Source of the DNA: Escherichia phage Eps7 | DNA: 64,000 bases | Sequence record: NC_010583.1 | Reading direction: 5' to 3' (one strand) | Shown: piece after piece, positions 1 to 64,000 of the stretch | Position numbering within the stretch: position 1 is the stretch's first letter | How the letters are laid out: each line of letters begins with the position of its first letter | Position numbers and translations under genes: made by a program | Notes under the pieces: generated by a model | What the model was told of the DNA's origin: nothing | Seen by the model: the letters and a program-made list of their open reading frames with translations, nothing else | The model's database searches: none

Positions 1-106
1 TGTTATCGTTACACACCGTGACTATTTTATTTTTATTGTTAGGCAACTTTTAATTTGTCGATGAATTGTTGCGGAGTGGTACTATATTCCGCGCGTTCTT
101 CCTCGG

Positions 107-772
107 TCATACCTTCCCAACACATTTTAAACGTTCGGCTAGGAATTGATAATCGTTATCATCATCTAACGATTCATCAATAAAGGTTTCACCGATCAAT
201 GTTACGCCGATTGATAGGATATCGTTAACGGCTTGAGCGTCCAGCGTTTTAAATCCAGCACTTGCCGCCGCTGATAATACACCTTTATGATCATCAATCA
301 TTGTAAAATCAGCGTTCGGGTATAGCTGTTTAAACAGTTCAAAGTAATAAGATTTATATACAGCGTCTTTGCTGTGATATATTTCGCTAACCTTATCCGC
401 TTCAAAGTATTTATGTAATGTATCGCGGGAAAATACGCGAATATTACTATTTCCGCGCCCTCGCAAGCCTTGTTTGCGTAAATAAAAATAATCGCTTTTA
501 GACATTAAGCGCGCGGTACAAATAATATTTAAAGTATTTGCATCATTCATACATTGGCGCATATATTCAACCAATGGCAATAAAGAATCTTGCATAATTA
601 AATCATGTTTGCAGGCTTCGCGGGAATACTTAACTAAATTTAAATTCCCATTATCATCAAAACAAGGCGCTACACGGTGCATTGAATTAATGATTGTCCC
701 GTCTAAATCCCAAATCATAACGCGGGAAATATGCGGAAAAGTGCGGGTAATATTCATGTTAACTTGATTCAT
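107..772 (-). CDS. dmp: HAD-family 5'-deoxyribonucleotidase (Dmp-like pre-early protein)
   Basis: 221-aa ORF with N-terminal HAD motif WDLDGT; first gene of a T5-type pre-early block. Confidence 0.6.
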   Translation of the reverse strand: MNQVNMNITRTFPHISRVMIWDLDGTIINSMHRVAPCFDDNGNLNLVKYSREACKHDLIMQDSLLPLVEYMRQCMNDANTLNIICTARLMSKSDYFYLRKQGLRGRGNSNIRVFSRDTLHKYFEADKVSEIYHSKDAVYKSYYFELFKQLYPNADFTMIDDHKGVLSAAASAGFKTLDAQAVNDILSIGVTLIGETFIDESLDDDNDYQFLAERLKCVGKV

Positions 773-855
773 TTATTTGTTTCTCCTGTTAAGGGTAGTT
801 AGTTCAATCTTGCCAGCTAATTATATTAGATTAGCTGGCAATGTTCAATTAACTG

Positions 856-1248
856 TTAGTTAGTGAGGCCATACGCTAGCGCGTCACCGATAAAGCTAAG
901 ATCTTCACCATGTACGCTAGAGCGAATCCCCGCGCAAGTGTAAACCATCGCGCTAGCTTCTGGATTGCAGACCGGACACGGCTTAACAACTGCAAACGCT
1001 AGACCGGATTTAAGCGCATCAATAATAATTGTTTGCACTGTCAAAGTATCAGCGTAAACGCCTTTTGCTTTCGTATGGCTTGCCACTTTGCCGGTATCAT
1101 AAGCAAAGGTAGTAACCTGCAAAGCGTCGTTATAATTCAGCAAATCAAAATTAACTTGCCCCGCCTCGACGTGATAACGTTCACCATTAGAATAAACTAG
1201 AACGATGGAAGAAGTAGCGCGATCAAAAGGAATGTTTTGGTTTTTCAT
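856..1248 (-). CDS. hypothetical pre-early protein
   Basis: 130-aa ORF in compact same-strand array; CPVC motif; no recognisable domain. Confidence 0.45.
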   Translation of the reverse strand: MKNQNIPFDRATSSIVLVYSNGERYHVEAGQVNFDLLNYNDALQVTTFAYDTGKVASHTKAKGVYADTLTVQTIIIDALKSGLAFAVVKPCPVCNPEASAMVYTCAGIRSSVHGEDLSFIGDALAYGLTN

Positions 1249-1280
1249 GTTTATGACTCCAGATTATTTAATTACGGGAT

Positions 1281-1559
1281 TTATTGAAAAAATACATTTA
1301 AAGATAAATCAGTTTTACGAAAATATGTTTCGTCGCCGTCTTTCCTTTCTTGATTAAGGTAATCGCCTGTCATTACCTGAATAGAATCTTTTCCGAAAAA
1401 GATCATATTTTCGCCAATATTACTATCCCATACGGCATACATTCCCGCGTACATTCCACGGGTAACTAAATAAACGCAACTATCAAAAGACATTTCAGAC
1501 CATGCAATATCTTCTAAACAATTGCTATCAGGGATAGATATATTAATTTTACTAGCCAT
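1281..1559 (-). CDS. hypothetical protein
   Basis: 92-aa ORF in same-strand array. Confidence 0.4.
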   Translation of the reverse strand: MASKINISIPDSNCLEDIAWSEMSFDSCVYLVTRGMYAGMYAVWDSNIGENMIFFGKDSIQVMTGDYLNQERKDGDETYFRKTDLSLNVFFQ

Positions 1560-1611
1560 TTAATAAACCTTTTATTAATGGCGGTATATTTCAACCGCCG
1601 ATTAAATTTAA

Positions 1612-3277
1612 TTATGCAAAGAATTTACCGTTTTTGAAGTCAATCAAAGTACGTTGCCCGTTTGCATAGGTAATTAAATGCGTTTGCGTCCAGCTTGACG
1701 CGCCCACGTTGTAGCCCATATCAAGCGACCCCGCCACGCCAGCGGTATAAACGCCGCCGTAAATGCTAGCCGTATGAGTATGACCAGTGTTAAGGCGTCC
1801 CAACTTTTTAAACTGCTTAGGATTGCCCCGACTGCCGTTAATGCCATTGTGACCATGTACGCCGCATTCAATGCCAGCGATTTTAAACGACTGGTCAGTA
1901 GTCAGGAAAATAGCGTTAAATTCGCAACCTGCGACACTACGCAAGGCGTAATCTAGCACGTTAAAAGTATCATCCTTTTCAGCAATAGCGGCGTATATAG
2001 CAGCGTTTAGACGGTGATACAATTCCGCGTTTGCGGGATCGTCTTTAATGTTAGCGTTACGATCATCTAACCAGCGGGATAAAGCTAAATCATGGTTAGA
2101 TTCAACAATGATTGTTTGAGAAAAATCACGCTCCATTGATTCTAATACGCGTCCAGTGTCGATAAGATCATCTAGAACCTTGTCACGTCCTGCGGCGTAC
2201 TGTTTAGCAAGGAATACACCACTAGCGCGGTTGTGATGGTTACGCGATGTAAAATCATGCACATCATGAATAAACTGATATTTAGGCTTGAGAATATCAA
2301 GCAAGCTGTTTTCACTAGCCCATGAAGCAACGGCGCATTCATCATCTAGTTTTTCGGCGTGAATATCGCCATATTGCAAGCCTAGAACATGATCGGACGT
2401 TTCAAAACATCCGGTGGGCATAGCGCAAACATTCAAATCATAGAACATTCCGCTTTCATCCATTGTTTCAAGCTGGCGGCAATAAAATTCTCCGTCGTCG
2501 TCAAATTCTACCAGCAAAGCACCGTAATTATGCAGCGCCTCGGCTTTTTGACCTGCTTTCTGCTGAATGTAGTTTTTAAGCGTAGCCGTTCCGGTTGAAT
2601 ACATACGGCGCACTACTTCACCTTTTAACGCTGGCACACTTTCAGCGGTAATTTTAGCGTGACCAATTGCCAGACCTTCAATATTAAAGCCGTGGCGGTT
2701 TCTGCGAATCCTGAAAGCGGATAGTCTGCCGTTGGTAACACGTTAATTTCAGCCATGAAAGCAAAACGGCGATTATTTAAAAATACGTTTTTCTCGCAAA
2801 TATATTTATTAAATGCGGGATCGTATTTAATGCCTTCGTTACCTTCTCCATTCTGGAAGCCGTTTTTATTGTAAATGAATTTACTAACCAGCAATTCACC
2901 GCCGATATATTCAGCGAATTTTTCCAGACTTGCTAAAAAGTTTTTATGCGGGAGGAAGTATTATTTTGAATCGACGTTAGAATAAAACGGCGACCGGATT
3001 TAACTTCCCACTGTTCCACGGTACTAGAAACAATCCCCGCCGCTTCTGGGCGATCATCATTTTTAATCGCCTTTTCAGCTTTTGCCGCTTTCGGTTTCGC
3101 TGGCTTGTTTGCTTCCAGCCAATCACAAATCGCGGTGGAATGTTTCGTTGTATCGTAAACAGCTTTTGAAATATCGTCGCAAACTTCTAATTTAGTAGCG
3201 CGCAAACGCTTACCATAGAAATTAAAATCAGCGGCCATTTTCAGAATTTGAGCTTGTTTTTCTGCGGAAATATTCAT
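1612..3277 (-). CDS. A1: A1-like pre-early protein with metallophosphoesterase domain; reading frame interrupted twice
   Basis: three consecutive same-strand ORFs (2933..3277, 2625..2894, 1612..2637) totalling ~545 aa; GVHGH and GHTHT phosphoesterase-like motifs in the C-terminal piece; ORF ends look out of frame. Confidence 0.55.
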
Positions 3278-3386
3278 AACTAATTCAACTCCTATAAAGG
3301 GATAAAGATTAAAGCTGGCAATATTGCCAAATATAACGCCTTGCCTGAAGTGAGGACAATTTAAAAGGCGTTATAATTTGCAACAT

Positions 3387-3611
3387 TTAATTAATCGGCA
3401 TTAAACTAGAACAAAAGCCAAATACAATGCCAATTGTAAGAAAGATAATTGACAGATATTTTTGAATGTTCGCGTTTTTGCGGAAATTATTTGCGGCGTA
3501 AACGTTATTAATTCCAATTATTGCCAGAATTGACCTCGTATAATTCAGAATAAAAGCGGCGGCAATAATAAATAAACCTAAAATAAACGCTTCGCTAGGA
3601 TAAAAGATCAA
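3387..3611 (-). CDS. small membrane protein (two predicted TM helices)
   Basis: 74-aa hydrophobic ORF. Confidence 0.4.
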   Translation of the reverse strand: MIFYPSEAFILGLFIIAAAFILNYTRSILAIIGINNVYAANNFRKNANIQKYLSIIFLTIGIVFGFCSSLMPIN

Positions 3612-3661
3612 GATTATTCTCCTTTAAGGGTTAGCGGGGAATATTCCCCGCTAGTTAAAAT

Positions 3662-4078
3662 TTATTCACCTGCGGCCTGTTTTACTTCCTCCGCTACGCC
3701 TAACAATTGCGCTACAGCTTCCAGCGTTTCAAGTTTAGCACTTTCAAGGCTTGCCAGATCGTCGGCATCTTTTACGATACCTGAATCAATAGCGTGTTTA
3801 GCGATGACGCGCACATAGTGAGCTTTACGGACACTAGACCCGCCGCCAACTTTACGCGGTTTATCGCTTTTCTGATAGGCTTTTGCACTGGTCAATTTAG
3901 AACGTACAGACACCGGACTTGCAGCGCCAACGGCGGCGGCAATTTCTTTCAAGCCGTCACTATTCGCAAACTCAATCCCGCTTTTAGCGACCATTTCAGA
4001 ATACATAGAAACAGCTTTTTCGGTGTTTTCTTCGTTCCAAGAGAATTTTGCGGTTTTTTCGGTTTTAACGTTAGACAT
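3662..4078 (-). CDS. hypothetical pre-early protein (possible A2-like DNA-binding protein)
   Basis: 138-aa ORF, Lys/Ala-rich, directly downstream of A1-like gene region; assignment by position only. Confidence 0.4.
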   Translation of the reverse strand: MSNVKTEKTAKFSWNEENTEKAVSMYSEMVAKSGIEFANSDGLKEIAAAVGAASPVSVRSKLTSAKAYQKSDKPRKVGGGSSVRKAHYVRVIAKHAIDSGIVKDADDLASLESAKLETLEAVAQLLGVAEEVKQAAGE

Positions 4079-4177
4079 AATTTAATACTCCATTCAATTA
4101 TTAATTAAGGGATTATGATTAACTAATGTTAATCCATATATTCCCCATATTTCAGGGGAATATAAAGTTAGCACTAA

Positions 4178-4429
4178 TTAGCTAATAGCTTGCCATTTAT
4201 CATCTTTCTGAATGATCTTTACAACGTCGCCGGATTTAACGCGAACATTATAAATTGGCTTGCCGTGGTTACTGCGTTCCGTTTCCGCATAGACCGCTTC
4301 AATTTTATCGAAAGGATCTAGCGCCGCACCTTTAATACGTTCGGCTTTTCCGGTTAATTCATCCGTTTTAGTAACGAAAGGAATAAATACAGATTGACCT
4401 ACTTTCGGCGCGGTAATAACGTTTTGCAT
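4178..4429 (-). CDS. hypothetical protein
   Basis: 83-aa ORF ending the minus-strand pre-early block. Confidence 0.4.
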   Translation of the reverse strand: MQNVITAPKVGQSVFIPFVTKTDELTGKAERIKGAALDPFDKIEAVYAETERSNHGKPIYNVRVKSGDVVKIIQKDDKWQAIS

Positions 4430-4563
4430 TTTTAATACTCCGGTTTATTGGGGATTATTCCACAATAGCGCCTCGATACTTTGAAACGCTATTAGATTAT
4501 AATCCGCTAGGAGTTAGCCTAAACATTACCGTTTTTCCAAATTGTTAAAGAGCAGTTACTACG

Positions 4564-4872
4564 GGGAACATCTTAAAACCTATCGGCTAGCGTGTCAAGC
4601 GTTTTTTAAACTTTTTTCGATTTGATGTGAGTTATATAAATCAATCATTATATTACGCCACACCATTTCCAGACCTTGCTGCTTACCTTTCTTGTATTGC
4701 TTGAATCTGTATTTTACAGATCGTTGCGCTACTGTCAACAAATTTTTTTGTTCTGCTATCTAATGCGCTAGCAGGTTTCGCACTAATCACTAAAGCGTTT
4801 TTTGATTTGATCATTATCGTCGATTCCTTATAATGTATAAGTTTACCGCCGATAGGCTTTAAGATGTTCCCT
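4564..4872. repeat. 24-bp inverted repeat pair (GGGAACATCTTAAAACCTATCGGC / reverse complement) separated by ~260 bp
   Basis: 4564-4587 and 4849-4872 are reverse complements with one mismatch; lies in 1.5-kb non-coding region. Confidence 0.7.
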
Positions 4873-5520
4873 AGTTTTTAAAGAGCATGGCGGTAAACTT
4901 CCCCGCCGTGTAATCTTGCGTTTCGTTTCCGTCCCGCCGTCCTACGAGATAAATAATAGCAAATTGAGCGAAAGAGACAAGCGTAATTTTGTAAAGAAGT
5001 GTAAAGACAAACGCCACCGCACCACGTCCAGCGGCGCACTAAATTTAATGAAACGGGCGCGCGAATAACACCAAAACAACCATTTTAGCAAGTAATTTTT
5101 TCATTTATATCTGCTCTAGGGTACTTGACAAAATCTAAAATCCTCGTGGTGAGGTTTTCTCGGTGTACCCCTTATGATTGCCTATCTTTTCCTTTGATGC
5201 GCTTAGAATCGCTTACAGAGCGTTTTAGACCCTGTTAATAACTTATACAAAAAGCAAAAAATGAAATTTAATGAGTTATCCACTTGATTTTTCAAAAAAG
5301 TATTTTCTGCTGTTATTTTTCATTGACAAATAAGTTTAGACGTGCATTGATTGGTTAGCAGACTAACAATCGCTAGGATGATAATCACGCTGGTGGATTG
5401 TAACAGCCGAAACAGTTAGCAGACTATTAATAATCTAAAAACCTATTAGCCAACTAACTATTTCATATTATATAATATACTTATAAATTAAAGAGAAATA
5501 ATAACTATAAGAAACTATCG

Positions 5521-5655
5521 GCTAAGTGAGAACCACTATCATTTAGGTTATTCACAAAGTTATCCACAGCACTTTTTGACTTGACACAATAAGCAACATT
5601 TTGGCGACTTATCCACAGACTTATATACAGGTTATCCTACTGTATAAATATACAG
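5521..5655. repeat. left arm of ~135-bp imperfect inverted repeat carrying DnaA-box-like 9-mers and a 7-bp-arm palindrome
   Basis: reverse complement of 9781-9914 aligns with 5521-5655; TTATTCACA, TTATCCACA x2 at 5548-5617; CTGTATAAATATACAG at 5640-5655. Confidence 0.7.
5548..5617 (+). promoter_or_regulatory. cluster of three DnaA-box-like sites (TTATNCACA)
   Basis: TTATTCACA 5548-5556, TTATCCACA 5560-5568 and 5609-5617. Confidence 0.5.
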
Positions 5656-5905
5656 GGTAGAATGGTAGCAGTAACAACCGCAATCAAATTTAAGCGGTCT
5701 AAAACGCGCTACACGGCGTTTTCTCACTGCTGCCCTTATTATAATAAAGCCTTGTGTACGCTTACAGAGAGCTAGAAATAGAAAAACGCGCGGCTATCAT
5801 AAAAACAAGCGTTAGGCAAGGAATAAAAAACCTTTTCTTTTTTCTTGCCCCTAACAAACAAATATCTATATCATTCACTCACCGATTAACGATGGAGACA
5901 AAGAA

Positions 5906-6907
5906 ATGTCTACTGTAAGAATTGCAGTACCAGCAAACGCAACTATTGTTAAAGGTAGTTTGCGCAACCTGCTAGATGGTAGTAGTGCGGCAAGTATTCA
6001 GCACACCGCCGCAATGGTTGAAAAAATTCACGAGGATATTTTAGATAATAATGATACTCATTATTCAGTCGATGATTTCACGCTATTACTAGACCAGACA
6101 AGGGCGCTAGTAATTTTCAACCGTGATTATCACATTTTCCGTAACAGTCGGGGAACTGATATTGATTTTATCATTGTTGGTTATAGTGAATCCAATAATG
6201 GTTACATTGCGCGATTATATAACGTGCAAGAAAAAGAGCAGGTAACAGCAACAAAAGTAAATAATATCCGGCTGGATAGTGTCGGATCGTTATTAAATAG
6301 TATCTGGCGTGAATTATCCTCAAGCTATAAAGGTGCGGATAGTGACGCAATCGAAACAACTGGCGTATTGTGTTTTGAAAAGTCAACGGGTAACATGTTG
6401 ATCCCTAACGATTATTTAGAGTATGGGAATGAATCAAACGTTGCAAATGCTGGATTTACACTTTTACCGCTTGACAATGTAACAAAACAGGCTGTACAAT
6501 CTCAAACTTCAAGCGCAAATGCGCAAACTACTGAAAATAAAGGAAATATTATGTCTAAAGTATCTTCTATCGTTGCCGCTAATAAATCCGCCGTTGTAAA
6601 CGCTGCTAAACTGGAAGCGGGTAAAATTGCACTGACTCAAATCACAAAAGTAGCGGCGAAAAAAGCGCCGTTTATGATTAAAGGTTATATCGATACGCCG
6701 ATTGGTCGTGTAGTGATTGCTAACCTGTTAAGCGTAGCAGTTGACCAGTACGCCCCGACTAATCAGAAAGCGAAAGCGATAGCAGGCGCGGCAATGGAAG
6801 CGGCAATGTTGGAAATGGTACAGAGTTTCAATATTGCTGAAATGATCGATGAAATGGTAAAAGGCATTGACATTTCTACCTTTACCCAAAACACCGAAAC
6901 AGAATAA
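5906..6907 (+). CDS. hypothetical protein
   Basis: 333-aa ORF with GGAGA RBS; first gene of plus-strand cassette. Confidence 0.6.
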   Translation: MSTVRIAVPANATIVKGSLRNLLDGSSAASIQHTAAMVEKIHEDILDNNDTHYSVDDFTLLLDQTRALVIFNRDYHIFRNSRGTDIDFIIVGYSESNNGYIARLYNVQEKEQVTATKVNNIRLDSVGSLLNSIWRELSSSYKGADSDAIETTGVLCFEKSTGNMLIPNDYLEYGNESNVANAGFTLLPLDNVTKQAVQSQTSSANAQTTENKGNIMSKVSSIVAANKSAVVNAAKLEAGKIALTQITKVAAKKAPFMIKGYIDTPIGRVVIANLLSVAVDQYAPTNQKAKAIAGAAMEAAMLEMVQSFNIAEMIDEMVKGIDISTFTQNTETE

Positions 6908-6915
6908 TAATTACT

Positions 6916-6938
6916 AGCGGGGATTATTCCCCGCTTTA
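6916..6938 (+). terminator. hairpin AGCGGGG-N6-CCCCGCT with short T tract
   Basis: stem-loop immediately after stop of 5906..6907. Confidence 0.4.
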
Positions 6939-6973
6939 CTATTTCCCTGTTAATTGTTAGGAGACTAGTTATT

Positions 6974-7282
6974 ATGCAACTAAATCAAATCATGTTAGCG
7001 CAATTAGCCGAAAAAATGCCGAATAGCCCACATGTTAATTATTCGGACAATCAAAGCAATATTCCTATATGGGAAAAGCAAGGCCGTCCCTTTTTATGGG
7101 AACATGTAGAAAGCGCGAATAATTATCATGCTTTCTTTGATCGTGGTTATGGCTGGCTATGTATTTTTGTAGACGAAACTTTGCTGGATTATGGAATGGA
7201 TGAAATAGTCCGTGATGACGTAATTTTCTTAAATAAAGGATTTTACAGTGTAGCAAATTCTCTTTATTTCCCCGCTAATTAA
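6974..7282 (+). CDS. hypothetical protein
   Basis: 102-aa ORF preceded by TAGGAG RBS. Confidence 0.5.
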   Translation: MQLNQIMLAQLAEKMPNSPHVNYSDNQSNIPIWEKQGRPFLWEHVESANNYHAFFDRGYGWLCIFVDETLLDYGMDEIVRDDVIFLNKGFYSVANSLYFPAN

Positions 7283-7295
7283 TAGGAGTCTAGTT

Positions 7296-7790
7296 ATGTC
7301 AGAAGAAAAATATGGCTTTTCTCTAGAAAGTGTGAATGAAGCTGAACACGATATGATCGTTTTAGTTGATTGTCATACTGGCTATTGCGGGGAGGGCTGG
7401 ACGGAGGAACATTTTGTTCCCGCTGGCTGTGATCTGGACGCTTTCGCAAACGAACACGCATATGATAATGCTTCTCGTTTCGGTAGCGATGGGGAAGAAG
7501 ATGAAGAAACAGGGGAATGGATTGAAAATGATAATGTATATGCGAGTCTTTATCATTATCAATTGAGTAAGTCCGGTACTTATGTAAACGGCGGCGATCC
7601 TATTAATACCATTATGAAACTAATTATTAAACACGGTGGCGCGGAAATAATTGGTAACAAGGCGTTATTATACGCAAACCGATTAAAACAGCTTGTTTAT
7701 ATTCCTAATAATTCCCGTTGGGATGAATATGCCGTTTTACAGAAAGAATTAAAACGCTGTTTCAACATTGAAGCATTAGAAATAGTCTGA
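7296..7790 (+). CDS. hypothetical acidic protein
   Basis: 164-aa ORF preceded by TAGGAG RBS. Confidence 0.55.
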   Translation: MSEEKYGFSLESVNEAEHDMIVLVDCHTGYCGEGWTEEHFVPAGCDLDAFANEHAYDNASRFGSDGEEDEETGEWIENDNVYASLYHYQLSKSGTYVNGGDPINTIMKLIIKHGGAEIIGNKALLYANRLKQLVYIPNNSRWDEYAVLQKELKRCFNIEALEIV

Positions 7791-7806
7791 TGTAAAGTTT
7801 TGTAAA

Positions 7807-7833
7807 GGTCGCCTATTATGGCGGCCTTTTTTG
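7807..7833 (+). terminator. rho-independent terminator-like hairpin plus T6
   Basis: GGTCGCC-loop-GGCGGCC followed by TTTTTTG. Confidence 0.55.
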
Positions 7834-7897
7834 TTATAATGCCTTTACACCGAAACGGTGGATTGAAAATTTTCCCTGATTTCTAGGAGGCGTTAAA

Positions 7898-8125
7898 ATG
7901 GTACATTCATCATCTTCTGCAATTTTTAATGGTATGGAATGGGTATCCGTTCCCGCTATTATCAGCGTTATGGTTTCTGAATTTGGGATTGGTAAAACTT
8001 ATATCACCATTCAGGAACTTTATGACAATGACAAGATTGACCAGCAAACGGCGGGCTTTTTGCTGGATGAATTAAAAGCTAACCACTGTACCAAAAAGCA
8101 AGCGGCAAAAATTGTTTTAATGTAA
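7898..8125 (+). CDS. hypothetical protein
   Basis: 75-aa ORF with CTAGGAGG RBS. Confidence 0.45.
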   Translation: MVHSSSSAIFNGMEWVSVPAIISVMVSEFGIGKTYITIQELYDNDKIDQQTAGFLLDELKANHCTKKQAAKIVLM

Positions 8126-8171
8126 TTATTAAAGGGGATATATTATCCCCTAATTTCTAGGAGCTAATAAA

Positions 8172-8321
8172 ATGGTTATTTTTAGATCTATTCTGGCTAG
8201 TATCTTGGGCGCTATTTTATCGCTGTTTGTAATAGCTTTCGGCGTTCACGTGGTTATTATTGGAGCAGGTATCGCGGGGTTTTCTTACTTGTTAGGCTGT
8301 ATGACTGGTAAAGGGGAATAA
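8172..8321 (+). CDS. small membrane peptide (49 aa)
   Basis: ORF below track threshold; CTAGGAGC RBS; hydrophobic. Confidence 0.4.
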   Translation: MVIFRSILASILGAILSLFVIAFGVHVVIIGAGIAGFSYLLGCMTGKGE

Positions 8322-8324
8322 AAA

Positions 8325-8537
8325 ATGTTAAAGAATATTTCCCTTGCCCGTTCTAAAGGTTTTAAGCTGGTGGATGTTAACACGTTTGAGCGTCCAGATT
8401 GTAAAATCGAATATGTAGCACGCAACAAAAACGCTTTCCGTGTTACTGAAAAGAAATTTGACAAGCGCGGAAATTTGGTAGCCGAAACGGTTAAACACTT
8501 TGCCACCTTTTACGCTGCTTTTCGTGGGGTATTATGA
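8325..8537 (+). CDS. hypothetical protein
   Basis: 70-aa ORF. Confidence 0.45.
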   Translation: MLKNISLARSKGFKLVDVNTFERPDCKIEYVARNKNAFRVTEKKFDKRGNLVAETVKHFATFYAAFRGVL

Positions 8538-8658
8538 AAACTTTATTTTCTATTTTGCTCGGTGCTGCTGGTGGCTTTATTGCTACCTACTTAAAGTGAT
8601 CCTGCACTGTTAGGAGTTTATTCGATTTGTTTTGGCTATTTGCTAGGGAGGTTGGCAG

Positions 8659-9003
8659 ATGGTAATTTATGAGGGCAATCGCTTTATTACTAATTGCCGT
8701 CCGGCATTATTAGCAAACTATTTAAATCAGCTTTCACCAGTTTATAAAGGCGTAGTTAATATCTATGAGGGCAAAGCACATTATAAAATTTCTGCCGTTG
8801 TCGCCCGTGAACTAGCGTTTCAATTTTTAACTTTTGGGTCTTGTGACGTTCAGGTTATGGGGGAAGCGTTAATAGCGGAAAATGAAAATGAATTTATTGA
8901 CATTTTCCGCAAAGTATGTACGGAGCGCCTGATTATGAAAGGCGCGTATATTCAATCAACCGCTGAAAGTATTGAAACAGCGTTTCGAAAGGTGGCGCAA
9001 TGA
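8659..9003 (+). CDS. hypothetical protein
   Basis: 114-aa ORF with GGGAGG RBS. Confidence 0.55.
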   Translation: MVIYEGNRFITNCRPALLANYLNQLSPVYKGVVNIYEGKAHYKISAVVARELAFQFLTFGSCDVQVMGEALIAENENEFIDIFRKVCTERLIMKGAYIQSTAESIETAFRKVAQ

Positions 9004-9200
9004 CTAAAGATGAAGCACTAGAAAAAATGAAACAAGGTTTCAAAGTTAGTAATCAATATTTTACTAGCGATGAATTTTTGTACATGAAAGAAAACGGCGT
9101 GATCATGTCAGAAGATGGTTACAATTTTAATGATTGGTTTTTCAATATTCGCAAGGGTGAGGAATGGAAGCTAGACGGTTGGAGCGTCTACCGTGAATAG
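9000..9200 (+). CDS. hypothetical protein
   Basis: 66-aa ORF, ATGA overlap with upstream gene. Confidence 0.5.
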   Translation: MTKDEALEKMKQGFKVSNQYFTSDEFLYMKENGVIMSEDGYNFNDWFFNIRKGEEWKLDGWSVYRE

Positions 9201-9326
9201 CTGGTGGCGTAAAACGCAAAGTCACAAATCTAATAATACCGCTGGGAAACATTCCCAGCGTTTACGATTTGGTAATGGCTTTACAATGATATTGATAATC
9301 ATTCTCATTCTAGGAGCGATGGCGTT

Positions 9327-9422
9327 ATGAGACTATATATTTTCGTGGGTAATATTAAGCCTGCTAATGATCCCAACGGTGGCGACAATATCCGCCGCTA
9401 TTTTCAACAATACATCTATTAA
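9327..9422 (+). CDS. small hypothetical peptide (31 aa)
   Basis: ORF below track threshold preceded by CTAGGAGCG RBS. Confidence 0.3.
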   Translation: MRLYIFVGNIKPANDPNGGDNIRRYFQQYIY

Positions 9423-9437
9423 TAACGGGGCGTTACT

Positions 9438-9632
9438 ATGAGTGATAAAATTGTTATTAGTAAAACTAGTGTTACCGTGGATACATTCTATGTAGAAGAT
9501 ACAAAAGAAAACCGCGCAATTTGTGAGAATCAAGAGTATGACAAACTTATATATGATGAGTATGGTTACTACACTAATCTAGTAGATTCCTACGGTGAAA
9601 GCGTAGAGTTCTCCCATCAAATACCGGACTAA
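9438..9632 (+). CDS. hypothetical protein
   Basis: 64-aa ORF; last gene of plus-strand cassette. Confidence 0.5.
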   Translation: MSDKIVISKTSVTVDTFYVEDTKENRAICENQEYDKLIYDEYGYYTNLVDSYGESVEFSHQIPD

Positions 9633-9638
9633 TAATAA

Positions 9639-9668
9639 CGGGGCGCAACTATCGGCCCCGCCTTTTCT
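9639..9668 (+). terminator. GC-rich hairpin followed by T-rich tract
   Basis: CGGGGC-loop-GCCCCG then CCTTTTCT after last cassette gene. Confidence 0.5.
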
Positions 9669-9780
9669 GGCCTTCCTCAAATTTCCCATTATTAAAATAC
9701 CTCCTCCAAAAATAAACGCGTTAGGATGCGTTACAGAGCGTTTTAGAGCTATATTAGAGTTATTCACCACGCAGGAATAC

Positions 9781-9914
9781 TGTATAAATATACAGTAGAA
9801 TAACCTGTTGATAAGTCTGTTGATAACGCCTCAAAATCACTAGGATTTTGTCAAGTCAAATCGTGCTGTTAATAAACCTGTGGATAACTTAAATAACAGT
9901 GTTTCTCACTTCGC
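9781..9914. repeat. right arm of ~135-bp imperfect inverted repeat (DnaA-box-like sites, palindrome)
   Basis: CTGTATAAATATACAG 9781-9796; TGTTGATAA x2 (9807-9827) and TGTGGATAA 9879-9887; reverse complement matches 5521-5655. Confidence 0.7.
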
Positions 9915-10100
9915 TTTCTAAATGCGACTCATTCTCATTATGCGACTCATTCGTACTCAACTCTGTAAAGGATAACCATTCTCATTCCGCTTTCTAAGTG
10001 TGAATCATTATCATTCGCATTCAACTTCTCAAATGCGAATCAATCTCATTATCATTCGCATTTCGGCAGGCAGGGCATTTTCATTTTGCCCTGCGCTTTT

Positions 10101-10698
10101 GTGCAAATCCGACATTTGCCCCCACGGATTACGTGCCAGCGTGCATGTGCGAATCCGACAATTTTGTGTGTGAAACCGATGGGAAATATTTTTTATATGT
10201 GCGAATCCGACAATGAATTTTCCTAAAAACTCCAGCAATCAGCAACTGCGATGCAATCCAGCTGGATTCACTAGAGTATGTGCAAATCCGACATGAGTTT
10301 ATTTGTGCAAAACCGACAAGATTTTTGTGACTTCGATGAGAGGGTGTGTGATTGTGTGGGTTTGGGGAGAAGTGCGAATCCGACGAGGTTTTTGGGAGGA
10401 ACTATGGAGGGTGCAGCTGTAGTGGTGCTTCAGCACCGGTTTGCTGCGTTTTTGGGGATAATGTGGGATGTTTTGGCTAGAATTGAGATTAGTGGAGATA
10501 AAGCGAAATTTTTATTAGCAAAATGGGGCAAAATCGCTTGACAAGTGAAAATTCCTGTGGCTCCAAAAACTCAGGCAATCAAGGGCCTTCGGCCCGAAAT
10601 AATGCTGCTATTTTCAGGAGAGTATGTGTTCATGAAAACTTAGGCAATTGTGCAAATCCGACCATAAATTTCTAGAAACACAATGTGCAAATCCGACA
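10101..10698. repeat. dispersed array of about 8 copies of 14-bp motif GTGC(A/G)AATCCGACA
   Basis: copies at 10101, 10147, 10199, 10280, 10305 (variant), 10372 (variant), 10650, 10685; irregular spacing; non-coding. Confidence 0.75.
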
Positions 10699-10741
10699 GT
10701 AATTTCCAGAAATGTGTTTTCAAAAAAATGTTGTCTAGAAA

Positions 10742-10814
10742 TAACCGCCCTCCCTATAACCGCCCTGTATAGGAAACCGCCCTAGGATATCTATAGTAGG
10801 TGAGAAACTGCCCT
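10742..10814. repeat. short direct repeats AACCGCCCT x3 plus AACTGCCCT
   Basis: 10742-10750, 10758-10766, 10775-10783, 10806-10814. Confidence 0.6.
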
Positions 10815-11232
10815 AGAATGCGTGAGAAACAGATTTAAAGTTTGATGTAAACTCTAGAGTTAGTGCTCAACTATTCCTAGAAACTTAGGAGTCTAGAGGA
10901 AAGTGTTGTGCCATCCTAGCAGATGAGCGGCAACAGGTGTATCATCTTGAACATAAATATTGCCTTTAAATATTTATAAGGTAAATAAAAGTAAATATAC
11001 CCCCATTTCATGAGAGTTAGCCCCTCTAGGCGCGTGCGATTTGATACATCCTCCTGAGTCTCGGGGAGGAAGAACAATTGACGAGAACCTGCAAGCAGAA
11101 CCGTCATCAAGTGTTTTCCTACGAGGAATGATGTAAATCTACGGCCTAGAGGTAAAAACAAGTTGATGTTTTTAATCTATGAGATTATTATAACATGCAG
11201 CTCAAATAATGTCAAGAAGATTTTATTAACAT

Positions 11233-12267
11233 TTATACATCGTGATTGACTTTGAGTATGACTCCCTTCGATGCCATGAAAAGGAATGTTGCTAAGTAAG
11301 ATGACTCGGAGTTTAGCGCAGAATAATCTACACTTCCTCTAGGTCTAGTTTCTTGTTTAGTGTCAAGAATTGTTGATATATCAAACTTAACAAAGTTAGC
11401 AATCTTTCTAGCTTGCTCGGGATCACGTAAGAGTTCATAATGCGCTGCATTTAGAATATTAGTGGATTCAATTACATCATCATTAATTATACTTAGATGA
11501 ACCTGCGCAAGTATCGAGACAATCCCTAGCTTTAACTCAGATACAGAAGAATAAGGTGGTTCTACTTTCTTTGTAAGTCTAGGAAGATGATCATATTTAC
11601 ATTGTTTTTGTGGAATCATCAGAATGTTGGGATAACATTCTAAACATGACTTTGCATTTCCTTCTTTAAAATGTGGGAGTTCTTTATCAGCAAAGACATG
11701 GAATGAATCTGCTGAGAATCCTTTAATAGTAGGGTCAACAGTTTGAATCAGACGACGTAGACTAATGTATGAAGGAGCTAATGTAACTTCTTCTGCATCT
11801 TTATTATACTTGGGCTGTCCACTAGCATTAATATATGCAGGATAAAACTCTGCACAAAATGCTATTGCATGTGCCTCTAACTCATTAAGCTGAGAAACAC
11901 ATTTTCCATTACAAGCTCTAGCTAATTTAATAATCTCTGCTAAATTCTTTTTTTATACTCATATATAATCATCCGGTCTGGGTTTAAGTTCTGTTATTGA
12001 TTTTGCTGAGGGCTCTAACTTAATCCATGTAAATCCTAGCTGTTCTGATAGGTGAGAGATATTTCTAGGTGTTATCTTTATATCTGGAGGTAATTTAAAT
12101 ACTAGGTCTTTAAGTAACTTCATATCATCTGAACCAATGAAGAGAATATACTGCATTTCATCTCTTAGTTCATATTCAGATTCACTCAGGGAGCTAACAC
12201 CAGCAGTAAATTTATTGAGTTGGGCCACTTTGCAGCGACCCACGGTAAACTGAGTAATTATATCCAT
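11233..12267 (-). CDS. hypothetical protein(s); coding continuous 11233-11952 but no canonical start, upstream ORF 11959..12267 ends 6 nt before an A7 run
   Basis: ORFs 11233..11619 and 11959..12267 with an open stop-free frame between them; possible indel at homopolymer 11946-11952. Confidence 0.4.
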
Positions 12268-12878
12268 TAACGACCTCTAGCCTTATCTGCATCAATAGCT
12301 TCGAATACTTTCGTTAACATTTCTTCAAGCTCTCCATCTTTGCTAGGGTTGCTCAGATGAATAGTATATGAGTTCCTAGAAACTCCGGAGTCTTCCTGTG
12401 CTCCGCGATCTTTAGCAAAACTCATCATTGTAACACCAGCTTTGTTCCACTCATCTACGTTAGACGCTTCCCCAAACTTATATGACTGTGTACTATTTAC
12501 TATACCACCACACTTAATATTGTGCATATCCGACATTAATCTTTTATCAGAATTATTTAACATCGTGATTGGTCCAGACTGCCACGGATCTCGAATAGTC
12601 ACTGGAGTACTAGGGCGGTTCACCTCAGTCTTCACAAGTTTGTATCCAGCATCGATTAGTGAATTAATCAGATTATCAGCCGGGATGCGAGCCGTGCCAA
12701 AGATCTTACGAGCATTCATAAGTTTAGCCTGAAACTCTTTGCAAGCCTGAAGATCAATGTGCAAAAACGACAGCTGCATAGATTTAAACTGTACTGTAGC
12801 AGTCAGATCTTTAAAGCTGTAATCCCATGTATCGAGTTCATGATCTGCAACTACTTTAATGGTTTGTTGTGTAAACAT
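12267..12878 (-). CDS. hypothetical protein
   Basis: 203-aa ORF. Confidence 0.5.
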   Translation of the reverse strand: MFTQQTIKVVADHELDTWDYSFKDLTATVQFKSMQLSFLHIDLQACKEFQAKLMNARKIFGTARIPADNLINSLIDAGYKLVKTEVNRPSTPVTIRDPWQSGPITMLNNSDKRLMSDMHNIKCGGIVNSTQSYKFGEASNVDEWNKAGVTMMSFAKDRGAQEDSGVSRNSYTIHLSNPSKDGELEEMLTKVFEAIDADKARGR

Positions 12879-13063
12879 TATCTATTCTCCAGTTTATCTA
12901 ACAGCTTACGAGCTGCGATATTGTGTTGTTTAATTTCTCTGTTAAGAATCTCGTTCTCACAGTTTAACTCTAGATTCTTAGTATTAAGACGACTGCAGAT
13001 CAGTATCAAGCCTAGAATAGTTAAGAGGGATACGCCAAGTATTATTAGTAATAAGGTTTCCAT
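12878..13063 (-). CDS. small membrane protein (N-terminal TM, coiled-coil tail)
   Basis: 61-aa ORF; resembles neighbouring 13063..13296. Confidence 0.45.
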   Translation of the reverse strand: METLLLIILGVSLLTILGLILICSRLNTKNLELNCENEILNREIKQHNIAARKLLDKLENR

Positions 13064-13296
13064 TATTTGATTCCCATGTAACGTTTAAGATAAACAATGA
13101 AGTCTTCCGCTGTATGTTCTAGGCTACCTTGAGCCACGAATAACTTGAGAGACTCACGTTGTAATTTAAGAGTAGCTATCTCGCCACGTAACTTCACGTT
13201 ATCGTCAATAATCTTATTAGCTTCACGAGTCTTGTGCACAGCAGTGTTAATGGCAAAGACTAATACGATTGCTAAGATAATTAATACATATTCCAT
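13063..13296 (-). CDS. small membrane protein (N-terminal TM, coiled-coil tail)
   Basis: 77-aa ORF; similar architecture to 12878..13063. Confidence 0.45.
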   Translation of the reverse strand: MEYVLIILAIVLVFAINTAVHKTREANKIIDDNVKLRGEIATLKLQRESLKLFVAQGSLEHTAEDFIVYLKRYMGIK

Positions 13297-14067
13297 TAGT
13301 TACTCCATATTAGCATCCAGCTCTTGTCGAACGTGGCTGCTCTATTAATTAATTCGCCCATGGAGACGTTATTGTCGTCTATGGCTTCTTGTATAAACTC
13401 TTTACCAAAATCATCCAGTAGGTATTCTGTACCATTTATAATAATCTTATACAGGGTTGGGACTAAAGGATGTTGATGATTAAGTGGGTTCTCATTAACA
13501 GTTATCTCATTCCTTCCCCACGTCGTCTTGAACAGTTTGTGGGAGAGTAGAGCTAATGGGTTTGACCAGACTACGTACTCCATCTTTCTTTAACTCCTGT
13601 TTTAACTTTTGATCTTTATTATACCAAATTATGTGCTCGCCGTCAACTACAAATTTGTGGAAAGGTGCCGGTACGGTGTACACTCCATATTCTGTTAAGC
13701 GTGTCACAACTTTATGAGCACACAATCGGCAACCATGTCCTTCTAAGTGAGACCGTGCAGTTTGCAAGAAGTAACCATCGTGATCTGGACAATAGATCTC
13801 AACCTGCTGTTGCATCGTTCTATATTTAACTCTTTCATACCCAAAGAACTTACCATGTGCTTCAACAGCTCTTCTGATAAAGATAAGATTAAGTGCATCC
13901 TGTTGAAAGTCTGGATGAAGTTGTTTGAGCTTAGTTCTATTAATAGATCCATTTGATTTAGTGAATCTATTTATGGGGAATTGTAATGCTTCCTCATAAA
14001 GTAATTCGTTTATTTTATCTCTCATGCTAAATAGTCTCACAGTTAAGATAGAAGCATTCGTAAGCAT
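13296..14067 (-). CDS. hypothetical Cys/His-rich protein (possible zinc-binding nuclease-like), two overlapping frames
   Basis: ORFs 13507..14067 and 13296..13583 overlap; motif CPDHDGYF...HLEGHGCRLC. Confidence 0.35.
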
Positions 14068-14230
14068 ACTCCGTATATTCTTTATCTTGTAATAGATAGT
14101 TAGCCTGATCTTCTGGTACTCCAGCAGCTAATAATTGTTGTTTATTAGGCTTTTCAGCGAATACCTTTACGAAGTACATTCCCTCTTGATTGTACTCATT
14201 TATATCTCTAGTAAGAACATATACTTGCAT
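14027..14230 (-). CDS. hypothetical protein
   Basis: 67-aa ORF. Confidence 0.4.
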   Translation of the reverse strand: MQVYVLTRDINEYNQEGMYFVKVFAEKPNKQQLLAAGVPEDQANYLLQDKEYTEYAYECFYLNCETI

Positions 14231-14286
14231 TTGTAATTTCCTTGATACACGAAAGGCCAGAACAATTAAGTCCTGGCCTCTAGAAA

Positions 14287-14709
14287 TTAGGTAGCGTCAA
14301 TGCTCACTAAATCCGTTATAAATTCACCTGATTCCATAGGGATAGAGATCGCAGGATCACATTCACAGGAGGTTATCCATTCGTCCCATTTACTATCAAG
14401 TAAAGAGATAAAGCTATCAGGACTTCCTCTTTCTTTATACCTAGCTAAATATTCTTCTTTTAGCTCTCGTTCTGGATAAAGCAGAATAAAATCTATTCCA
14501 GCAGCATGAAGGGCATCCCGTACTTCTTTATGGCTAGAAACTAAGATCAGTTTACCTTCTTCTATAGCTTGTGAAATGTGCTCAATATAGTTCGCTGGAA
14601 AGTTATCCTTCGGGAACTTAGAAGAATCTGAATCTAGTACACGTGGAAAACACCTAGTAAAGTAAGTCTTACCACACCCTGGAAAAGCAGATATAACGTT
14701 AAATTGCAT
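14287..14709 (-). CDS. P-loop NTPase / nucleotide kinase-like protein
   Basis: 140-aa ORF with Walker A AFPGCGKT near N-terminus. Confidence 0.5.
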   Translation of the reverse strand: MQFNVISAFPGCGKTYFTRCFPRVLDSDSSKFPKDNFPANYIEHISQAIEEGKLILVSSHKEVRDALHAAGIDFILLYPERELKEEYLARYKERGSPDSFISLLDSKWDEWITSCECDPAISIPMESGEFITDLVSIDAT

Positions 14710-14719
14710 AATTATTTCC

Positions 14720-15082
14720 TTAGTGAAGTTGCTTGCCGTTTAAGGCCATATCAGCAGTTTCTAGAAGAGATTCAGTAATCTCACGAGATACTGAATACTC
14801 ATTAATTGCATGGCGACGTTTATAAGCATAGGCATTAACAACCAGATCTACAGCACCAAGAACATCTTGAACAGTAACTTCTTCACCATTATCAATCTCT
14901 TCCTGAGTAATGTCCATTAACTGGCCAACTGCCATTAAGAGACCAATAAGATCTGCTGTTTCACCTGCAACGATTGGGTCAACATGGTCTGTAGTAAGAT
15001 CGAAGGCATGATTAACAATATCTCGACCTTCTAGAGTACCTTCCTCAATCCGCTTCTCCAACTGCTTCATCTGCTCTAGCAC
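14720..15082 (-). CDS. hypothetical acidic protein
   Basis: 120-aa ORF. Confidence 0.45.
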   Translation of the reverse strand: MLEQMKQLEKRIEEGTLEGRDIVNHAFDLTTDHVDPIVAGETADLIGLLMAVGQLMDITQEEIDNGEEVTVQDVLGAVDLVVNAYAYKRRHAINEYSVSREITESLLETADMALNGKQLH

Positions 15083-15513
15083 TGGATTTTTTCTTTTGTG
15101 TCATGATAAAGATTTCCTGTATCAGTTGGAAGGAATGCCGATTGTGCCTTCGGCGGATGTTGTTTTGCAATCCAGTTGAGGATCAGTACACGGCTAGGAA
15201 CGATATCAGTATTATACCAGAAGTCATGAACCCAATGTCGTGCATCTTCGAACTTACCGAATTTATATGCTTTCTTAAACAATTCAAAACCAAAACAGTC
15301 AGGTGCAAAATCTACATCACGATAAGGAATTACCTTAGAACCTGTGAGATCTTGGATAGCTGCATTAATTTCTGTGTGGGAGTATTTCGACTCATGGAAT
15401 GTATTGAAGAAGCGATAATTGAAGCGTCCATTTGTTTCGACAAACAACTGAATGAATAAATCATTAAATTGTCCATCAAACCAGTAATTCTGTAATCTTT
15501 GCAGTGCTGTCAT
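15076..15513 (-). CDS. hypothetical protein
   Basis: 145-aa ORF. Confidence 0.5.
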   Translation of the reverse strand: MTALQRLQNYWFDGQFNDLFIQLFVETNGRFNYRFFNTFHESKYSHTEINAAIQDLTGSKVIPYRDVDFAPDCFGFELFKKAYKFGKFEDARHWVHDFWYNTDIVPSRVLILNWIAKQHPPKAQSAFLPTDTGNLYHDTKEKIQC

Positions 15514-15710
15514 TTACGAACTCCATTAATTGCTGCGATAACGCCTTCATACATGAAGGGAAGAACTTGTGAAACGTGGAAATCTTGAATTGTCCAGCCC
15601 GCTTCTTGATACATAATGTTAATGATTGCACAACTTAACATAAAAGCGGGTAGAATTATAAAGTAATCCCACGTTGCTTTCTGCAAGTTAGGGTTATAAA
15701 AATTAATCAT
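15510..15710 (-). CDS. small membrane protein
   Basis: 66-aa hydrophobic ORF. Confidence 0.4.
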   Translation of the reverse strand: MINFYNPNLQKATWDYFIILPAFMLSCAIINIMYQEAGWTIQDFHVSQVLPFMYEGVIAAINGVRK

Positions 15711-15810
15711 CTATTTTTAAGTCTCCGTATTACTTTGGCCTGCTCAACGATTATGAAAATGGCAACCACTAAACCGAAGATTAGGATTGCCATAACAGTT
15801 GTTAAATCAA

Positions 15811-16143
15811 TCAAGGTAGACGCCAAACGTAATGGGCTGTCCAAAGTGTTTCTGGTTCATCGTCATGATGCATCACTAAGGACTCTGGAGAATAACTATT
15901 AGCTAGTTCTTTACGAACCATCTCACGTTCTTCACCAGTTTCAATATTTTTAACAATCACTTTCATATTAAGAGGAGTTAACTCAGAAAGCGGTCGCCAT
16001 AAATCTTCCAGATCTGTTTTAGTTTTATTCTGGATAGATTGAAGGACTTCTAGTGTCTGGGGGTCTACGTTAATAAACCCACGTTCAGTAACAAAACCTA
16101 GAAACTCGTCCAGCAGGGTTAATTCACTAAAATTAAGCTTCAT
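15811..16143 (-). CDS. hypothetical protein
   Basis: 110-aa ORF. Confidence 0.5.
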   Translation of the reverse strand: MKLNFSELTLLDEFLGFVTERGFINVDPQTLEVLQSIQNKTKTDLEDLWRPLSELTPLNMKVIVKNIETGEEREMVRKELANSYSPESLVMHHDDEPETLWTAHYVWRLP

Positions 16144-16378
16144 CTTTCAGAATATCCTCGATCATGTCAGAAGATTGCTGTAGTTCGTCTACAATGCGTT
16201 TAACGTCAGTTTTTGTCACTTTACCAGCCAACATCGTGAACAGCATTGCAACGATGATGATAGGAACTGGCAGAACAAACAGTGCTACTTTACCAACGTT
16301 CTTCGGGGTCCAGGTATGATACTTAGTAACCAGAACACCAACAATAACCAGATAAAAAGCTAAGATAATTAACATCAT
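16133..16378 (-). CDS. small membrane protein
   Basis: 81-aa ORF with TM segments. Confidence 0.45.
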   Translation of the reverse strand: MMLIILAFYLVIVGVLVTKYHTWTPKNVGKVALFVLPVPIIIVAMLFTMLAGKVTKTDVKRIVDELQQSSDMIEDILKDEA

Positions 16379-16656
16379 TTCTTAATCTCCGTGATTACCT
16401 GAGCGCGCAGGACTTTAATAGGAAGTTTAGTGTTACCAACAAGAGTTTCAATATTCGTTAGCTTTTCTTTAAGAAGATCTGAACGTCTTTGCGTGTCCTC
16501 AATATCTTTCTCAGCAGCTATATACTTTTCCCATAGTGCATTGTTGGTGGCCTTCATTGCTTCCATATTTTTATTAGCATTAATAATACCAATGATTCCA
16601 CCAATTGCTGCTAAAGTCGTGAGAACCAGTAATCCAATTAAAATTTCTGTAATCAT
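16375..16656 (-). CDS. membrane-anchored coiled-coil protein
   Basis: 93-aa ORF, N-terminal TM. Confidence 0.45.
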   Translation of the reverse strand: MITEILIGLLVLTTLAAIGGIIGIINANKNMEAMKATNNALWEKYIAAEKDIEDTQRRSDLLKEKLTNIETLVGNTKLPIKVLRAQVITEIKK

Positions 16657-17060
16657 TTAAATACTCCATTAGCACACCACATGGATGGTGGGACTTCTTC
16701 TACATTTCCATAAAATTTGATCTTAAATAAGACACTACCTTTATTTTGGCAGAAAATCTTTCCTTCCTCTACCATAATTTTTGCTTGATTTGTGTCACCA
16801 GATCTTAAAACATCTATTACTGTAACCCCTGTAAATCTGGAGAATTGTTCATCAGCATATTCACCTTGTTGACGGTGTCTCTGCTCCATTTCCATGGCTG
16901 CTTTCTTTGCCTCTTCCCATTTATCCTTATGCTGAGTTGGGGCTTCCTTAACTTCTACTTTATCACGCTGGTTAAGCATGAAATCGGTAACACCGAGTGT
17001 GATAGCTAGAGAGACTAGGGCATTCAGCCCTAGTACAAGTAAGAATTTTCCGTTAGTCAT
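16653..17060 (-). CDS. membrane-anchored protein
   Basis: 135-aa ORF, N-terminal TM. Confidence 0.5.
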   Translation of the reverse strand: MTNGKFLLVLGLNALVSLAITLGVTDFMLNQRDKVEVKEAPTQHKDKWEEAKKAAMEMEQRHRQQGEYADEQFSRFTGVTVIDVLRSGDTNQAKIMVEEGKIFCQNKGSVLFKIKFYGNVEEVPPSMWCANGVFK

Positions 17061-17311
17061 TATTTCTTACCTTTTAGTTGCTTAACTTCACGCTCAAAAG
17101 ATGCTGCACGACGTTCGGCGGTTGCCTGATGCTCTTTCGCAAAACGTACTTCCTGTTTAGCGAGGTTGAATGCCATAGCATTCTTGTTCAGAGAATCATA
17201 CATCTTTTTCATTGCCGGAATAGACATCTTCATGAGCTGACCTTCAAAACCCTGCATATCGAGGAGAATTGCCAGAACGTTAGCCATTTCAGTTTTAGTC
17301 ATGTTTTCCAT
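17060..17311 (-). CDS. hypothetical protein
   Basis: 83-aa ORF 35 nt downstream of promoter -10. Confidence 0.5.
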   Translation of the reverse strand: MENMTKTEMANVLAILLDMQGFEGQLMKMSIPAMKKMYDSLNKNAMAFNLAKQEVRFAKEHQATAERRAASFEREVKQLKGKK

Positions 17312-17345
17312 TAGAATTTCCTCTCTCTCATTAATTTATGAACTT

Positions 17346-17375
17346 ATTATACAGAATTTTAAAGACTAAAAGCAA
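17346..17375 (-). promoter_or_regulatory. sigma70-type early promoter (-35 TTGCTT, -10 TATAAT on minus strand)
   Basis: plus-strand ATTATA 17346-17351 and AAGCAA 17370-17375, 18-bp spacer, A/T-rich upstream. Confidence 0.6.
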
Positions 17376-17392
17376 CTGAATTTTTTAATTAC

Positions 17393-17824
17393 TTACCAAT
17401 CGTTAATGAAACCTGAGAACTCAGAAGCAAATACTAGCTCAAATTTCTCAGCAATTTCAGGGTGATCTTTACAGATCAGTTCAATGCACTTCTCAGGTTC
17501 CATACCATCTTCCTCAGGATCACCGTAATACTTGTCCCAAAGATCATCAGGAATAACTTGCTCAGCTAGATCTTGGAAGTTCACTAACTGATAGCGTGGA
17601 GTATCCTCATTAATAAAGATCTCATGCAATTCCTCAGATACTTCTCCCTTATAATCGGAAATTAGCAGAGCATTGCAAGCAAAACATTCCCACATCATCA
17701 AACGCTCAGAAATCGGGTTCGATTTGTCTTGAACATAGGACTGAAAGACTGCCTTAAAAGTAGCTTTAACTTGCTCAAACTTATCTGCTGTTGCGATTAA
17801 AAGTGCTTTATCAATCTTTTGCAT
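17393..17824 (-). CDS. hypothetical protein
   Basis: 143-aa ORF. Confidence 0.5.
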   Translation of the reverse strand: MQKIDKALLIATADKFEQVKATFKAVFQSYVQDKSNPISERLMMWECFACNALLISDYKGEVSEELHEIFINEDTPRYQLVNFQDLAEQVIPDDLWDKYYGDPEEDGMEPEKCIELICKDHPEIAEKFELVFASEFSGFINDW

Positions 17825-17854
17825 TTTGATTCCTTCTCATCTAATTATAAAGTA

Positions 17855-17883
17855 ATTATACAGAAAACTAAGCATTTTAGCAA
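17855..17883 (-). promoter_or_regulatory. sigma70-type early promoter (-35 TTGCTA, -10 TATAAT)
   Basis: ATTATA 17855-17860, TAGCAA 17878-17883, 17-bp spacer. Confidence 0.6.
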
Positions 17884-17987
17884 ATGTAAAGTTTTAAAAT
17901 AAAAGGCCTAAGCCTAGGCCCGTAAAGAAAGAGATAAGAACTACTATCCCTATTGCTATAAATATCTCACGAGCCATGCCATCAAAA

Positions 17988-18503
17988 TCAAACATTGATA
18001 TCTCCCCTCAATACCGCTGCCACATCTTCATCGATTTGGAGTACTTCACCAGTAGTACAGTTAACCACTTTATCATAGCTTGTGAATTTGCCAGACACAA
18101 TATCCTCTAGAGGAATAGGAGTCTTGCTCATCTCAAAAGAGACGTTGATATAACGTGGGTCACGCACAGAATTAGTATGCACATGTCCGTGAATGTTTAG
18201 CCTACCACGAAGTTCTGCTTCATGCAATGGACAATGTGACAGCCAAAACTTCTTGCCACCACCTGTTTGCTTACCTAGAGCCTGAATATCATCATAAACG
18301 TCTATAAGATCTTTAATATGCAGACCCTGACGCTCAGCATCGTGGTTTCCCATAATTAGTTGGTTAGGCACGTTGTGGATAACCGACTTCAACTTGGCCA
18401 ACCCTTCTCGCCCCACGGCACTATCTCCTAGCAGCACAAGTTTTGTACGCTTGCCAATGTGCTTGGACAAAGTATCTAGGATATACTCATCGTGCTCTTT
18501 CAT
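17988..18503 (-). CDS. calcineurin-like metallophosphoesterase
   Basis: 171-aa ORF with GDSAVGRE, GNHD and GHVH motifs. Confidence 0.6.
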   Translation of the reverse strand: MKEHDEYILDTLSKHIGKRTKLVLLGDSAVGREGLAKLKSVIHNVPNQLIMGNHDAERQGLHIKDLIDVYDDIQALGKQTGGGKKFWLSHCPLHEAELRGRLNIHGHVHTNSVRDPRYINVSFEMSKTPIPLEDIVSGKFTSYDKVVNCTTGEVLQIDEDVAAVLRGDINV

Positions 18504-18576
18504 GTTCTTAAACCAGGGGCGAAAACGAAGAATCCCTGGGTGGTCTAAGTGGAGTTCACTCCAGAATTTAACTTCA

Positions 18577-18783
18577 TTATTTATTCCTTACACATGTGGA
18601 TATAATAGTATAACTATCGTAGAATATACCTTTTGTGAGTCCAATTTGAATACTGGAATAATCTAGCTCACCTCCAGCTACATCACATAAGTGTTTTGTA
18701 TCTTCTGCAGTAAATCTCATATTATCGTCGTAAGAATCACATCCAGCTAACAGCAATGTAGATAAGAATACCAGCTTTTTCAT
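18577..18783 (-). CDS. small lipoprotein
   Basis: 68-aa ORF with lipobox-like signal MKKLVFLSTLLLAGC. Confidence 0.5.
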   Translation of the reverse strand: MKKLVFLSTLLLAGCDSYDDNMRFTAEDTKHLCDVAGGELDYSSIQIGLTKGIFYDSYTIISTCVRNK

Positions 18784-19082
18784 TAATACCTCTTTTTAGT
18801 TAACCAATACATATGGTGCTCATATTGATAGCGATTCCACTTATCTTTAAATTCATCCATATGATTAAAGATATGTTTGGCTAAATCGTTAGCATTCTCT
18901 AGTGTTTTAGCGTAAAGTTTTACTGGTTCGCCATTCTCATACGAGATAATAATAAAGAGCCTATTATCTTCTTCAAATGCGGGGGATATAGATCGTATCC
19001 CCTCAACATCAATAAAGCCAGCCCAGCCTAGAGACTCAAAGTTACAATACTTAGTAATTGTTGGTATAATAGGTTTTTCCAT
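18783..19082 (-). CDS. hypothetical protein
   Basis: 99-aa ORF. Confidence 0.5.
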   Translation of the reverse strand: MEKPIIPTITKYCNFESLGWAGFIDVEGIRSISPAFEEDNRLFIIISYENGEPVKLYAKTLENANDLAKHIFNHMDEFKDKWNRYQYEHHMYWLTKKRY

Positions 19083-19960
19083 TACAGAATCCTCTGTACA
19101 CCACAGCTATCATTTTTATCTGTGGTAAATGTCATGATCTTACCGGCTTCATCATTAACTTGCGCAACCGTCAACTGCCCGTTGAAAACACCGCCAGTAT
19201 CGAGATAAACACGGTTCTTATACAGAATTGGGTAAGGAACACCAGTGTGTCCGTGGAATACGAAATCCACATTCTCAACTTCTGGTACTTCCACAGTCAA
19301 TTCATCTTTAAATCCCGCATAACGCTGGAAGTATGGATGCTCCGCACCTTGTTTAGACAGATGAAAACCAATTTCTTGAATTACATCACGATCCCATAGA
19401 TACGGCTCAATGTAATAGCTAGGATGATCATTAGGATCATTTTCACTTGCAGCGATATGATCAATAATATCATCCCAATTAGGTGTATGTACATCGAATC
19501 CAGCATCTTTATACTGAAACGGTATTCCGCCATGAACAACACCGTATTTCTTGCCACGATGGAGTACGGTCATGAATACAGGCATTTTAGCTGCCATATC
19601 TTCTGCGATACCTTTAATTGTATCGGTATCCATATCATTCATTGCCCACATCCCTCCATTATACATCCAGTTGGCATAGTCACCCGCAATCATAAACTGA
19701 TCATGGTTGCCACGAACGCTACGGAAGCGTGGGTTATATAAGAATTTGGCTAGGACCTGTAAGTTCTGCGGGCCACGGTCAATTAAGTCGCCAACACAGA
19801 CAACATAGTCACGCTTTTCTTTATATCCTGCTAGTTTAAGAGCATCTTCCAGCATATCATTACAGCCGTGAATATCTCCTACGAAGAACAGGTTAACATC
19901 GTCTGGTACTACTAACATTTCGTGCAGGTTAAATTCTTTTTTCATTATCGAGTCATCCAA
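19082..19960 (-). CDS. serine/threonine protein phosphatase (PPP family, lambda-phosphatase-like)
   Basis: 292-aa ORF with GDIHG, GDLIDRG and GNHD motifs. Confidence 0.8.
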   Translation of the reverse strand: MDDSIMKKEFNLHEMLVVPDDVNLFFVGDIHGCNDMLEDALKLAGYKEKRDYVVCVGDLIDRGPQNLQVLAKFLYNPRFRSVRGNHDQFMIAGDYANWMYNGGMWAMNDMDTDTIKGIAEDMAAKMPVFMTVLHRGKKYGVVHGGIPFQYKDAGFDVHTPNWDDIIDHIAASENDPNDHPSYYIEPYLWDRDVIQEIGFHLSKQGAEHPYFQRYAGFKDELTVEVPEVENVDFVFHGHTGVPYPILYKNRVYLDTGGVFNGQLTVAQVNDEAGKIMTFTTDKNDSCGVQRIL

Positions 19961-20325
19961 TTAGTGTGTTTTTCAGCTTCTGTATCATTTGGCTCAAAGA
20001 CAACGTGACAGTCTACTACTTCCCAGAAAGATTGACGGATGATAGCATTTTGTTCTGCAATATCCAATCCTTCCCATTCTTCAAGTGTTTCTAGATCTGT
20101 ATCAACTTCGGTATCACAGCCCACCAGCCCCAAAGTAACAACAATAGTAACACGGCCTTCACGTTCTTCGGGATAAACTTCAGCATATTCCCAAGCAGCC
20201 TGTTCAACATAGTATTCTTGCTCCGATTTAGACAAAGAGTTATACTTTTCTTCTGTGATTCCCATCTCTACAGCACGAGTACCACAGACCACGTTGTTAT
20301 GTATTATAAGATATGCGTAATTCAA
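19945..20325 (-). CDS. hypothetical acidic protein
   Basis: 126-aa ORF 32 nt downstream of promoter. Confidence 0.5.
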   Translation of the reverse strand: MNYAYLIIHNNVVCGTRAVEMGITEEKYNSLSKSEQEYYVEQAAWEYAEVYPEEREGRVTIVVTLGLVGCDTEVDTDLETLEEWEGLDIAEQNAIIRQSFWEVVDCHVVFEPNDTEAEKHTNWMTR

Positions 20326-20356
20326 TGTGATACTCCCCTCATCAATTTATACATAT

Positions 20357-20386
20357 ATTATATCAAAATTTTTAGTCAGAAAGCAA
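20357..20386 (-). promoter_or_regulatory. sigma70-type early promoter
   Basis: ATTATA 20357-20362, AAGCAA 20381-20386, 18-bp spacer. Confidence 0.6.
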
Positions 20387-20390
20387 GTAA

Positions 20391-20419
20391 TAAAAAACCC
20401 AGATCAGCTAAGATCTGGG
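20391..20419 (-). terminator. rho-independent terminator
   Basis: CCCAGATC-AGCTAA-GATCTGGG stem-loop followed on minus strand by T6. Confidence 0.65.
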
Positions 20420-20428
20420 TTAGATTTA

Positions 20429-20719
20429 TTAATCTTCTGGATTATCTTCCAGGAAGTTTTTGATTGCGTCATGCATAGTTTCTTTACGAAGTTGACGACC
20501 AATCAGAATGTGGTTGGCTTCCACACGACCATTAGGGAGACGATCTGCTAGAACTACTACAGGAACCTGACGAACGCCAAATTTCTGCATAAGTTCTGCA
20601 TTATCAGTCTCTTTATGAACTTCTAGACTGTAGTCCTGTACTACTTTATCGAATACAGGCTCGAACATTTTGCACGGATTGCAGGTAGATCCCTTTAATA
20701 GATATACTAATTTACTCAT
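20429..20719 (-). CDS. thioredoxin/glutaredoxin-like protein
   Basis: 96-aa ORF with CNPC redox motif near N-terminus. Confidence 0.6.
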   Translation of the reverse strand: MSKLVYLLKGSTCNPCKMFEPVFDKVVQDYSLEVHKETDNAELMQKFGVRQVPVVVLADRLPNGRVEANHILIGRQLRKETMHDAIKNFLEDNPED

Positions 20720-21122
20720 GTTTATTAACGGCCTCCAAAAATGCCTTCATTACTTTTACTGTTGCAGTGCTAAGATCTAAGGTAGCACCTAAGCACTCAG
20801 ATACAGCAGCCTGATAAGGGGCTTTTAGCCTGCCTTCCGGTACTTGTACTTTCTTATAGGTTTTCTTTTTGACTTTATCCAGCATCGTTTCAAGAACATT
20901 GAGAGGCAACTTCTGACCTTCAATATTCACGCCAAGCTCTTCCATTAGCATGGTATTTAAGTCAATACGAGTAAGTTTCTTGCCCTTGCTAGACATACGA
21001 ATTCCCGCCTTTTTCTCAAGTTTTGCACGCTCTGGTGAATCGAGGTCACGTAATGCGATGTTCAATTCATACGGAGCCATATTGTAATGGTTAGCCATCT
21101 GAGTGTAGTAACGATCTGACAT
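20712..21122 (-). CDS. hypothetical protein
   Basis: 136-aa ORF. Confidence 0.5.
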   Translation of the reverse strand: MSDRYYTQMANHYNMAPYELNIALRDLDSPERAKLEKKAGIRMSSKGKKLTRIDLNTMLMEELGVNIEGQKLPLNVLETMLDKVKKKTYKKVQVPEGRLKAPYQAAVSECLGATLDLSTATVKVMKAFLEAVNKHE

Positions 21123-21203
21123 TTGTGAAACTCCTCTGATTCAATTTATACAAATATTATATAAAAATTTACAGCGGACAGAGAAGTCAACTACTTTTTT
21201 ATA

Positions 21204-21620
21204 TTAATGTGCTTGATGTGGGAATCTCTTCCTAACTAGGTACATTGTTATTGGATATATTGAATACATAAGTATAGGGGAGAAAAGGGTGAAATAAGCC
21301 GTGACTCCCCCAGCTAACATCAGTGGTATCAATGCTAGAGTAAGGGCCATAAGAATCATACCGAATGAGACAGCCAGGGCTACTGTTATGCAGTTCTCTA
21401 ACTCCATCCAAAGCCAACAATATTTCGTATTTCTCTGGCAGTTGCATTTGCAAACGCCGAATGTGCCCATAATTATATACTCTAGCCCATGAACGACTTT
21501 CTTTAATGTGTCATTTTGGGTAACTAGTGCGACAACCGTAAGAATTATCATTAAAATGAAAACTACTAGGCTTATCTTCCATATTCCTAGTAACATCATG
21601 GTGAATAGTTCTGCAAACAT
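21204..21620 (-). CDS. multi-pass membrane protein
   Basis: 138-aa ORF with several hydrophobic segments. Confidence 0.5.
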   Translation of the reverse strand: MFAELFTMMLLGIWKISLVVFILMIILTVVALVTQNDTLKKVVHGLEYIIMGTFGVCKCNCQRNTKYCWLWMELENCITVALAVSFGMILMALTLALIPLMLAGGVTAYFTLFSPILMYSIYPITMYLVRKRFPHQAH

Positions 21621-21695
21621 GGCTTTCTCCTATCATTAAGTTTTTAAAGCCCCCTTTGCTTTAAAAGGCGGGAATTACCCCACCTTGATTTATTA

Positions 21696-22110
21696 TCAGA
21701 CTAATTCTACGTGACCACCGTCGTAAGTACCACGATCGATCTCATCATGATAATCACCAGAACTATTCCAGTCGGCACCAAAACGAAGTTTGACACCAAG
21801 TTCCTTACCAGCTTGTTCAAAAGCCTTCTTAACAGCCCAAAATGCTTCCAGATCTTTCCAATCAATCTTACCATTAATATATGGTGCAAAATCGATAGCG
21901 TCTCCAGTTACATGCTTACTTTTGCTAGGGTCTTTCAAAAATGAAGTACCATTAGCAATGTTTTGGGCACTTTGTGCTACTGTACGAATACCTTGTACGA
22001 TTGTGAAATCATATGGGGATAGTTCTAAAGCCCTACGAGCTACCTTTTGTAGCTCGGGCTTAACAGTTGCTAATTGTTTTTCGTCTTATTTTACCTAAAT
22101 TAAAACTCAT
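21696..22110 (-). CDS. lys: endolysin, L-alanyl-D-glutamate peptidase type; apparent +1 frameshift near 5' end
   Basis: C-terminal 80 aa (HVTGDAIDFAPY...GGHVELV) plus upstream out-of-frame start MSFNLGK; matches recalled T5 endolysin; ATGA overlap with upstream gene. Confidence 0.7.
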
Positions 22111-22761
22111 ATAGATCTACCTAATGATCTTTGCTGCGGTGAGCAAAGCTTTGTTAAGTACTCCTTAAATTGTTCCGAGTCAGCTGTATCTACGGGTTTA
22201 TCCTTCCAGGCAATACCTATGTATCCAGCATAGATATTATTTAGGTTGAAATACGGACAAGTATAGACGTAATTAAAAGTAACGTTCTTAAACGCGGGTA
22301 TATTTGACCCCATATATTTATTTACTTTTACACTTAAATCCGAAGCGTAGTTAAAGCCTTCCAGGTGACGTCTATAAAGTTCAGACGTCTTGTTTACTGC
22401 TTTATCGGCCAAGTCAGCCCTATCCAATTGCGCATTGCTTTCCCATGCAATAATGTTCGAATAATCGTTTATAGCATCGGGTTTATACTTGACTACAAAA
22501 ACAGCATCCGCACCCGTCTGAGAGAAAAGAACCATGCTCTTTTCTCGTGCTACATTAGGAAAGTTATCTATCCTTTGGGTTTGAACATCCTGTAAAACCG
22601 CAGACGTGAGAAGTCTTTAAAAATGACATCACCTCGCTAGTGTTACTTACAAACAAGAAAATAATGACAGCAACTAAGATAGTTAGCAGACGTTTTAGTA
22701 GCGAAGCTGGATCTTTCGCTTCTTGGAGCAGTACCGTTAATAGTTGTAGAAACTTTTCCAC
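22107..22761 (-). CDS. putative holin, frame interrupted
   Basis: ORFs 22564..22761 (N-terminal TM) and 22107..22535 with frame continuity across 22565-22616; coupled to endolysin start. Confidence 0.5.
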
Positions 22762-22785
22762 TTGTAACCTCCTCTAACCATTACC

Positions 22786-22814
22786 ATTATACTAATTCTA
22801 GAGGAAAATTACAA
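22786..22814 (-). promoter_or_regulatory. sigma70-type promoter (-35 TTGTAA, -10 TATAAT) upstream of holin-endolysin
   Basis: ATTATA 22786-22791, TTACAA 22809-22814, 17-bp spacer. Confidence 0.5.
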
Positions 22815-22872
22815 CGTGTTTTTAAAGATCACTTCTGGAGCATAATTTTTTGTCGTTGTCAAGAAGAATTTT

Positions 22873-22908
22873 AGGCAAAAGAAAAGCCAGAGTCGTTAAA
22901 CTCTGGCT
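22873..22908 (-). terminator. rho-independent terminator
   Basis: AGCCAGAG-loop-CTCTGGCT followed on minus strand by T-rich run. Confidence 0.6.
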
Positions 22909-22917
22909 TAAAACTAC

Positions 22918-23517
22918 TTACACTTCTCCATGTTCTTCTGGATGCGGAGCTTGAGCTTTACTATATTGCTCTTTGCGATAATTCGCCAAAATTTCAATAC
23001 GCTTATTGATTTCTTTACTGTTGAGGTAGATATTCTTATTCTCTTTTACCATGTCCTCGATCTCGTCAATAGAGAAGAACGGGAAGTAAACATCGAGCAT
23101 CATATCTTCTACAAACTGGTTGTAAGATTCATAGGCTTTCTTGATTTCTTGACCTTTCTCACAGAATCCGCCAGAGAACGTATGTCCCATAAGCGTAGCA
23201 TGTGGATGTACAACCCAACCGTGGCAAGACAGGAAGATTGTGCAGTAAGCAGAAGCACTAGGACCGAGCAGGTGTCCAATAACCGTTCCACGACAGTTAG
23301 CGATTAGGTTAGATAGTTGTGCAGCAGTATCAACGTAACCACCAGGCCCATTAATCATCAGATTAATTTCATCATCTTCACCAGCCTGCATCAGTATCAT
23401 GGATAGGTCACGATACTCATCCGGTGAGCCTAATTCTTCATCAAAGAAAAAGGTATATTCGTTAGATTGGCGAACAGTGTGAAACAGGTTAGTCTTTTCT
23501 TCTTTCTTATTAGTCAT
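22918..23517 (-). CDS. ClpP-like serine peptidase family protein
   Basis: 199-aa ORF with INGPGG...GHLLGPSASAY pattern resembling ClpP. Confidence 0.55.
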   Translation of the reverse strand: MTNKKEEKTNLFHTVRQSNEYTFFFDEELGSPDEYRDLSMILMQAGEDDEINLMINGPGGYVDTAAQLSNLIANCRGTVIGHLLGPSASAYCTIFLSCHGWVVHPHATLMGHTFSGGFCEKGQEIKKAYESYNQFVEDMMLDVYFPFFSIDEIEDMVKENKNIYLNSKEINKRIEILANYRKEQYSKAQAPHPEEHGEV

Positions 23518-23529
23518 AGTGATCCTTAA

Positions 23530-24282
23530 TTATCCAACTAGTGGTTCTAGCTCTAAGTCACAGAAGTGGTACACATCGGTACGAAGTGCATCAAGTCCGT
23601 TGAAGGTATTCTCAAATTTATGAGAAATGTATTTTTCAGGAATACCGCTTTCAGACGGATGATCTGTCTCGATGCGATACTTATTAGTAATACCAGATTC
23701 AACCTTAATAAGCATGGAATCCATATCTAGAGTATTGGTTTCCATGATTAGCTCTCCCTCATTGGGGAAACGCACATCGGTAACGATTGCGACGTCTGGG
23801 TCGTCTTTATCGATGGATTGCTCCAGAATTATGAGCCAAATGCGTTCATGCACCAGCTGCCTTCCTAACTCAGTACCTACAAGCTGTAGCATTTTTCTTG
23901 GGGAGATAAATACGCTATACAGCGCATCATCAGCTTGCCCAATTAACTGCTGAGGATCAAGGTATTTTCCTTCAAAAATCGGCCAAACGTACGAGAAGTC
24001 CTCAAACTTATCGATACCATACTTAAACCATACGTCTCTAGCTCGCTCCAATTGAGATTGTGTGACTGTAAACCATTGGTCAATCTCTTTTCCCCTGCGC
24101 TCTCCCAGAAACTCTGGAGTTACCCCGAGGATTACGGATGCAAGTTCGTAAACGGGTTTAGCAAAACTGTAACGACGGGATAAACACGTTGGGAACGTGT
24201 CATTACACCAGTCAATCATTAATTCTGCAACGGTATCTTTTCCCGCACCAGCCTCACCATGTAAACCGACTAATACTGACAT
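23530..24282 (-). CDS. deoxynucleoside monophosphate kinase-like P-loop protein
   Basis: 250-aa ORF with N-terminal GEAGAGKDT Walker A, similar in layout to phage dNMP kinases. Confidence 0.6.
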   Translation of the reverse strand: MSVLVGLHGEAGAGKDTVAELMIDWCNDTFPTCLSRRYSFAKPVYELASVILGVTPEFLGERRGKEIDQWFTVTQSQLERARDVWFKYGIDKFEDFSYVWPIFEGKYLDPQQLIGQADDALYSVFISPRKMLQLVGTELGRQLVHERIWLIILEQSIDKDDPDVAIVTDVRFPNEGELIMETNTLDMDSMLIKVESGITNKYRIETDHPSESGIPEKYISHKFENTFNGLDALRTDVYHFCDLELEPLVG

Positions 24283-24635
24283 TAATCTTTCCTATTTGTA
24301 ATGGGTGGATAGTAAACTAAGCAACGTTTTTCTTGTAAATCTTGACGATAGAAGCAAACCATACCGGTCAGTCGTGAAATGTAAGAGTAAACTGCTTCCT
24401 CGCATTTTGCTTTTGCATTCCAATCTTTGTAAGGTACAACAACTACTACGCCATCTTCACCATTTGTAGCTAATTTCTTTTCGAATTTGAAATCAAAGCT
24501 ACACGGCTGAAGTCCTTTAGGCCAGTCAACATGAGCTTGTTTTAACTCATGGGATGGCTCCGGTTTTATTTCTTCTGCACAGCCTGTGATTGTGATTGCG
24601 GCTGCGAGCAGTACTCCAAGTTTCCAGTTAAACAC
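24282..24635 (-). CDS. lipoprotein (candidate outer-membrane spanin subunit)
   Basis: 117-aa ORF with lipobox ITGC; overlaps upstream TM/coiled-coil gene. Confidence 0.45.
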   Translation of the reverse strand: MFNWKLGVLLAAAITITGCAEEIKPEPSHELKQAHVDWPKGLQPCSFDFKFEKKLATNGEDGVVVVVPYKDWNAKAKCEEAVYSYISRLTGMVCFYRQDLQEKRCLVYYPPITNRKD

Positions 24636-25015
24636 GCTAATCTTTCCTCGAACTCTTTATTCTGCTTTTTAGCAATTAATGTTACCAATCCAGGCTTTGC
24701 AGCGATAACATCTTGACGACTAAGAGCTTTATCTAACTGCTTAATCTTTTTGTCTAGATCTGCTTGCGAAATATTATTCATTGTGAAATACTGGTTCATT
24801 CGAGTCTCACGAAGTTCACTCTCAGTTTTCACTTTATTAAGAGAAGTCTCTAGAGTGGAGATCTTTTTAGTCGCAACTGCAAGATCTCCCGCTAAAGTTT
24901 CAACCTTATTTACTAAATGATAAGCACCGAATCCGATACCTATCGCAAGACCAGCTCCCAGGATATACCACTTACCTTGCCATATTCCTGAAAGAAGTTT
25001 TTGTATCAAATCCAT
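24566..25015 (-). CDS. N-terminal TM coiled-coil protein (candidate inner-membrane spanin subunit)
   Basis: 149-aa ORF; TM helix then heptad-rich region; 3' end overlaps lipoprotein gene. Confidence 0.45.
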   Translation of the reverse strand: MDLIQKLLSGIWQGKWYILGAGLAIGIGFGAYHLVNKVETLAGDLAVATKKISTLETSLNKVKTESELRETRMNQYFTMNNISQADLDKKIKQLDKALSRQDVIAAKPGLVTLIAKKQNKEFEERLACLTGNLEYCSQPQSQSQAVQKK

Positions 25016-25670
25016 GTGCTGCTAACCTGTCTTTATCTGATACGGTAATCATATCAGGCTCACCAGTTCCTAGTACACCGAAGATATACTGTTCGAGAAC
25101 TTGGTGTAAACGGTATAAGTTACTTTCAATTTCCTGCCACGGAATACCTGACTGATGGAAACGAATGTTTGTCTGAATTACGAAGTTACGAACATCATCG
25201 TTATCGTTCTTCTTAATACCTTTCACATATGCAATTGGTACGCGCAGTTCAGATAAGATACGTTCTGCTTTAGGTTTTGCTTCAACCAACATATCTCGCA
25301 TGGTTTCACGAACATCACCACGATTCTTGTCTAGTAAGTAAGAACGGGCATGTAATCCCATTTCTTCCATTTTATCAAATACAGCATCGATGTTGAACGT
25401 TTTGAAACTGAATGCCGGATGCCAGCAGGACAGCTCATGTAACCAGTAAACTTCACCTGCAATAAACAGCGGATTTACTGAGTATTCGAAATCACCACGG
25501 AAGGATAAGGAACCTTCACGAAACACCTGACGATTATGAACAATATTCTTTTCTACATCGTCGGTTACTTTTACTAGCAGCTCTTCAGTTTTACGCTCCC
25601 AGACACGATCTGGATCAAATAAACTATTCTGCAAATCGTATACATCATTGAACTTTGAAATGATTCTCAT
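24972..25670 (-). CDS. hypothetical protein
   Basis: 232-aa ORF 32 nt downstream of promoter. Confidence 0.55.
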   Translation of the reverse strand: MRIISKFNDVYDLQNSLFDPDRVWERKTEELLVKVTDDVEKNIVHNRQVFREGSLSFRGDFEYSVNPLFIAGEVYWLHELSCWHPAFSFKTFNIDAVFDKMEEMGLHARSYLLDKNRGDVRETMRDMLVEAKPKAERILSELRVPIAYVKGIKKNDNDDVRNFVIQTNIRFHQSGIPWQEIESNLYRLHQVLEQYIFGVLGTGEPDMITVSDKDRLAAHGFDTKTSFRNMAR

Positions 25671-25701
25671 AAATTATCCTTTTGCCTCAATCTATAAACA
25701 T

Positions 25702-25730
25702 ATTATATAATACTTGTGGCGTCTGAGCAA
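25702..25730 (-). promoter_or_regulatory. sigma70-type early promoter
   Basis: ATTATA 25702-25707, GAGCAA 25725-25730, 17-bp spacer. Confidence 0.55.
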
Positions 25731-25816
25731 CTGAAATTTTATTACAAAAAATAGCCCAGCCTGCAATTTTGCGACTGGGCTTTGTCATTATTATTCTTGC
25801 TAGGAGGTGATTATCA

Positions 25817-26206
25817 TCACTCTTGTTTACTTAATTCTCTAGCACGACGTAGCGATCCAGCGGTTCTCCATAGTTTAATGTCGTCAATAACTTCTTTGTA
25901 AGGAGCAATAGTAAGACCTAGCGGTCCTGCTACCAACAGTCCAAAGAAACCAATTACACGCATGTATAGCAAGCATTCTTTGGGAGTCATTGACTGGACA
26001 GCCTGCCTTTCCTCATCACTGTCGAACTCGTATTCTTGATCGTCTAAACGTAGGTACTTAATAAACCATTCAGCAGAATATTCATCCAGATGACTAATAA
26101 CTGCAATAGCATAGCCTAAACCAATAATAAACCATGCTGCTACAATGAATAAAATAAAGCTCATGATATCTCCAGTTAAAGTTGAGGTCCGCGACCAACT
26201 CACCAC
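25817..26206 (-). CDS. membrane protein
   Basis: 129-aa ORF with TM segments. Confidence 0.5.
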   Translation of the reverse strand: MVSWSRTSTLTGDIMSFILFIVAAWFIIGLGYAIAVISHLDEYSAEWFIKYLRLDDQEYEFDSDEERQAVQSMTPKECLLYMRVIGFFGLLVAGPLGLTIAPYKEVIDDIKLWRTAGSLRRARELSKQE

Positions 26207-26280
26207 TTACCGCACTAAGGGGCACGACTCCCTTATCCGTAACAGTTGCAGGTGACGCAACTCGGTCCTACGCGAGTTCT

Positions 26281-26565
26281 TTACTTGCTCTGCATTTCAG
26301 CACGGAATTTTTTCATCTTACGAGTTTTACGGAAGAAGAAATAAGTAGCTACTGGCCCGAACAAGGTGTCCATAATAAGCATACCTGACATGATGAATTT
26401 GAACATCTTTTCATCGTCAAATTCTGCTAATTCTGGTGGACGATATTTGTTTATAACATAAAGAATAACATCTTTATTTTTAGAGATATACAGATCATCA
26501 ATCAGACTGTAAATCGCGACAACTGCACCAATAACAAACCACAAAGCAAATGGAGAGATAATCAT
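26281..26565 (-). CDS. small membrane protein
   Basis: 94-aa ORF. Confidence 0.45.
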   Translation of the reverse strand: MIISPFALWFVIGAVVAIYSLIDDLYISKNKDVILYVINKYRPPELAEFDDEKMFKFIMSGMLIMDTLFGPVATYFFFRKTRKMKKFRAEMQSK

Positions 26566-26855
26566 TTAAGATCCTTTTCATCAATTAGAATAGTAACAAA
26601 CAATGGTACACAACCTGGGCACAAATCTTTACCAAACTTTTCCATTACATCCCAAAGTGGTAAGGTAATCATATCATTCTTAACTCTAGGATCTGTATAC
26701 TCAGCTATTCGTTTATTTGCAAAATCAGTAGCTAAATCTGAGTTATGCTCGTAGCTATAATCAGTCCAGAATTTAGTATGATCATTTCTAAGATACTCTA
26801 GTACAGCATCAGTTGCTGGAATCTGAACTAGACTGTTGAGATTTAGCTCTTTCAC
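26562..26855 (-). CDS. hypothetical protein
   Basis: 97-aa ORF. Confidence 0.5.
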   Translation of the reverse strand: MKELNLNSLVQIPATDAVLEYLRNDHTKFWTDYSYEHNSDLATDFANKRIAEYTDPRVKNDMITLPLWDVMEKFGKDLCPGCVPLFVTILIDEKDLK

Positions 26856-27306
26856 GTTCTTCTCTCCGACGTTTGCGTTCCTTCATCATGTGGGCTGCTA
26901 CAACCTCATGATAGTAATCGTTAATGTTACCTTCAGGTAAGAAATGTTTAATCGTTTCTAGCTGACAGATAACACGGTAAAGATGTTTATTTGGCAAACA
27001 TAATTTCATGCCCATAACAAATCCAGAGAAACCTGGAACACTGAACGTGGGTTGGGCTTCTACGTTGCCCTCGGGATTGATACTAAGTTCAATCGAGATA
27101 CCCATTTTCATACTATAAAGCTGACAACCCTCACCATTACCAAATCTTGACCAAACAGTAAAGTCCTCATCGATTTGATCTTGGATTTCTTCAATTGCAA
27201 GTTTAATTCTAGGATCTAAATTAGTCATCTTCACCTTCAAAGTCGCAATCATAACGACAAGTAAACGAATCGGAATTGTTAGAATGTTGAGTAGTGATTT
27301 CACCAC
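26809..27306 (-). CDS. hypothetical protein
   Basis: 165-aa ORF. Confidence 0.5.
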   Translation of the reverse strand: MVKSLLNILTIPIRLLVVMIATLKVKMTNLDPRIKLAIEEIQDQIDEDFTVWSRFGNGEGCQLYSMKMGISIELSINPEGNVEAQPTFSVPGFSGFVMGMKLCLPNKHLYRVICQLETIKHFLPEGNINDYYHEVVAAHMMKERKRRREERERAKSQQSSSDSSN

Positions 27307-27520
27307 GTTTGCTAACAGTAACAGCCGGAGTAGAGAAGTTTTTATTAGTATAGATCTCTACTTTGCCATTACGTTCTTTAATATCACGCACTTTACCATA
27401 TTCGGTGGTAATACCGTTCTGCTGAACTTTAATATTACCATTTTTCATAGAAACTTTGGTGGATGCCAGAGAACCGAAACTAACTGCTGAAATTACTAGA
27501 GCAATAATAAGTTTACGCAT
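27221..27520 (-). CDS. secreted protein (signal peptide)
   Basis: 99-aa ORF with N-terminal signal-like MRKLIIALVISAVSFGSLAS. Confidence 0.5.
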   Translation of the reverse strand: MRKLIIALVISAVSFGSLASTKVSMKNGNIKVQQNGITTEYGKVRDIKERNGKVEIYTNKNFSTPAVTVSKRGEITTQHSNNSDSFTCRYDCDFEGEDD

Positions 27521-27794
27521 AATGCAACTCTCTTAGTTTATTCGTGATAGCCTGTAGTACGCCTTCTCGACTAGTATCTATAGTTACACCGATAGAGTCT
27601 CCAGTCACATACACTTTACACCTATTAGGGCCTTCACTAATTATTAATGCCACTGTAGTTATATTTATAGAACAGTCCTTATAATTAGAAGTTCTAAAGG
27701 TAACGAAAGGAGAACAGAAATTACTCATCTTCATCCTCCTCCTTACAGTCACGGCATACATCATAATCATTGAAAGAATGTTCGTGAGCTTCAC
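27513..27794 (-). CDS. hypothetical protein (start uncertain)
   Basis: 93-aa ORF; probable true start at internal Met near 27731. Confidence 0.35.
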   Translation of the reverse strand: MKLTNILSMIMMYAVTVRRRMKMSNFCSPFVTFRTSNYKDCSINITTVALIISEGPNRCKVYVTGDSIGVTIDTSREGVLQAITNKLRELHYA

Positions 27795-28002
27795 ACCACC
27801 AAGAACAAGAATCGCACAAGAAAATTTCTGTTTTCTCTATTGCCTGTCCAAGCAGTTCGTCTGCTTCATCTTCTGTGATTTTCAAACTACAAACATCAGC
27901 AATACGTTTAACAATCATTCTGCCTGCTTCATGATAGGACATACAAGTCCCAACAACATCATGCTCAAGAACATGGACAGCGCAGTCTAAGCGAGTTTTC
28001 AT
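27721..28002 (-). CDS. Cys-rich acidic protein
   Basis: 93-aa ORF with several CxxC pairs. Confidence 0.5.
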   Translation of the reverse strand: MKTRLDCAVHVLEHDVVGTCMSYHEAGRMIVKRIADVCSLKITEDEADELLGQAIEKTEIFLCDSCSWWCEAHEHSFNDYDVCRDCKEEDEDE

Positions 28003-28032
28003 TTCAAAGCCCTCTCATCAATTTATATAAAT

Positions 28033-28061
28033 ATTATACCAAGAAAAGAGGGTTTTAGCAA
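28033..28061 (-). promoter_or_regulatory. sigma70-type early promoter
   Basis: ATTATA 28033-28038, TAGCAA 28056-28061, 17-bp spacer. Confidence 0.6.
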
Positions 28062-28078
28062 ATGAATTATTTACGAAA

Positions 28079-28447
28079 TTAGTCGTAGCACCACCATAAT
28101 CCACGCTTACGCAGATCATGATCGCGATTATAGTCGTAATTTTCTGGATCTTTCATCACATGATGAAGTTCACGACGGTTTCCCTGACGAACCATTTTGT
28201 TAGAATGCCACTTAACGTTCCTACTAACAGAATCCCACCAGTGCCCATCTTTCTTCTCGTTACGGATGATATTTTCCTGAATCTCCTTCTCAATTTCATC
28301 CCAAGTTTTTAGCCCATGCTTCATTGGATCGAACTTGATAATACTTCCACTGTTTACCATCCCTATCCGTGTAGATATACGGAATACGGATATTAGTGCT
28401 ATGAAAGTTATAAGTAGAACGATGTGCATCACGCCAGTGACGATCAC
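28079..28447 (-). CDS. membrane-anchored protein
   Basis: 122-aa ORF with N-terminal TM. Confidence 0.5.
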   Translation of the reverse strand: MIVTGVMHIVLLITFIALISVFRISTRIGMVNSGSIIKFDPMKHGLKTWDEIEKEIQENIIRNEKKDGHWWDSVSRNVKWHSNKMVRQGNRRELHHVMKDPENYDYNRDHDLRKRGLWWCYD

Positions 28448-28533
28448 CAGATTGTTTACGATATGTACGGCTCATATTACCTCCATTAAGTCTTTTAAAT
28501 TAACTTAATGTGGACGAACTTCAAAATATAACA

Positions 28534-28719
28534 TTAGTAATTTCCGTTGTCGTTGTATACTACCCCACTGCTAGGGAGTTCTTCTACTGTCACATTCTCG
28601 AACTCTATAGAACTTCTATGGTTTCTAGCCAGTTCGATTGCTTCTTCCGCAGTTTCCGCAACAACAATAGCTGTACCACCTAACCACAGGCCGCTATAGT
28701 TCACTTTAAAAATTTTCAT
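28534..28719 (-). CDS. hypothetical protein
   Basis: 61-aa ORF. Confidence 0.4.
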   Translation of the reverse strand: MKIFKVNYSGLWLGGTAIVVAETAEEAIELARNHRSSIEFENVTVEELPSSGVVYNDNGNY

Positions 28720-28783
28720 TTCGAAAATCCTATATACAAGAAAACCCCAGACTACTTATTCAATAGCTGGGGTTTGTTATTAA

Positions 28784-29077
28784 TTAACCTTCACCGAAAC
28801 CTACGAAGCCATCAAATTCATCATTTGAAATACCTTCGCCATATCCGATAATCAGTTCAGTCGATTCCATCTTTTTAATCTCCGAGATTTTCATGCCTGC
28901 TTTACTATTCTTATAGTATTTGCGAGGATTCCCACACATCCAACAAGAACAGATGCAAGGAGTGGTAGTGATAATGCCTAACCGCTTAGGACTTTCTTCG
29001 TGTGGGAAGACTGTCCAATACTTCTTGCGATTGTTTTTCACACGTTGCCGATGATGGCGTCTTAATGCTCGATCCAC
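28784..29077 (-). CDS. Cys-rich hypothetical protein
   Basis: 97-aa ORF. Confidence 0.5.
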   Translation of the reverse strand: MDRALRRHHRQRVKNNRKKYWTVFPHEESPKRLGIITTTPCICSCWMCGNPRKYYKNSKAGMKISEIKKMESTELIIGYGEGISNDEFDGFVGFGEG

Positions 29078-29158
29078 ACATTTCTCCTAAAACTTGGGAG
29101 ATAAATGGAGTTTGCTCGACTACTTTGCGTAGCTGGGAGAAATCGTATCCAAACCCCA

Positions 29159-29527
29159 TTATATCGCCTGAGTAAATGTACGACTAATAACGTCGTTCTG
29201 TTGTTCACGCGTCAGTGCATTAAATCGAACAGCATAGCCAGAGACACGAATGGTCAACTGAGGGTATTTTTCAGGATGTTTCTGTGCATCCAAAAGCTGA
29301 TCACGACTTAACACATTGACATTTAGGTGCTGACCTCCCTCGACCTGAGGAATTACTTCAACATCTACGATGCGAAAGGCTTCAGGATCAAAGTGAGGTG
29401 TGATACCTTCTAGATCTTCAACTAGAACTTTTTGTTTAAGTTCACCATCTTTAGAGTATAATTGAATGATCTGATTGTCATGAACAAGGTTAATTACGCC
29501 GGATTTAAGGTTTTGGTACGCTTTCAT
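29159..29527 (-). CDS. hypothetical protein
   Basis: 122-aa ORF. Confidence 0.5.
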
Positions 29528-29710
29528 TAGATCTCCCTGATGTTAGAATTTGGCTCAGCTTTTTGTTAACCCAGAAGCAAGATAAAAACTGGGAGGCAGG
29601 CTGTTTATTAAGTGAATACCCGATAATCGCTCGTAGTCCGGCTTGTGGATTGATAGTCCCATTCAGTTTAATAAACACAGAGATCTGGCACAAAGGCCTG
29701 ATCTTATCTT

Positions 29711-29787
29711 TGGTAGTTAGTAGTGGATTTGAACCACTGTAGTCGCTCCGTATGAAGGAGGTGCATAACCTCTCTGCCAACTAACTA
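29711..29787 (-). tRNA. tRNA with anticodon CAT (Met or Ile-lysidine type)
   Basis: manual fold: acceptor TAGTTAG/CTAACTA, T-arm GGTTCAAATCC, anticodon loop TTCATAC, encoded CCA. Confidence 0.6.
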
Positions 29788-29883
29788 TTATGTTTTACTA
29801 GACTAAGTAAGTATTCTTTATACTCTTTAGACCAATTAGTCTTTTTTAAACTTTCCTGGACGCATAGTCTTACTTCCTAAATT

Positions 29884-29960
29884 TGGTACTCCGGGAGGGA
29901 TTTAAACCCCCGATCTCTCGGTTATCAGCCGAGTGCTTTAGATCGCTAAGCTACCGAAGC
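29884..29960 (-). tRNA. tRNA-Ile (GAT)
   Basis: manual fold: anticodon stem CTCGG/CCGAG, loop CTGATAA, T-loop TTTAAAT, encoded CCA. Confidence 0.6.
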
Positions 29961-29961
29961 A

Positions 29962-30165
29962 TTAACATTTAATTGCAGAACGTTTACCATTTCTAGGCGC
30001 ACCTGGAAGTCGTGCACGTTCTGCCATTCTTCGCTTAATCTTTGGGATATTTTCTAGTGTTTGTTCTTCAGGCTTAATACCTGAAACACTACACCACTGA
30101 TTACCATCCCATGCGGTAATGATCATAACACCATTACCCATAATCTTTTGTGAAGTAATTCTCAT
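29962..30165 (-). CDS. hypothetical protein
   Basis: 67-aa ORF. Confidence 0.4.
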   Translation of the reverse strand: MRITSQKIMGNGVMIITAWDGNQWCSVSGIKPEEQTLENIPKIKRRMAERARLPGAPRNGKRSAIKC

Positions 30166-30458
30166 TATAACAACTCGTCTAAGTAAGAGGTATACTGGTA
30201 TTTAGCTTCACCAGTTTTATCTACTTCGACTTCTGTTCTAGGTACTTTTCGTACCAGACCGTGAATCATCTTATATTGAATAGATTTAGATGGTTCGTGA
30301 TCTTTAGGAAAGACCTGCTTAACTGTAACTACTTTAAATCCCTCACGTGGTGTTAGTACAACAACTTGATCACCTTCTTTGATTTTCCAAGACTCAGGAA
30401 ATTCATAAGTGTAGCGTTGACCACCGGTAAGGAATATAACAGAAAGATAACGTTTCAT
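30165..30458 (-). CDS. hypothetical protein
   Basis: 97-aa ORF 32 nt downstream of promoter. Confidence 0.5.
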   Translation of the reverse strand: MKRYLSVIFLTGGQRYTYEFPESWKIKEGDQVVVLTPREGFKVVTVKQVFPKDHEPSKSIQYKMIHGLVRKVPRTEVEVDKTGEAKYQYTSYLDELL

Positions 30459-30489
30459 TTGGTTTTCCTCTCATTAATTTATATAAACA

Positions 30490-30518
30490 TTATATCAAGA
30501 AATAAGAGGAAAGGCAAA
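30490..30518 (-). promoter_or_regulatory. sigma70-type early promoter (-35 TTGCCT)
   Basis: ATTATA 30490-30495, AGGCAA 30513-30518, 17-bp spacer. Confidence 0.55.
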
Positions 30519-30533
30519 TGAATTTTTAAATTT

Positions 30534-30608
30534 GGTGCTCCCACCAGGAATCGAACCCGGTTCAGATGCTTACAAGGCAACTGCATCGCCAGCAATGCTT
30601 TAGGAGCA
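30534..30608 (-). tRNA. tRNA-Thr (TGT)
   Basis: manual fold: T-arm CCGGGTTCGATTCCTGG, anticodon loop CTTGTAA, encoded CCA. Confidence 0.6.
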
Positions 30609-30774
30609 ATAAACCCGTTATTTCAACGGGATTTCTTTTTCAAATACAGGAGACTTATCAGACATTACTGTCATAGCCAACTGCTGTAGAAATTCGAATG
30701 AGAGTTTTAAACGTTCTTCGCCCAACTCAACCTCAACGCGCTTCATTCGTTTATCTACCTTTATCTTTAGATTA

Positions 30775-30996
30775 TCAGCCATCTTCGGGTTCTCTTTGCT
30801 CAGCTATTGCTAGCCAGTCTGGTAAAAGAAACTTAGTACGAAATTCTTCATATGTTTCTTCCGGATGAAAGCTATAGCCTTGCTTTTCATCATTTAATAA
30901 AACCGAACCGTCTTCCTGCTCATAAGCTCGGTATGTTTCACCAATAATTAAAACTCGCCTATTAGGGTTTTTATTACGAAACTCAAAAACGTCCAT
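30775..30996 (-). CDS. hypothetical protein
   Basis: 73-aa ORF. Confidence 0.5.
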   Translation of the reverse strand: MDVFEFRNKNPNRRVLIIGETYRAYEQEDGSVLLNDEKQGYSFHPEETYEEFRTKFLLPDWLAIAEQREPEDG

Positions 30997-31011
30997 AACG
31001 TTTCCTTAAAT

Positions 31012-31086
31012 TGGTGCGGGATACGAGAGTCGAACTCGTGTCTACTGGTTGGAAGCCAGTTATTCTAGCCACTGAACTAATCACGC
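31012..31086 (-). tRNA. tRNA-Gly (TCC)
   Basis: manual fold: anticodon stem ACTGG/CCAGT, loop CTTCCAA, T-loop TTCGACT, CCA. Confidence 0.65.
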
Positions 31087-31092
31087 ATAAAT

Positions 31093-31168
31093 TGGCTGGA
31101 GAAGGAGGAATCGAACCTACCATTAACGGAGTCAAAGGCCGTTGTGCTAACCGTTACACTACTCTCCA
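31093..31168 (-). tRNA. tRNA-Gln (TTG)
   Basis: manual fold: U1-A72, discriminator G, anticodon loop CTTTGAC, T-loop TTCGATT, CCA. Confidence 0.6.
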
Positions 31169-31174
31169 AGTATT

Positions 31175-31250
31175 TGGCTGGGATGCCACGGATCGAACGT
31201 GGAACCTTCGGAGTCAGAGGCCGACGATCTGCCAATTGATCTACATCCCA
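31175..31250 (-). tRNA. tRNA-Gln (CTG)
   Basis: manual fold: U1-A72, discriminator G, anticodon loop CTCTGAC, D-stem GATC, CCA. Confidence 0.6.
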
Positions 31251-31258
31251 ATAATTTT

Positions 31259-31459
31259 TTATTCTTCAGGAACCGTGGCTATTGGATCTGGTTCTTCTAG
31301 ACGTTTACCATTATGATCGACACGAATAATGCCACAACCTTCACAGATTACAACAGCACCATAGCCTTCTTTAACTTCGGCTTCTGTAATCAGACCAGAT
31401 AAATCACCAGTATCTTTGCCCCACATATCAATAGAGCATTCTTTGCAGAAATCAGCCAT
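31259..31459 (-). CDS. zinc-ribbon-like small protein
   Basis: 66-aa ORF with CxxC...CxxC. Confidence 0.5.
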   Translation of the reverse strand: MADFCKECSIDMWGKDTGDLSGLITEAEVKEGYGAVVICEGCGIIRVDHNGKRLEEPDPIATVPEE

Positions 31460-31483
31460 ATTTTATTTCCTATTTAAGTTAAT

Positions 31484-31558
31484 TGGTGCATCCTCAGGGA
31501 ATCGAACCCCGATCGTAAAGTTCGTAGCTTTACATTCTTTCCGTTGAAATAAGGACGC
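31484..31558 (-). tRNA. tRNA-Arg (ACG)
   Basis: manual fold: anticodon stem TAAAG/CTTTA, loop CTACGAA, T-loop TTCGATT, CCA. Confidence 0.6.
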
Positions 31559-31564
31559 AATATT

Positions 31565-31641
31565 TGGGGTGGCTAGTGGAATTCGAATCCACATAGGCCT
31601 GATTCACAATCAGGATCATTAACCAATTATGATATAGCCAC
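31565..31641 (-). tRNA. tRNA-His (GTG)
   Basis: manual fold: anticodon stem CCTGA/TCAGG, loop TTGTGAA, T-loop TTCGAAT, CCA. Confidence 0.7.
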
Positions 31642-31960
31642 AATTGAAATCTCTAGTTATCCCTTTCGGAGGGGCTAAAGGGCGATACCCATTCTAAAGA
31701 CTTCAATTGTGGCGGCTCTCCGAAACTCATCACACTAACAACTAGTTGATTACTTCTGGATTCTCGCCCAGAAAATTCTCTAGAAAGGTGCACCGTTACT
31801 CTTTGAGCCATTAATGTATCAAGAAGCAGAAGGACTTGAACCTTCACGAGATAGACCATTTATCTCAGCCTCGTTTTCGGGTATCTTATGAGGAGTGGAT
31901 GTTCCCCTTACGCCCTTTAGGAAGCCCCGTCTACCGATTCCGGCATACTTCAAGAATTAT
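31642..31960 (-). other. unresolved tRNA-like / structured RNA region
   Basis: ORF-free; contains Leu-tRNA-like D-arm GGAATCGGTAGAC and a T-arm GAAGGTTCAAGTCCTTC without clean acceptor pairing or CCA. Confidence 0.3.
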
Positions 31961-32164
31961 TTAAAACTTGTAACCTTCGGGAACCTTATCCTTAACACCA
32001 ATATACTCAGCTTGGATGTAATAATCAGGTACATGATCTTTTGGCAGATTCTTGTTAGTATCATGAACCTCAGCTCTAGCTTCTTCTTCAGAATCAAAAC
32101 CACGATACCAGATTTCACCACCCCAGCCACGTTCACTTTCGGTATACTTAACAATGTGTTTCAT
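31961..32164 (-). CDS. hypothetical protein
   Basis: track ORF 31961..32215 trimmed to internal Met so it does not overlap tRNA. Confidence 0.4.
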   Translation of the reverse strand: MKHIVKYTESERGWGGEIWYRGFDSEEEARAEVHDTNKNLPKDHVPDYYIQAEYIGVKDKVPEGYKF

Positions 32165-32182
32165 AAGGTTTTCCTTATTAGT

Positions 32183-32272
32183 TGGAGGAAGGTAATGGAG
32201 TCGAACCATCACCATATCGCTACAGCGGGCAGGTTTTCAAGACCTGTTACATACCACTATGTCCTACCTTCC
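32183..32272 (-). tRNA. tRNA-Ser (TGA), long variable arm
   Basis: manual fold: acceptor GGAAGGT/ACCTTCC, anticodon stem CAGGT/ACCTG, loop CTTGAAA, CCA; 90 nt. Confidence 0.65.
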
Positions 32273-32279
32273 AGTTGTT

Positions 32280-32370
32280 TGGCGGAAGAAGAGAGATTCG
32301 AACTCTCAAGCCGTTTTACCAGTCAGCCACTTTCCAAGCGGTTTTCGTCACCTAATCGATTTGCTCTTCC
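32280..32370 (-). tRNA. tRNA, long-variable-arm class (anticodon unresolved, possibly Ser-GGA)
   Basis: perfect T-arm GAGAGTTCGAATCTCTC, acceptor GGAAGAG/TTCTTCC, CCA; 91 nt. Confidence 0.5.
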
Positions 32371-32544
32371 GTAGATCTCAGGATTAAATCATAAACTTCA
32401 TTAGCGGATACTGGAAGTATGAGATTATACATCTTTTGGTCATACCTCTGACCATACTCTATAAACACATACTCTTTAGTTAATGTATTAACAGCTAACC
32501 AGATATCAGTTATAGGAGTTTTCATCATGAGTTAATCCAATGTT

Positions 32545-32625
32545 TGGTAGGGATGGAGGGACTCGAACCCACACCCGAAGACTAGAATCTAAATCTAGCG
32601 CGTCTGCCAATTTCGCCACATCCCC
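32545..32625 (-). tRNA. tRNA-Leu (TAG)
   Basis: manual fold: anticodon stem CTAGA/TCTAG, loop TTTAGAT, extended variable region, CCA. Confidence 0.6.
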
Positions 32626-32632
32626 ATTTTAT

Positions 32633-32851
32633 TTAGTTAGAAATAAATAATAATCCCGCAACAATGGAACCTACGCCACTGAACACCATTATCAGCATAG
32701 CTTCTAAGCTGATAAAGCGGACAGTATATGGAGCGCCCCAAGAATAATCAGTAAAGAAAGTTTTCTTTTCTTTAGCTAAATCTTTAACAGTTCTAAAATA
32801 GATAGCTAGTGCTAAAGCTGCAAGAACTATAGAGGCTGCTAAGAATACCAT
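32633..32851 (-). CDS. small membrane protein
   Basis: 72-aa ORF with two hydrophobic segments. Confidence 0.45.
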   Translation of the reverse strand: MVFLAASIVLAALALAIYFRTVKDLAKEKKTFFTDYSWGAPYTVRFISLEAMLIMVFSGVGSIVAGLLFISN

Positions 32852-32870
32852 ATTATTTCCTTAATTTGTT

Positions 32871-32946
32871 TGGTGGAGTCACTCAGAATTGAACTGAGTT
32901 CCACTGCTTGCAAGGCAGTAAGTTTAACCAAATAACCTATGACCCC
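32871..32946 (-). tRNA. tRNA-Ala (TGC)
   Basis: manual fold: G3-U70 pair, anticodon stem ACTGC/GCAGT, loop CTTGCAA, CCA. Confidence 0.6.
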
Positions 32947-32952
32947 GAATTT

Positions 32953-33031
32953 TGGTGGAGAATAACGGAATCGAACCGTTCTGATGTCCTCGGTGCAAGC
33001 GAGGTGTCCACTCCATGCAGACCCATTCCCC
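32953..33031 (-). tRNA. tRNA with anticodon TGC (second Ala-like copy)
   Basis: manual fold: G3-U70, anticodon stem CCTCG/CGAGG, loop CTTGCAC, T-arm AACGGTTCGATTCCGTT, CCA. Confidence 0.5.
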
Positions 33032-33040
33032 AAAATTTAT

Positions 33041-33304
33041 TTATTCTCTATACATATCGAGAACAGTTGCTACAATCTGAGCTTCTAGCCTAGCAATATC
33101 TTTATTCACTATATCAGATTCTACTACTAAGTGATTATATATTGCTTCAGTTTTAGCAAGATCTACATCAGATAGTTTATTAAGACTATTATAATACTTA
33201 GCATTATTGCAACGTTTCTTCATATCGGAAACTCGTTTATGGAGTGTTCTTTGTTGATAACGTTGTGACATTAGTTTCTTAGCCATATCTTTCAGATCAA
33301 ACAT
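33041..33304 (-). CDS. hypothetical protein
   Basis: 87-aa ORF with AGGAAT RBS. Confidence 0.5.
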   Translation of the reverse strand: MFDLKDMAKKLMSQRYQQRTLHKRVSDMKKRCNNAKYYNSLNKLSDVDLAKTEAIYNHLVVESDIVNKDIARLEAQIVATVLDMYRE

Positions 33305-33548
33305 GGATATTCCTTCTAGTTTACTAAGGCTATTAGCTCGGTGTGCGTATTACCCTCAGACATTAGCCAGTAGAGGATAATCGCTCTTCACAAACCCGAT
33401 ACACTATTCAGTTGCCGCTGAATCTAGCGGACTAATCTAGAACTTCTCCCGAGTCGTAGGGATCGTGCTTTTTTGGCAGCCAGTCCTAGGTCGAGCTAAT
33501 ACCTTAGTGAACTTTGATGAGGATTTCTCCTCATCAATTTATATAAAT
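33305..33548 (-). ncRNA. candidate structured leader / small RNA
   Basis: 245-nt ORF-poor transcribed segment between promoter and next start codon; long-range complement TAAGGTATTAGCTCG vs CGAGCTAATAGCCTTA; local hairpins. Confidence 0.3.
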
Positions 33549-33577
33549 ATTATAACAAGAAATTAAGCATCAAGCAA
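33549..33577 (-). promoter_or_regulatory. sigma70-type early promoter
   Basis: ATTATA 33549-33554, AAGCAA 33572-33577, 17-bp spacer. Confidence 0.6.
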
Positions 33578-33929
33578 GTACATTTTTAGCGATTTCTTGT
33601 AGTTCCTTAACGTCGCTAACGAAAAGGTAATCAGAGCTTCCAGAGTGCATACTCTGCATAACCACACCACCATCCGGTGCATCTTCTTTCAGTGTGATAC
33701 CTAACCAGAACTCGGCAAAACTAGGTGTTACCTCACCTTGACTTGCCTTGAACACATCGCCTTCTGTGATCTCTTGACCAGTGGAGAGTCCCATGTATGG
33801 TACGTTCAGATCAATATCTTTGTAGAACTCAGCTAGATCTTGCTCGAAATCCCAACCTTTAGAGATAGCGAACTCCATTGTTACATGACCGAAATAGCCT
33901 TGAACCTTGCTTGATAATTGCATTTGCAA
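33570..33929 (-). CDS. hypothetical protein
   Basis: 119-aa ORF. Confidence 0.5.
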   Translation of the reverse strand: MQMQLSSKVQGYFGHVTMEFAISKGWDFEQDLAEFYKDIDLNVPYMGLSTGQEITEGDVFKASQGEVTPSFAEFWLGITLKEDAPDGGVVMQSMHSGSSDYLFVSDVKELQEIAKNVLA

Positions 33930-33948
33930 TTCCTTATTTTGAGTTAAT

Positions 33949-34022
33949 TGGTACTCGGTGATAGAATCGAACTATCGCAACCGCCGTGTAAAGACGGGGT
34001 TCTCCCATTAAACTAACCGAGC
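33949..34022 (-). tRNA. tRNA-Val (TAC)
   Basis: manual fold: T-arm GATAGTTCGATTCTATC, anticodon stem CCGTC/GGCGG, loop TTTACAC, CCA. Confidence 0.6.
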
Positions 34023-34026
34023 AATT

Positions 34027-34104
34027 TGGTGGATTGCCTGGGATTCGAACCCAGAACTGACGGATTAAAGGTCCGCTACTCTTATCCAGTTGAGCTAGCA
34101 ATCC
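34027..34104 (-). tRNA. tRNA-Lys (TTT)
   Basis: manual fold: anticodon stem GCGGA/TCCGT, loop CCTTTAA, T-arm CTGGGTTCGAATCCCAG, CCA. Confidence 0.6.
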
Positions 34105-34490
34105 AATTTTTCTACTAATAATTTAAAAGCATCTAGTACAGGTACTTCAAACCATTCTCCAGATACTCTATAATCTTTAAGAAGATTATGTAATTCTTTC
34201 TCTGTACGTCTTTTATCCGACGAAAATCTGAAATGGTATAGCTTGTAGTCTCTATTAGGTGAATAAGTTTGATAACTTGTTAACCTCTCATTCACATCTA
34301 TAGTCATACCTATTTTATACATGCCTGGCCATGCTGGATTACCAATTACATATACAAAACCTTCCGTTATAGGTATTTTATGCTCCCTTTTATACTTTAA
34401 GAGATTTAAGGCTGCCATTCGATAACAGAATCTAAACTCTGAAGTTTTTAACTTACCTTCTTTACCTGAAATTTCGTTATATTTGCTCAT
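34095..34490 (-). CDS. T5orf172-type (GIY-YIG-like) domain protein
   Basis: 131-aa ORF with YVIGNPAWPGMYKIGMT...RL...Y pattern; 3' end overlaps tRNA by ~10 nt. Confidence 0.5.
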   Translation of the reverse strand: MSKYNEISGKEGKLKTSEFRFCYRMAALNLLKYKREHKIPITEGFVYVIGNPAWPGMYKIGMTIDVNERLTSYQTYSPNRDYKLYHFRFSSDKRRTEKELHNLLKDYRVSGEWFEVPVLDAFKLLVEKLDC

Positions 34491-34744
34491 ATAAGCTCTT
34501 ATGAGCTTATCATCTATAATGAAGTTATCAGGAAGGTTTAAGGCAGCTAAAAACTTTATTAATTAGCATAGACTTCCTTAATAGAATAAACTTTTAAGTT
34601 AAGGTGATTAATACCAAATTCCGCCATCACTTCGTTTTCATCTTTACCGTAATGGGCTAGTGGATACTTCTTACGATCTTTGCTAGAACGTAGATCACTT
34701 ACTTTTAAACGAAATAATTTCATTTCGAAATCCTTCTATTAAAT

Positions 34745-34822
34745 TGGAAGCGGGTGCAGGAATCGAACCTACCTCTTTCTAGCTTATGAGACTAGCGATC
34801 TCTACCAGAGATCTAACCCGCA
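34745..34822 (-). tRNA. tRNA-Met (CAT), possibly initiator type
   Basis: manual fold: unpaired 1-72, anticodon loop CTCATAA, T-loop TTCGATT, CCA. Confidence 0.55.
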
Positions 34823-34828
34823 ATTGTT

Positions 34829-34907
34829 TGGTCTCCGTGGGAGGATTTGAACCCCCCGACCCTATCGCCCCAAACGAAACGCTCTGGCCAAACTGAGCTA
34901 CACGGAG
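34829..34907 (-). tRNA. tRNA-Pro (TGG)
   Basis: manual fold: acceptor CTCCGTG/CACGGAG, anticodon loop TTTGGGG, T-loop TTCAAAT, CCA. Confidence 0.55.
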
Positions 34908-34938
34908 AATATTCTTTGTTAACTCACTTTATAAATAT

Positions 34939-34967
34939 ATTATACAGAGAATTAAGCTAAATAGCAA
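34939..34967 (-). promoter_or_regulatory. sigma70-type early promoter upstream of tRNA pair
   Basis: ATTATA 34939-34944, TAGCAA 34962-34967, 17-bp spacer. Confidence 0.6.
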
Positions 34968-35212
34968 CTACATTTTTAATAAATTTACTTATTAGGTAAG
35001 TCACCGAGCTATCAACTCATGCTAGCGAAAGTTTGCGAGACCTTCTTTAAGTACTAGAACACACCCGCCGATGTGTCGGACTTACTTAATAAGTAAACTT
35101 TCGTTTACTTACACCTACCTGGTCGGGAGGATTTTCAGCGACTAGAACCGGCCGGAAACTCATCGCCTTGTTTATCTAGGAGTCCGTTCTCTAGGAAGCA
35201 GAAACCTAAATT

Positions 35213-35287
35213 TGGTGCGGTCGGAGGGAATCGAACCCTCAACTTCTGGTTGGCAACCAAAAAATTATACCTTTTAACTACGAACGC
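35213..35287 (-). tRNA. tRNA-Gly (GCC)
   Basis: manual fold: T-arm GAGGGTTCGATTCCCTC, anticodon stem TTTGG/CCAGA, loop TTGCCAA, CCA. Confidence 0.6.
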
Positions 35288-35302
35288 ATAATAAGTCAAT
35301 CT

Positions 35303-35440
35303 AGGCAGGACTTGAACCTGCTATCACTTGTGCGGATTTACGAGAACCATTCTTTCACTCGAATCGAACGAGCTTCTACCCTCGGCAAGCTGGTGTCCCC
35401 TCTCCACCACGCTAGAATGATAATTAATGCCTGCTCCTTT
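35303..35440 (-). other. unresolved tRNA-like region (two T-arm-like motifs, no encoded CCA)
   Basis: GCAGGTTCAAGTCCTGC and GCTCGTTCGATTCGAGT motifs; acceptor stems could not be paired by hand. Confidence 0.3.
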
Positions 35441-35500
35441 GAATCAAGAAGTCCACCCCGGACTTTGGGTCTTTGCAGTACATCACGCTGCTCTGATGTT

Positions 35501-35576
35501 TGGTACACCCACTAGGACTTGAACCTAGAACCCTCCGCTTAAGAGGCGGTAGCTCTAACCATTGAGCTATGGATGT
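35501..35576 (-). tRNA. tRNA-Lys (CTT)
   Basis: manual fold: T-arm CTAGGTTCAAGTCCTAG, anticodon loop CTCTTAA, CCA. Confidence 0.55.
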
Positions 35577-35652
35577 ATTATTATGTTTTGCAGTGCTCTA
35601 AATATAGACACTTCCCACGCGGTGGTTATCTATACCAGCGTCCTGCAAAAAT

Positions 35653-35729
35653 TGGCGCGACCGATGGGATTCGAACCCACATTTTCTCCCGTGACAGGGG
35701 AGTACCATTACCAAGCCAGCCCCGATCGC
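35653..35729 (-). tRNA. tRNA-Asp (GTC)
   Basis: manual fold: anticodon stem CTCCC/GGGAG, loop CTGTCAC, T-loop TTCGAAT, discriminator G, CCA. Confidence 0.65.
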
Positions 35730-36025
35730 ATAATTTATTTACTCAGTTTTGAGTTTTTCGATAGCTTCCTCAACCTCTTTTAGAGCTTCACGACGGGCAT
35801 TCTGTTGCTGCATATCTTGAATTAATGTCAGTTTTTGTTTTTAATTTCTTGATCCCAAACCTTAATATTATTAATCAGACTATCACGATCAGCTTCTAGT
35901 CGAGCAATTGCACGAGTTGTCATATCTATTTCCTCAGTTATTAATGAAAATGGTATCTGTGACTGAATTCAATATCAGTAATGATAGCTGGTTGGCTACC
36001 GGTTTACTTAACTCTACACAGAATA

Positions 36026-36108
36026 TGGCGGGCCGTGTAGGATTCGAACCTACGTTGTCTTTCGACATGGATTAACAGTCCACCGCCAAACCGCTTGGCT
36101 AACGACCC
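36026..36108 (-). tRNA. tRNA-Asn (GTT) with enlarged variable region
   Basis: manual fold: anticodon arm GTGGACTGTTAATCCAT, T-arm GTAGGTTCGAATCCTAC, CCA; 83 nt. Confidence 0.55.
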
Positions 36109-36115
36109 TAAAATT

Positions 36116-36191
36116 TGGACGACCGCATGAGATTCGAACTCACATAAGGAGGTTTTGCAGGCCTCCGCCTAAGCCATTCAGCCAACGGTCG
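36116..36191 (-). tRNA. tRNA-Cys (GCA)
   Basis: manual fold: anticodon loop CTGCAAA, discriminator U, T-loop TTCGAAT, CCA. Confidence 0.55.
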
Positions 36192-36369
36192 AGTTATCTT
36201 GCTTTTCGAGATTAGTAAACTCTAGATCTTTAGAATGTCCTATAGATCTAGCATAATAGCCATCTCCAGCATCATAGCCTGACTTACCACACTCACACAT
36301 CTTAAACTCTCTATAACGAGTGAAAATATGTTCAGAACCACAACACTTAAATTTAACTAACATTTTCAT
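36178..36369 (-). CDS. zinc-ribbon-like small protein
   Basis: 63-aa ORF with CC...CxC; 3' end overlaps tRNA by ~14 nt so stop may be misplaced. Confidence 0.4.
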   Translation of the reverse strand: MKMLVKFKCCGSEHIFTRYREFKMCECGKSGYDAGDGYYARSIGHSKDLEFTNLEKQDNSTVG

Positions 36370-36590
36370 TTAACACGCTCCGGTAAATCTTCGAGTTTAT
36401 ATTGAGTAGCCACATTAGCAGCATCTAGTAACAAACCCATATGTTTAAGAATCCTAGTGATAGCTTCGCCTTCTGCTTCTTCTACAAAAGTGCGTAGTTG
36501 AATGAAGTCAATACCACCATCCATACCAGAGAAAATGTTAAGTAAGCGAAGCATTACCAGCTTACGTTCTTTTAATTCTTGTTCTGCCAT
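36366..36590 (-). CDS. hypothetical protein
   Basis: track ORF 36366..36608 trimmed to Met 30 nt downstream of promoter -10. Confidence 0.5.
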   Translation of the reverse strand: MAEQELKERKLVMLRLLNIFSGMDGGIDFIQLRTFVEEAEGEAITRILKHMGLLLDAANVATQYKLEDLPERVK

Positions 36591-36619
36591 GTTGCTTCTC
36601 CAGTTCAATTTATGTAATA

Positions 36620-36648
36620 ATTATACAGAACTTTAAGGATTTAAGCAA
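36620..36648 (-). promoter_or_regulatory. sigma70-type early promoter
   Basis: ATTATA 36620-36625, AAGCAA 36643-36648, 17-bp spacer. Confidence 0.6.
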
Positions 36649-36928
36649 CTACATTTTTCAGAAATTTGATGCCTTTCTTTTTCTTCTTATACTTCCACGT
36701 TAATGGATTCTGTCGATTATGAACGCTTGAGATCTTTGTCTCGTCAAATTTCTTCAATACCATGTAATCACACGCCAACTGCTCTAGTGGAATGGTTTCT
36801 CCATCAAAAGCATAAACATAAGGCTGTTGACTAGCACGATAATGATAGACTTTGTTAACTCTACGTTTCAGCGACTTATCCGCGCAGTAAATAAAGAAGT
36901 TTTCAGGATGCATCAGCATCTCCTTCAA
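36641..36928 (-). CDS. hypothetical protein
   Basis: 95-aa ORF directly downstream of tRNA. Confidence 0.45.
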   Translation of the reverse strand: MKEMLMHPENFFIYCADKSLKRRVNKVYHYRASQQPYVYAFDGETIPLEQLACDYMVLKKFDETKISSVHNRQNPLTWKYKKKKKGIKFLKNVVA

Positions 36929-36930
36929 AT

Positions 36931-37005
36931 TGGTGCAACCTGTACGTAACGATCGTACCTCTTCTCCTTTTCAGGGAGACGCTAATCCATCTCAGCTAAA
37001 GTCGC
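36931..37005 (-). tRNA. tRNA-Phe (GAA)
   Basis: manual fold: anticodon stem TCTCC/GGAGA, loop CTGAAAA, CCA; atypical T-loop. Confidence 0.5.
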
Positions 37006-37011
37006 AAATAT

Positions 37012-37088
37012 TGGCAAACCTACTAGGACTCGAACCTAGACCGTACGGTTTTGGAGACCGACATGCTGTCCAGTAACACTCTAGGAAT
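37012..37088 (-). tRNA. tRNA-like, anticodon probably CCA (Trp); acceptor stem imperfect
   Basis: T-arm CTAGGTTCGAGTCCTAG, anticodon arm CGGTCTCCAAAACCG, CCA end; 5' acceptor pairs poorly. Confidence 0.4.
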
Positions 37089-37096
37089 GCAGAAAT

Positions 37097-37173
37097 TGGC
37101 GTCCTGTGCGGGGATCGAACCCGCAAATCCTACCTTGAAAGGGTAGTGACTTTACCAGTTTGTCTAACAGGAC
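37097..37173 (-). tRNA. tRNA-Glu (TTC)
   Basis: manual fold: acceptor GTCCTGT/ACAGGAC, anticodon stem CTACC/GGTAG, loop CTTTCAA, CCA. Confidence 0.7.
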
Positions 37174-37180
37174 TTAAATT

Positions 37181-37271
37181 TGGTGTTGGATGATGGAGTC
37201 GAACCACCCGAGACCCTTCCGAGTCGGCAGATTTACAGTCTGCTTCGCTACCTCTACGATACTAATCCAAC
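37181..37271 (-). tRNA. tRNA-Tyr (GTA), long variable arm
   Basis: manual fold: anticodon stem GCAGA/TCTGC, loop CTGTAAA, 91 nt, CCA. Confidence 0.65.
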
Positions 37272-37396
37272 ATATTTGAATGAAAAATAAGTCGGTTAAA
37301 CTCAAGGTGGAATATTTCAGGAAATCCTGACTTTACCCCTAAAAGCAACTCGCTTAGTTACTTCTCATTCAGATATGTTTTCCAAATTAGATAACT

Positions 37397-37426
37397 ATTA
37401 TATCAAGTTTTGAAGGACTGAGCAAG
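37397..37426 (-). promoter_or_regulatory. sigma70-type promoter overlapping a hairpin
   Basis: ATTATA 37397-37402, AGCAAG 37421-37426; inverted repeat CTGAGCAAG...CTTGCTCAG 37418-37450. Confidence 0.45.
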
Positions 37427-37461
37427 TCAAATTTTAAAGAACTTGCTCAGTGCTATATCAG

Positions 37462-37737
37462 TTACTCGAAGCTAGGAGTGACACTCAGTTTGAATGGAAG
37501 CTCGAACACTTCTTCATAATCATCATTGAGCGTAATTACACGACCTTCTAGCTTAGTCATGGTGATTTCGATATCAGCCTCTGCATCAGGAGCCATACCA
37601 GCTTCCACACATTTAGCTTTGACTTCCGGCAGAAGTTCTACATCGTAGAAATAAAGCCATTCAATCTCACCTTCCCAGCCACCCCAGGATTTACAAACAG
37701 CACTTTCAACACCAGTTGCAGTAACACGTTTTGACAT
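37462..37737 (-). CDS. hypothetical acidic protein
   Basis: 91-aa ORF 31 nt downstream of promoter. Confidence 0.5.
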   Translation of the reverse strand: MSKRVTATGVESAVCKSWGGWEGEIEWLYFYDVELLPEVKAKCVEAGMAPDAEADIEITMTKLEGRVITLNDDYEEVFELPFKLSVTPSFE

Positions 37738-37767
37738 TCGTTAACTCCTTCATCAATTTATATAACT

Positions 37768-37797
37768 ATTATAGCAGAAATCTTAAGTAAAAAGCAA
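37768..37797 (-). promoter_or_regulatory. sigma70-type early promoter
   Basis: ATTATA 37768-37773, AAGCAA 37792-37797, 18-bp spacer. Confidence 0.6.
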
Positions 37798-37827
37798 GTA
37801 CATTTTTAAAATTTCTGCTTGGAGGAG

Positions 37828-38034
37828 TTAAACTCCTGATTCTTCAGCCAGATCAAGCCCAACCAACGTGATTGCCATAATAGCCGCGCCATGTTCTTTC
37901 TCTCCTAGCTCTTTGGCTTGAGTGAGAATATTTAGGAACTGCTTTTGAAAATCTGCAACTTCTTCTGTCATGCCTGCTTCAGCAATAATTCCTTTCAGCA
38001 TAAAGCGTTGTGCCGTAATTTCAGGATTAGCCAT
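37828..38034 (-). CDS. hypothetical protein
   Basis: 68-aa ORF. Confidence 0.45.
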   Translation of the reverse strand: MANPEITAQRFMLKGIIAEAGMTEEVADFQKQFLNILTQAKELGEKEHGAAIMAITLVGLDLAEESGV

Positions 38035-38185
38035 TTATTATCTCCAGTTATTTAGAATGTAAGCCAAACTTAGGATCATAGCGATCGTAAGTCGTACCAT
38101 TAGTTGAAGCCTTGATGCTATGAAAACGACAGTACATAAATTTACGTAGTGCTTTCTTAATAGCTTTCATTTTATTTCCTTAATT

Positions 38186-38262
38186 TGGTAGGGGTGGTGG
38201 GATTCGAACCCACAAAACCTGAATTTTAAGTCCAGTACCTATGCCAATTCGATTACACCCCC
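38186..38262 (-). tRNA. tRNA with anticodon TAA (Leu-type) but short variable arm
   Basis: manual fold: T-arm GTGGGTTCGAATCCCAC, anticodon stem CTGGA/TTCAG, loop CTTAAAA, CCA; D-arm irregular. Confidence 0.45.
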
Positions 38263-38270
38263 ATGTAATC

Positions 38271-38608
38271 TTAGCGAATCTCTAAACCCTGGAAATATCG
38301 AGGGAATGGAGAGCCAACTTCAAAATTGATGCCCCAATTAAGTTCAACGAGTTCAGATTTATTAAGATCTAGGCCATTACCTTCAAAGATATAGCCGTAA
38401 ACCGCAGGGAACATAGCTGCTAGATCTTCCATATCGGAATGAGCATTGTGTTCTTCACGGAACTGCTCAACTCTTCAATAGAACTTTTCTAGGAGACTCA
38501 GGTACGATGAACGTTACCACATCAGTAGAATCATCGGTACGATACACCGTAGCTTGGAACAAGCCAACACCTAAAAGGTTTATTGCCGGAGTAGTAAAAA
38601 TATCCATC
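38271..38608 (-). CDS. hypothetical protein, frame interrupted near 38470
   Basis: two adjacent protein-like frames (MDIFTTPAINLL... and ...EQFREEHNAHSDMEDL...) each below track threshold. Confidence 0.35.
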
Positions 38609-38794
38609 TTAGCCTCGCTCAATGTCTAGACAAATTGCATATTCAGGGTTGATACCAGTACCTTTACATGTAGGACATTCCCATTCTCTACAGAAAATAT
38701 CCCCAGGTTCTGCATCATCCTGCCTACCACTACCATGACAGTCCTTACACCGACATTCTTCTAATGCTTTCTTCATTTCATAGAATCTAGACAT
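38609..38794 (-). CDS. zinc-finger-like small protein
   Basis: 61-aa ORF with CxxC...CxxC. Confidence 0.5.
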   Translation of the reverse strand: MSRFYEMKKALEECRCKDCHGSGRQDDAEPGDIFCREWECPTCKGTGINPEYAICLDIERG

Positions 38795-38811
38795 ATAGTC
38801 TCCTAGTTAAT

Positions 38812-38889
38812 TGGTGGCTCCCGGAGGATTCGAACCTACCTACCTTTCGCTTATGAGGCGACGGCTCATACCAAATGAGCTTGAGAACC
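38812..38889 (-). tRNA. tRNA with anticodon CAT (third CAT tRNA)
   Basis: manual fold: D-stem GCTC/GAGC, anticodon loop CTCATAA, T-loop TTCGAAT, CCA. Confidence 0.55.
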
Positions 38890-38894
38890 AAATT

Positions 38895-38988
38895 TGGAGG
38901 AAGATGCCAGATTCGAACTGGCACACCGTGTCTCCACAGCTACTGGCTGTTTAGCAAACAGCTCCCTTACCTTTAGGGTTAATCTTCC
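38895..38988 (-). tRNA. tRNA-Ser (GCT), long variable arm
   Basis: manual fold: acceptor GGAAGAT/ATCTTCC, anticodon loop TTGCTAA, T-arm GCCAGTTCGAATCTGGC, 94 nt, CCA. Confidence 0.6.
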
Positions 38989-39002
38989 GAATTTATGAAT
39001 AT

Positions 39003-39031
39003 ATTATACAGAAAATTTCGGCATTAAGCAA
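39003..39031 (-). promoter_or_regulatory. sigma70-type early promoter upstream of tRNA pair
   Basis: ATTATA 39003-39008, AAGCAA 39026-39031, 17-bp spacer. Confidence 0.6.
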
Positions 39032-39039
39032 GTGAAATT

Positions 39040-39336
39040 TTACTGAACATTGCACTGATATACTTGTTTGATACGTGTCACTGACTTCTTAGTTGGGTTG
39101 ATAGAAGAACCCTGCCACCAACGTGATTCTGAGCTGAGAACAGCCCCAGGAACAGCTTGTTCTTTTGGCAGAACAATATCAAAACACTGTTCACCCATAT
39201 TATCTTTAATGTGCGACCAAATGTCTAGAGTAAATCGTTCTAGCTTATTACAAACTTGAACTTGACAAAGTTCCTGTTGTGGAGCAGCAAATACAGAAGT
39301 AGATACTAGAGTCAATGCAAGTACAATGCGTTTCAT
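39040..39336 (-). CDS. secreted/periplasmic protein (signal peptide)
   Basis: track ORF trimmed to MKRIVLALTLVSTSVFA start; MREESNM prefix is a leader artefact. Confidence 0.5.
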   Translation of the reverse strand: MKRIVLALTLVSTSVFAAPQQELCQVQVCNKLERFTLDIWSHIKDNMGEQCFDIVLPKEQAVPGAVLSSESRWWQGSSINPTKKSVTRIKQVYQCNVQ

Positions 39337-39366
39337 ATTTGATTCCTCTCTCAAATTTATAAATAT

Positions 39367-39394
39367 ATTATACAGAAATTTTCTATATAAGCAA
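39367..39394 (-). promoter_or_regulatory. sigma70-type early promoter
   Basis: ATTATA 39367-39372, AAGCAA 39389-39394, 16-bp spacer. Confidence 0.55.
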
Positions 39395-39411
39395 GGTAAA
39401 AATTTATGTAT

Positions 39412-39434
39412 ATAGCCCTCTAAGCGAGGGCTAT
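39412..39434 (-). terminator. hairpin ATAGCCCTC-loop-GAGGGCTAT downstream of pnuC-like gene
   Basis: perfect 9-bp stem; T-rich tract is weak. Confidence 0.4.
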
Positions 39435-39441
39435 AACTACT

Positions 39442-40134
39442 TTATTTGTTAACGCGTACAAAGTATCCTTTATAGGCTCCCATAATAGAGTTACCTAAGA
39501 ATACTAGCCACATTGCTAGGATTGCATAAGATGCACCTGTAGATTGAGCAGTTACAAGCCAAATGTACACAGTACCAATGTTAATAGCAATCCAAATCAG
39601 CCATTGTTCAGCATATTGTTTGACCATAAGCCACATAGCAATCACACTACCTACCGCAGTAAATGCATCCAACATTGGGAATGGATCAGCCGTAGTAGCA
39701 AGGAAACTACCATAACCTAACGTGGCTACTGCTAAAATCCCTAGAGTCAGCAAAGCTTGAGCTTTTGTCAGAACTTTAGTTGGAACATCCGGCAGATTAC
39801 TTGGCTTATTTTTATGCCATAAGTACATTCCATAAAACTGCATAGGAACGTAGTATAGCAGGTTTAGTGCAGCGTTACCATAAAGATCTGCGTTTAAAGC
39901 TGTAATACCATATGTAAGAACACCCACTAAGCCCCAAATATAGTTGGAAACACGTCCTTTTGCAACCAGAATAACACAAACCACATTGGTTATTGCAGTA
40001 GCCCAATCTAGAGCTGTACCATTATAGTTTGCTAAACTAATAAAGGCGACTGCTATAAACAGCCACAGATATTCCAGAGGTTTCCAGTTTTTAAAGTCAT
40101 TTACGAGATAGTTAGTCATATTAAAACTCTCCAA
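39442..40134 (-). CDS. pnuC: PnuC-like nicotinamide riboside transporter
   Basis: 230-aa multi-TM ORF overlapping the end of the NadR-like gene; size and topology typical of PnuC. Confidence 0.55.
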   Translation of the reverse strand: MESFNMTNYLVNDFKNWKPLEYLWLFIAVAFISLANYNGTALDWATAITNVVCVILVAKGRVSNYIWGLVGVLTYGITALNADLYGNAALNLLYYVPMQFYGMYLWHKNKPSNLPDVPTKVLTKAQALLTLGILAVATLGYGSFLATTADPFPMLDAFTAVGSVIAMWLMVKQYAEQWLIWIAINIGTVYIWLVTAQSTGASYAILAMWLVFLGNSIMGAYKGYFVRVNK

Positions 40135-41176
40135 AGATAAAGTGATGAATCAGCCAGTCTACTGCGTTTACTGCTTCGTCCATACGAACTTTGTAGTCCG
40201 GAGAGTCGATGTAAACAGTACGCCCTTCAGGGAACTGATTTGGAAATTCTTTCTTCATCTGCTCGAACAGTTCAGAAGTAATTGAACGATCGGAGTTAAT
40301 ACGTAAACCATCATCTACCCACTTGACAGTAGGCGCTAGAACAATTACTAAATCGTAATGTTCTTCTTTTGCAATTGCTGTAACCACAGGGTTCTTACTA
40401 TGTTCATAAAGTCTGTGGTAGAACTCAGTAATAAAAGCATTTGTATCCACAAACATGATCTTATTTGCAGTACGTTTTGCTTCAAACTCTAGCTCTTTGT
40501 GTCTGAACGCAATTTTACTATAGTCTTCGCTGGTAAGCAGATTTTCGTTACCAACTAGATCAACTTCACAATACGTTCGGCCATATTCTTTTACCCACGA
40601 AGTGTTGTATAGCTTCGCAAGGTATTTTGTTAAAGTAGTCTTTCCTGAGCTTTCAGTCCCAATGATTACAACCTTACGCACGTAATCTTTACGAACTACG
40701 CTAGGAAGAAACTCCCAATACTTCATAAGATCATTACGAATCATTGTAGCTGAGATTGGAACACGAGTCCGATCAGAATCTACAATATAATGACCAAACT
40801 TCGGCAGATATTTCTTATATTCTGCATCATAGTCTAGTTCGCTAGAGAAAATGGTGATCTCAGGCAAATGTCCGTAATTTTCATTAAGGATTCTAGCATA
40901 TTCCGGCCAACCATTCGGATATTCAGGAATATCATCTTCAATAATGTACTCTACCGAAATGTGCTCAATATCCGCGTAAGTTTGTTCTAACCAACGAAGT
41001 CGATTCTTTAACTGTAATACTTCCTGATCACGTGTGTTCTGCTTATCCAGCCAACGATTATCATGACTAACTACAACAATAACTCGTTCACACATAGTTG
41101 CTGCTGTGTTTATTAGGTTAATATGACCACGCGTTAATGGCGCGAACTTACCAATTACTAGACCAGTCTTAATCAT
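40121..41176 (-). CDS. nadR: NadR-like bifunctional NMN adenylyltransferase / ribosylnicotinamide kinase
   Basis: N-terminal nucleotidyltransferase motif GKFAPLTRGHINLI and C-terminal Walker A GTESSGKTT; start trimmed to MIKTGLV. Confidence 0.65.
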   Translation of the reverse strand: MIKTGLVIGKFAPLTRGHINLINTAATMCERVIVVVSHDNRWLDKQNTRDQEVLQLKNRLRWLEQTYADIEHISVEYIIEDDIPEYPNGWPEYARILNENYGHLPEITIFSSELDYDAEYKKYLPKFGHYIVDSDRTRVPISATMIRNDLMKYWEFLPSVVRKDYVRKVVIIGTESSGKTTLTKYLAKLYNTSWVKEYGRTYCEVDLVGNENLLTSEDYSKIAFRHKELEFEAKRTANKIMFVDTNAFITEFYHRLYEHSKNPVVTAIAKEEHYDLVIVLAPTVKWVDDGLRINSDRSITSELFEQMKKEFPNQFPEGRTVYIDSPDYKVRMDEAVNAVDWLIHHFIFGEF

Positions 41177-41205
41177 ATTTGATTCCTCTCTCAAATTTAT
41201 AAATA

Positions 41206-41234
41206 TATTATACAGAGAATTTAGCGTTCAAGCA
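41206..41234 (-). promoter_or_regulatory. sigma70-type early promoter
   Basis: ATTATA 41206-41211, AAGCAA 41229-41234, 17-bp spacer. Confidence 0.6.
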
Positions 41235-41390
41235 ATCGAATTTTTAAACTTTTTAGTGGAAAAATCTCAAGGCATTTAGTGGTAGCACGTTGTTGCTACA
41301 ATAATAGTATATGTATTACTAAAGTAAATAAAGAATTAAATACTAAAGACCTTAGTTGAATAACTTATGGGCTTTTCTTTTGCCTTAAAT

Positions 41391-41427
41391 ACAGAAAAGC
41401 CCGCGCTCTCGGAGGAAACGCGGGCTT
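41391..41427 (-). terminator. rho-independent terminator
   Basis: AGCCCGCG-loop-CGCGGGCT stem followed on minus strand by TTTTCT. Confidence 0.65.
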
Positions 41428-41450
41428 GGTTCGAAGATTACGTGTAACTA

Positions 41451-42395
41451 TTACTTGTTACGCATATCCATGATCATTTGACCATCGTAGCCAGTACCAA
41501 CAACAGTCTGCGGTACACCACCTTGTATTTTTCAGCACGAAGCATTTCAAACTTCCAGCTGCTTCCAACGAATCATTTCAGGAGTAATGGTACGTTGCAG
41601 CGCGGCGTTAGCTTCAGCTTCTTTCTTAGCTGCGTACAGTTTAGCATCTGCGTCACGTTCGTTAGCTACTGCCATGTTTTCACGAGCAGAACGATCAGCT
41701 TCAGCTTGCTTAACTTTCTGCTGTGCTTCTTGTTCAACACGAGCCAATTCAGCTTTAGCGGCGTTAACTTGTTCTTCACGAACTTTTGTGTTTTGTACCT
41801 GTTCCATGATTACAGGTGGCAGAGTAATATCCTGAAGGAATACTTGCTTAACCGTGTAACCATAAGGACGCGCGTACTCTTCTACTTCTTGCTGAATAGC
41901 AGTTTGCAGTTGAGCCTGAATCTTAGCGTCGAACAGATCTTGTGCTTTTGGTACAGACTTACCAAACTCACGAATCGTAGATAGCATCTTCTCTTCAACG
42001 TACTTGTTCAGAGCTTGATCCTGAGTACCTGCGTTAACACGGTTCATAGGAGCTTTAGCACCATCAAACTGCAACATAACGGTAATGTCAACAGTGGACT
42101 TAAACTTATCCTGGCTAGGAACCTGAAGTTTATCCAGTTTCATGGAAATATCTTTCGTACTAAAAGTATCAAAAGAAGCAAATGGGTTAACAATATGGAA
42201 GCCTGGCAATACAGGATTAGGGCTAACTTTACCCAGGAAGGTTTGGGTCTTAACAGTACCATCCTGAACAACTGTGTAGGAATTGAGAGCCAGAATAAGA
42301 GCGCCAAGACCAACTACAGCACCAACACCCCAACGTTTGATAGTGCGAATTACTTTTTGCTCAGAAGTCAGTTCTTTAGTGTTTTTAGTAAACAT
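41451..42395 (-). CDS. SPFH/band-7 (stomatin/prohibitin-like) membrane protein, C-terminus frame-shifted
   Basis: 282-aa ORF with N-terminal TM and long Gln/Ala coiled-coil region; protein-like frame continues to stop near 41451. Confidence 0.5.
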
Positions 42396-42406
42396 ATATT
42401 TCCTTA

Positions 42407-42607
42407 TTATTTAGAAGAGTTAGCTACTACAGTTACTTTAGTTGCAGAAATAAACAGGCTAGCATCCACAGCAAATTCAGGAGCTTTGATATCTCCATTA
42501 TGAAATATGACTATACCGGAGACTACTTCAAATGCTAGTGCTGTAACATCGGTGGTATTTACTTGTGAATGTTCACCTACTACTTTTACTATATATCGTG
42601 TTTTCAC
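42407..42607 (-). CDS. hypothetical protein
   Basis: 66-aa ORF downstream of tRNA. Confidence 0.45.
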   Translation of the reverse strand: MKTRYIVKVVGEHSQVNTTDVTALAFEVVSGIVIFHNGDIKAPEFAVDASLFISATKVTVVANSSK

Positions 42608-42633
42608 TTTATTTTCCTAGCAGTTAATAAAAT

Positions 42634-42708
42634 TGGCCGAGGTGACAGGATTCGAACCTGCATAAAGGAATTTAGAAGACTCCTGCCTATCCCTTAGACT
42701 ACACCCCG
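42634..42708 (-). tRNA. tRNA-Arg (TCT)
   Basis: manual fold: acceptor CGGGGTG/CACCTCG, anticodon stem GGAGT/ATTCC, loop CTTCTAA, T-arm GCAGGTTCGAATCCTGT, CCA. Confidence 0.6.
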
Positions 42709-43805
42709 TTTAGGTATTTTTAAGAACTCTTATAAAAGCTCTTAAAGATACCCGACGGTAGGTAGGGTCAGCCCCCTCAGATTAAGCTCTGCAGCCCTTC
42801 CGTCAGACAATATCTTCCAGTTTAAGTCAGGGTGACTTTGTGGTTATGTTCTCCGTATGTGAAGAACTCGGTTAGGCTTAGGTCATGACTCCCAGCCTAC
42901 TGCTGCCACTCAACAGGAATTATCGCGAATTACCTGTACTATTGGGCACCATTAGTGACATCTCTCATGTCAGCGTTTCCCACTCTCATATTCACGCGGT
43001 CTGTTAGAATCGCACCTCCGATTTTCGATGCGAAGCTGGATGCCTAGTCTCAGGTTAAACGGGGCACACACTAGGCAGTGATCCCGAGTTCCGAGTTTGG
43101 TTGAGGCCGTCAGGTTTCCTCGTGGTTTAGCTGTTTCGATTCTAACCTAATACTGATCAGGTGGCGTACCTCCTGAACCGTCATAGTATGTACTCCAGCA
43201 GCGAATGCTTATCCGGTATAAGCCCGAGTTATCCGATTCTTTCCAGAAGGAGCAGTAAAGCTCAATGTCAGCCTGTGAGCATCTGGCAGTGTTATCACAT
43301 AAGTCAGTTCGACACCCCACATTTTAGTGCCTGGTAGATCCCGAATGAAGCCCTCAGTCGTTAGACCTCCATCATTCATCAAAGATTTACGCTACCCACT
43401 ATTCGATGGACAATCGCCGCATTGTGGTATACATACGTTTTCACTTGCATCCTAGACGGGTCAGCGTTGAAAGTTATATGGGTTTCTCAAGCCCAACCTT
43501 CAGTCTTCTACCCCTGGGACACGCACCGTATTTCACACTGTGCCTAGCTCCTGTTGAGACCCATCGTTTTGTATAAATTAGAGAAGAGTTTAGAGGAGAG
43601 GTTTCAGACGCCTCATTTTACAAGAAGTCTCGAACCTATATTCGTTACTCTAGTCACTTGGCCGGATATACCGGACTGGACTCGGAACTCTAACAGGTGA
43701 TCATTCTTAACCCACCGACTCTATTCAGTGTCAGAAGCTATCACTAGGTGAATCGCTAAAGCTCACTCAGCGTAATCGGCTCGCTGTTCTCTAATTTATG
43801 AATCT
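42709..43805 (-). other. ~1.1-kb ORF-free, G+C-elevated segment transcribed from an early promoter (candidate large non-coding RNA or foreign insert)
   Basis: no ORF of 60 codons or more in six frames; sampled G+C ~45-52 percent versus ~30-40 percent in flanks; promoter at 43806-43834 points into it. Confidence 0.4.
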
Positions 43806-43834
43806 ATTATACAGAATTTTGGAACGTTTAGCAA
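43806..43834 (-). promoter_or_regulatory. sigma70-type early promoter reading into the ORF-free segment
   Basis: ATTATA 43806-43811, TAGCAA 43829-43834, 17-bp spacer. Confidence 0.6.
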
Positions 43835-43842
43835 ATCAATTT

Positions 43843-44286
43843 TTAATTAAATTCGCCAGCAACCTGAGCAGCAATGCCACCATCGTAACGACCAGGAAAC
43901 TCTTCCTTAATCGCTTTCATCAGCATACCCTTTGTAATCCCAGGATTCAACTTAACTAATTCTGCAAAGTATTTGCGAATCTCAGAATCAGATAACTGAG
44001 GCGGCAGATACTGTTGTAGCCATTTGTTCAGTATATATTCATACTGAGCAGACTGCAAGCTATAATTATCAAGGTCTTGACCGTGAAGTTTAGCTTTTGT
44101 CTGATTAATGCTTTTCAGTTGAGCTTTTAGATAAGATACAAACTGTTCAGAAGTAATGAAGTCTTTATCAACACGCTGAAGATCTCCGATTATAGTCTGG
44201 TAGCTTTTAGCTACTTCTTTATCAGAACCATCAACCTTAGATTCCTGCAAAGCCCTACGCAAAACATCTAGAATATTCTCTTCCAT
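43843..44286 (-). CDS. GatB/YqeY-domain-like protein
   Basis: 147-aa ORF; recalled resemblance of C-terminal region to YqeY family; TAATG overlap with upstream small ORF. Confidence 0.45.
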   Translation of the reverse strand: MEENILDVLRRALQESKVDGSDKEVAKSYQTIIGDLQRVDKDFITSEQFVSYLKAQLKSINQTKAKLHGQDLDNYSLQSAQYEYILNKWLQQYLPPQLSDSEIRKYFAELVKLNPGITKGMLMKAIKEEFPGRYDGGIAAQVAGEFN

Positions 44287-44456
44287 TATTTAATTCCCAG
44301 TGCTTGGTTAAAAGATTGTTCTGTCATAACTGCCGAGACTTTAGCGAAATCAAACTTCTTAGGGTTTGTAGTAATTTCAGCAACGTTAGTAGTTTTAACT
44401 GTTTTCGTAGTACGGATACCACGAGTATTAACACCAATAATTACAACTGATTTCAT
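44286..44456 (-). CDS. small hypothetical protein (56 aa)
   Basis: ORF below track threshold, 32 nt downstream of promoter. Confidence 0.4.
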   Translation of the reverse strand: MKSVVIIGVNTRGIRTTKTVKTTNVAEITTNPKKFDFAKVSAVMTEQSFNQALGIK

Positions 44457-44487
44457 ATTTCGCTTCCTCTCATTAATTTATGAAAGT

Positions 44488-44516
44488 ATTATACAGAAAT
44501 TTAAGGCTTTAAGCAA
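44488..44516 (-). promoter_or_regulatory. sigma70-type early promoter
   Basis: ATTATA 44488-44493, AAGCAA 44511-44516, 17-bp spacer. Confidence 0.6.
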
Positions 44517-44524
44517 TCGAATTT

Positions 44525-44992
44525 TTAAGTTTTCTTAACCACAGGCTTGTAGAACGTATGGCCTTGAATCTTCGTTGTTTTCTTAAACTTCTTTGTCCAG
44601 TACGGTTTATCTTTACCACTATGGAAGTATAACGCTCCATGTGTTGGATCTTGTGGTAAATCAACGTAGTATATCACTCTAGCTAAATTCTTAGCAACTT
44701 GCCAAGCCTCATCGGTTTTATCAACTTTTGGTCTCTTGGCCACCCAAGAGAACTGGTTAGACTGATATACTACTTTACAGTAAGAATCAGGAAAGTACCA
44801 GAGTTAACACGGTTTTTTAGTAACCTGTGCAACTGCGATCATTCCTTTAGTGCCCTCACCTCGTGCTTCGAAGTAGATATTTTTTGCAATGCAATCAATC
44901 TGCTTTGAGTCGTAGGTCGCATGACTATTGAAGCTATAGGTTAGGGCAGCTATTAAAAGCAAAGCTGCCTTCATTTTATTTACTCCGGCCAA
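44525..44992 (-). CDS. SleB-like cell wall hydrolase with signal peptide, frame interrupted
   Basis: ORFs 44804..44992 (signal peptide, NIYFEARGE) and 44525..44743 (HGALYFHS); intervening frame reads VNSGTFPDSYCKVVYQSNQFSW. Confidence 0.5.
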
Positions 44993-45297
44993 TCGTACTC
45001 AATACGATTAGGGCTTTCTTGATACCCTTCGTCTAAGAGATCATTACGCATGGTCTCTTTAGCTACTGGGTTCGAGGTTACTAGTACCACTTTCTTGGGT
45101 CTCTGACCAAATTCTAGGAGTAAACGAAGAATTTGATAACCTTCCATACCATCTACAGCCAGATCGTTATCCATATAAACGAAATGACCTGTGGTATCGG
45201 TTTTATTCAGAAACTCAATAGCGGCTTCGGGGGTTCGAATGATAATGTCCATTCCATGAAGGTTACGTACATCATCAATCAGAATATGAAAAATCAT
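44980..45297 (-). CDS. receiver (REC/CheY-like) domain protein candidate
   Basis: 105-aa ORF with ILIDD ... YMDNDL ... VVLVTS ... K spacing resembling response-regulator receiver domains. Confidence 0.4.
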   Translation of the reverse strand: MIFHILIDDVRNLHGMDIIIRTPEAAIEFLNKTDTTGHFVYMDNDLAVDGMEGYQILRLLLEFGQRPKKVVLVTSNPVAKETMRNDLLDEGYQESPNRIEYDWPE

Positions 45298-45327
45298 AAT
45301 AGCCTCGTCTCATCAATTTAAAAATAT

Positions 45328-45356
45328 ATTATACAGAAAACTAAACTAATTAGCAA
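45328..45356 (-). promoter_or_regulatory. sigma70-type early promoter
   Basis: ATTATA 45328-45333, TAGCAA 45351-45356, 17-bp spacer. Confidence 0.6.
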
Positions 45357-45736
45357 ATACATTTTTAAATTGAGAGACTAGTAAACCGATAAACAGCCTA
45401 GAGGCGCCACAGGCCATATCTTATGAGCCATGTACCTTTGATCTAGGGTTTGAATCATCAACGAATACTTTGCATCTTTTAGCTTTAGAAGGTTAGAAGT
45501 TTGAGTTCTTTTAACTTTTCAGCTTTCATACTTGAGCGTTGATCTTTGAAGTTGTGTTGGTACTACCAACGACCGTTTTTACAGTTCAGCTTAAGAGGCT
45601 GGTGTAATAAACATAATCTCCAATAGATTATACTTTATAGTATGGTCAGCGGTCTTATTTAACCTCGTATTTCAACCGCTGCTGCGAGGTAAGATGCTTG
45701 GGCTTTCGTCTACCGATTTACTAGTCTTTTAAATTA

Positions 45737-46375
45737 TTACTCTACTTCGATGAAAGTAGAGGCGTTGGACTCAGACAGAACAAAGTCAACGTTAGTTGCA
45801 AAGTCCTGGTATTCTTCGTCGTGTTGCTTGATCAGCTTTTCTAGCTCCAGCGGATCGATCAGGAACGGAGTGTTCTTGAGTTCCAGCAGGTTAAGCTGCA
45901 TCTTAACTTCATCCTCGGAAGTCTTCTTGTCGCGGGTAGCCATGGTATCCTGCAGACGCTCATACTTGGCGTCAAACTGAGCCTTCTGAGTGTTAAACTT
46001 AACAGTAGCAGCATGGAACTGCTTACGCATGTTAGCCAGCAACTGAGCTTTGAGTTCCATAGAACGCTTAGCTTCGATTGCTTCCGCAACAGTCATAGAG
46101 CGAGAACCGATCTCTACAACAGTTTCAGCATTGCTCTTGATCAGCGCAGCTTTCAGCTGATCACGCTGGGACATCATATCCAGCAGAGACTGGAAATCAG
46201 TCTTAATACGAGTAGACAGAGCATCTACTTCGATTGCAGCGCCAACGACAACTTGGTTCTTGTCCTTACCTTCACCAACAGCGATCAAAAGCTGTTGTTC
46301 AGTAGCTTTACGGATTTTAGCTTCCAGAGACTTGATAGTTGCCAGAGCACGAGTTTTAGAGATACGAGTAGTCAT
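45737..46375 (-). CDS. coiled-coil hypothetical protein
   Basis: 212-aa ORF, G+C-richer than neighbours. Confidence 0.55.
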   Translation of the reverse strand: MTTRISKTRALATIKSLEAKIRKATEQQLLIAVGEGKDKNQVVVGAAIEVDALSTRIKTDFQSLLDMMSQRDQLKAALIKSNAETVVEIGSRSMTVAEAIEAKRSMELKAQLLANMRKQFHAATVKFNTQKAQFDAKYERLQDTMATRDKKTSEDEVKMQLNLLELKNTPFLIDPLELEKLIKQHDEEYQDFATNVDFVLSESNASTFIEVE

Positions 46376-46429
46376 TATTTGCTTCCTTATATGAAGTTTG
46401 AGATTTGAATTTGTTTTAAAAACGGTCTA

Positions 46430-46612
46430 TTACAGACCGATTGCCAGCATAGTGCGCAGAACAGTATCAGAACTGTTATCAATATTCGGATTGGCGCGAT
46501 TCAGCACGTTAAAGATTTTCTGGATGCCGGACTGACGCTCAGCCATACGACGCAGACCCAGGTTACGTTTTGCTACTTTACCATTTTTACGGACGTTTTT
46601 AGATACTGGCAT
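46430..46612 (-). CDS. small basic protein
   Basis: 60-aa ORF. Confidence 0.4.
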   Translation of the reverse strand: MPVSKNVRKNGKVAKRNLGLRRMAERQSGIQKIFNVLNRANPNIDNSSDTVLRTMLAIGL

Positions 46613-47385
46613 AATTATTTTCCTTTTGTTGTTCTCTCAAATTTATGAATATATTATACAGAATTTGGAGCTGAAAGCAAATCAAATTTTGATTTTTTTC
46701 GATCATGATGGCTACACAATAACTTTCAACTAAAGCATCGAATGCGGGATCATGTTTCACTGGATAGATTCCATAACGAATGGTATCCATCTTTTCCATT
46801 TTAGCTTTTGCCCAGCTAGCACCTTCGGCTTCTAGATCTTTATAGCTATAACCAGCTTGCATCCACTGATTACGGAAAGATCGAACGTTACCTAAGTTCC
46901 AGAATTTCCACGGAACTATTTCTTCATGGGTTCCGGCATGGAACGTATTTGCAGAGTAGATTGTCATATCAAACTCTGGGCCATTGCCGTAATACAGAGC
47001 ATTATCTCCTAGAGACAATTCCATAATGTTCTGAGCCATAGAGAAGGCAGCATAATTAGAGCCTACGTCATTAGTGCAGTGATGCTTACCATCACGGAAG
47101 GCAATCAGTTTAGGATTACGACCATTTAGAGCCTCCATAATATGGAGCGCAGATGGACTGTTTTTTAGCTTGATCCATCCAGAATGCAATAGTAGAGGCA
47201 GTTACCTTAGCACCCGCATTAAGCTGATCTTGAACGTCTAGAGTAACGAATACCAGATCAGGATCTTTATCAATTCCGTGCATCGCTACAAAAGCGAAAG
47301 AAGGCATTGCAATATGAGTAGTACCGCAATTTCCTGGAGTACCTAGAGATTCAATGTCCAGCATACCAAAGGGCTTGAATTTCAT
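46599..47385 (-). CDS. putative exonuclease-like protein, frame interrupted
   Basis: ORFs 47116..47385 (MLDIESLG acidic motif) and 46599..47189 overlap; 3' end of downstream piece runs into promoter. Confidence 0.4.
46653..46680 (-). promoter_or_regulatory. sigma70-type early promoter
   Basis: ATTATA 46653-46658, AAGCAA 46675-46680, 16-bp spacer. Confidence 0.55.
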
Positions 47386-47415
47386 AATTATGTCCTTTAT
47401 TGTTGTAGAAAACTA

Positions 47416-47628
47416 TTAAAGAGCTGTCTCTTTAATAGACTCCCACTGTTTGGGGTCTTTCAGAGGAAGTTCCTCTTCTTCAAACAGGTCTGTTCCATTT
47501 TCACTAACATCCCAGTTTTCTTCCATGATTTCTTCTAGAAGCTCATGTTTAGAAAGACGAGTGTAGTCTCTAGCAGACTTGTGAGTGCTAGCACGGTTAA
47601 AATCATTCTTTGCAACGAAGTTACGCAT
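47416..47628 (-). CDS. hypothetical protein
   Basis: 70-aa ORF. Confidence 0.45.
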   Translation of the reverse strand: MRNFVAKNDFNRASTHKSARDYTRLSKHELLEEIMEENWDVSENGTDLFEEEELPLKDPKQWESIKETAL

Positions 47629-47669
47629 AGTTTCTCCAAATAAGAGGGGCTTTCGCCCCCTGATTTAAA

Positions 47670-47885
47670 TTACTTGCCCAGCAGTTTAAGGATATTTTCC
47701 TTAATAGTTTGAGCAGATTTTTCACTCTTATTGGTTTCAGCCAGTTTCAGAGCGAGTTCTTCCTGCTGTTTCTGAATATCAGCAGCAGTTTTCTGGTCAG
47801 CTTCAATACGAGCTTGAAGTTCATCAGTAATAGTGGTAAAGGAAGCAACGATTTCAGTAACGGAACGTGGTTTCTTAGAGAACAT
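47670..47885 (-). CDS. coiled-coil small protein
   Basis: 71-aa ORF. Confidence 0.45.
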   Translation of the reverse strand: MFSKKPRSVTEIVASFTTITDELQARIEADQKTAADIQKQQEELALKLAETNKSEKSAQTIKENILKLLGK

Positions 47886-47946
47886 AAAAATATCCTTAAT
47901 TAGTCAGAGAAAGAGTTAGTATATGGGGCTTTCGCCCCATCAATCA

Positions 47947-48462
47947 TTACTTCGCTTTACGCTTACGAGTAGGTTTAGCGGATTTACGATCAGAAGCACC
48001 AGTAAACTTAATACCGATACCGTAGCACAGAGCGCGAACGTTGTCACGGCTATACTCTACACCGAAAATATTCGGTTTAACGGAGCCAAACTGTCCACGG
48101 GATTCACGCATTACGTCAGCCATTGGCTTACGCTTCTGATTGACTGCTTTTTCGTAGTCTTTCAGAGCCATACCGTTGCGGGCGAACATCTCAGCACCGC
48201 CGTTAAAGCTCAGAGTTACCGGTACAGACTTATGACCTTCACCCTTGATGAACACAACCTGCTTAGCAGTTGCGCGAGTAGAGTTCTTGGCCTTCGGCTT
48301 CTGGCGAACCGGAGCCGCAGACTTCAGGGCAGTCTGAGCCTGAGCATCAGTAGGATGCTTACGCAGATGACGTTCCAGACGAGCCTTACGATTGGCTTCG
48401 GTCTGAGCGAAAGTTTTAACTGCCGGAGCTGCCTGAGTTTTTGCGTTTTTCTGCTTAGCCAT
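47947..48462 (-). CDS. basic (Lys/Ala-rich) protein, possible nucleic-acid binding
   Basis: 171-aa ORF. Confidence 0.55.
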   Translation of the reverse strand: MAKQKNAKTQAAPAVKTFAQTEANRKARLERHLRKHPTDAQAQTALKSAAPVRQKPKAKNSTRATAKQVVFIKGEGHKSVPVTLSFNGGAEMFARNGMALKDYEKAVNQKRKPMADVMRESRGQFGSVKPNIFGVEYSRDNVRALCYGIGIKFTGASDRKSAKPTRKRKAK

Positions 48463-48500
48463 TATTTGTTTTCCTTTTTGTTGATCAATTTATGAGATAT

Positions 48501-48529
48501 ATTATACGAAATTTTGAAGCGTTTAGCAA
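48501..48529 (-). promoter_or_regulatory. sigma70-type early promoter
   Basis: ATTATA 48501-48506, TAGCAA 48524-48529, 17-bp spacer. Confidence 0.6.
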
Positions 48530-48545
48530 ATGAATTTTTTAAAAA

Positions 48546-48824
48546 TTATCTGCCGATCATCTTAGCTTGTTCCTCACTGGAAACGTACTGATAACCACCC
48601 TTATTGTATGCAGGAGCAGTACACAGTTTCTTACGCTCAATTTCTTCTTGAGCCTTGCGTTCCCTTTCGGCTAACTCTTCATCTAGGTAAATTAGACGTT
48701 GCTCCGGAGGTGGTGGAAGCCTAGTTTCTGGCTCACCAATATTTGCCTTTCTGATCTGACGCGGAGATTGTGCGCGTTTTCTCAAAGGTTTAAATCCTAA
48801 TGAATTTGAGTTGTAAATTCGCAT
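48546..48824 (-). CDS. hypothetical protein
   Basis: 92-aa ORF. Confidence 0.5.
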   Translation of the reverse strand: MRIYNSNSLGFKPLRKRAQSPRQIRKANIGEPETRLPPPPEQRLIYLDEELAERERKAQEEIERKKLCTAPAYNKGGYQYVSSEEQAKMIGR

Positions 48825-48851
48825 AAAGCCCTCCTCACTTTCAATACGAAT

Positions 48852-48880
48852 ATTATACTAAATTAGAGGGCTTTAAGCAA
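48852..48880 (-). promoter_or_regulatory. sigma70-type early promoter
   Basis: ATTATA 48852-48857, AAGCAA 48875-48880, 17-bp spacer. Confidence 0.6.
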
Positions 48881-48900
48881 GTGAATTTTTAATTTATTTA

Positions 48901-49389
48901 TTACATCTCAGCAAGTTCTTGCTCAGTAATTACAGTATTGCATAGAGCATCAACTTCTTCATTACCACGAATACCTGAGTGACCTTTAACCTTAACAAAG
49001 GTTGGATTGGTATCATGGAAGTTAATATACTGTTGAGTTAGTTTAAATGCTTCTTGCCAGAGTTCTAGATTAAGAGGAGTTTCACCATCTCCCTTCTTCC
49101 AGCCTTTCTTCTGCCAAGACCACATCCAGCTTTCCATACCATTTTTGCAGTAAGCAGAATCAGTGTAGATAATTACTGGACGATTATCTTTCTTAGTAGA
49201 CCAACGAAGAACTTCTACAATTGCAGTAAGTTCCATTTCGTTATTAGTAGTTTTAGGGCTGAAGCCAGATTTAGAGCCAATACGATCATCATTATCATTA
49301 TAGACAACGAATCCCCACGCACCTAAACCAGGATTGCCTTTACATGCACCATCTGTATATATGTGGAAAACCGACATTATTTGCTCCAA
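48901..49389 (-). CDS. rnhA: ribonuclease HI
   Basis: 162-aa ORF with YTDGAC.GNPG, TNN.MEL, DS.Y and HSG..GNE.VD motifs. Confidence 0.8.
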   Translation of the reverse strand: MEQIMSVFHIYTDGACKGNPGLGAWGFVVYNDNDDRIGSKSGFSPKTTNNEMELTAIVEVLRWSTKKDNRPVIIYTDSAYCKNGMESWMWSWQKKGWKKGDGETPLNLELWQEAFKLTQQYINFHDTNPTFVKVKGHSGIRGNEEVDALCNTVITEQELAEM

Positions 49390-49646
49390 TCAATTTCAAG
49401 CCAAAAACCTTCACGCTGTTCATACTTAGCTTCTACAACATAACCTAGTTTGCTAAGTTTTTGCATGACGCTATTTCTAGCGTTTTCTGAGTATTCAGTT
49501 AATCCCTGGATGTGACAGTTAAATTCTTTATCTTTAATAGCTTTGTCAATCTCTACGGCAATAAGTGATTCTAGGTCAATTACTTCCTTTTTAATGCTAG
49601 CAATAGTATTTTGTTTTGCTTCTAAAGCAGATAAAAGAATAGACAT
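49377..49646 (-). CDS. hypothetical protein
   Basis: 89-aa ORF. Confidence 0.5.
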   Translation of the reverse strand: MSILLSALEAKQNTIASIKKEVIDLESLIAVEIDKAIKDKEFNCHIQGLTEYSENARNSVMQKLSKLGYVVEAKYEQREGFWLEIDWSK

Positions 49647-49648
49647 AT

Positions 49649-50227
49649 TTATTCTCCAATTACTAAAACATCATGTTGGGAAGATACACCACACATATAA
49701 TCTGCACAATGCGTAAAAGCCAGATCAATGATTTCAAATATATCATCTACATCTAAATCTGTGGCTCGACAATCCGCAATAGCTAAACCTGTACGAATAC
49801 TGGAAAGTACATCTTCTCCTCCACAGCCTACACCGGCATATTCAACTTCTAGAATAGAAGCATTAGATTGGAAAATAAAGATTCTTCCTTTGTAGAGCAT
49901 AATAAATTGTCCCAGATTAGGTTCAGCATATTTTTCATTTTTCTTTTCGCCAAAATCTTTCTGGTTAAACATATCACGTAATTTAGGTACTATTTCCGTA
50001 TATAAATATTTATCATCGGAAATATCTGCTAAACGTGGTGGTACAGTAAAGCTATGCTCTAGTAATTGTCCCATGTAGAAGGAACTAGTGTATCCGAAGT
50101 ACAAATCATCAGAGATTTTGAATACTTTCGGATTTTTAACCAGCAGTTTCGTATAGCCATTAGAACCCATACGATCACCAGCTAAGTATACTTTATCTTT
50201 ATATTTAAATGCTACTATGGCTGTCAT
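49649..50227 (-). CDS. Ntn-hydrolase (HslV/proteasome-like) family protein candidate
   Basis: 192-aa ORF starting MTAIVAFKYKDKVYLAGDRMGSNG, resembling HslV N-terminus. Confidence 0.45.
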   Translation of the reverse strand: MTAIVAFKYKDKVYLAGDRMGSNGYTKLLVKNPKVFKISDDLYFGYTSSFYMGQLLEHSFTVPPRLADISDDKYLYTEIVPKLRDMFNQKDFGEKKNEKYAEPNLGQFIMLYKGRIFIFQSNASILEVEYAGVGCGGEDVLSSIRTGLAIADCRATDLDVDDIFEIIDLAFTHCADYMCGVSSQHDVLVIGE

Positions 50228-50257
50228 TATTAAATCCTTCTGTCAAATTAGAAGTAT

Positions 50258-50286
50258 ATTATATTTGAATTTCACTCAGTAAGCAA
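50258..50286 (-). promoter_or_regulatory. sigma70-type early promoter
   Basis: ATTATA 50258-50263, AAGCAA 50281-50286, 17-bp spacer. Confidence 0.6.
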
Positions 50287-50325
50287 ATGAAATTTAAATA
50301 TAATAGCCCCGAAGGGCTATTTGAA

Positions 50326-50679
50326 TTAGATTATAATCAAGATTATTAGGGCGTATGTCAGATAATGCAGTAACTGATCAAATCCTAAAGCTATCCAAAA
50401 CTTAGCATCGCTTATAGCATATTTACAGCGTTGTGCTTTCCAATAATCTATAATAAAGTGTAGAATTAATTCCATAATAGCTAAAGCTATAGACATTCCT
50501 GGTGATGTGAATAGGATTAGAATTGCAAATGTTAATCCAGCATGTACTAGCGAATGGGTTAATAATGGAAGTTTCCACCCTATTTTATGCGTCTTTCTTA
50601 GCATATATGGTGTTTGGAGTGGATAATCGGCCATAAAATGTTTTAGAAAGAATATGACAAATAATAGTATAATTAACAT
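50326..50679 (-). CDS. multi-pass membrane protein
   Basis: 117-aa hydrophobic ORF. Confidence 0.45.
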   Translation of the reverse strand: MLIILLFVIFFLKHFMADYPLQTPYMLRKTHKIGWKLPLLTHSLVHAGLTFAILILFTSPGMSIALAIMELILHFIIDYWKAQRCKYAISDAKFWIALGFDQLLHYLTYALIILIII

Positions 50680-50682
50680 ATG

Positions 50683-51537
50683 TTACACCGTAAATGGATA
50701 TGCAATAGCAGGATGGTGTTCATAGCCACGAACAGTAAAATCATCCTTACTTACCCACGTTAATACATCATCCAAAGTTCTAATATTTGGATTGATTTCT
50801 AAAGTAGGAGGTGCAAAAGGTTCACGATCGAATTGCTTGTGCTCCATCAGAACATTATACTGATCTTCATAGATATGAAGATTAATAATCTTTTGACGAG
50901 CAATACCTGGCTTAAGACCTGTAATCTGTGCCATAATAGCTAGAAGTGCATAGCATTGCACCATATTAAATACTTGGCCCAGCAAGAAATCATTAGACCT
51001 CTGGAAAGAGTTTAGGTATAGTGTATCACCTAAAATAGAGAATTGATGGGTATGCATACACGGACGTAGGCATCCTTTACGAAATTCCCCACGGGTTCCA
51101 AAAGTTAAAATTTCTCCACGATCGTCAATCCCTCTTTTCAAATTATGATAGACTTTGGCTAACTGATCAAATACCATACCATCAGAATTAGTCCAATGAC
51201 GTCCTTGAACACCATAGACTCGTCCCATATCATCCTCGCCTTTACGGAATGGATTACCTAGCCAGGCAATATTTTCATTTGCATTAGCATTCCATGTATT
51301 AACACCAATAGCGCGGAATTGTGCTGCTGAGTCGTACCCACGGAGATATCCGATCATTTCCATTATTGCTTGTTTAGCAAATGCTTTACGAGTAGTTACT
51401 AGCGGCAGTTCTCCTGCTCCTACGTTAAAGGTAAAGTCTGCATCAATAATGGTTAGGCAACGAACCCCTGTTCTAGGATTCGTTACCCATACACCCTCTT
51501 CAAGAATACGTTTTCCAGTTTCAATATATTGCTTCAT
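50683..51537 (-). CDS. thyA: thymidylate synthase
   Basis: 284-aa ORF with catalytic-Cys region [10 protein letters not shown]; adjacent to DHFR and RNR genes. Confidence 0.8.
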
Positions 51538-52062
51538 TTAAATATCACCAATTCTTGTAAGAATGAAAGCGTTTTATCTGCATTCTGTCCTGCCACATAG
51601 TCCATTCTAGTTGCCATTGAATTATAAGTAATATGATGATGCAGATGTACATCAGCAGATAATGGTGTGGCTGAAGTAATAGTAGAGATATACGCCATAT
51701 CTAGATGATTTTTTGACATACATTTCAAGAAGCAGAGTTGCTCCCCCTAATACTACAGTTACCTCTTCCTTGAGAAAATCAGGCAGACGGTATCCAATGT
51801 TGCTTATGCGTGTAGCTGATCTTATAGAGTTCGGTAGTGGTCTATTTGCATAAATAAATAGGTCAGAATCTCCTAGTATTCTTTTTTGCAGAGTCTCAGG
51901 GAATGCTAACCAAGTTCCTGCTCCTACAATAATATTGTCAGGTGCCAGAGAATCCAATGTAGCATAGAAGATATCTAGTTCTTCTTTGAAAGAACCCCAG
52001 GGGAGCTTACCATTGAGGCCGAACTCCCCATTCGGCCCAGTTGCATAGATTGCTGCTATCAT
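51534..52062 (-). CDS. dihydrofolate reductase, frame interrupted near 51700
   Basis: N-terminal MIAAI...GKLPW DHFR motif; two overlapping frames 51652..52062 and 51534..51728. Confidence 0.6.
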
Positions 52063-53207
52063 TAGAACATATCCTCAAATTCGTTGCCAAGATCTTTCAG
52101 AGTATCAGCAGATGTTTCTGTTACTTGACCTACACGATACGCTGCGCCAATCTGAATCTCTTGCGGAGCAGGTTGTAAAGATGTAGTATCCAACCAGTTC
52201 ATAATCCACGGAATAGGGTTCTTAGTAATTACAGGTAAGTGGCTTGGCCATTCTACACCAATGTGCATAAATGCGTTACGTCCTACAAAGTAAAGGTATT
52301 CTTCAAGCAGTTCTGCGTTCAAACCAATCAGACTGCGGCCTTTAAAGATAAAGTGGCCCCATTCAATCTCAGTTTTCAGAGTTTTTAGGAGTTGTGTTGG
52401 TGCTTTAGCTAATGCTTCATCTACCAGATCTTTATCAAATTGCTGGAACATAATCTGGATGATAGCTTTAGACATTTGAGTATGTAGAGCTTCATCTTTA
52501 GCGATTAATTGCAGGTTCTTAGCAATACCTTGCAGAATATCGTTCTCTGCTAGAGCAAAGGTACATGCAAAGGATGCGTAGAACTGCATTGCTTCCAGAC
52601 CGTAGATTGCAAAGTAAGCATCTAACAGCTTAGCCTGAGTTTCACGTTTAACTTCAGGGAACTCAGTTTCTGGATAAGTATTATCACCACGATGATCACG
52701 TACTGCAAGGAAATACTGACCTAACAGATACAATTCATCAAACAGTTCAACAGAATCTGCGATACGTGCAAATGCTTCTTGGTTTTTAGTTACAGAATCA
52801 ATAAATTCTGCTGGATCAGTCAGAACGTTACGAATAATATTACTATACGCACGGCTGTGCAGATCTTCGAAGTAGCTCCACTGCTTGAGCATACCCTCCA
52901 ATTCAGGACGGCTTACAAGCGGCATAATAGCTGCTTCAGGAGCACGGCTAATGAAAGAATCTGTTTGGGTCTGCCATGCTAAGTTCAGGAGAGTAATTTC
53001 CTGAATATCACGCGGAAGGTTTGGCCATTGTTTCTTATCGGCTTCCAGACTGATTTCAGTTTCAGTCCAAAATTGAGAACGTTGCAGAAGTGCTAGACGC
53101 TCAAGTTCAGGATGTGCTACACGAACGTAATCTGCGATACCAAGAGAATCGCCCAGGAAAAGGTCAGCGTTAGTATGATCCCAATTCAGGTTTAGTAAAG
53201 TAGTCAT
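52062..53207 (-). CDS. nrdB: ribonucleotide reductase small subunit
   Basis: 381-aa ORF with ferritin-like DEALH region; sits between DHFR and nrdA. Confidence 0.75.
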   Translation of the reverse strand: MTTLLNLNWDHTNADLFLGDSLGIADYVRVAHPELERLALLQRSQFWTETEISLEADKKQWPNLPRDIQEITLLNLAWQTQTDSFISRAPEAAIMPLVSRPELEGMLKQWSYFEDLHSRAYSNIIRNVLTDPAEFIDSVTKNQEAFARIADSVELFDELYLLGQYFLAVRDHRGDNTYPETEFPEVKRETQAKLLDAYFAIYGLEAMQFYASFACTFALAENDILQGIAKNLQLIAKDEALHTQMSKAIIQIMFQQFDKDLVDEALAKAPTQLLKTLKTEIEWGHFIFKGRSLIGLNAELLEEYLYFVGRNAFMHIGVEWPSHLPVITKNPIPWIMNWLDTTSLQPAPQEIQIGAAYRVGQVTETSADTLKDLGNEFEDMF

Positions 53208-53238
53208 TGATTTTCCTCTTTCTCACTATTTCAGGAAT

Positions 53239-53267
53239 ATTATAGCAAATCTGGTAGCGATTAGCAA
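53239..53267 (-). promoter_or_regulatory. sigma70-type early promoter upstream of nrdB
   Basis: ATTATA 53239-53244, TAGCAA 53262-53267, 17-bp spacer. Confidence 0.6.
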
Positions 53268-53273
53268 GTAAAA

Positions 53274-53756
53274 TTATAAACTATCAAGCTCCAATAGTTT
53301 AGCATCGCGCCATTCTATAGCATCCTCTAATTCTTTAAATGTTTTAGTATGTTTTACACCTTTCCTAGCTATTTGGACTTGATAAGATCCACTTGCTTTT
53401 TGGTGTATATTTTTAATACCTAACTTATTGTCCTTATGTGCTCCAACGTTCTTTCCATTACTAAATCTGTTAGAGGCTAGTAAATTAATTGCTCTATTAT
53501 CATGACGTATTCTATTATCATGATCTACTTCTTTTGGGATGTACCCATGCGTAATATAGAATGCTAGGATATGTGCGTAGTATTTTGTACCTCTTACCTG
53601 CATTACTATGTATCCTGAGCATTTTTCCAAAGAGCCTGCCTCTTTGCCTGCAAACTTAGTATTAAATGATTTATCTTCTCTAGGTTTGTGGGTAAAGATT
53701 CCGGTTTCTGGATTATAGTCAAATAACTCAGCTATTTCTTTGTATTTTTCTTCCAT
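53274..53756 (-). CDS. HNH homing endonuclease
   Basis: 160-aa ORF with HNH motif EVDHDNRIRHDNRAINL; located between nrdA and nrdB. Confidence 0.7.
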   Translation of the reverse strand: MEEKYKEIAELFDYNPETGIFTHKPREDKSFNTKFAGKEAGSLEKCSGYIVMQVRGTKYYAHILAFYITHGYIPKEVDHDNRIRHDNRAINLLASNRFSNGKNVGAHKDNKLGIKNIHQKASGSYQVQIARKGVKHTKTFKELEDAIEWRDAKLLELDSL

Positions 53757-53811
53757 AATCTAAAATTACAGCCATTATAGGCCTAATAAAGGGGCTTTCG
53801 CCCCTTATTTA

Positions 53812-56204
53812 TTATAATTGACAACCACCAGATGCGCATCCAGCAGCAGCTTCCTCTCCTGCACCTCCACCATTTTCAGTGTTGAAGTTTGCATAATAAA
53901 AGGTTTTCCAACCGTACTTAACAGCAGTCATAAAGTCACGAACTACTACTGGGCCGGGAATGATTTCATTCTCGAACTTGGTGTAGTCATAGTACATATT
54001 CGTACTGATAGACTGGCTGAAGAATTTCTGCATGGTTGCTACCCATTTGATCCACTCGATACGATCTACATCATAAGCCAGTTTATAGCTCATTAATGTA
54101 TCCCAATCAGTTGCACCTGGAGCAATTGCAATTACTTTATTAACTGCACTACCCTTGATAGATACGATCTTACGGGGCGGTTCGATAGAGTTAGTAACAC
54201 CTAGCAGTACAGAGGAACTTTCACCTGGCATCTGAGCAGTCAGAACAGAGTTGCGCATACCATATTTCAGAATATCTGCACGCAGAGATTCCCAATCCAT
54301 TTCTAGACCTACAGTTACCAGTTCATCAACAGTTTTCTTGTACGTGTCGATTACCAGAGTTCCTTGCGAAGGCTTAGTACGATTAAACCAGTCACATGCA
54401 CCTTGTTCTTTAGCCAGACGTACAGAGGCTTTATGTAGGAAGTAGGACAGCTTTTCAGCTTCACGGTGAATCCAGTTACGTGCTTCAACACCTTCGTAAG
54501 CCAAACCTTCTGCTGCCATTGCACCTGCTGCGTTCATCAGACCAATACCAACGTTACGACGTTTCTTAGCCGTGTACTTCCATAGTTGGGAATGGGTAAT
54601 CCTGAATCTCGATGATTGTATCAACGAATTTCAGAAGGATGTAGCAAGTTTTCTCCCATTCAGCCAGAGATTCCATGCGGCCTAGTACAACACCACCTAA
54701 GTTACACAGAGATACTTCACCAATATCTTCTGGACGCATATCGTCTAACTGATCTTGGGTTTTATACAGTTCCGTAACGTGATGGAATGGACGGGTGGCT
54801 GAGTAATTCAACACAAAAGGGTTGGTCATACGAATCGGGTCAAGGAAGTTACCATGACGGTTAGATTCACCAATGTGATGAGCATACATACGCCCTGTTT
54901 CCATACGGATACGTAACCAAGTATCTAGGATTTCTTTTGCAGAGATTCTAGGAGCTGCTGGAATTGTTTTTCCTTCGTGGTCGATCTTTGTAAGAGAAGC
55001 CACACGTTTCTCCGCTGCCACGTAGATTTCTTCAAACTTAGCCTCATCTTCACCATAAAACGCTTCATGAACTTCTGGTGCGTAGAAGTAGGACATTAGC
55101 GTAATATCTTCGTTTTTCAGGTAACGTTTTAACAGAAGGTTGTTAAAGCTCAGAGAATAATCCATCTTATCGATTTTATTCTCGTCTGTAGCACGTTGCT
55201 GCTTAACCTGCATCAACTGAATGATTTCAGGATCGAAGTATGGATAAGACACAGTAGCAGAACCGCCACGGGTTTGCTGAGTGTTAGCTTTTACTGATCG
55301 GTCAATGTGTCGATAATATGGCAGTTTTCCGGAATGCGGGAATGCCCCATTTCGCACCGGATCAGCAATTGATCGGCTTTCAAGATGATACCCGATTCCC
55401 GCTCTGGCTGCGACCATTTTGAAGACGATGTGCTCGGCTGTGTCGATTGAATCCAGCGTGTCAGTGGAATCCACGAGACAGCAACTAGCAAATCCACGGT
55501 CACTAGAGCGCAGGCCAACCAGTGGCGGCGTAGGAACGTTGATTTTGTGGAGCGACATTGCATTGTAGAGGTCGATTGCATCTAGGATTGTCCAGTTAGG
55601 TTGAGATAACATCGCCATTGCCATACCCATGTAGGCAAACTGCGGGGTTTCATAAATTTCACCAGTTGCAATATTACGACGAGAATACTTGTCGAAGAAC
55701 TGTTTCAGTCCACCACTGGTGAATAAACGATCGCGATCATGATCAATAACTTGGTTCAGAGCGTCAAACTGATCATCGCTAATCCATGCACTCATGTCTT
55801 CCCAGCGCCAACACGAACCATATGATCGTGGAAGAAACGCAGAGAAGGGGTTCAAAGGAATCATATAGGCGTTTACGCATCTGCGCAAGACGTAATTCCT
55901 TTGCTACAGTATCATATGCTGGGTTGTCTTTGATAAGACCTTCAGCGGCTTTAATTAACACATCTTGGAGGGTATCGGAATCTACAACACCTTTTGGTAG
56001 ATTTTTCTGGGCAGACATAACGACGGCAGACCAACTTACGTCAGTTGCTTTACATGCCCATGCAGCCCAATCATTGAGTTTTTCAGGAGCAAAGTCCTGA
56101 ACAGTACCGTCACGTTTAATTACTTTTTCAATACTATGGCTCATTGGGGTTTCCTTTTTGTAGTTATCAGGATTTAGGAAATATTCTACTTTGTTTTGGG
56201 TCAT
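53812..56204 (-). CDS. nrdA: ribonucleotide reductase large subunit, frame interrupted twice
   Basis: three consecutive ORFs (55779..56204 with ATP-cone VIKRDGT, 54566..55888, 53812..54624 ending in Cys-rich tail); breaks near 55800-55880 and 54570-54620. Confidence 0.75.
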
Positions 56205-56267
56205 TATGCAAGTACAATTTTACAGATAAAAAGAGCCCGGATATTTTCATACCCAGGCTCGTCTGTC

Positions 56268-56510
56268 TTACCATTTAAGTTTATCGGTTATATCAATTAG
56301 CTTCTGTTGTATTTCTCGGTTGAAGAGAATATCTACAGAAGTACTTAGTTCATTATAGTTGAAAGGCCGATTTGGATTAGAGGCTACAATTTTCCACGCT
56401 AGGGTAGTCTTAGGACTTTCTTCCCCTTCCTTACGTGTAATCATGTTAGCAGCACTCAGTGAAGTACGGTGGATCTTAGTTTTGCGGTGCAGATGTACGA
56501 CGTTTCCCAT
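56268..56510 (-). CDS. hypothetical protein
   Basis: 80-aa ORF. Confidence 0.45.
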   Translation of the reverse strand: MGNVVHLHRKTKIHRTSLSAANMITRKEGEESPKTTLAWKIVASNPNRPFNYNELSTSVDILFNREIQQKLIDITDKLKW

Positions 56511-56511
56511 A

Positions 56512-56845
56512 TTACACCTTCCCCATATCCTTAAAGATATCGTAGAATGCTTTAGACTCCGGTGAGCGAACGTTGTCGATCAGTTCGATCATAGAGAAAG
56601 GAGAGTTTTCGTACTTCTCATAGACTTCCATAAGAAGTGCTAGACCTGAATCACCCTTGATGTCTTTCTGAGCTATATCCCCACAGATAATTAAACGACA
56701 ATCTTGTCCTACACGAGTCAGGAGACAGATCATTGCTTCAACGGAGATATTCTGAGCTTCATCGACAATTACATAGGAGTTGTTGAATGTTGCCACGCTT
56801 TCTTGAACCATTGCGGTTCTCTCTTTTTTGACGTGCTTTTCCCAT
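56512..56845 (-). CDS. PhoH-like P-loop ATPase fragment (Walker B only)
   Basis: VIVDEAQN and CGDIAQKD motifs; probable start MGKARQKRE upstream with frame shift at an A6 run. Confidence 0.45.
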
Positions 56846-56918
56846 AAATAACACTCCTATAGTGTACTTCGCTAACAGAGGATCAACAAAAAGATCTTGT
56901 TTATCAACTTACAAATAT

Positions 56919-56947
56919 ATTATACCAATATATGCGGGAGAAAGCAA
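56919..56947 (-). promoter_or_regulatory. sigma70-type early promoter
   Basis: ATTATA 56919-56924, AAGCAA 56942-56947, 17-bp spacer. Confidence 0.55.
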
Positions 56948-57138
56948 CTACAATTTTAAATAAGCCTATGATATTGCATTTAAATAAAAAATTTGCTTGC
57001 TTTTATTGGGAGATGTATGGTACTAGATAATCATTTTATATCGCGTACACGGGCGCGTGATTATACTATTTTTAATAGAGGTTGGCAAATAAAATTTTTT
57101 GACCCAGATCAATTTACAGAATGTTATAGTAAAATATT

Positions 57139-57168
57139 GTTGACATCCGCCTTCGAATGAGTTATAAT
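57139..57168 (+). promoter_or_regulatory. consensus sigma70 promoter (TTGACA-17-TATAAT) upstream of nrdD
   Basis: TTGACA 57139-57144, TATAAT 57163-57168; GGAGG RBS before ATG 57198. Confidence 0.65.
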
Positions 57169-57197
57169 AGTAGTCTTAGTTAGAGAAGGAGGGTATA

Positions 57198-59072
57198 ATG
57201 AATCGCAATGAAGAACTAAAATATAAAGGAATGCAGTCCTTAATTCGAAACTGCAAAGAAATTATCGAAGGTTCAGCAGATGAAGAGCTGCTGTTTAATA
57301 ATGCCAATAAACCCTCAGAACGTTTCCCTACACAAAGGGATATGCTTGCAGGGGAATTGAGTAAATATCTGATTCTGGAAGAAATGCCAATACAGATTCG
57401 AAATGCTCACATGATTGGTGATATTCACTTCCATGATGCTGATTACGCTGCGTTAGGTATGACTAACTGTTGCCTGGTTGCTTTGGAAGATATGTTGAAG
57501 AATGGTATGAAGGTTGGTAATGCTGAAATCAGTACACCAAACTCTATTACTACTGCGGCTGCTATTACAGCTCAGATTATCACTCAAGTTAGCTCCCATC
57601 AGTATGGTGGTACTTCTGTAGACCGATTAGATGAAGTATTGGCTCCTTATGTTCGTAAGTCTTACGATAAGAATCATGCGTTTGCAAAGCGTTGGACTAA
57701 GGATGAAGCCAAAGCATCTGTAATGGCTACGGAAATGACTGAGAAAGAAGTGTACGATGCCTGTCAAGGTCTAGAATATGAAATCAATACGATGTTCAAC
57801 TCTAATGGTCAGAGTCCATTTATTACCTTTGGGTTTGGTCTAGGAACTTCTTGGGAAGCACGTCTTGTACAGAAAGCAATCCTAGAAGTGCGTATGGATG
57901 GTTTGGGTATCAATAAACGTACTGCTATCTTCCCTAAACTGGTATTTGTTCTGCGAGATGGCGTAAACATGAAGCCTGGAGATGTCAACTACGATATCAA
58001 GAAGTTGGCTATGAAGTGTACTGCCGAACGTATGTATCCTGACTATATCAGCTATGATAAGGTTGTAGAAGTTACGGGAGACTACAAAGTCTCTATGGGC
58101 TGTCGTTCATTCCTGGCTGCTGCGGAAGATGGTGAAACTTCTGGTCGTAACAACTTAGGCGTTGTTTCCGTAAACCTTCCTCGAATCGCTATCGAAGCGG
58201 AAGGAAATATTGATCTATTCTTCGATCTGCTTGAGCTGCGTGTGGATACCGCGTTAAAAGCATTGGAGTGGAGAGTTGATCGCTTAAAATACATTCAAGC
58301 TAACGCTGCGCCCATCCTCTATATGTCAGGAGCCTTTGGATTACGTCTGGGGCCAGATGAATATGTATTTGATCATTTCTACAAGCGTGCTTCTGTATCC
58401 CTAGGATATATTGGCTGCCACGAAATGTTGCAGCTCATGTTTGGTAAAGATGTTGATACAATGTCTGAGTCTTGTATCAAGTTCGTTCAACGTGTGTTAC
58501 AATACATGCGTGATCGTGCTGATCAGAAGAAGGAAGAGACTCAATTAGGGTATAGTCTGTATGCTACACCATCTGAATCTCTATGTGATCGCTTCTGTCG
58601 TCTAGATCGTGAGTATTTCCCAGAGCATGAAGATATTCTGGCTAAAGGATATTACACTAACTCTCATCACCTTGATGTGGAGCGTAAGGTTGCTCCAAAT
58701 GTGAAGTTTGATTATGAGTCTAACTTTACTCCTATTGCTTCTGGTGGGTGCATTTCCTATGTGGAATTACCCGATATGAAACGATTCCCAGATGCGCTGG
58801 AATGGGTTATTAACTATGCTGCAAGTAAGGTTCATTACTTCGGTATTAATACTCCAGTAGACTCCTGTGGGGAATGTGGGTTCTTGGGTGAGACTATAGC
58901 TTCTGAGGATGGTTTCAAATGCCCTATTTGTGGCAACCATGACCCTGAGACTCTTGAGGTAACTCGTCGAGTTTGTGGATATCTTGGAAATCCAGGTGCT
59001 CGTCCGTTTAACCCAGGCAAACAGCATGAGGTAATGGGTCGAGTGAAACATCAGGACATTCGCGCTAAATAA
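57198..59072 (+). CDS. nrdD: anaerobic ribonucleoside-triphosphate reductase
   Basis: 624-aa ORF ending with glycine-radical motif RVCGYLG and CPICG zinc-ribbon. Confidence 0.8.
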   Translation: MNRNEELKYKGMQSLIRNCKEIIEGSADEELLFNNANKPSERFPTQRDMLAGELSKYLILEEMPIQIRNAHMIGDIHFHDADYAALGMTNCCLVALEDMLKNGMKVGNAEISTPNSITTAAAITAQIITQVSSHQYGGTSVDRLDEVLAPYVRKSYDKNHAFAKRWTKDEAKASVMATEMTEKEVYDACQGLEYEINTMFNSNGQSPFITFGFGLGTSWEARLVQKAILEVRMDGLGINKRTAIFPKLVFVLRDGVNMKPGDVNYDIKKLAMKCTAERMYPDYISYDKVVEVTGDYKVSMGCRSFLAAAEDGETSGRNNLGVVSVNLPRIAIEAEGNIDLFFDLLELRVDTALKALEWRVDRLKYIQANAAPILYMSGAFGLRLGPDEYVFDHFYKRASVSLGYIGCHEMLQLMFGKDVDTMSESCIKFVQRVLQYMRDRADQKKEETQLGYSLYATPSESLCDRFCRLDREYFPEHEDILAKGYYTNSHHLDVERKVAPNVKFDYESNFTPIASGGCISYVELPDMKRFPDALEWVINYAASKVHYFGINTPVDSCGECGFLGETIASEDGFKCPICGNHDPETLEVTRRVCGYLGNPGARPFNPGKQHEVMGRVKHQDIRAK

Positions 59073-59079
59073 TGAATCA

Positions 59080-59113
59080 GCCAGATCGCTAGTCGATCTG
59101 GCTTTTATTTTAT
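59080..59113 (+). terminator. rho-independent terminator after nrdD
   Basis: AGCCAGATCG-CTAGT-CGATCTGGCT followed by TTTTATTTT. Confidence 0.7.
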
Positions 59114-59141
59114 TTGCTTTCGAGCTAAAACTTATGTATAA

Positions 59142-59453
59142 TTGATTTATAAATTTGAGAGGAGAAAGACTATGAGCAAATTGCTTCCGAAAGTAGATGT
59201 TTCCCATCTTGGAGAGCCTAGTGAAGAACGTAAGGCTCTTGATTGGCTAGGTGGATTTGATTATCGTCGTGTTGTTGCAACATGGAATACTGGTAAGGTT
59301 AAAAAATTTCGTGTGCATTATGTTGGCAAAGATAAGTGGCTCTGGATCGATTATGAAGAATCGAAGGGATCTACTAAGGCTGTAAAAGTCTATCGTATGA
59401 ATGGGTATTATTATGCTCATTGTGATAAGAATGAATTTACAGTACAGAACTAA
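59142..59453 (+). CDS. hypothetical protein
   Basis: 103-aa ORF with GAGAGG RBS; lacks CxxxCxxC so not an NrdG activase. Confidence 0.5.
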   Translation: MIYKFERRKTMSKLLPKVDVSHLGEPSEERKALDWLGGFDYRRVVATWNTGKVKKFRVHYVGKDKWLWIDYEESKGSTKAVKVYRMNGYYYAHCDKNEFTVQN

Positions 59454-59462
59454 GGAACAAGA

Positions 59463-59666
59463 ATGAAGAACGTAAGACATCTTAAATATCGCTTAATTTA
59501 CAACGGACGTATGGAAACAGAAGATCTAGCTCAGCTAGCGATCAATTCAGATGAAGTTACGGTTCGTGCTTTATCTATTGAGAAGCTGCGTGCTTCTTAC
59601 GAAAATCGTATTATGGAACTGGAGGAGAAACTGTATGGACTTCTTGAATCAGAATCTAAAAAATAA
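59463..59666 (+). CDS. hypothetical protein
   Basis: 67-aa ORF. Confidence 0.45.
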   Translation: MKNVRHLKYRLIYNGRMETEDLAQLAINSDEVTVRALSIEKLRASYENRIMELEEKLYGLLESESKK

Positions 59667-59829
59667 TCTAGAAAACATGCTTATGGAGCAGTGGAACTCT
59701 GGGTATAATGCTGGGGTGGCTACTTGTATTGCGGGGTTGGATATGCTTATTAAGCAAGAAAAGGTACGTCCAGAAGAAGCAATTCTACTCCAAAATATCA
59801 TCGAAGGATTCAAGCAAGGAATCGTATAA
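59635..59829 (+). CDS. hypothetical protein
   Basis: track ORF 59551..59829 trimmed to Met after GGAGGAG RBS. Confidence 0.45.
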   Translation: MDFLNQNLKNNLENMLMEQWNSGYNAGVATCIAGLDMLIKQEKVRPEEAILLQNIIEGFKQGIV

Positions 59830-60643
59830 TGCGTAGACTAATCGTTGTTAGTGGTGCAGGTTTGAGTGTAGATAGTGGTGTTCGTGCTTTCCGTACTGAT
59901 ACTGCTAGTGGTAAAGCGTTGTGGGATGATTATGACCTAGAAGAGGTATGTAATATTCATGCCTTTCGTGGTAATTTTACCATAAAACTCATATGTTTTA
60001 CAACAAACGTCGTGAAGAGTTACAAACTGTTGAACCTAACCTAGCTCATTTGCGTATTGGTGAATGGTATAAACGGTATCCAAATCAAGTGGTAAACCTT
60101 ACTACCAATGTTGATGATCTAATCGAACGTGCTGGAGTGCCGAGAGAAGATATACTCCATATTCATGGATATCTGAAAGAAATTATTGTAGAGCATGCGT
60201 TCGACCAGACACGTGATGTTATTGATATTGGGTATAGTTCTATTGATCCAGATGACTTTGATTGGGTTAAACCTAACGTTATCTTCTTTGGTGAGGTTGC
60301 TCCTGCCTATAAAACAATGTATGAGGTTTTTGATGGTATCACCAGTCATGATATGATCATCATTGTTGGGTGCTCTAACCAAGTAATTAACTTCTACTGG
60401 GAGCTATTTCCTGTTCTGAATCTTACTGCTGCAAAACTTATGGTAGTTAACTATTACGATAGTGCAGTAGCTATGGAACCAGGCTATCAGGGCATGACTC
60501 GTAGTGAAATGTATCAGTTAGAAGAACGTGGTATTCCTTACTGGAGTAAAGGTGCTGTGGATGCCTTTAGTGATCCCGATTTTATTGCTCGTGTGGAAGC
60601 TCATCTAGAAGGTAAACCCTATGTTCAACAAAAGCATGTGTGA
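59829..60643 (+). CDS. Sir2-family (sirtuin-like) protein, frame interrupted near 60000
   Basis: N-terminal VVSGAGLSVDSGVRAFR and downstream TTNVDDL...HIHG resemble sirtuin motifs; two overlapping frames. Confidence 0.5.
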
Positions 60644-60803
60644 TCTTTTAGTGTGGCCGGATGGTAGTTGGTGCTACCGTTTCGAATTTGCTACCGATGA
60701 TTTCTCATGGAAGAGTGATGATTTCTGTGTTATCTATGAAGATACAGCAGAATGGAAAGAGTTCCTTATTAAGGAGGGAGAATATGGTGAAGAAGATTTT
60801 TAA
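60621..60803 (+). CDS. small acidic protein
   Basis: 60-aa ORF. Confidence 0.4.
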   Translation: MFNKSMCDLLVWPDGSWCYRFEFATDDFSWKSDDFCVIYEDTAEWKEFLIKEGEYGEEDF

Positions 60804-60969
60804 GGGTATCTGGAAAGGTCTAGTATGGTTTGTCAACCTAATCGGTATGATTACCATTTATTCTCTGTTCCTATCTGTTATGTGGGGTAAAGGTGAATTG
60901 AAGGTTCCAGTTCCTTTTACTGATGAAGTTAAAGTCTGGACGTGGGATGCTACTGGTGGAAATAAGTAA
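60784..60969 (+). CDS. small membrane protein
   Basis: track ORF 60661..60969 trimmed to Met after AGGAGGGAG RBS. Confidence 0.45.
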   Translation: MVKKIFKGIWKGLVWFVNLIGMITIYSLFLSVMWGKGELKVPVPFTDEVKVWTWDATGGNK

Positions 60970-61462
60970 TACTCCTATAATTTTCCTGGATATTGATGGG
61001 GTGCTCAATTCGAGCATCTCTCACCATCATGCTCCAGATAGTGAAAAGCTATTCTTTGGTAGTGATTGGGTTTATAAGCCATTACTCCAGGCTTTTCAGA
61101 ACTTCCTTAAACCTTCTCCAATAATGATTGTTGGGGTATCTTCATGGTTTTCTGTACGAAACGAGATGGAGAACGTCCAGAGTATGACCGGGCTCGGTTT
61201 GATCGATCGTTTTCTTGGTACAACAGATTTTACTGGTGGCGGTTTATCTCGTGGTAATTCTGTCTTACGTTTCGTAGAAAAACATAAGCTCAAGCATTGG
61301 TGCGTCCTAGATGATGCTGGTGCTATGATGTATCAATTTCCTACTGTTATTGTAAATGGCAGGACTGGAATAAACCTTCAAGATTTAAATGCTATCAGCT
61401 ATATGCTGGAGTTTAGTCCAGATCTTGAAATGTGTAAGGCTCTTCAGAAACTCAAGGTGTAA
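60947..61462 (+). CDS. HAD-like hydrolase
   Basis: FLDIDGVLN motif near N-terminus; start chosen to avoid overlap. Confidence 0.5.
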   Translation: MLLVEISNTPIIFLDIDGVLNSSISHHHAPDSEKLFFGSDWVYKPLLQAFQNFLKPSPIMIVGVSSWFSVRNEMENVQSMTGLGLIDRFLGTTDFTGGGLSRGNSVLRFVEKHKLKHWCVLDDAGAMMYQFPTVIVNGRTGINLQDLNAISYMLEFSPDLEMCKALQKLKV

Positions 61463-61464
61463 AT

Positions 61465-61893
61465 ATGTTCGATAATCTTTTCATGAAAGAGGTAAACCCT
61501 ATGCTCCTCAACTTCTGGCGATCTCTCCCTGATGGTATGTATAATGAAACCATCAATCTGCTCAAGATTTGGTGTGAGAATAACGATATCTTCTTATCCT
61601 TTAAAGGCCCACTAGAGGAAGCTCCGTGTATTGGAGTTAGCGTGGATTTAGGGGAGGGAGTAGAAGAGATTGTAGACTGGAAAGAACTAGATGAAATGGG
61701 TCTGGTTTTTGCCTTGAACCATAAGCTGTTTATGCCTGCAAATCACCGTCTTATTGTAAACTATCGCACTGGTGAAGCTCCTGCTTTCCAGGTAAATGAA
61801 CGGGAGGGCTGGTCATATTCGCCCGAAGAAGTAAATGAGGGGATTCAGAAACTTCGTCGTTTCGGGTATATGATCCCAGGTTTAACTGCTTAA
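61465..61893 (+). CDS. hypothetical protein (tandem paralog A)
   Basis: 142-aa ORF; shares W.EL..MGL..ALN...F.P......R...TGE. ... PGL pattern with next gene. Confidence 0.5.
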   Translation: MFDNLFMKEVNPMLLNFWRSLPDGMYNETINLLKIWCENNDIFLSFKGPLEEAPCIGVSVDLGEGVEEIVDWKELDEMGLVFALNHKLFMPANHRLIVNYRTGEAPAFQVNEREGWSYSPEEVNEGIQKLRRFGYMIPGLTA

Positions 61894-61902
61894 GGAGGCA
61901 GA

Positions 61903-62298
61903 ATGGAACAAGTATTTTGGCGTCAGATAGATCCTAGTTTGGTAGAGCGTGCTGAGGGGCTCCTTGCACGTTGGTTGGGGGTTGACAAGGTTAGTGTAAC
62001 ATTTCCGTTTACTTCTGTAACAGACCCTAGTGTAGGTGTCTTTGTGGACGAAGATGAAGATGATGGTTGGGAAGCTGACTGGAATGAATTGTCCAGTATG
62101 GGCTTGATTGTTGCCCTCAACTTCTCTATATTCCACCCACGTGGTTTAGCTATTACACGTGATCCCGAAACCGGTGAATCCCCTTATCTTTTGCAAGTAG
62201 AAGATGATATTTGGGAGTACACCGAAGATATTCTCGAAGAAGCTAAAGGTCAATTAAATCGCATTGGGATCTATGTTCCAGGCCTAAATGATGATTGA
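61903..62298 (+). CDS. hypothetical protein (tandem paralog B)
   Basis: 131-aa ORF similar to 61465..61893. Confidence 0.5.
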   Translation: MEQVFWRQIDPSLVERAEGLLARWLGVDKVSVTFPFTSVTDPSVGVFVDEDEDDGWEADWNELSSMGLIVALNFSIFHPRGLAITRDPETGESPYLLQVEDDIWEYTEDILEEAKGQLNRIGIYVPGLNDD

Positions 62299-62322
62299 TT
62301 TTCATTAGTCCAATCCTGATTA

Positions 62323-62349
62323 CCGAGTCATTTTGGCTCGGTTTTCTCT
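62323..62349 (+). terminator. rho-independent terminator
   Basis: CCGAG-loop-CTCGG followed by TTTTCTCTG. Confidence 0.55.
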
Positions 62350-62390
62350 GTGCTCAAAGACACTGATAGCACCTTACGGAAAAATTTTAC

Positions 62391-62419
62391 TTGCAGGATG
62401 GTCAAAATCTTGATATAAT
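62391..62419 (+). promoter_or_regulatory. sigma70-type promoter (TTGCAG-17-TATAAT) on plus strand
   Basis: TTGCAG 62391-62396, TATAAT 62414-62419, A-rich upstream. Confidence 0.5.
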
Positions 62420-62916
62420 ATTTATATTGAATTGAGAGACATTAGTAAAAATTGATTTTGCTAATTTTTCTTGTTTACAATCCGCAATACGGAACAGTTA
62501 GGCTGCCCCATTAAGGGTTGTTTTAACTATTACTAGTGTTTATACTGCATTAGTTAATTATCAATTAAGTGATCTGCGTACCCTGAATTCGGAAAGGTAA
62601 ATCCAAACCGTGCATATTTAGCTCGTTATATAGGCAGAGCTTTATATGGGGGTGCGAACGAAAAGAGCAGCGAATGGTGACACGTCCAGTAGCCACCTAC
62701 CAATAGGATAGTGAGGGCAATCAGAATCGGCTTAGCGGCCAATGACCTAGGTTCTGATCTGGATAAGAGTTAAGAGAGCGCAGCACTGAGGTATGATAAC
62801 TTATTCATACTGCTTGATGATGATTAATGTTTGTGTAAATGGTAGTAATAGTTGTTCTATTCTTTTGAATAGTCCTAAAGAAAGATATTCGAATAACCAA
62901 CATAGGAGTATTGTTG

Positions 62917-64000
62917 TGTTCTCAATCCTACAAGGTCACGCAGGATTTTCCAGAGATAAAGCTACTGGCATCTGGAAAGAGATCAAAGTGGAAGATTACA
63001 CCTTTGCAAAGCGATTCTCTAAAGAGCATCCAGAAGGTAAACCAGCTTCCATGCCCTTCAAATTTGATGTACTTGAAGAACTTGACCCGCAAAACCTTGC
63101 TGAAATGTTACCTATCATGCGTCGTCTTACCAAAGACCCGCATATTGTAGCTATTCGTGGTAAATGTTTAGCCCCAAAAGATAATGTGCGTCGTACCAGG
63201 GGAAACTTTAACGTATCCAATCCTAGTCATATTATTGCTATGGACGTGGATGGTATTGTAGATACTGGTGGCTATGACAAGTTTAATCTTGTTGGCATGG
63301 CACGTCATATTATTAAGATGTTGAATAGTATTAGTGAGGATATGTTTCCTCTTGATGCAGGGTTTATTGCCCATGCATCGTCTTCGGCTGGATTAAAACC
63401 AGGTATCCGAATGCACTTAATGCTAGAATCTAATGTCAAGGTAACGCAGGGACAGTTAAAGTTCTTATTTACATCTATCAATGATAGTAGTAAGCAAAAG
63501 TACGGCTTTGATATTGCTGACTTAGCTTATTATTCTTCTGTTCAGCTTCACTATTTCGCAGATCCCTTATTTGATGATGGTATAGTCGATCCGTTTAAAG
63601 CGGAGAATAAACCACGTCTTGTGTATGTTAAGGGTTCGAAGGTAAATCTACCTAATAACCTAGTTGACTTTGAAACAACTAGAGGTGAGTTTAAAGAAGA
63701 GTTCTACTCCTTACTTGACCAAATTAAAGGCAAGAAGGCTGCATCTGATAAAGTGGAAGAAACCATCAGCGAACTAGAAGAAGCTGAGGATGGAGTGTAC
63801 CTGCGTATTATTCCAAAACTTTATCACAGAGCGTTAGAAGATGGTGTTGACTTTACGTGGTTAGAACGTGAAATTAAACCAGCTTTATCTGAGTATATTG
63901 CGACTAAAGATAATAGTCGTAATATTCAAGATTACTTTAATAACGGTCGTAAGCAGGCTCTCAAAGCCTTTGTAAATAACTCCAAACGTGAGATTCCACC
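62917..64000 (+). CDS. partial ORF running off window end; possible replication (primase-like) protein
   Basis: GTG start after AGGAG RBS; open frame of ~360 codons to window end; function guessed from position only. Confidence 0.4.

What the first reader, a model, noticed from the sequence alone, without database searches (positions are those of the whole stretch)
9915..10830. Repeat-dense non-coding kilobase (GTGCRAATCCGACA array) at about 10 kb
About 8 copies of GTGC(A/G)AATCCGACA occur with irregular spacing between 10101 and 10698, flanked by other short repeat families (TCATTATCATTCGCA x2, AACCGCCCT x3). The block sits where the coding strand switches and near where a T5-type ~10-kb terminal repeat would end. 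It is a candidate protein-binding array (terminase, replication or partition-like) or a terminal-repeat boundary element.
Basis: seen in the sequence. Interest (0 to 1): 0.65.

Follow-up and report, generated by a model that had tools for sequence, protein, structure and literature searches.

The report
T5 terminal-repeat boundary repeat array
This is the already-described "direct repeat D" array in the non-coding injection-stop region of T5-like phages; it surrounds the exact spot where the 10-kb terminal repeat ends, and what it does has never been shown.

Summary
Eight same-strand copies of GTGCRAATCCGACA lie at window 10101-10698, against 0.54 expected by chance in the whole window. The window is a T5-like phage (Demerecviridae, Epseptimavirus-like).

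The block is homologous to T5 "Repeat Region 3". The T5 GenBank record AY587007 already annotates this motif as "direct repeat D copy 1-12". It was first sequenced in 1987 as the injection-stop-signal region. The feature is therefore already known, but its function is not.

What I add:
- By homology the terminal repeat ends at window 10563|10564. This rests on the T5 annotation, on phage BD13, and on 9 of 12 contigs that carry both repeats, all ending at CTGTGGCTC|TAAAAAC.
- That end sits in a gap in the array, with 5-7 copies to the left and 2-3 to the right.
- The same motif, orientation and bracketing arrangement persist in Klebsiella and Vibrio Demerecviridae, although the surrounding DNA has diverged.
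- Paired copies were found in none of 100,044 bacterial and archaeal species genomes, apart from one mis-binned phage fragment.

My best guess (about 0.4) is a protein-binding array that marks the packaging and cleavage site at the right end of the repeat. Rival readings are a role in injection stop or restart, an iteron-type origin, or a nick-site accessory. None of these was tested biochemically.

The parts
9639..9661 (+). Hairpin followed by a T-run, equivalent to T5 'palindrome C' / putative terminator. It ends the rightward pre-early genes.
   Evidence: Mapped from the T5 annotation; sequence read.
9778..9797 (.). Palindrome TACTGTATAAATATACAGTA, equivalent to T5 'palindrome D'. It matches the LexA/SOS-box consensus at 19 of 20 positions.
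   Evidence: It is the only exact TACTG-N10-CAGTA in the window and is present in 43 related loci, including Klebsiella and Vibrio phages.
9805..9827 (-). Pair of DnaA-box variants (TTATCAACA twice), equivalent to T5 direct repeat B copy 1.
   Evidence: Davison preprint 10.1101/866236.
9866..9888 (-). Second DnaA-box pair (TTATTAACA plus the consensus TTATCCACA), equivalent to T5 direct repeat B copy 2.
9916..10057 (+). AT-rich repeat family (ATGCGAATCATT..ATCATTCGCATT), equivalent to T5 direct repeats C / DRE.
   Evidence: families D2, D3, D5.
10070..10096 (.). Hairpin (T5 'palindrome J') overlapping CCCTGCGC. That 8-mer is identical to the T5 'major single-stranded nick 1, 7.9%' site and lies 4 nt before the first motif copy.
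10100..10385 (+). Left cluster of the motif, inside the terminal repeat. Copies lie at 10100-10114, 10146-10160, 10167-10180 (degenerate), 10198-10212, 10279-10293, 10304-10318 and 10371-10385 (lineage-specific). These correspond to T5 DRD copies 1-6.
10331..10530 (+). G/T-rich tract (GC skew +0.34 to +0.37) containing the T5 'direct repeat A' homologues. It lies between the left motif cluster and the repeat end.
10496..10569 (+). Most deeply conserved block (..TGGGGCAAAA..TTGACAAGTGAAAATTCCTGTGGCTC|CAAAAAC). It contains the predicted right end of the terminal repeat at 10563|10564.
   Evidence: It is the only segment that still aligns to Klebsiella phages by blastn. Conservation over 10501-10620 is 0.93.
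10583..10595 (.). Hairpin GGGCCTTCGGCCC, 20 nt outside the repeat end. Klebsiella phage Roth39 has a hairpin of different sequence at the same place.
10649..10698 (+). Right cluster of the motif, outside the terminal repeat. Copies lie at 10649-10663 and 10684-10698, corresponding to T5 DRD copies 7 and 8.
10743..10783 (+). AACCGCCCT in three copies. The first two are conserved in T5 and Klebsiella phages.
12521..12535 (+). Solitary motif copy TGTGCATATCCGACA inside the - strand gene 12267-12878. It is found at the same relative position in three relatives.

Best explanation
Identity (near certain): this is the T5-type 'direct repeat D' array of 'Repeat Region 3'. That region is the untranslated, transcriptionally insulated gap between the pre-early genes and the early genes, and it is classically called the injection-stop-signal region.

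Mechanism (inferred, not shown): the copies are binding sites for one sequence-specific protein. The two clusters, together with the conserved block between them, form the recognition site where replicated phage DNA is cut to make the right end of the terminal repeat. Because T5 ejects its left end first, the right end should be the first end packaged. This would therefore be the packaging-initiation site.

In this model a terminase small-subunit-type protein loads on the same-orientation copies on both sides of the cut, as at P1 pac or SPP1 pacL/pacR. The nuclease then cuts at CTGTGGCTC|, and the DNA to the left is packaged.

Shown here: the array, its conservation, and its position around the repeat end. 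Inferred: protein binding, the identity of the protein, and the packaging direction.
For: - **Homology and motif identity with annotated T5 DRD copies 1-9:**
- **Position of the repeat end:** it maps to 10563|10564 from the T5 annotation and from BD13, whose two repeat copies are identical for 2448 nt up to that base. Nine of 12 contigs carrying both repeats end there.
- **Bracketing:** in every such genome the end lies in the gap of the array. There are 5-6 copies to the left and 2-3 to the right, with the nearest copies at about -242 and +86.
- **Same arrangement in diverged lineages:** L018/L019; L027/L028, where the flanks are only about 67% identical; Klebsiella phage Roth39, with 5 copies, then the cut block, then 4 copies at 27-bp spacing; and Vibrio phage River4, whose A1 protein is only 34% identical.
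- **Motif conservation:** motif positions score 0.96 against 0.78 for the rest of the array region. Copy number and spacing vary between lineages, which is the signature of selection on the motif itself.
- **The cut block:** it is the only DNA still alignable to Klebsiella phages.
- **Insulation:** terminators or hairpins flank the region on both sides, and no promoter excess is seen.
- **No host arrays:** paired copies occur in none of 100,044 bacterial and archaeal species genomes except one mis-binned T5-like fragment. This argues for a phage-specific partner.
- **Precedent (my own knowledge):** clusters of short repeats flanking a terminase cut are the established layout of P1 pac and SPP1 pac. 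T7 has repeat arrays (SRL/SRR) abutting its terminal repeat.
Against: - No binding or cutting experiment exists, and the T5 terminase recognition site is unknown.
- The left boundary of the terminal repeat has no copies of the motif, so the motif is not needed for every end cut.
- Extra copies lie far from any end. A conserved pair sits inside the D13/SbcC-like gene and a single copy inside an early gene.
- The left cluster starts 4 nt from the 7.9% nick and about 50 bp from the estimated first-step-transfer boundary. That fits an injection role equally well.
- The nearest copies are 86-245 bp from the cut and the left cluster extends to about 460 bp. This is larger than classical pac sites.
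- Some records (chee24, chee130_1) place the repeat end about 210 bp further left, at about window 10352.
- The packaging direction is inferred from the last-in-first-out rule. It has not been demonstrated for T5.
- The small terminase subunit (41% identity) and A2 (44% identity) are about equally conserved between this lineage and the Vibrio phage, so conservation does not single out the binder.
Confidence: 0.4

Rival explanations
1. The array is part of the injection stop/restart machinery. It begins where first-step transfer halts. It would serve as the loading or ratchet site for the pre-early A1/A2 proteins that pull in the rest of the genome, or as a roadblock together with the DnaA boxes and palindromes to its left.
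For: The first copy lies 4 nt right of the 7.9% nick and about 50 bp right of the estimated shear point (T5 9618 against 9672). The literature assigns the whole repeat region to the injection stop signal and says its repeats are probably involved in stop or restart. A2 is a conserved DNA-binding protein (phrog_1725), 44% identical in the Vibrio phage that keeps the motif. All copies share one orientation, matching one-directional DNA entry.
Against: [quoted passage not shown] The conserved copies outside the terminal repeat lie 0.55-1 kb past the stop point. Nothing in an injection role requires the repeat end to fall inside the array, yet it does so in every lineage examined. The pair inside D13, at about 65% of the genome, is unexplained.
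Confidence: 0.25
2. The region is an iteron-type replication origin, made of DnaA boxes, an AT-rich repeat segment and same-orientation iterons. It would sit at the junction of the terminal repeat and the unique DNA, and might also prime the synthesis that duplicates the repeat.
For: The module order resembles plasmid and phage iteron origins: two DnaA-box pairs (9805-9888), AT-rich repeats (9916-10057), then 6-9 direct iterons. T5 origins are unmapped at sequence level. A recombitron study found strand bias indicating dominant one-directional replication from one end of T5 (PMC10055335). T5 D2 is a UL9-like helicase proposed to be an origin binder (PMC3632103). From my own memory, the complement of the motif (ATTCGCAC) resembles the UL9 box GTTCGCAC.
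Against: Electron microscopy placed early origins near the middle of the genome, as cited in Davison's preprint. No initiator gene adjoins the array, and the neighbouring genes have no Pfam hit and unknown PHROG function. Which end the one-directional replication starts from is not stated. The resemblance to the UL9 box is a recollection of 7-8 bases, and only the helicase core of D2 is homologous to UL9.
Confidence: 0.12
3. The motif is an accessory element of the T5 site-specific nicking system. It would position or pause the packaging-associated nickase near some of the major nick sites.
For: Nick 1 (CCCTGCGC) directly abuts the first copy in T5, in this window, in Klebsiella phage Roth39 and in Vibrio phage River4. 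T5 nick 4 (64.7%) lies 368 bp from the motif pair inside D13. A nickase gene sits between the portal and large terminase genes in PSa2.
Against: Nicks 2 and 3 have no motif within about 1 kb, even allowing 4 mismatches. Most copies have no GCGC nearby. Sequence similarity between the repeat end and the nick sites is not significant (p = 0.12-0.2).
Confidence: 0.1
4. The copies are sites for a conserved host protein, or a conserved DNA feature with no specific binding partner.
For: The motif is unchanged between phages of Enterobacteria and of Vibrio. So are the DnaA boxes and the LexA-like palindrome, which are host-protein sites. Ten bases of the motif differ by one base from the tRNA T-arm sequence GTTCGAATCC.
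Against: Paired copies were found in none of 100,044 species genomes, apart from one mis-binned phage fragment. I know of no host factor with this site.
Confidence: 0.08

Closest known systems
T5 'direct repeat D' (DRD) copies in Repeat Region 3 / injection-stop-signal region (Heusterspreute et al. 1987; Wang et al. 2005, GenBank AY587007; Davison 2015 and preprint 10.1101/866236)
   Same: The DNA is homologous (87% column identity over 1.4 kb). The motif is the same, TGTGCRAATCCGACA. The order of neighbours is the same: palindrome D, DnaA boxes, C/E repeats, palindrome J, nick 1, D repeats, A repeats, repeat end, then more D repeats.
   Different: This lineage has one extra copy (10371-10385), a degenerate copy 3, and no homologue of T5 copy 9. 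The repeat here is about 10.6 kb, against 10,139 bp in T5.
P1 pac and SPP1 pac (pacL-pacC-pacR) packaging-initiation sites; lambda cosB
   Same: Clusters of a short repeated element flank the position where the genome end is cut. The elements are directional. This comparison rests on my own knowledge of those systems plus for the layout here.
   Different: The scale is much larger: about 600-900 bp, with a 265-330 bp central gap. The ends are exact with a 10-kb direct repeat rather than headful or cohesive ends. Binding by the small terminase subunit is untested.
T7/T3 SRL and SRR short-repeat arrays next to the terminal repetition (Dunn and Studier 1983)
   Same: Arrays of short imperfect direct repeats abut the boundary of a direct terminal repeat in a virulent coliphage. 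Their function is also unresolved (my own knowledge).
   Different: The motif and phage family are unrelated. The T7 repeat is 160 bp, not 10 kb. Here one array spans only the right boundary.
Iteron-type origins (RK2 oriV, P1 oriR, lambda ori)
   Same: DnaA boxes, an AT-rich segment and several same-orientation iterons with irregular spacing.
   Different: There is no adjacent initiator gene and no replication evidence at this position. The array is split by a genome terminus.

Membership tests
T5 Repeat Region 3 / direct repeat D array | DNA homology to T5 AY587007 9194-10409 | tested here: met
   Pairwise alignment with 87% mean column identity. 521 T5-like records match window 9600-11200.
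T5 Repeat Region 3 / direct repeat D array | Motif TGTGCRAATCCGACA in multiple same-strand copies at the positions annotated as 'direct repeat D' | tested here: met
   T5 copies 1, 2, 4, 5, 6, 7 and 8 map onto window copies, copy 3 onto a degenerate one, and copy 9 has no homologue.
T5 Repeat Region 3 / direct repeat D array | The array spans the right end of the left terminal repeat | tested here: met
   Met by homology only: the T5 end, the BD13 end and nine contig ends all map to window 10563. The window itself holds no right repeat copy to compare.
T5 Repeat Region 3 / direct repeat D array | Preceded by paired DnaA boxes (IRD'spacerIRC') and the CCCTGCGC nick-1 site | tested here: met
   DnaA boxes at 9805-9827 and 9866-9888; nick site at 10089-10096.
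Terminase recognition (pac/cos-type) site | Located at the cut that creates a virion DNA end | tested here: met
   The predicted repeat end at 10563|10564 lies between the two motif clusters. This is by homology; no reads are available for this phage.
Terminase recognition (pac/cos-type) site | Repeated elements bound by the small terminase subunit | not testable with these tools
   A small-subunit gene exists in relatives outside this window (PSa2_00184) and has no Pfam hit. Binding needs EMSA or footprinting.
Terminase recognition (pac/cos-type) site | Necessary and sufficient in cis for cutting or packaging | not testable with these tools
   Needs a plasmid transduction or packaging assay.
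Iteron-type replication origin | Three or more direct iterons next to DnaA boxes and an AT-rich segment | tested here: met
   GC content is 0.35 at 9750-10049.
Iteron-type replication origin | Cognate initiator gene adjacent to the iterons | tested here: not met
   Flanking ORFs have no Pfam family and only PHROGs of unknown function.
Iteron-type replication origin | Replication starts there | not testable with these tools
   The literature is indirect and conflicting.
CRISPR array | Repeats of 23-50 bp with regular spacing and unique spacers of similar length | tested here: not met
   The core is 14-15 bp and start-to-start spacing is 25-278 bp. The spacers are conserved among relatives.
Known structured RNA (Rfam) | Match to a covariance model | tested here: not met
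   No match at E <= 1 in window 8500-12500.

The most novel reading that the evidence does not exclude
The D-repeat clusters and the conserved block between them (TGGGGCAAAA..TTGACA..CCTGTGGCTC|) together form the long-sought packaging-initiation and end-cutting site of T5-like phages. This module would be conserved across Demerecviridae from enterobacterial to Vibrio phages, would be bound by the small terminase subunit, and would be distinct from the injection stop signal to which the region has been attributed since 1987.
Probability: 0.35. Interest if true: 0.55.

Novelty: already known. Interest (0 to 1): 0.33.

Why it matters
T5 is a classical model phage, yet two of its defining features are still unexplained at the DNA level: two-step DNA injection, and exact 10-kb terminal repeats. 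Papers from 2026 still describe the stop/restart mechanism as poorly understood.

The array is a prime cis-acting candidate for one or both features. The end of the repeat sits in a conserved gap of the array in every lineage examined, including Vibrio phages. That gives a concrete, cheap test. The two copies outside the repeat are single-copy and can be edited, so packaging and injection roles can be separated.

For genome annotators the practical value is smaller but real. The motif and the CTGTGGCTC|(T/C)AAAAAC junction locate the repeat boundary in the many T5-like assemblies that collapse or misplace the repeats.

Tried and rejected
1. **CRISPR-like array.** Rejected on repeat length, irregular spacing and conserved spacers.
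2. **Known RNA family.** No Rfam match at E <= 1 in 8500-12500.
3. **Promoter cluster.** Promoter-like sites are not enriched (10 found against 12.5 expected), and none lies within the D-repeat array (10100-10698).
4. **The repeat end is itself a nick-type site.** Local alignment of the T5 nick-2 and nick-3 contexts against the repeat end was not significant (p = 0.12-0.59). Only an unrelated element at window 10874 resembles nick 2.
5. **A shared inverted cut-site signature at both repeat boundaries (GATTRC-N11-cut, TCCAC inside).** It is present in T5 and BD13 but absent from the Klebsiella-type and L018 lineages. Inconclusive, and found post hoc.
6. **Picking the binding protein by conservation.** A2 (44%) and the small terminase subunit (41%) are about equally conserved between this lineage and the Vibrio phage.
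7. **Host chromosomal arrays of the motif.** The scan found none.
8. **Literature search for the motif string.** It returned only unrelated primers.
9. **Helical phasing of copies.** By my own inspection the spacings (21, 25, 27, 31, 35, 46, 52, 81 bp) fit no single phase.
10. **Davison 2015 and Bourguignon 1976.** Neither could be read; they are not held.

Full report
**1. Observation**

The motif is there. GTGCRAATCCGACA occurs eight times with at most 1 mismatch, at 10101, 10147, 10199, 10280, 10305, 10372, 10650 and 10685. All copies are on the + strand. Allowing 2 mismatches, the whole 64-kb window has 12 matches against 0.54 expected, and no shuffle of 100 reached 12.

The repeat finder recovers the same eight copies as a 23-nt family, with start-to-start spacings of 46, 52, 81, 25, 67, 278 and 35 bp. 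TCATTATCATTCGCATT occurs at 10005 and 10046. AACCGCCCT occurs at 10743, 10758 and 10775.

The block lies between convergent genes. The last + strand gene ends at 9632, and the first credible - strand gene is 11233-11619. A hairpin-plus-T-run at 9639-9661 lies on the left (T5's annotated 'palindrome C' terminator). A terminator-like site at 11017-10999 lies on the right.

**2. What genome and what region**

Window 9600-11200 matches 521 phage records. All the close matches are T5-like Demerecviridae, and the best are PSa2 and BD13 at 95%.

The region aligns to T5 (AY587007) 9189-10599 with 87% column identity. In that record the motif is already annotated as "direct repeat D copy 1-9" (9672-10409). 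It is preceded by "major single-stranded nick 1, 7.9%", palindromes C-J, direct repeats B and C, and inverted repeats D' and C'. The left terminal repeat is annotated as ending at 10139, between copies 6 and 7.

Mapping these features onto the window gives:
- palindrome D at 9778-9797
- DnaA-box pairs at 9805-9827 and 9866-9888
- C repeats at 9916-10057
- palindrome J at 10070-10094
- the nick-1 octamer CCCTGCGC at 10089-10096, identical to T5
- D copies 1-8 on the window copies
- the T5 repeat end at window 10563

Davison's preprint calls this "Repeat Region 3". [quoted passage not shown] It lists nine D repeats and attributes the region to the injection stop signal. It assigns no role to the D repeats. 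Two 2026 papers still describe the signal only as a repeat-rich non-coding region with a poorly understood mechanism. The feature is therefore already known, and its function is not.

**3. The terminal-repeat end**

The window is only 64 kb and holds no right repeat copy, so I used relatives.
- In BD13 (95% identical here), the right-repeat copy is identical to the left for 2448 nt. The record ends at ...TTCCTGGGGCTC|, which corresponds exactly to window 10563|10564 (GGCTC|CAAAAACTC).
- In a blastn of the window region against IMG/VR loci, nine contig ends stop at exactly that query position.
- Among 12 contig pairs carrying both repeats, nine end at ...CTGTGGC(T/C)C|(C)TAAAAACTCAGG. They have 5-6 motif copies to the left and 2-3 to the right, with the nearest copies at about -242 and +86.
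- One Klebsiella-type contig diverges from its left-repeat flank exactly after CCTGTGGCTC.

There are exceptions. The chee24 and chee130_1 records place the end about 210 bp further left, near window 10352.

Window position 1 lies 71 nt inside BD13's left terminus. The repeat here is therefore about 10.6 kb.

**4. Conservation and distribution**

Across 15 T5-like loci that are 77-94% identical to the window in this region, motif positions are conserved at 0.96. The rest of 10098-10700 scores 0.78. The block around the repeat end (10501-10620) scores 0.93.

In more distant genomes the flanks diverge, but the motif, its orientation and its position around the repeat end persist.
- L027/L028 has 5 copies, then the end, then 6 copies. 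L018/L019 has 4-6 (by mismatch cut-off), then the end, then 2-3.
- In Klebsiella phage Roth39 only a 74-bp block next to the end aligns by blastn. It still has the LexA-like palindrome, the DnaA boxes, three C-type repeats, CCTGCGC followed by the first copy, 5 copies, TTGACA..CCTGTGGCTC, and then 4 copies at 27-bp spacing.
- Vibrio phage River4 belongs to a different subfamily, and its A1 protein is 34% identical. It has CCCCTGCGCC followed by GTGCGAATCCGACA, then 7 more copies spanning the record's repeat boundary. It also has DnaA-box pairs and a TACTG-N10-CAGTA palindrome.

From 70 sites, the extended motif is a-T-GTGCAAATCCGACA-N4-TTT.

Exact 15-mers occur in multiple copies only in T5-like contigs of 104-123 kb, and only at the repeat junctions. 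In PSa2's other 50 kb, the only copies are a tandem pair inside the SbcC-like D13 gene. T5 also annotates this pair, as copies 11 and 12, 368 bp from nick 4. The pair is conserved in five phages, but that gene segment is 97% identical overall, so this is uninformative about selection on the motif.

A paired-motif pattern found nothing in 100,044 bacterial and archaeal species genomes except one T5-like fragment mis-binned into a MAG.

**5. Mechanism**

The array is a conserved, transcriptionally insulated set of one-orientation sites. Their sequence is fixed while number and spacing drift. That is the signature of binding sites for one protein.

Four facts bear on which process it serves:
- (a) The repeat's right end always falls in the array's central gap, next to the most deeply conserved block.
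- (b) The first copy abuts the 7.9% nick and lies about 50 bp from the estimated first-step-transfer boundary.
- (c) DnaA boxes and an AT-rich repeat segment lie immediately to the left.
- (d) The left boundary of the repeat has no copies.

Fact (a) is not required by an injection or an origin role. It is unlikely by chance, since an array of under 1 kb sits in a genome of about 110 kb, and the pattern repeats across lineages. I therefore favour a role in forming the right end and starting packaging (about 0.4). The closest analogies are the repeat clusters that flank the cut in P1 pac and SPP1 pac, and the repeat arrays next to the T7 terminal repeat. These comparisons, and the inferred right-to-left packaging direction, rest on my own knowledge and are not tested here.

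The rivals are:
- injection stop or restart, for example A1/A2 loading (0.25)
- an iteron-type origin (0.12); a recombitron study suggests one-directional replication from one end, and D2 is a UL9-like helicase
- a nick-site accessory (0.10)
- a host-factor site or other (0.08)

**6. Verdict**

The protein-binding function is plausible but untested.

The element is already described and annotated in T5, so novelty is low. The residual interest is that its function remains open. The conserved bracketing of the repeat end, now traced to Klebsiella and Vibrio relatives, gives a specific and testable packaging-site hypothesis.

Noticed in passing
window 9778-9797: T5 'palindrome D' (TACTGTATAAATATACAGTA) matches the LexA/SOS-box consensus TACTG(TA)5CAGTA at 19 of 20 positions. 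It is the only exact TACTG-N10-CAGTA in the window. It is present in 43 related loci, including Klebsiella Roth39 and Vibrio River4. Davison's preprint does not mention LexA, and no held paper links LexA to T5 first-step transfer.
   Followed up: partly
window 11215-10990, - strand: A perfect sigma-70 consensus promoter (TTGACA-17-TGTTATAAT) lies just past the last early gene. It would drive a leftward RNA of about 190 nt ending in an intrinsic terminator. MFE is -66.5 kcal/mol, z = -5.3. The promoter and the first 15 nt or so are conserved in T5 and Klebsiella lineages while the body differs. There is no Rfam hit and no annotation in T5. This is a candidate small RNA.
   Followed up: partly
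PSa2 80348-80376 (L072 19809-19837); T5 79019-79048: A tandem pair of the same motif lies in the coiled-coil region of the SbcC-like D13 gene. It has the same orientation as the array and sits 368 bp from T5 major nick 4 (64.7%). T5 annotates it as D copies 11 and 12. It lies outside this window.
   Followed up: partly
window 12521-12535: A solitary copy, TGTGCATATCCGACA, lies inside the - strand gene 12267-12878 (phrog_5271). It is kept at the same relative position, about 1.8-2.0 kb right of the array, in three relatives.
   Followed up: no
window 10331-10530; Roth39 L073 1860-2045: A G/T-rich tract (TTTGGGG-type runs, GC skew about +0.35) lies on the strand whose 3' end is the genome's right terminus. 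In the Klebsiella phage it forms a canonical G-quadruplex-type run (GGGG-N-GGGG...). This resembles telomere orientation.
   Followed up: no
T5 nick sites (L002, L078, L079); window 10089 and 24093: T5 major nick sites share more than CCCTGCGC. A (G/T)(A/G)TTAC element lies about 30 nt downstream. Nick 2 is conserved in the window at 24093. A copy of the nick-2 right half (TCCTAGAAACTTAGGAGT) sits at window 10874.
   Followed up: partly
window 1612-3277 and 11233-11958, - strand: A1 appears as two ORFs (1612-2637, 341 aa, and 2933-3277, 114 aa), against 527 aa in T5. The 128-aa ORF at 11233-11619 matches only the C-terminal half of phrog_8993, and the upstream half shows no ORF of 40 aa or more. 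These may be interrupted genes or sequencing errors.
   Followed up: no
L084 (RZZU01000077.1): A 3-kb contig labelled as part of a Clostridia MAG is 82-86% identical to window 5.4-10.2 kb. It is a T5-like phage fragment mis-binned into a bacterial genome.
   Followed up: yes

What the first reader, a model, noticed from the sequence alone, without database searches (positions are those of the whole stretch)
11233..12267. Long protein-like frame with no canonical start codon after an A7 run
Between 11620 and 11952 the minus strand is stop-free and protein-like, continuous with ORF 11233..11619, but has no ATG, GTG or TTG. The upstream ORF (11959..12267) ends at a TGA only 6 nt before an A7 homopolymer. 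This is either one gene with an indel or stop artefact, or translation coupled through a non-canonical start.
Basis: seen in the sequence. Interest (0 to 1): 0.35.

Follow-up and report, generated by a model that had tools for sequence, protein, structure and literature searches.

The report
Extra A splits a phage gene
The startless protein-like frame is a conserved T5-like phage gene of unknown function, pushed out of frame at codon 5 by one extra A in a run of six; this is an ordinary homopolymer frameshift, not an unusual way of starting translation.

Summary
On the minus strand, 11952..11620 is 111 codons with no stop and no ATG/GTG/TTG, continuous with ORF 11619..11233.

The cause is simple. 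An ATG at 11962..11960 overlaps the upstream gene's TGA (ATGA). In BD13, STWB21, SP_Thor, Seafire and two metagenome contigs it opens one 241-242-codon gene (PHROG 8993, unknown function). Those genomes have A6 where the window has A7 (11954..11948). Here the ATG frame stops after 11 codons. Removing one A gives a protein 100% identical to STWB21's.

Other lineages begin the gene ATGAGTATTAAAAAG or ATGAGTATTAGTGAG, so the run is not a conserved recoding signal. The upstream 102-codon ORF is a separate, intact gene.

Real mutation or sequencing error remains open.
- **For an error:** the window's assembly is error-prone. About nine genes intact in three relatives, including A1 and NrdA, are frame-split only here.
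- **For a real change:** A7 is shared with PSa2, a distinct and clean genome, inside a 2,350-nt identical block.

I lean towards a genuine recent insertion in the EPS7/PSa2 lineage that knocks the gene out (about 0.6), against an artefact (about 0.27). Recoding or a non-canonical start is unlikely. Low interest.

The parts
11959..12267 (-). Upstream gene, 102 codons, intact and separate (PHROG 13456, unknown function); ends at TGA 11961..11959
   Evidence: matches profile positions 1-102 of 110, E 2.8e-50. Annotated as its own CDS in PSa2, BD13, STWB21, SP_Thor and Seafire.
11960..11962 (-). True start codon (ATG) of the disrupted gene, overlapping the upstream stop as ATGA
   Evidence: The relatives' CDSs start at the homologous ATG. 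The N-terminus MSIKKNL / MSISENL is read from this ATG in IMG/VR and metagenome contigs.
11948..11954 (-). A7 homopolymer carrying one extra A relative to the A6 of relatives; this is the frameshift site, at codons 4-5
   Evidence: In one search, only PSa2 matches the 80-nt junction at >=99% identity, and the other 59 listed records span 1 nt less than the query.
11927..11962 (-). What the true start encodes in this sequence: MSIKKEFSRDY followed by TAA (11 codons)
   Evidence: Translation.
11233..11952 (-). Body of the gene (239 codons plus stop), now +1 out of frame with its ATG; member of PHROG 8993
   Evidence: Removing one A gives 242 aa matching PHROG 8993 over positions 1-241 of 242, E 4.5e-112, and 100% identical to the STWB21 protein. 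The family is 29 representatives of about 235-265 aa.
11233..11619 (-). Mechanical ORF from the first in-frame ATG (Met112 of the full protein); this is what PSa2's annotation calls as a 128-aa CDS
   Evidence: PSa2_00018; this exact product is on record only for PSa2.

Best explanation
The stretch 11962..11233 (minus strand) is one conserved early-region gene of T5-like phages (Demerecviridae, genus Epseptimavirus; PHROG 8993; 241-242 codons; function unknown). It starts at the ATG that overlaps the upstream gene's TGA (ATGA), an arrangement that allows translational coupling.

In this genome an A6 tract at codons 4-5 has gained one A. Translation from the true start therefore ends after 11 codons (MSIKKEFSRDY), and the remaining 239 codons sit in the +1 frame with no start of their own.

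Shown: the gene model, the true start, the site and the size of the indel.

Inferred: the extra A is most likely a genuine, recent slipped-strand replication error inherited by the EPS7/PSa2 lineage. It would make the gene a null or at best very leaky allele, tolerated because the gene is dispensable in culture. The body is still undecayed because the event is recent.
For: - **A6 in relatives:** BD13, STWB21, SP_Thor and Seafire have A6 and annotate a single 726-729-nt CDS that starts 4 nt before the upstream stop. Two metagenome contigs also have A6 and an intact gene.
- **A7 is rare:** all 59 other records listed for the 80-nt junction query span 1 nt less than the query; only PSa2 matches exactly.
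- **Repair works:** deleting one A gives a full-length PHROG 8993 match, 100% identical to STWB21's protein.
- **Start position confirmed:** all family representatives are about 235-265 aa and align from profile position 1-6.
- **Evidence that it is real:**
  - PSa2 is a different genome, with 1,609 differences over about 61 kb.
  - PSa2 shows no frame splits against BD13 and only one private homopolymer change in 305 comparable runs.
  - PSa2 still carries the same A7, inside a 2,350-nt block identical to the window.
- **PSa2 is not a copy of the window:** window-only indels at 15087, 22084 and 47161 sit in otherwise identical stretches, and PSa2 lacks them.
- **The gene can be lost elsewhere:** GSW6 has it split at a different A-run, and another record keeps only the C-terminal third.
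Against: - The window's assembly is clearly error-prone. About nine genes intact in both PSa2 and BD13 are frame-split only in the window: dNMPase, A1, holin, DHFR, NrdA, a metallopeptidase, a PhoH-like protein and others.
- The window has 8 private homopolymer length changes, 7 of them +1 in A/T runs of 5-7, which is exactly the type of change seen here.
- All four runs of 7 or more in the window are +1 relative to outgroups.
- All three window+PSa2 shared homopolymer changes are +1 as well. That would also fit PSa2 having inherited reference bases from the window's source during a reference-guided assembly.
- No raw reads could be inspected.
- Because the window and PSa2 are identical across the gene, selection on the shifted frame cannot be measured.
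Confidence: 0.62

Rival explanations
1. Sequencing or assembly artefact. The phage DNA really has A6 and an intact 242-codon gene. The extra A is a homopolymer miscall in the window's source record, and it appears in PSa2 either by coincidence or because PSa2 was assembled or polished against that record.
For: The window has many private single-base indels that break conserved and essential genes. A1 is split into three frames and NrdA into four, and holin, DHFR and dNMPase are also broken. A1 is required for second-step DNA transfer in T5 (abstract of bioRxiv 10.1101/866236), so a viable phage cannot carry that break. There are 8 private homopolymer changes, 7 of them +1. The three changes shared with PSa2 are all +1 in long A/T runs.
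Against: PSa2 is otherwise clean: no BD13 ORF is frame-split in it, and it has one private homopolymer change in 305 runs. It does not share the window's other errors, even in near-identical context or at equally long runs (4743 and 46693 are T7 in the window and T6 in PSa2). By my rough estimate from the counts, only about 0.1 coincident independent errors would be expected against the 3 observed. The artefact reading therefore needs non-independent assemblies, for which there is no direct evidence.
Confidence: 0.27
2. The A7 is real, and the gene is still expressed at a useful level by recoding. Either RNA polymerase slippage on the run makes A6 (or A9) transcripts, or ribosomes make a +1 shift on A-AAA-AAA-G. 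The result would be a leaky or tunable allele rather than a null.
For: The site is a pure A7 run at codons 4-5. A transcript that loses one A would encode exactly the wild-type protein. The downstream frame is fully intact. Rescue of frameshifted genes by slippage at A/T runs is documented (PMC1088944).
Against: - The run is not conserved. Relatives have A6, A5 or no run, and a single ORF, so nothing suggests selection for a recoding site.
- The needed change is +1 or -2. The -1 frame hits TAG after two codons (read directly from the sequence).
- Selection against slippage-prone runs becomes evident at about 9 nt in many bacteria (PMC1088944).
- With E. coli RNA polymerase, no single-nucleotide-deletion rescue was seen on poly(A) runs up to A8, and indel levels at T6/T7 tracts were under 1%, lower still for A7 (PMC6260861). 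That T5-like phages transcribe with host RNA polymerase is established knowledge, not tested here.
- The 0-frame codon after the run is GAA, which I take to be a common, quickly decoded codon (my own knowledge, not tested here), so no pause would favour a +1 shift.
- Downstream RNA structure is unremarkable (z = -1.88).
Confidence: 0.06
3. The 128-codon ORF from ATG 11619, as annotated in PSa2, is translated on its own and supplies a functional C-terminal fragment.
For: It is the longest canonical ORF in the region, and PSa2's annotators called it.
Against: This ATG is internal Met112 of a conserved protein of about 240 aa. No family member starts there. The sequence just upstream, TATCCCAACATTCTG, has no Shine-Dalgarno motif (read). 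In the confident structure model, the residues around it lie in the non-helical stretch between helix 100-106 and helix 137-156. The call is a by-product of automatic gene finding on a frameshifted gene.
Confidence: 0.03
4. The long frame is translated from a non-canonical start, for example ATT 11934..11932 or ATT 11931..11929, by coupling to or re-initiation after the upstream ORF or the 11-codon mini-ORF, whose TAA overlaps those ATT codons.
For: Near-cognate ATT, ATA and CTG codons exist in the frame. The mini-ORF stop (11929..11927) overlaps ATT-ATT-AAA, so a terminating ribosome would be positioned nearby (read directly from the sequence).
Against: All relatives use the ATG and conserve the residues before those ATT codons. 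There is no Shine-Dalgarno sequence at a workable distance. AUU initiation is strongly discriminated against in E. coli (established knowledge, not tested here). The arrangement exists only because of the 1-nt insertion.
Confidence: 0.02

Closest known systems
Slipped-strand (homopolymer) frameshift mutations that create split genes or pseudogenes in phage and bacterial genomes
   Same: A single-base gain in a mononucleotide run inside a coding sequence. An intact ortholog with the shorter run exists in close relatives. Gene callers then report a truncated downstream ORF. The same gene is split at another A-run in phage GSW6.
   Different: Nothing substantive. The only notable points are that the hit is at codon 5, so the product is essentially absent, and that two distinct genomes share it.
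Homopolymer-length miscalls in error-prone genome assemblies
   Same: A +1 change in an A/T run of 6. The same window shows many such private +1 changes and frame-broken essential genes.
   Different: This particular change is reproduced in PSa2, a separate and otherwise clean genome record, which ordinary random miscalls are not.
Rescue of frameshifted genes by transcriptional slippage at long A/T runs (cases surveyed in Baranov et al. 2005, PMC1088944)
   Same: An out-of-frame gene body follows a poly(A) run, and a transcript with a different run length would restore the reading frame.
   Different: The run is 7 nt, not the 8-9 or more of the documented cases. The run and the two-frame layout are not conserved in homologs. 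Rescue here needs loss of one A, which E. coli RNA polymerase did not detectably do on poly(A) runs (PMC6260861).
dnaX-type A-AAA-AAG -1 programmed ribosomal frameshifting
   Same: The sequence contains the slippery A-AAA-AAA-G heptamer motif.
   Different: The -1 frame ends at TAG after two codons; restoring this gene needs +1 or -2. No upstream Shine-Dalgarno-like stimulator or strong downstream hairpin is present. The motif is not conserved.

Membership tests
PHROG 8993 (T5-like phage early protein of about 240 aa, unknown function) | Full-length sequence match to the family profile | tested here: met
   The repaired 242-aa translation matches profile positions 1-241 of 242, E 4.5e-112, and is 100% identical to the STWB21 protein.
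PHROG 8993 (T5-like phage early protein of about 240 aa, unknown function) | Conserved position: directly downstream of the PHROG 5271 and PHROG 13456 genes, just inside the unique region next to the left terminal repeat | tested here: met
   The gene order is the same in PSa2, BD13, STWB21, SP_Thor and Seafire. In T5 the terminal repeat ends at 10219, and the homologous neighbourhood follows it.
PHROG 8993 (T5-like phage early protein of about 240 aa, unknown function) | Uninterrupted ORF from the conserved ATG | tested here: not met
   From ATG 11962 the frame stops after 11 codons because of the extra A. The window therefore holds a disrupted copy.
Programmed frameshift or transcriptional slippage site | The slippery run and the two-frame ORF layout are conserved among homologs | tested here: not met
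   Relatives have A6, A5 (ATTAAAAAG) or no run (ATTAGTGAG), and a single ORF.
Programmed frameshift or transcriptional slippage site | Run long enough for efficient slippage by the host polymerase (about 8-9 nt or more) | tested here: not met
   The run is 7 nt. Thresholds come from PMC1088944 and PMC6260861.
Programmed frameshift or transcriptional slippage site | Stimulatory element (upstream Shine-Dalgarno-like sequence or stable downstream structure) | tested here: inconclusive
   The downstream 80 nt fold at -18.5 kcal/mol, z = -1.88, and 7 of 200 shuffles fold as well. No Shine-Dalgarno-like motif is visible upstream of the run.
Programmed frameshift or transcriptional slippage site | Trans-frame product detected | not testable with these tools
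   This needs proteomics or cDNA sequencing from infected cells.
Non-canonical (near-cognate) translation start | A near-cognate codon with a ribosome-binding site, used by homologs | tested here: not met
   Only ATT, ATA and CTG are present in the frame. All relatives examined start at the ATG and conserve residues 1-8.
Sequencing artefact (homopolymer miscall) | The same assembly shows other homopolymer indels that break conserved genes | tested here: met
   About nine genes are frame-split only in the window. The window has 8 private homopolymer changes against 1-2 in each of three relatives.
Sequencing artefact (homopolymer miscall) | The indel is absent from independent sequences of the same lineage | tested here: not met
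   PSa2 (OL770310) carries the same A7. Whether the PSa2 assembly is truly independent could not be verified.

The most novel reading that the evidence does not exclude
The A7 is real, and the tract acts as a heritable, reversible A6/A7 switch, or as a leaky slippage-dependent valve, for an early gene of a T5-like phage. Sub-populations or a small fraction of transcripts would make the wild-type protein. The protein itself has a confidently predicted fold with no match among solved structures.
Probability: 0.05. Interest if true: 0.4.

Novelty: already known. Interest (0 to 1): 0.1.

Why it matters
Mainly as a matter of annotation hygiene. The 128-aa CDS annotated at this locus in PSa2 is the tail of a frameshifted gene of about 242 aa and should be labelled as disrupted. 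The window's source sequence carries many single-base indels that break essential genes, so its gene models should not be trusted without comparison to relatives. If the A7 is real, it shows that this conserved T5-like early gene of unknown function is dispensable for propagation, which is a small but usable piece of functional information.

Tried and rejected
- **One fused gene with the upstream ORF.** Rejected: two stops (TGA, TAA) separate them, and relatives have two genes in different frames.
- **-1 frameshift on A-AAA-AAA-G.** Rejected: the -1 frame reads AGA ATT TAG.
- **Function by sequence.** Pfam, PADLOC and PDB sequence searches found nothing. PHROG 8993 is unannotated. T5.018 shows only weak N-terminal similarity (28% over 96 aa, E 0.003 pairwise), and one paper mentions it by name only.
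- **More A7 alleles.** Pattern scans allowing A6-A8 found nothing in IMG/VR or in GTDB genomes, and two A6 contigs in metagenomes. Exact-product look-ups found only PSa2.
- **Identity of the window.** EPS7 accessions NC_010583 and CP000917 are not in the phage collection, and the EPS7 genome paper is not held. That the window is EPS7 remains an inference.
- **Origin of PSa2.** A literature search for phage PSa2 gave no relevant paper.
- **More homologs.** A second homolog search seeded with P0032 added only one sequence.

Full report
**What is in the sequence.** On the minus strand, ORF 12267..11959 (102 codons) ends at TGA 11961..11959. Four bases later (GTAT) comes an A7 run at 11954..11948. 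The frame that starts after TAA 11955..11953 is open for 239 codons down to the stop at 11235..11233. Its first 111 codons (11952..11620) hold no ATG, GTG or TTG, only ATT, ATA and CTG. This is far from chance. Shuffles of the 333 nt are stop-free at a rate of 1.15e-4 and were never also start-free. Only 4 of 4,096 111-codon windows inside the window's long open frames lack a canonical start.

The upstream TGA is part of ATGA. An ATG at 11962..11960 reads ATG AGT ATA AAA AAA GAA TTT AGC AGA GAT TAT TAA, that is MSIKKEFSRDY followed by a stop. This frame is one base out of register with the long open frame.

**What it is.** The window is a T5-like phage (Demerecviridae, Epseptimavirus).
- The 1.4-kb locus is 100% identical to Escherichia phage PSa2, 99.4% to Salmonella phage BD13, 98.5% to STWB21 and about 90% to many others.
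- BD13, STWB21, SP_Thor and Seafire each annotate two genes here. One is the 102-codon gene. The other is a 726-729-nt gene whose ATG overlaps the first gene's stop.
- At the junction they read ATGAGTAT-AAAAAA-GAATTT, with A6 where the window and PSa2 have A7.
- Deleting one A from the window gives a 242-aa protein. It matches PHROG 8993 end to end (1-241 of 242, E 4.5e-112) and is 100% identical to the STWB21 protein.
- In an 80-nt junction search, only PSa2 matched at 99% or better. Each of the other 59 listed records spans one base less than the query.
- Two metagenome contigs also have A6 and an intact gene.
- A profile search of 1.84 billion representatives found only 29 family members. 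Nearly all are 235-265 aa and align from profile position 1-6, which confirms where the protein starts.

**Not a recoding signal.** Other lineages of the family start ATGAGTATTAAAAAG (an A5 run) or ATGAGTATTAGTGAG (no run). They have different upstream neighbours but the same N-terminus, MSI(K/S)(K/E)NL. So the ATG is the conserved start and the homopolymer is incidental.
- Restoring the frame here needs +1 or -2. The -1 frame reads AGA ATT TAG.
- Selection against slippage-prone A/T runs becomes evident at about 9 nt in many bacteria (PMC1088944).
- E. coli RNA polymerase gave no detectable single-base-deletion rescue on poly(A) up to A8. Indel levels at T6/T7 tracts were under 1%, and lower for A7 (PMC6260861).
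- The RNA downstream of the run folds unremarkably (z = -1.88).
- The ATG at 11619, which PSa2's annotation uses, is internal Met112 of the family protein. It has no ribosome-binding site upstream.

**Real mutation or artefact?** This is the only genuinely open point, and the evidence points both ways.

*The window is not PSa2.* Over 64 kb the two differ at 1,609 aligned positions. PSa2 is classified as species Epseptimavirus EPS7, and the EPS7 records are absent from the searchable collection. The window may be EPS7 itself, but that is an inference only.

*The window's assembly is error-prone.* ORFs that are intact in both PSa2 and BD13 are frame-split only in the window:

| Gene | Approximate break site(s) |
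|---|---|
| dNMPase | 125 |
| A1 (three frames) | 2954, 2688 |
| 149-aa ORF | 15090 |
| holin | 22610 |
| 117-aa ORF | 38496 |
| metallopeptidase | 47163 |
| DHFR | 51709 |
| NrdA (four frames) | 55848, 55804, 54578 |
| PhoH-like protein | 56790 |

A1 is required for second-step DNA transfer (abstract of bioRxiv 10.1101/866236). Its break cannot be real in a viable phage. No BD13 ORF is frame-split in PSa2.

*Homopolymer census.* I compared 305 runs of 4 nt or more across four genomes:

| Genome(s) | Run-length changes |
|---|---|
| Window only | 8 (7 of them +1 in A/T runs) |
| PSa2 only | 1 |
| BD13 only | 2 |
| STWB21 only | 1 |
| Window and PSa2 together | 3, all +1: 10722, 11948 (this site), 25746 |

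All four runs of 7 nt or more in the window are one longer than in the outgroups. On that basis alone the A7 looks like one more error.

*But the clean genome PSa2 has it too.* The A7 lies inside a 2,350-nt block (10360..12709) with no difference between the two genomes. PSa2 is not simply a copy of the window's sequence. Window-only indels at 15087, 22084 and 47161 lie in otherwise identical stretches, and PSa2 lacks them. PSa2 also has T6 where the window has T7 at 4743 and 46693. By my rough estimate from the counts, only about 0.1 independent coincident errors would be expected, against three observed. The shared changes therefore reflect either common descent or a non-independent assembly. 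Common descent is the simpler reading. I put a real inherited insertion at about 0.6 and an artefact at about 0.27.

**Consequence if real.** The gene is knocked out at codon 5 in this lineage, apart from trace restoration by slippage. The body is undecayed because the event is recent: there are no differences from PSa2, and the repaired protein is identical to STWB21's. Dispensability is plausible, because the same gene is split at another A-run in GSW6 (TTAAAAAAGG) and another record keeps only its C-terminal third.

**Function.** Unknown.
- Pfam, PADLOC and PDB sequence searches found nothing.
- A 33-sequence alignment gave a confident AlphaFold model (mean pLDDT 91, pTM 0.64).
- T5.018, at the equivalent position in T5, shows only weak N-terminal similarity.

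**Verdict.** This is an ordinary homopolymer frameshift in a conserved hypothetical phage gene. Of the two interpretations offered, 'indel' is essentially right and 'non-canonical start' is not supported. Interest is low.

Noticed in passing
window ~125, ~2688 and ~2954, ~15090, ~22610, ~38496, ~47163, ~51709, 54578/55804/55848, ~56790: Single-base indels private to the window split genes that are intact in both PSa2 and BD13: dNMPase, A1 (three frames), a 149-aa ORF, holin, a 117-aa ORF, a metallopeptidase, DHFR, NrdA (four frames) and a PhoH-like protein. A broken A1 is incompatible with a viable T5-like phage, so the source sequence is error-prone.
   Followed up: yes
window 4743-4749, 10722-10728, 11948-11954, 46693-46699: These are the only four homopolymers of 7 nt or more in the 64 kb. 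All four are one base longer than in BD13 and STWB21. Two are private to the window and two are shared with PSa2.
   Followed up: yes
window 11187-11215 (minus strand): A perfect sigma-70 consensus promoter (TTGACA, 17 nt, TG-TATAAT; 12 of 12 matches) lies directly after the stop of the disrupted gene and points towards lower coordinates. A second near-consensus promoter (11 of 12) is at 13646-13618.
   Followed up: no
window 9900-10710: This non-coding region beside the terminal-repeat boundary is packed with direct repeats. There are eight copies of a motif of about 23 nt with core TGTGC(A/G)AATCCGACA at 10099-10705, and four copies of a 37-nt unit at 9903-10050. It is at about the same distance from the genome's left end as the T5 injection-stop-signal region annotated at 9140-10149. 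The window and PSa2 diverge strongly here.
   Followed up: partly
L020 (Salmonella phage GSW6, OQ362005) 1526-2252; protein P0033: The same gene is split in GSW6 by a 1-nt gain at a different A-run (CTTATTAAAAAAGG against CTTACAAAGAAAG in BD13). In another record of about 106 kb, the first two thirds are replaced by an unrelated N-terminus that I take to be nuclease-like.
   Followed up: partly
[not shown]
   Followed up: partly
L013/L014 (PSa2, OL770310): Some PSa2 annotation looks unreliable: 'putative terminase' on a 180-aa DUF723 protein, and a Sir2-like gene split into SIRT5_1 and SIRT5_2 where BD13 has one 852-nt CDS.
   Followed up: no
window 1-64000 against PSa2: Identity between the window and PSa2 is mosaic. 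Blocks of 0.9-2.4 kb with no differences (for example 10360-12709, 22611-24173 and 25194-26603) alternate with stretches about 4-10% divergent, which suggests recent recombination among Epseptimavirus genomes.
   Followed up: partly

Follow-up and report, generated by a model that had tools for sequence, protein, structure and literature searches.

The promoter family described here is already known: it is annotated in bacteriophage T5, a Tequintavirus, as 'T5P6-T5P38' (AY587007), and its consensus is in print for phage AKFV33. There, 32 promoters carry TTGCTw, a spacer of 17-18 bp and TATAATA, together with AAAAATT around -43 and TAAATT at +1; they were identified visually and by a neural-network predictor, without separation into classes (PMC3326045). 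An ATATT discriminator is common to T5 early promoters (PMC7472727). The elements of the T5 promoter N25 have been mapped; this promoter has been likened to lambda PR, with a canonical UP element and a UP-like element in its spacer, and escape is faster with its native initial transcribed sequence (PMC12464699).

The window analyzed here (the whole stretch of DNA, 64,000 nucleotides) is 97.5% identical over 6 kb to Salmonella phage S116 (Demerecviridae, genus Epseptimavirus) and therefore belongs to a T5-like phage. Its promoter sites share the motif published for AKFV33 and have the architecture, genome locations, and orientation of the T5 early promoters, although T5 belongs to Tequintavirus and the window to Epseptimavirus, and some cassettes between promoters differ, such as nadR-pnuC in the window. 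Unlike the AKFV33 description, our analysis finds the family confined to the early region and includes tRNA and noncoding RNA units. The 70-mer that we take to be N25 matches an annotated T5 promoter at 100% identity. Its TTGCTT and TATAAT are separated by 17 bp, the last three of which are CTG, and a 6-bp discriminator leads to the transcript start ATAAATTTGAGAGAGGA; the counterpart of N25 lies past the window's end.

With rrnB P1 and lambda PR, the family has in common an upstream A/T-rich block, near-consensus hexamers, and a 17-bp spacer. However, its A-tract is short and lies near the -35 hexamer (-45 to -39), its -35 element is invariably TTGC rather than TTGA, and it also conserves the discriminator and the first seven transcribed bases, a feature not known from host promoters as a class. 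The T4 early promoters are likewise a large, very strong, host-polymerase-dependent family, with a consensus reaching well beyond the hexamers and an upstream A-rich block. They differ in their -35 region consensus, are not known to have the ATAAATT start, and are regulated through ADP-ribosylation and AsiA/MotA, not through two-step DNA transfer.

Enrichment and distribution of the promoter family

The window contains 27 copies of an extended sigma-70 promoter motif, 25 on the minus strand within 17346-56947 (23 strong and 2 marginal) and 2 on the plus strand, sites 59142 and 62419 (about 59.1 and 62.4 kb). At all 27, the orientation is that of the genes they precede. The preliminary description had placed more than 25 near-identical copies within 17346-56947; the count holds for the whole window but not for that interval, and "near-identical" overstates an identity of 60-79% over 58-75 nt. 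That the family is real and far above chance was borne out, including by the weight matrix scan then suggested. TTGCTT-N17-TATAAT with at most one mismatch matched 20 times versus 1.05 expected, and TTGCTT-N17-TATAAT-NNNTNN-ATAAATT with at most three mismatches matched 21 times versus 0.02. A two-block weight matrix trained on 25 hand-picked sites gave 33-60 bits at these training sites and 20.5-55 bits (median, 44) in leave-one-out scoring, whereas the top score in 30 first-order Markov randomizations of the window was 13.2 bits. An independent repeat finder also arrived at this family, reporting 20 copies of 58 nt. The roughly 25 minus-strand units are spaced at a median of 1.4 kb.

Neither the matrix nor the extended pattern matched anywhere in the pre-early region (1-12 kb of the window), where the promoter-like sites carry TTGACA without ATAAATT. 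A generic TTGACA/TATAAT scan showed no enrichment over shuffles (56 versus 51.7 and 50 versus 51.2), so the promoter evidence rests on the family-specific motif. The predicted sites are as follows, with matrix scores in bits and leave-one-out (LOO) values in parentheses.

17322..17387, minus: early promoter of CDS 17060-17311; TATAAT at 17346-17351, 18-bp spacer, predicted +1 17339, ATG 34 nt past the -10 hexamer; 54.6 (LOO 50.7); syntenic with T5P8
17831..17895, minus: early promoter, +1 17848, of CDS 17393-17824; 35.4 (LOO 22.4); aligns with T5 P-F30
20333..20398, minus: early promoter, 18-bp spacer, +1 20350, of CDS 19945-20325 (TTG start); 42.9; syntenic with T5P10
21132..21197, minus: atypical or marginal member (site 21156) before CDS 20712-21122; downstream block 35.5, upstream block -12.9
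25678..25742, minus: early promoter, +1 25695, of CDS 24972-25670; 45.0 (LOO 36.1); syntenic with T5P13
28009..28073, minus: early promoter, +1 28026, of CDS 27721-28002; 54.2; syntenic with T5P14/repeat b copy 1
30465..30529, minus: early promoter, +1 30482, of CDS 30165-30458; 49.5; syntenic with T5P16
33525..33589, minus: early promoter, no CDS next; 53.5; aligns with T5 P13b
34915..34979, minus: early promoter of tRNA-Pro and tRNA-Met; 57.4; aligns with T5 P13a
36596..36660, minus: early promoter, +1 36613, of the CDS starting at 36590; 51.3; syntenic with T5P18
37373..37437, minus: early promoter of the tRNA-Tyr/Glu/Trp/Phe cluster; 51.9; syntenic with T5P19
37744..37809, minus: early promoter, 18-bp spacer, of CDS 37462-37737; 50.8; syntenic with T5P20
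38979..39043, minus: early promoter (site 39003) of tRNA-Ser (38895-38988); 60.5, the top score
39343..39406, minus: early promoter, 16-bp spacer, of CDS 39040-39336; 50.9; one exact copy of the 18-nt leader
41183..41247, minus: early promoter of the nadR-like gene (40121-41176) and pnuC; 58.4; second exact leader copy
43782..43846, minus: early promoter (site 43806) of an ORF-less stretch; 58.3; syntenic with T5 P16-17
44464..44528, minus: early promoter of CDS 44286-44456; 54.7; aligns with T5 P-D/E33
45304..45368, minus: early promoter of CDS 44980-45297; 57.4; syntenic with T5P23
46629..46692, minus: early promoter, 16-bp spacer, 34-nt leader, of CDS 46430-46612; 54.5; syntenic with T5 'repeat c copy 4'
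48477..48541, minus: early promoter of CDS 47947-48462; 46.3; aligns with the classic T5 P-H207
48828..48892, minus: early promoter, weak ATAAATT match, of CDS 48546-48824; 41.5 (upstream block 27.7, downstream block 13.8); position of T5P26
50234..50298, minus: early promoter of CDS 49649-50227; 44.9 (LOO 36.4)
53215..53279, minus: early promoter, divergent transcript start, of the ribonucleotide reductase beta subunit gene (52062-53207); 33.2 (LOO 20.5); syntenic with T5P28
56159..56223, minus: marginal member (site 56183) before the CDS starting at 56144; 16.6
56895..56959, minus: early promoter, first of the minus-strand block, 101-nt leader, of CDS 56512-56811; 52.6; syntenic with T5P30
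59102..59166, plus: early promoter of CDS 59172-59453; 40.8 (LOO 29.9); syntenic with T5P31/repeat c copy 5
62379..62443, plus: early promoter, long leader, no start codon in the next 260 nt; 42.5 (LOO 33.1); position of T5P32, which precedes the gene for the origin-binding protein

The two marginal members depart from the motif in different ways. Site 21156 has a perfect -10 hexamer, the discriminator, ATAAATT, and a Shine-Dalgarno sequence but no -35 hexamer at 16-18 bp; it has lost the properly spaced one that its T5 counterpart, T5P11, retains (TTGACT at 17 bp). Site 56183 has TTGCAT and TAGAAT, lacks ATAAATT, and scores 20.4 bits in the upstream block and -3.7 bits in the downstream block.

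The T5 early promoter architecture that had been recognized in these sites is supported by synteny and alignment with annotated T5 promoters and is shared by N25. In T5, at 10-60 kb, the pattern TTGCT(A/T)-N17-TATAAT-N6-ATAAA(T/G)T matched 20 times versus 0.05 expected; 15 of these matches fall in AY587007 features labeled 'putative early promoter T5P8...T5P31' and 4 in 'repeat b/c' features. Three matches at 66-111.6 kb were all early-type sites, and the late structural block (~28 kb) had no match to the pattern. Five window sites align almost base for base with P-F30, P13a, P13b, P-D/E33, and P-H207. When the window sites are set against their T5 counterparts, 30% of positions differ in the upstream spacer and 11% in the discriminator; both regions lie outside the search pattern except for T-3, while at the hexamers and ATAAATT the comparison is biased, as both partners were found by a pattern fixing them. 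Site 43806 matches its T5 counterpart over the 42-nt core, and its discriminator, AGATTC, is that of N25.

Motif anatomy and leaders

The motif spans -47 to +18 and consists of an A-tract (-45 to -42), TTGCT(T/A), a spacer of 17±1 bp, TATAAT, an AT-rich 6-bp discriminator, ATAAATT at +1 to +7, and a GAGG-type Shine-Dalgarno sequence. Positions T-35, T-34, G-33, and C-32 are present in 26-27 of the 27 sites, and C-32 (26/27) is as invariant as TTG, although the sigma-70 consensus has A. The -10 hexamer is a perfect TATAAT in 26/27 sites. Conservation extends upstream to A at -45, -44, and -42 (23-24/27) and T-40 (26/27) and downstream to A-6 (23/27), T-3 (24/27), and T+2/A+3/A+4 (24/27). At least six of the seven ATAAATT positions match in 18/27 sites, against a background frequency of 0.4%. 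A canonical extended -10 (TGn) occurs in only nine sites, with TG one base nearer the hexamer in 12. Only 7 of the 27 discriminators begin with ATATT, so the published hallmark is a consensus and not a rule.

At 20 of the 27 sites, the -10 hexamer lies 27-40 nt (median, 30) from the start codon, an ATG except for one TTG, in agreement with the approximately 30 nt noted earlier; the other seven, which drive tRNAs, noncoding RNAs, or long leaders, have no coding sequence next, and to this extent the previously described succession of TTGCTT, 17 bp, TATAAT, and ATG overstates the case. In these 20, a Shine-Dalgarno sequence lies 5-10 nt 5' of the start codon, and the leaders, 21-34 nt long, are unstructured (mean folding energy, -2.7 kcal/mol; mean z-score, +0.35). 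The conserved leader as quoted in full, TTGAGAGAGGAATCAAAT (18 nt), occurs exactly twice in the window, even with three mismatches allowed. In both copies, at 39337-39354 and 41177-41194, an in-frame TTG (39352-39354 and 41192-41194) indeed adds a spurious MREESN prefix to the listed ORFs, 39040-39354 and 40121-41194. Both genes begin 18 nt later, at ATG, in the closest annotated relative, Salmonella phage S116.

The seven noncoding or long-leader sites retain at least six of the seven ATAAATT positions in 4/7 cases, and most have lost the G-rich Shine-Dalgarno block; transcription-level and translation-level elements are thus separable. A perfect hairpin of 10 bp, at about +6 to +29, stands at the head of the transcript predicted from 33525..33589, and P13b, the T5 counterpart of this site, lies before the annotated RNA2H. 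tRNA-Pro (34829-34907) begins 31 nt past the -10 hexamer of its promoter, tRNA-Tyr lies 125 nt downstream of 37373..37437, and tRNA-Ser starts at about +8 of the transcript predicted from site 39003. Site 43806 drives a 1.09-kb ORF-less stretch (42709-43799) ending at tRNA-Arg; T5 P16-17 lies before the annotated stable RNA 'RNAX'.

Proposed working and alternative readings

The motif, enrichment, orientation, and spacing observed, together with the synteny to annotated T5 promoters, lead us to propose, with a probability of about 0.93, that the family comprises promoters of the early class in a T5-like phage, recognized by the host sigma-70 RNA polymerase and fused to short ribosome-binding leaders. 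Homology with T5 suggests the start site, the promoter strength, and the early timing. The A-tract followed by T-40 resembles a proximal UP-element subsite and may be bound by the polymerase alpha subunit, and TTGCT(T/A) and the perfect TATAAT, 17±1 bp apart, would serve as the -35 and -10 elements. G-13 and the AT-rich bases from -21 to -15 may shape the spacer, and the AT-rich discriminator (A-6, T-5, T-3, T-1) would favor strand opening. Transcription probably starts at the A seven bases past the -10 hexamer, and the initial transcribed sequence AUAAAUU would favor rapid promoter escape. Before protein genes, the GAGG-type Shine-Dalgarno sequence at about +11 to +16 and the ATG at about +25 would support efficient translation.

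With approximately 25 such units, the early region on the minus strand would be split into short operons, tRNA and noncoding RNA units among them. The reading that operon structure is set by this family, as first described, is plausible at most, because other promoter types occur in the window (e.g., at 22786-22814).

It is possible, though we consider it rather unlikely, that C-32, the A/T pattern of the discriminator, and ATAAATT together form a class code for a phage factor that acts on RNA polymerase and switches early transcription off or on. These positions would then be more than attributes of an intrinsically strong promoter, and such a code would add to the main explanation and not exclude it. 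Besides C-32 and the enrichment in T5, the same pattern recurs in the Klebsiella Sugarlandvirus IME260 (13 versus 0.01 expected) and in Vibrio phage pVp-1, of another subfamily (11 versus 0.04), and it is missing from the pre-early region of the window and from the T5 late block. The candidate factor is gpT5.026, which has a 92% identical homolog in the window (15076-15513). gpT5.026 binds RNA polymerase and weakens discriminator contacts, and loss of its gene raises early and lowers late transcripts; however, its reported effect in vitro is weak, twofold or less (PMC7472727). Furthermore, pure E. coli polymerase transcribes N25 very actively, and the native initial transcribed sequence of this promoter speeds escape in the absence of any phage protein (PMC12464699). 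A tblastn search with the window's gpT5.026 homolog returned no Vibrio phage among the named groups listed, so the motif may persist where a gpT5.026-type factor is undetectable. Early timing in T5 could also be explained by delayed DNA entry alone, through the textbook two-step transfer.

We find it improbable that the main role of ATAAATT(G)A lies in the RNA, where it might enhance translation, offer a landing site for ribosomal protein S1, or signal processing or stability. The AU-rich, short, unstructured leaders and the fixed distance between the element and the Shine-Dalgarno sequence in the 20 sites before coding sequences would suit such a role, but the distance of ATAAATT is fixed to the -10 hexamer and not to the start codon, and the element is retained before untranslated tRNAs and noncoding RNAs. 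At site 39003, it would even be trimmed off. Moreover, the escape effect of the N25 initial transcribed sequence was seen in in vitro transcription assays (PMC12464699).

That the repeats are instead dispersed elements of a mobile or recombinational kind, or signals for replication or packaging, promoter-like only because the genome is AT-rich, is contradicted by the T5 promoter literature and very improbable: the old T5 annotation labels parts of the motif merely 'repeat a/b/c', a 43-nt exact duplicate flanks the nadR-pnuC cassette, and 8 of 63 window-T5 synteny break points fall inside 91-nt promoter footprints (3.4 expected; P ~0.02 under a uniform null, too lenient since break points favor intergenic DNA anyway), but the gene-matched orientation, fixed start-codon spacing, and perfect -10 hexamers argue otherwise, terminal inverted repeats and target duplications are absent, and the T5 counterparts P-H207, P-F30, and N25 are named promoters, cloned and functionally characterized.

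Hairpins adjoin several of the promoters. A terminator-like hairpin (17904-17921) lies immediately upstream of 17831..17895, a terminator hairpin (20396-20421) adjoins 20333..20398, and another (56233-56260) lies immediately upstream of site 56183; a hairpin is also seen in the sequence upstream of 50234..50298.

The promoter family and its match to T5

The 27 recurrent motifs in the window (25 on the minus strand, 2 on the plus strand) are most probably strong host sigma-70-dependent early promoters, each fused to a short unstructured leader, that would split the early region into some 25 short units lying a median of 1.4 kb apart; we put the probability of this reading at roughly 0.93.

Pattern enrichment, matrix scores and repeat finding agree that the family is real. 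The window has 20 occurrences of TTGCTT-N17-TATAAT at one mismatch or fewer (1.05 expected) and 21 of the longer pattern with NNNTNN-ATAAATT added (0.02 expected). A repeat finder blind to promoters also recovered the family, in 20 copies of 58 nt. Our two-block weight matrix, with a 16- to 18-bp gap, was built from 25 clear sites picked by eye in a relaxed scan; on both strands of the window these sites score 33 to 60 bits (20.5 to 55 bits, median 44, in leave-one-out scoring), while the top score in 30 Markov randomizations of the window is 13.2 bits. The matrix scan, which the preliminary description had proposed for the whole genome as a check, gave 27 sites in the window with scores above this random maximum. 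It brought in two weaker members (sites are named by the position of their -10 hexamer): site 21156, with an excellent -10 and downstream half and without a -35 hexamer at the correct spacing, and site 56183 (TTGCAT/TAGAAT, 16.6 bits). All 27 sites match the local gene direction. More than 25 near-identical copies had been announced between 17346 and 56947: the number holds for the whole window, whereas that interval contains 25 sites on the minus strand, and "near-identical" overstates the likeness of copies that are 60 to 79% identical to a reference copy over 58 to 75 nt.

A generic sigma-70 scan of the window showed no enrichment over shuffles and is therefore unusable as evidence. A generic terminator scan was marginally enriched (18 versus 12.7 and 16 versus 12.3), and several family promoters lie directly after hairpins. 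Plus-strand promoter-like matches overlap family promoters at 25682-25711, 34916-34943, 46626-46657 and 48478-48505; they are probably artefacts, since TATAATATATT in reverse again looks like a -10 hexamer. One back-to-back promoter pair is annotated in T5.

Conserved blocks of the motif (27 sites; +1 is set, as for N25, at the seventh base past the -10 hexamer)
A-rich block: A-45 24/27, A-44 23/27, A-43 21/27, A-42 24/27
Between the A-rich block and the -35 element: T-40 26/27, A-37 24/27
-35 element: T-35 and T-34 27/27, G-33 and C-32 26/27, T-31 23/27; TTGC 26/27, including TTGCTT at 14 sites and TTGCTA at 7
Spacer: 17 bp at 21 sites, 18 bp at 4, 16 bp at 2; A/T-rich at -21 to -16
-10 element: TATAAT 26/27
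Discriminator: A-6 23/27, T-5 19/27, T-3 24/27, T-1 20/27
Predicted start of transcript: A+1 20/27; T+2, A+3 and A+4 24/27; A+5 and T+6 21/27; T+7 23/27
+8 to +18: purine-rich block

The hexamers, TTGCT(T/A) and TATAAT 17±1 bp apart, and the conserved (A)TAAATT start are those of the T5-type class. ATAAATT stands at a fixed offset, with at least six of its seven positions present in 18/27 sites and at least five in 22/27 (background, 0.4%). The discriminator has the consensus A-6, T-5, n, T-3, n, T-1, with an exact ATATT start in only 7/27 sites. The canonical extended -10 (TGn: T-15, G-14), found at only 9/27 sites, is lacking from most of the family; TG abuts TATAAT (T-14, G-13) in 12/27, neither register is present in 6/27, and G-13 (17/27) is the family-wide feature in place of the canonical TGn.

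Since the 1980s, T5 early promoters have served as models of strong promoters, and common expression vectors are built on them. Across the promoter region, the window and T5 share colinear blocks. The T5 record AY587007 annotates putative early promoters T5P6 to T5P38, together with "repeat a/b/c" copies that span the -10-to-leader part, and AY692264 and NC_005859 name P-F30, P13a, P13b, P16-17, P-D/E33 and P-H207. Five window sites give near base-for-base alignments with P-F30, P13a, P13b, P-D/E33 and P-H207, and site 43806 is syntenic with P16-17, a correspondence in position and sequence expected of T5-type promoters. The longer pattern used on the window, 42 nt in all, gives 20 matches in T5 10-60 kb versus 0.05 expected, 15/20 within annotated early promoters and 4/20 in repeat b/c features. 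Blocks, synteny and named promoters thus bear out the T5 early promoter architecture that had been recognized from the sequence. Compared with their T5 counterparts, window sites differ at 30% of upstream-spacer positions and 11% of discriminator positions, a comparison free of search-pattern bias except at T-3; at the hexamers and ATAAATT, where differences are zero or close to it, selection by the search pattern is part of the reason.

What we take to be the N25 promoter sequence coincides at every base with an annotated early promoter of T5 (100% identity); N25 has the plan of the family, including ATAAATTTGAGAGAGGA, and its counterpart would fall past the end of the window. Motif, orientation, spacing and synteny with T5 are observed in the window itself, and by analogy with N25 and T5 its sites would share the predicted start site, high strength, early timing and sigma-70 initiation. 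A literature search found no relevant T5 transcription-start-site or transcriptome study.

The published consensus of the 32 promoters of phage AKFV33 (TTGCTw, TATAATA, AAAAATT at -43 and TAAATT at +1; PMC3326045) is the same as that of the window family, whose A-rich block near -43 agrees with it. Klimuk et al. (2020) described an ATATT discriminator common to T5 early promoters and stated that discriminator contacts are weakened by gpT5.026, a protein that binds the polymerase (PMC7472727). The N25 map of Hsu and Han comprises an UP element, TTGctt, an UP-like AT-rich spacer, TATAAT and a 6-bp discriminator, and their work shows the native initial transcribed sequence of N25 to have evolved for fast escape (PMC12464699). 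Each conserved block has therefore already been assigned a role in published work on T5. The feature is known and its novelty low: the T5 records annotate the promoters, and publications on other T5-like phages give the consensus, so that the scientific addition is small. Its use lies in annotation, where the family fixes the true start codons as the ATG past the leader and not the in-frame TTG, would mark off some 25 short early operons, and points to putative non-coding units with strong transcription, the counterpart of T5 "RNAX" among them.

Leaders and start codons

At 20/27 sites, GAGG, GGAG or AAGG lies 5 to 10 nt ahead of an ATG (TTG at one). At these sites the distance from the -10 hexamer to the start codon is 27 to 40 nt (median 30), in agreement with the roughly 30 nt first proposed, and the predicted leader is 21 to 34 nt long. 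The 20 leaders are no more stable than shuffled sequences (mean, -2.7 kcal/mol; mean z-score, +0.35), and in Rfam, searched with the whole window at gathering threshold, the only matches are tRNAs; these two results give no sign of a structured leader or riboswitch-like element.

The leader had also been described as conserved. Two exact copies of the 18-nt string TTGAGAGAGGAATCAAAT do exist (39337-39354 and 41177-41194), but the string is absent elsewhere in the window even with three mismatches; what is conserved in the leader is a degenerate consensus rather than this exact string. In both identical leaders, TTG AGA GAG GAA TCA AAT ATG is an open frame, so that a mechanical ORF list gives TTG starts for 39040-39354 and 40121-41194. 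The annotation of Salmonella phage S116 makes both genes 18 nt shorter, beginning at the ATG, which upholds the earlier view that the resulting MREESN prefix is spurious. In the transcript, the leader TTG would fall at +9, ahead of the Shine-Dalgarno sequence.

The family sites had been placed before an ATG, but this is not always so: 7/27 have no coding sequence after them and precede tRNAs, non-coding stretches or long leaders.

Family sites without a coding sequence after them
34939, minus strand: drives tRNA-Pro
39003, minus strand: drives tRNA-Ser, which begins at about +8
37397, minus strand: drives a tRNA-Tyr cluster
33549, minus strand: drives a hairpin-initiated non-coding transcript
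43806, minus strand: drives a 1.09-kb stretch without an ORF
56919, minus strand: long leader
62419, plus strand: long leader

At these seven sites ATAAATT is mostly kept (at least 6/7 positions in 4/7 sites, with two more close), and the G-rich block is missing from most. ATAAATT therefore belongs to the promoter and transcription start, whereas GAGAGG is the ribosome-binding site, so that two functional elements lie side by side in the conserved "leader".

Class specificity and the fixed positions

Over a 6-kb piece (38000-44000) the window is 97.5% identical to S116, its nearest annotated relative (Demerecviridae, Markadamsvirinae, genus Epseptimavirus), and 529 phage records match this piece, nearly all of them T5-like.

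Regions of the window, drawn from S116 and T5 annotation
1 to ~12 kb: pre-early region, with deoxyribonucleotidase and A1-type DNA transfer protein
~12-57 kb: minus-strand early region, with 29 tRNA genes and nucleotide-metabolism genes
57-64 kb: plus-strand early region, with nrdD, Sir2-like genes and the approach to the origin-binding protein gene

The matrix finds no family match of at least 20 bits in window 1-17 kb, and the pre-early region holds no family site; its promoter-like sites have TTGACA and lack ATAAATT.

Promoter-like sites of other type (TTGACA, TTGAAC or TTGACG at -35, no ATAAATT)
820-848
4711-4738: TTGACA type, pre-early region
6471-6500: TTGACA type, pre-early region
11187-11215: TTGACA type, pre-early region
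13618-13646
57140-57168, plus strand: nrdD promoter, alike

These sites, pre-early or just ahead of nrdD, suggest that the phage has at least two promoter classes. The stretch 56895-57168 is a divergent control region between the minus- and plus-strand early blocks, containing family promoter 56919 (minus), TTGCCA/TATAAT at 57060-57088 (minus) and TTGACA/TATAAT at 57140-57168 (plus) before nrdD. The remaining 45 kb of T5 (66-111.6 kb) contain three matches, each at an early-type site (T5P37, repeat c copy 7, and T5P41 before llp), and the T5 late structural block of ~28 kb contains none. Like the T5-type class, the family is thus confined to early genes, being absent from the pre-early region of the window and the late region of T5.

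The pattern extends to Klebsiella Sugarlandvirus IME260 (13 matches versus 0.01 expected) and to Vibrio phage pVp-1 (NC_019529, 7218-45643; 11 versus 0.04). Although pVp-1 belongs to another Demerecviridae subfamily (Ermolyevavirinae) and infects Vibrio, its early promoter signature, TTGCTA-N17-GTATAAT-N6-ATAAAKT, is the same as that of the window; TTGC occurs in 16/17 of its TTG-N20-TATAAT sites, and most sites have G at -13.

The fixed positions C-32, G-13, the discriminator pattern and ATAAA(T/G)T may simply be the optimum for strength and escape; optimization of binding versus escape is the published explanation for N25 (PMC12464699). It is also conceivable, although we consider it rather improbable, that they form a class-specific code read by a conserved phage-encoded polymerase modifier, e.g., gpT5.026 or some other factor. 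This idea follows from their being common to at least two Demerecviridae subfamilies, with hosts from E. coli to Vibrio, and missing from the pre-early promoter-like sites of the window and the T5 late block. At 15076-15513 (minus strand) the window encodes a 145-aa protein 92% identical to gpT5.026, an RNA polymerase-binding protein with a reported role in modulating the early/late transcription balance (PMC7472727). Such a code, if true, would offer a molecular entry point to the early-to-late switch of T5, and the persistence of non-consensus positions as far as a Vibrio phage bears on temporal class switching in T5-like phages. That ATAAATT acts at the RNA level is unlikely, since it is kept before tRNAs, and an origin of the repeats other than as promoters is virtually ruled out.

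A gene cassette and two non-coding stretches

The nadR-like/pnuC cassette (39442-41176) is flanked by promoter-leader copies 39343-39406 and 41183-41247, identical over 43 bases from CTG-TATAAT through ATGA. T5 lacks nadR-pnuC there and carries a different gene between the corresponding promoters, and promoter repeats may serve as recombination sites for cassette exchange. Break points of synteny between the window and T5 fall in promoter footprints 8 times versus 3.4 expected; since the null is lenient, this is too weak to claim the repeats as recombination break points.

The predicted transcript from site 33549, a P13b-type promoter, opens with AUAAAUUGAUGAGGAGAAAUCCUCAUCAA (33513-33542, minus strand), a perfect 10-bp hairpin from about +6, after which more than 230 nt lack a coding sequence. 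In T5, RNA2H is annotated after the counterpart of this promoter.

The 1.09-kb stretch at 42709-43799 (minus strand), driven by the high-scoring promoter 43806 and ending in tRNA-Arg(TCT), has no ORF longer than 57 aa and a G+C content above that of its surroundings. It corresponds to the T5 feature "RNAX, stable RNA with unknown functions" (NC_005859, 40848-41566), located behind P16-17, and is longer than it. A literature search on T5 stable RNAs returned nothing on RNAX, and the stretch has no Rfam match (42600-43860 gave nothing beyond tRNAs at E ≤ 1). Among relatives it is mosaic, with only 15/521 records covering at least 80% of it. In folding, the 3' 329 nt have a z-score of -3.47 and the 5' 762 nt one of -0.32, and in a four-sequence alignment of the stretch 9 base pairs are kept through compensatory changes on both sides.
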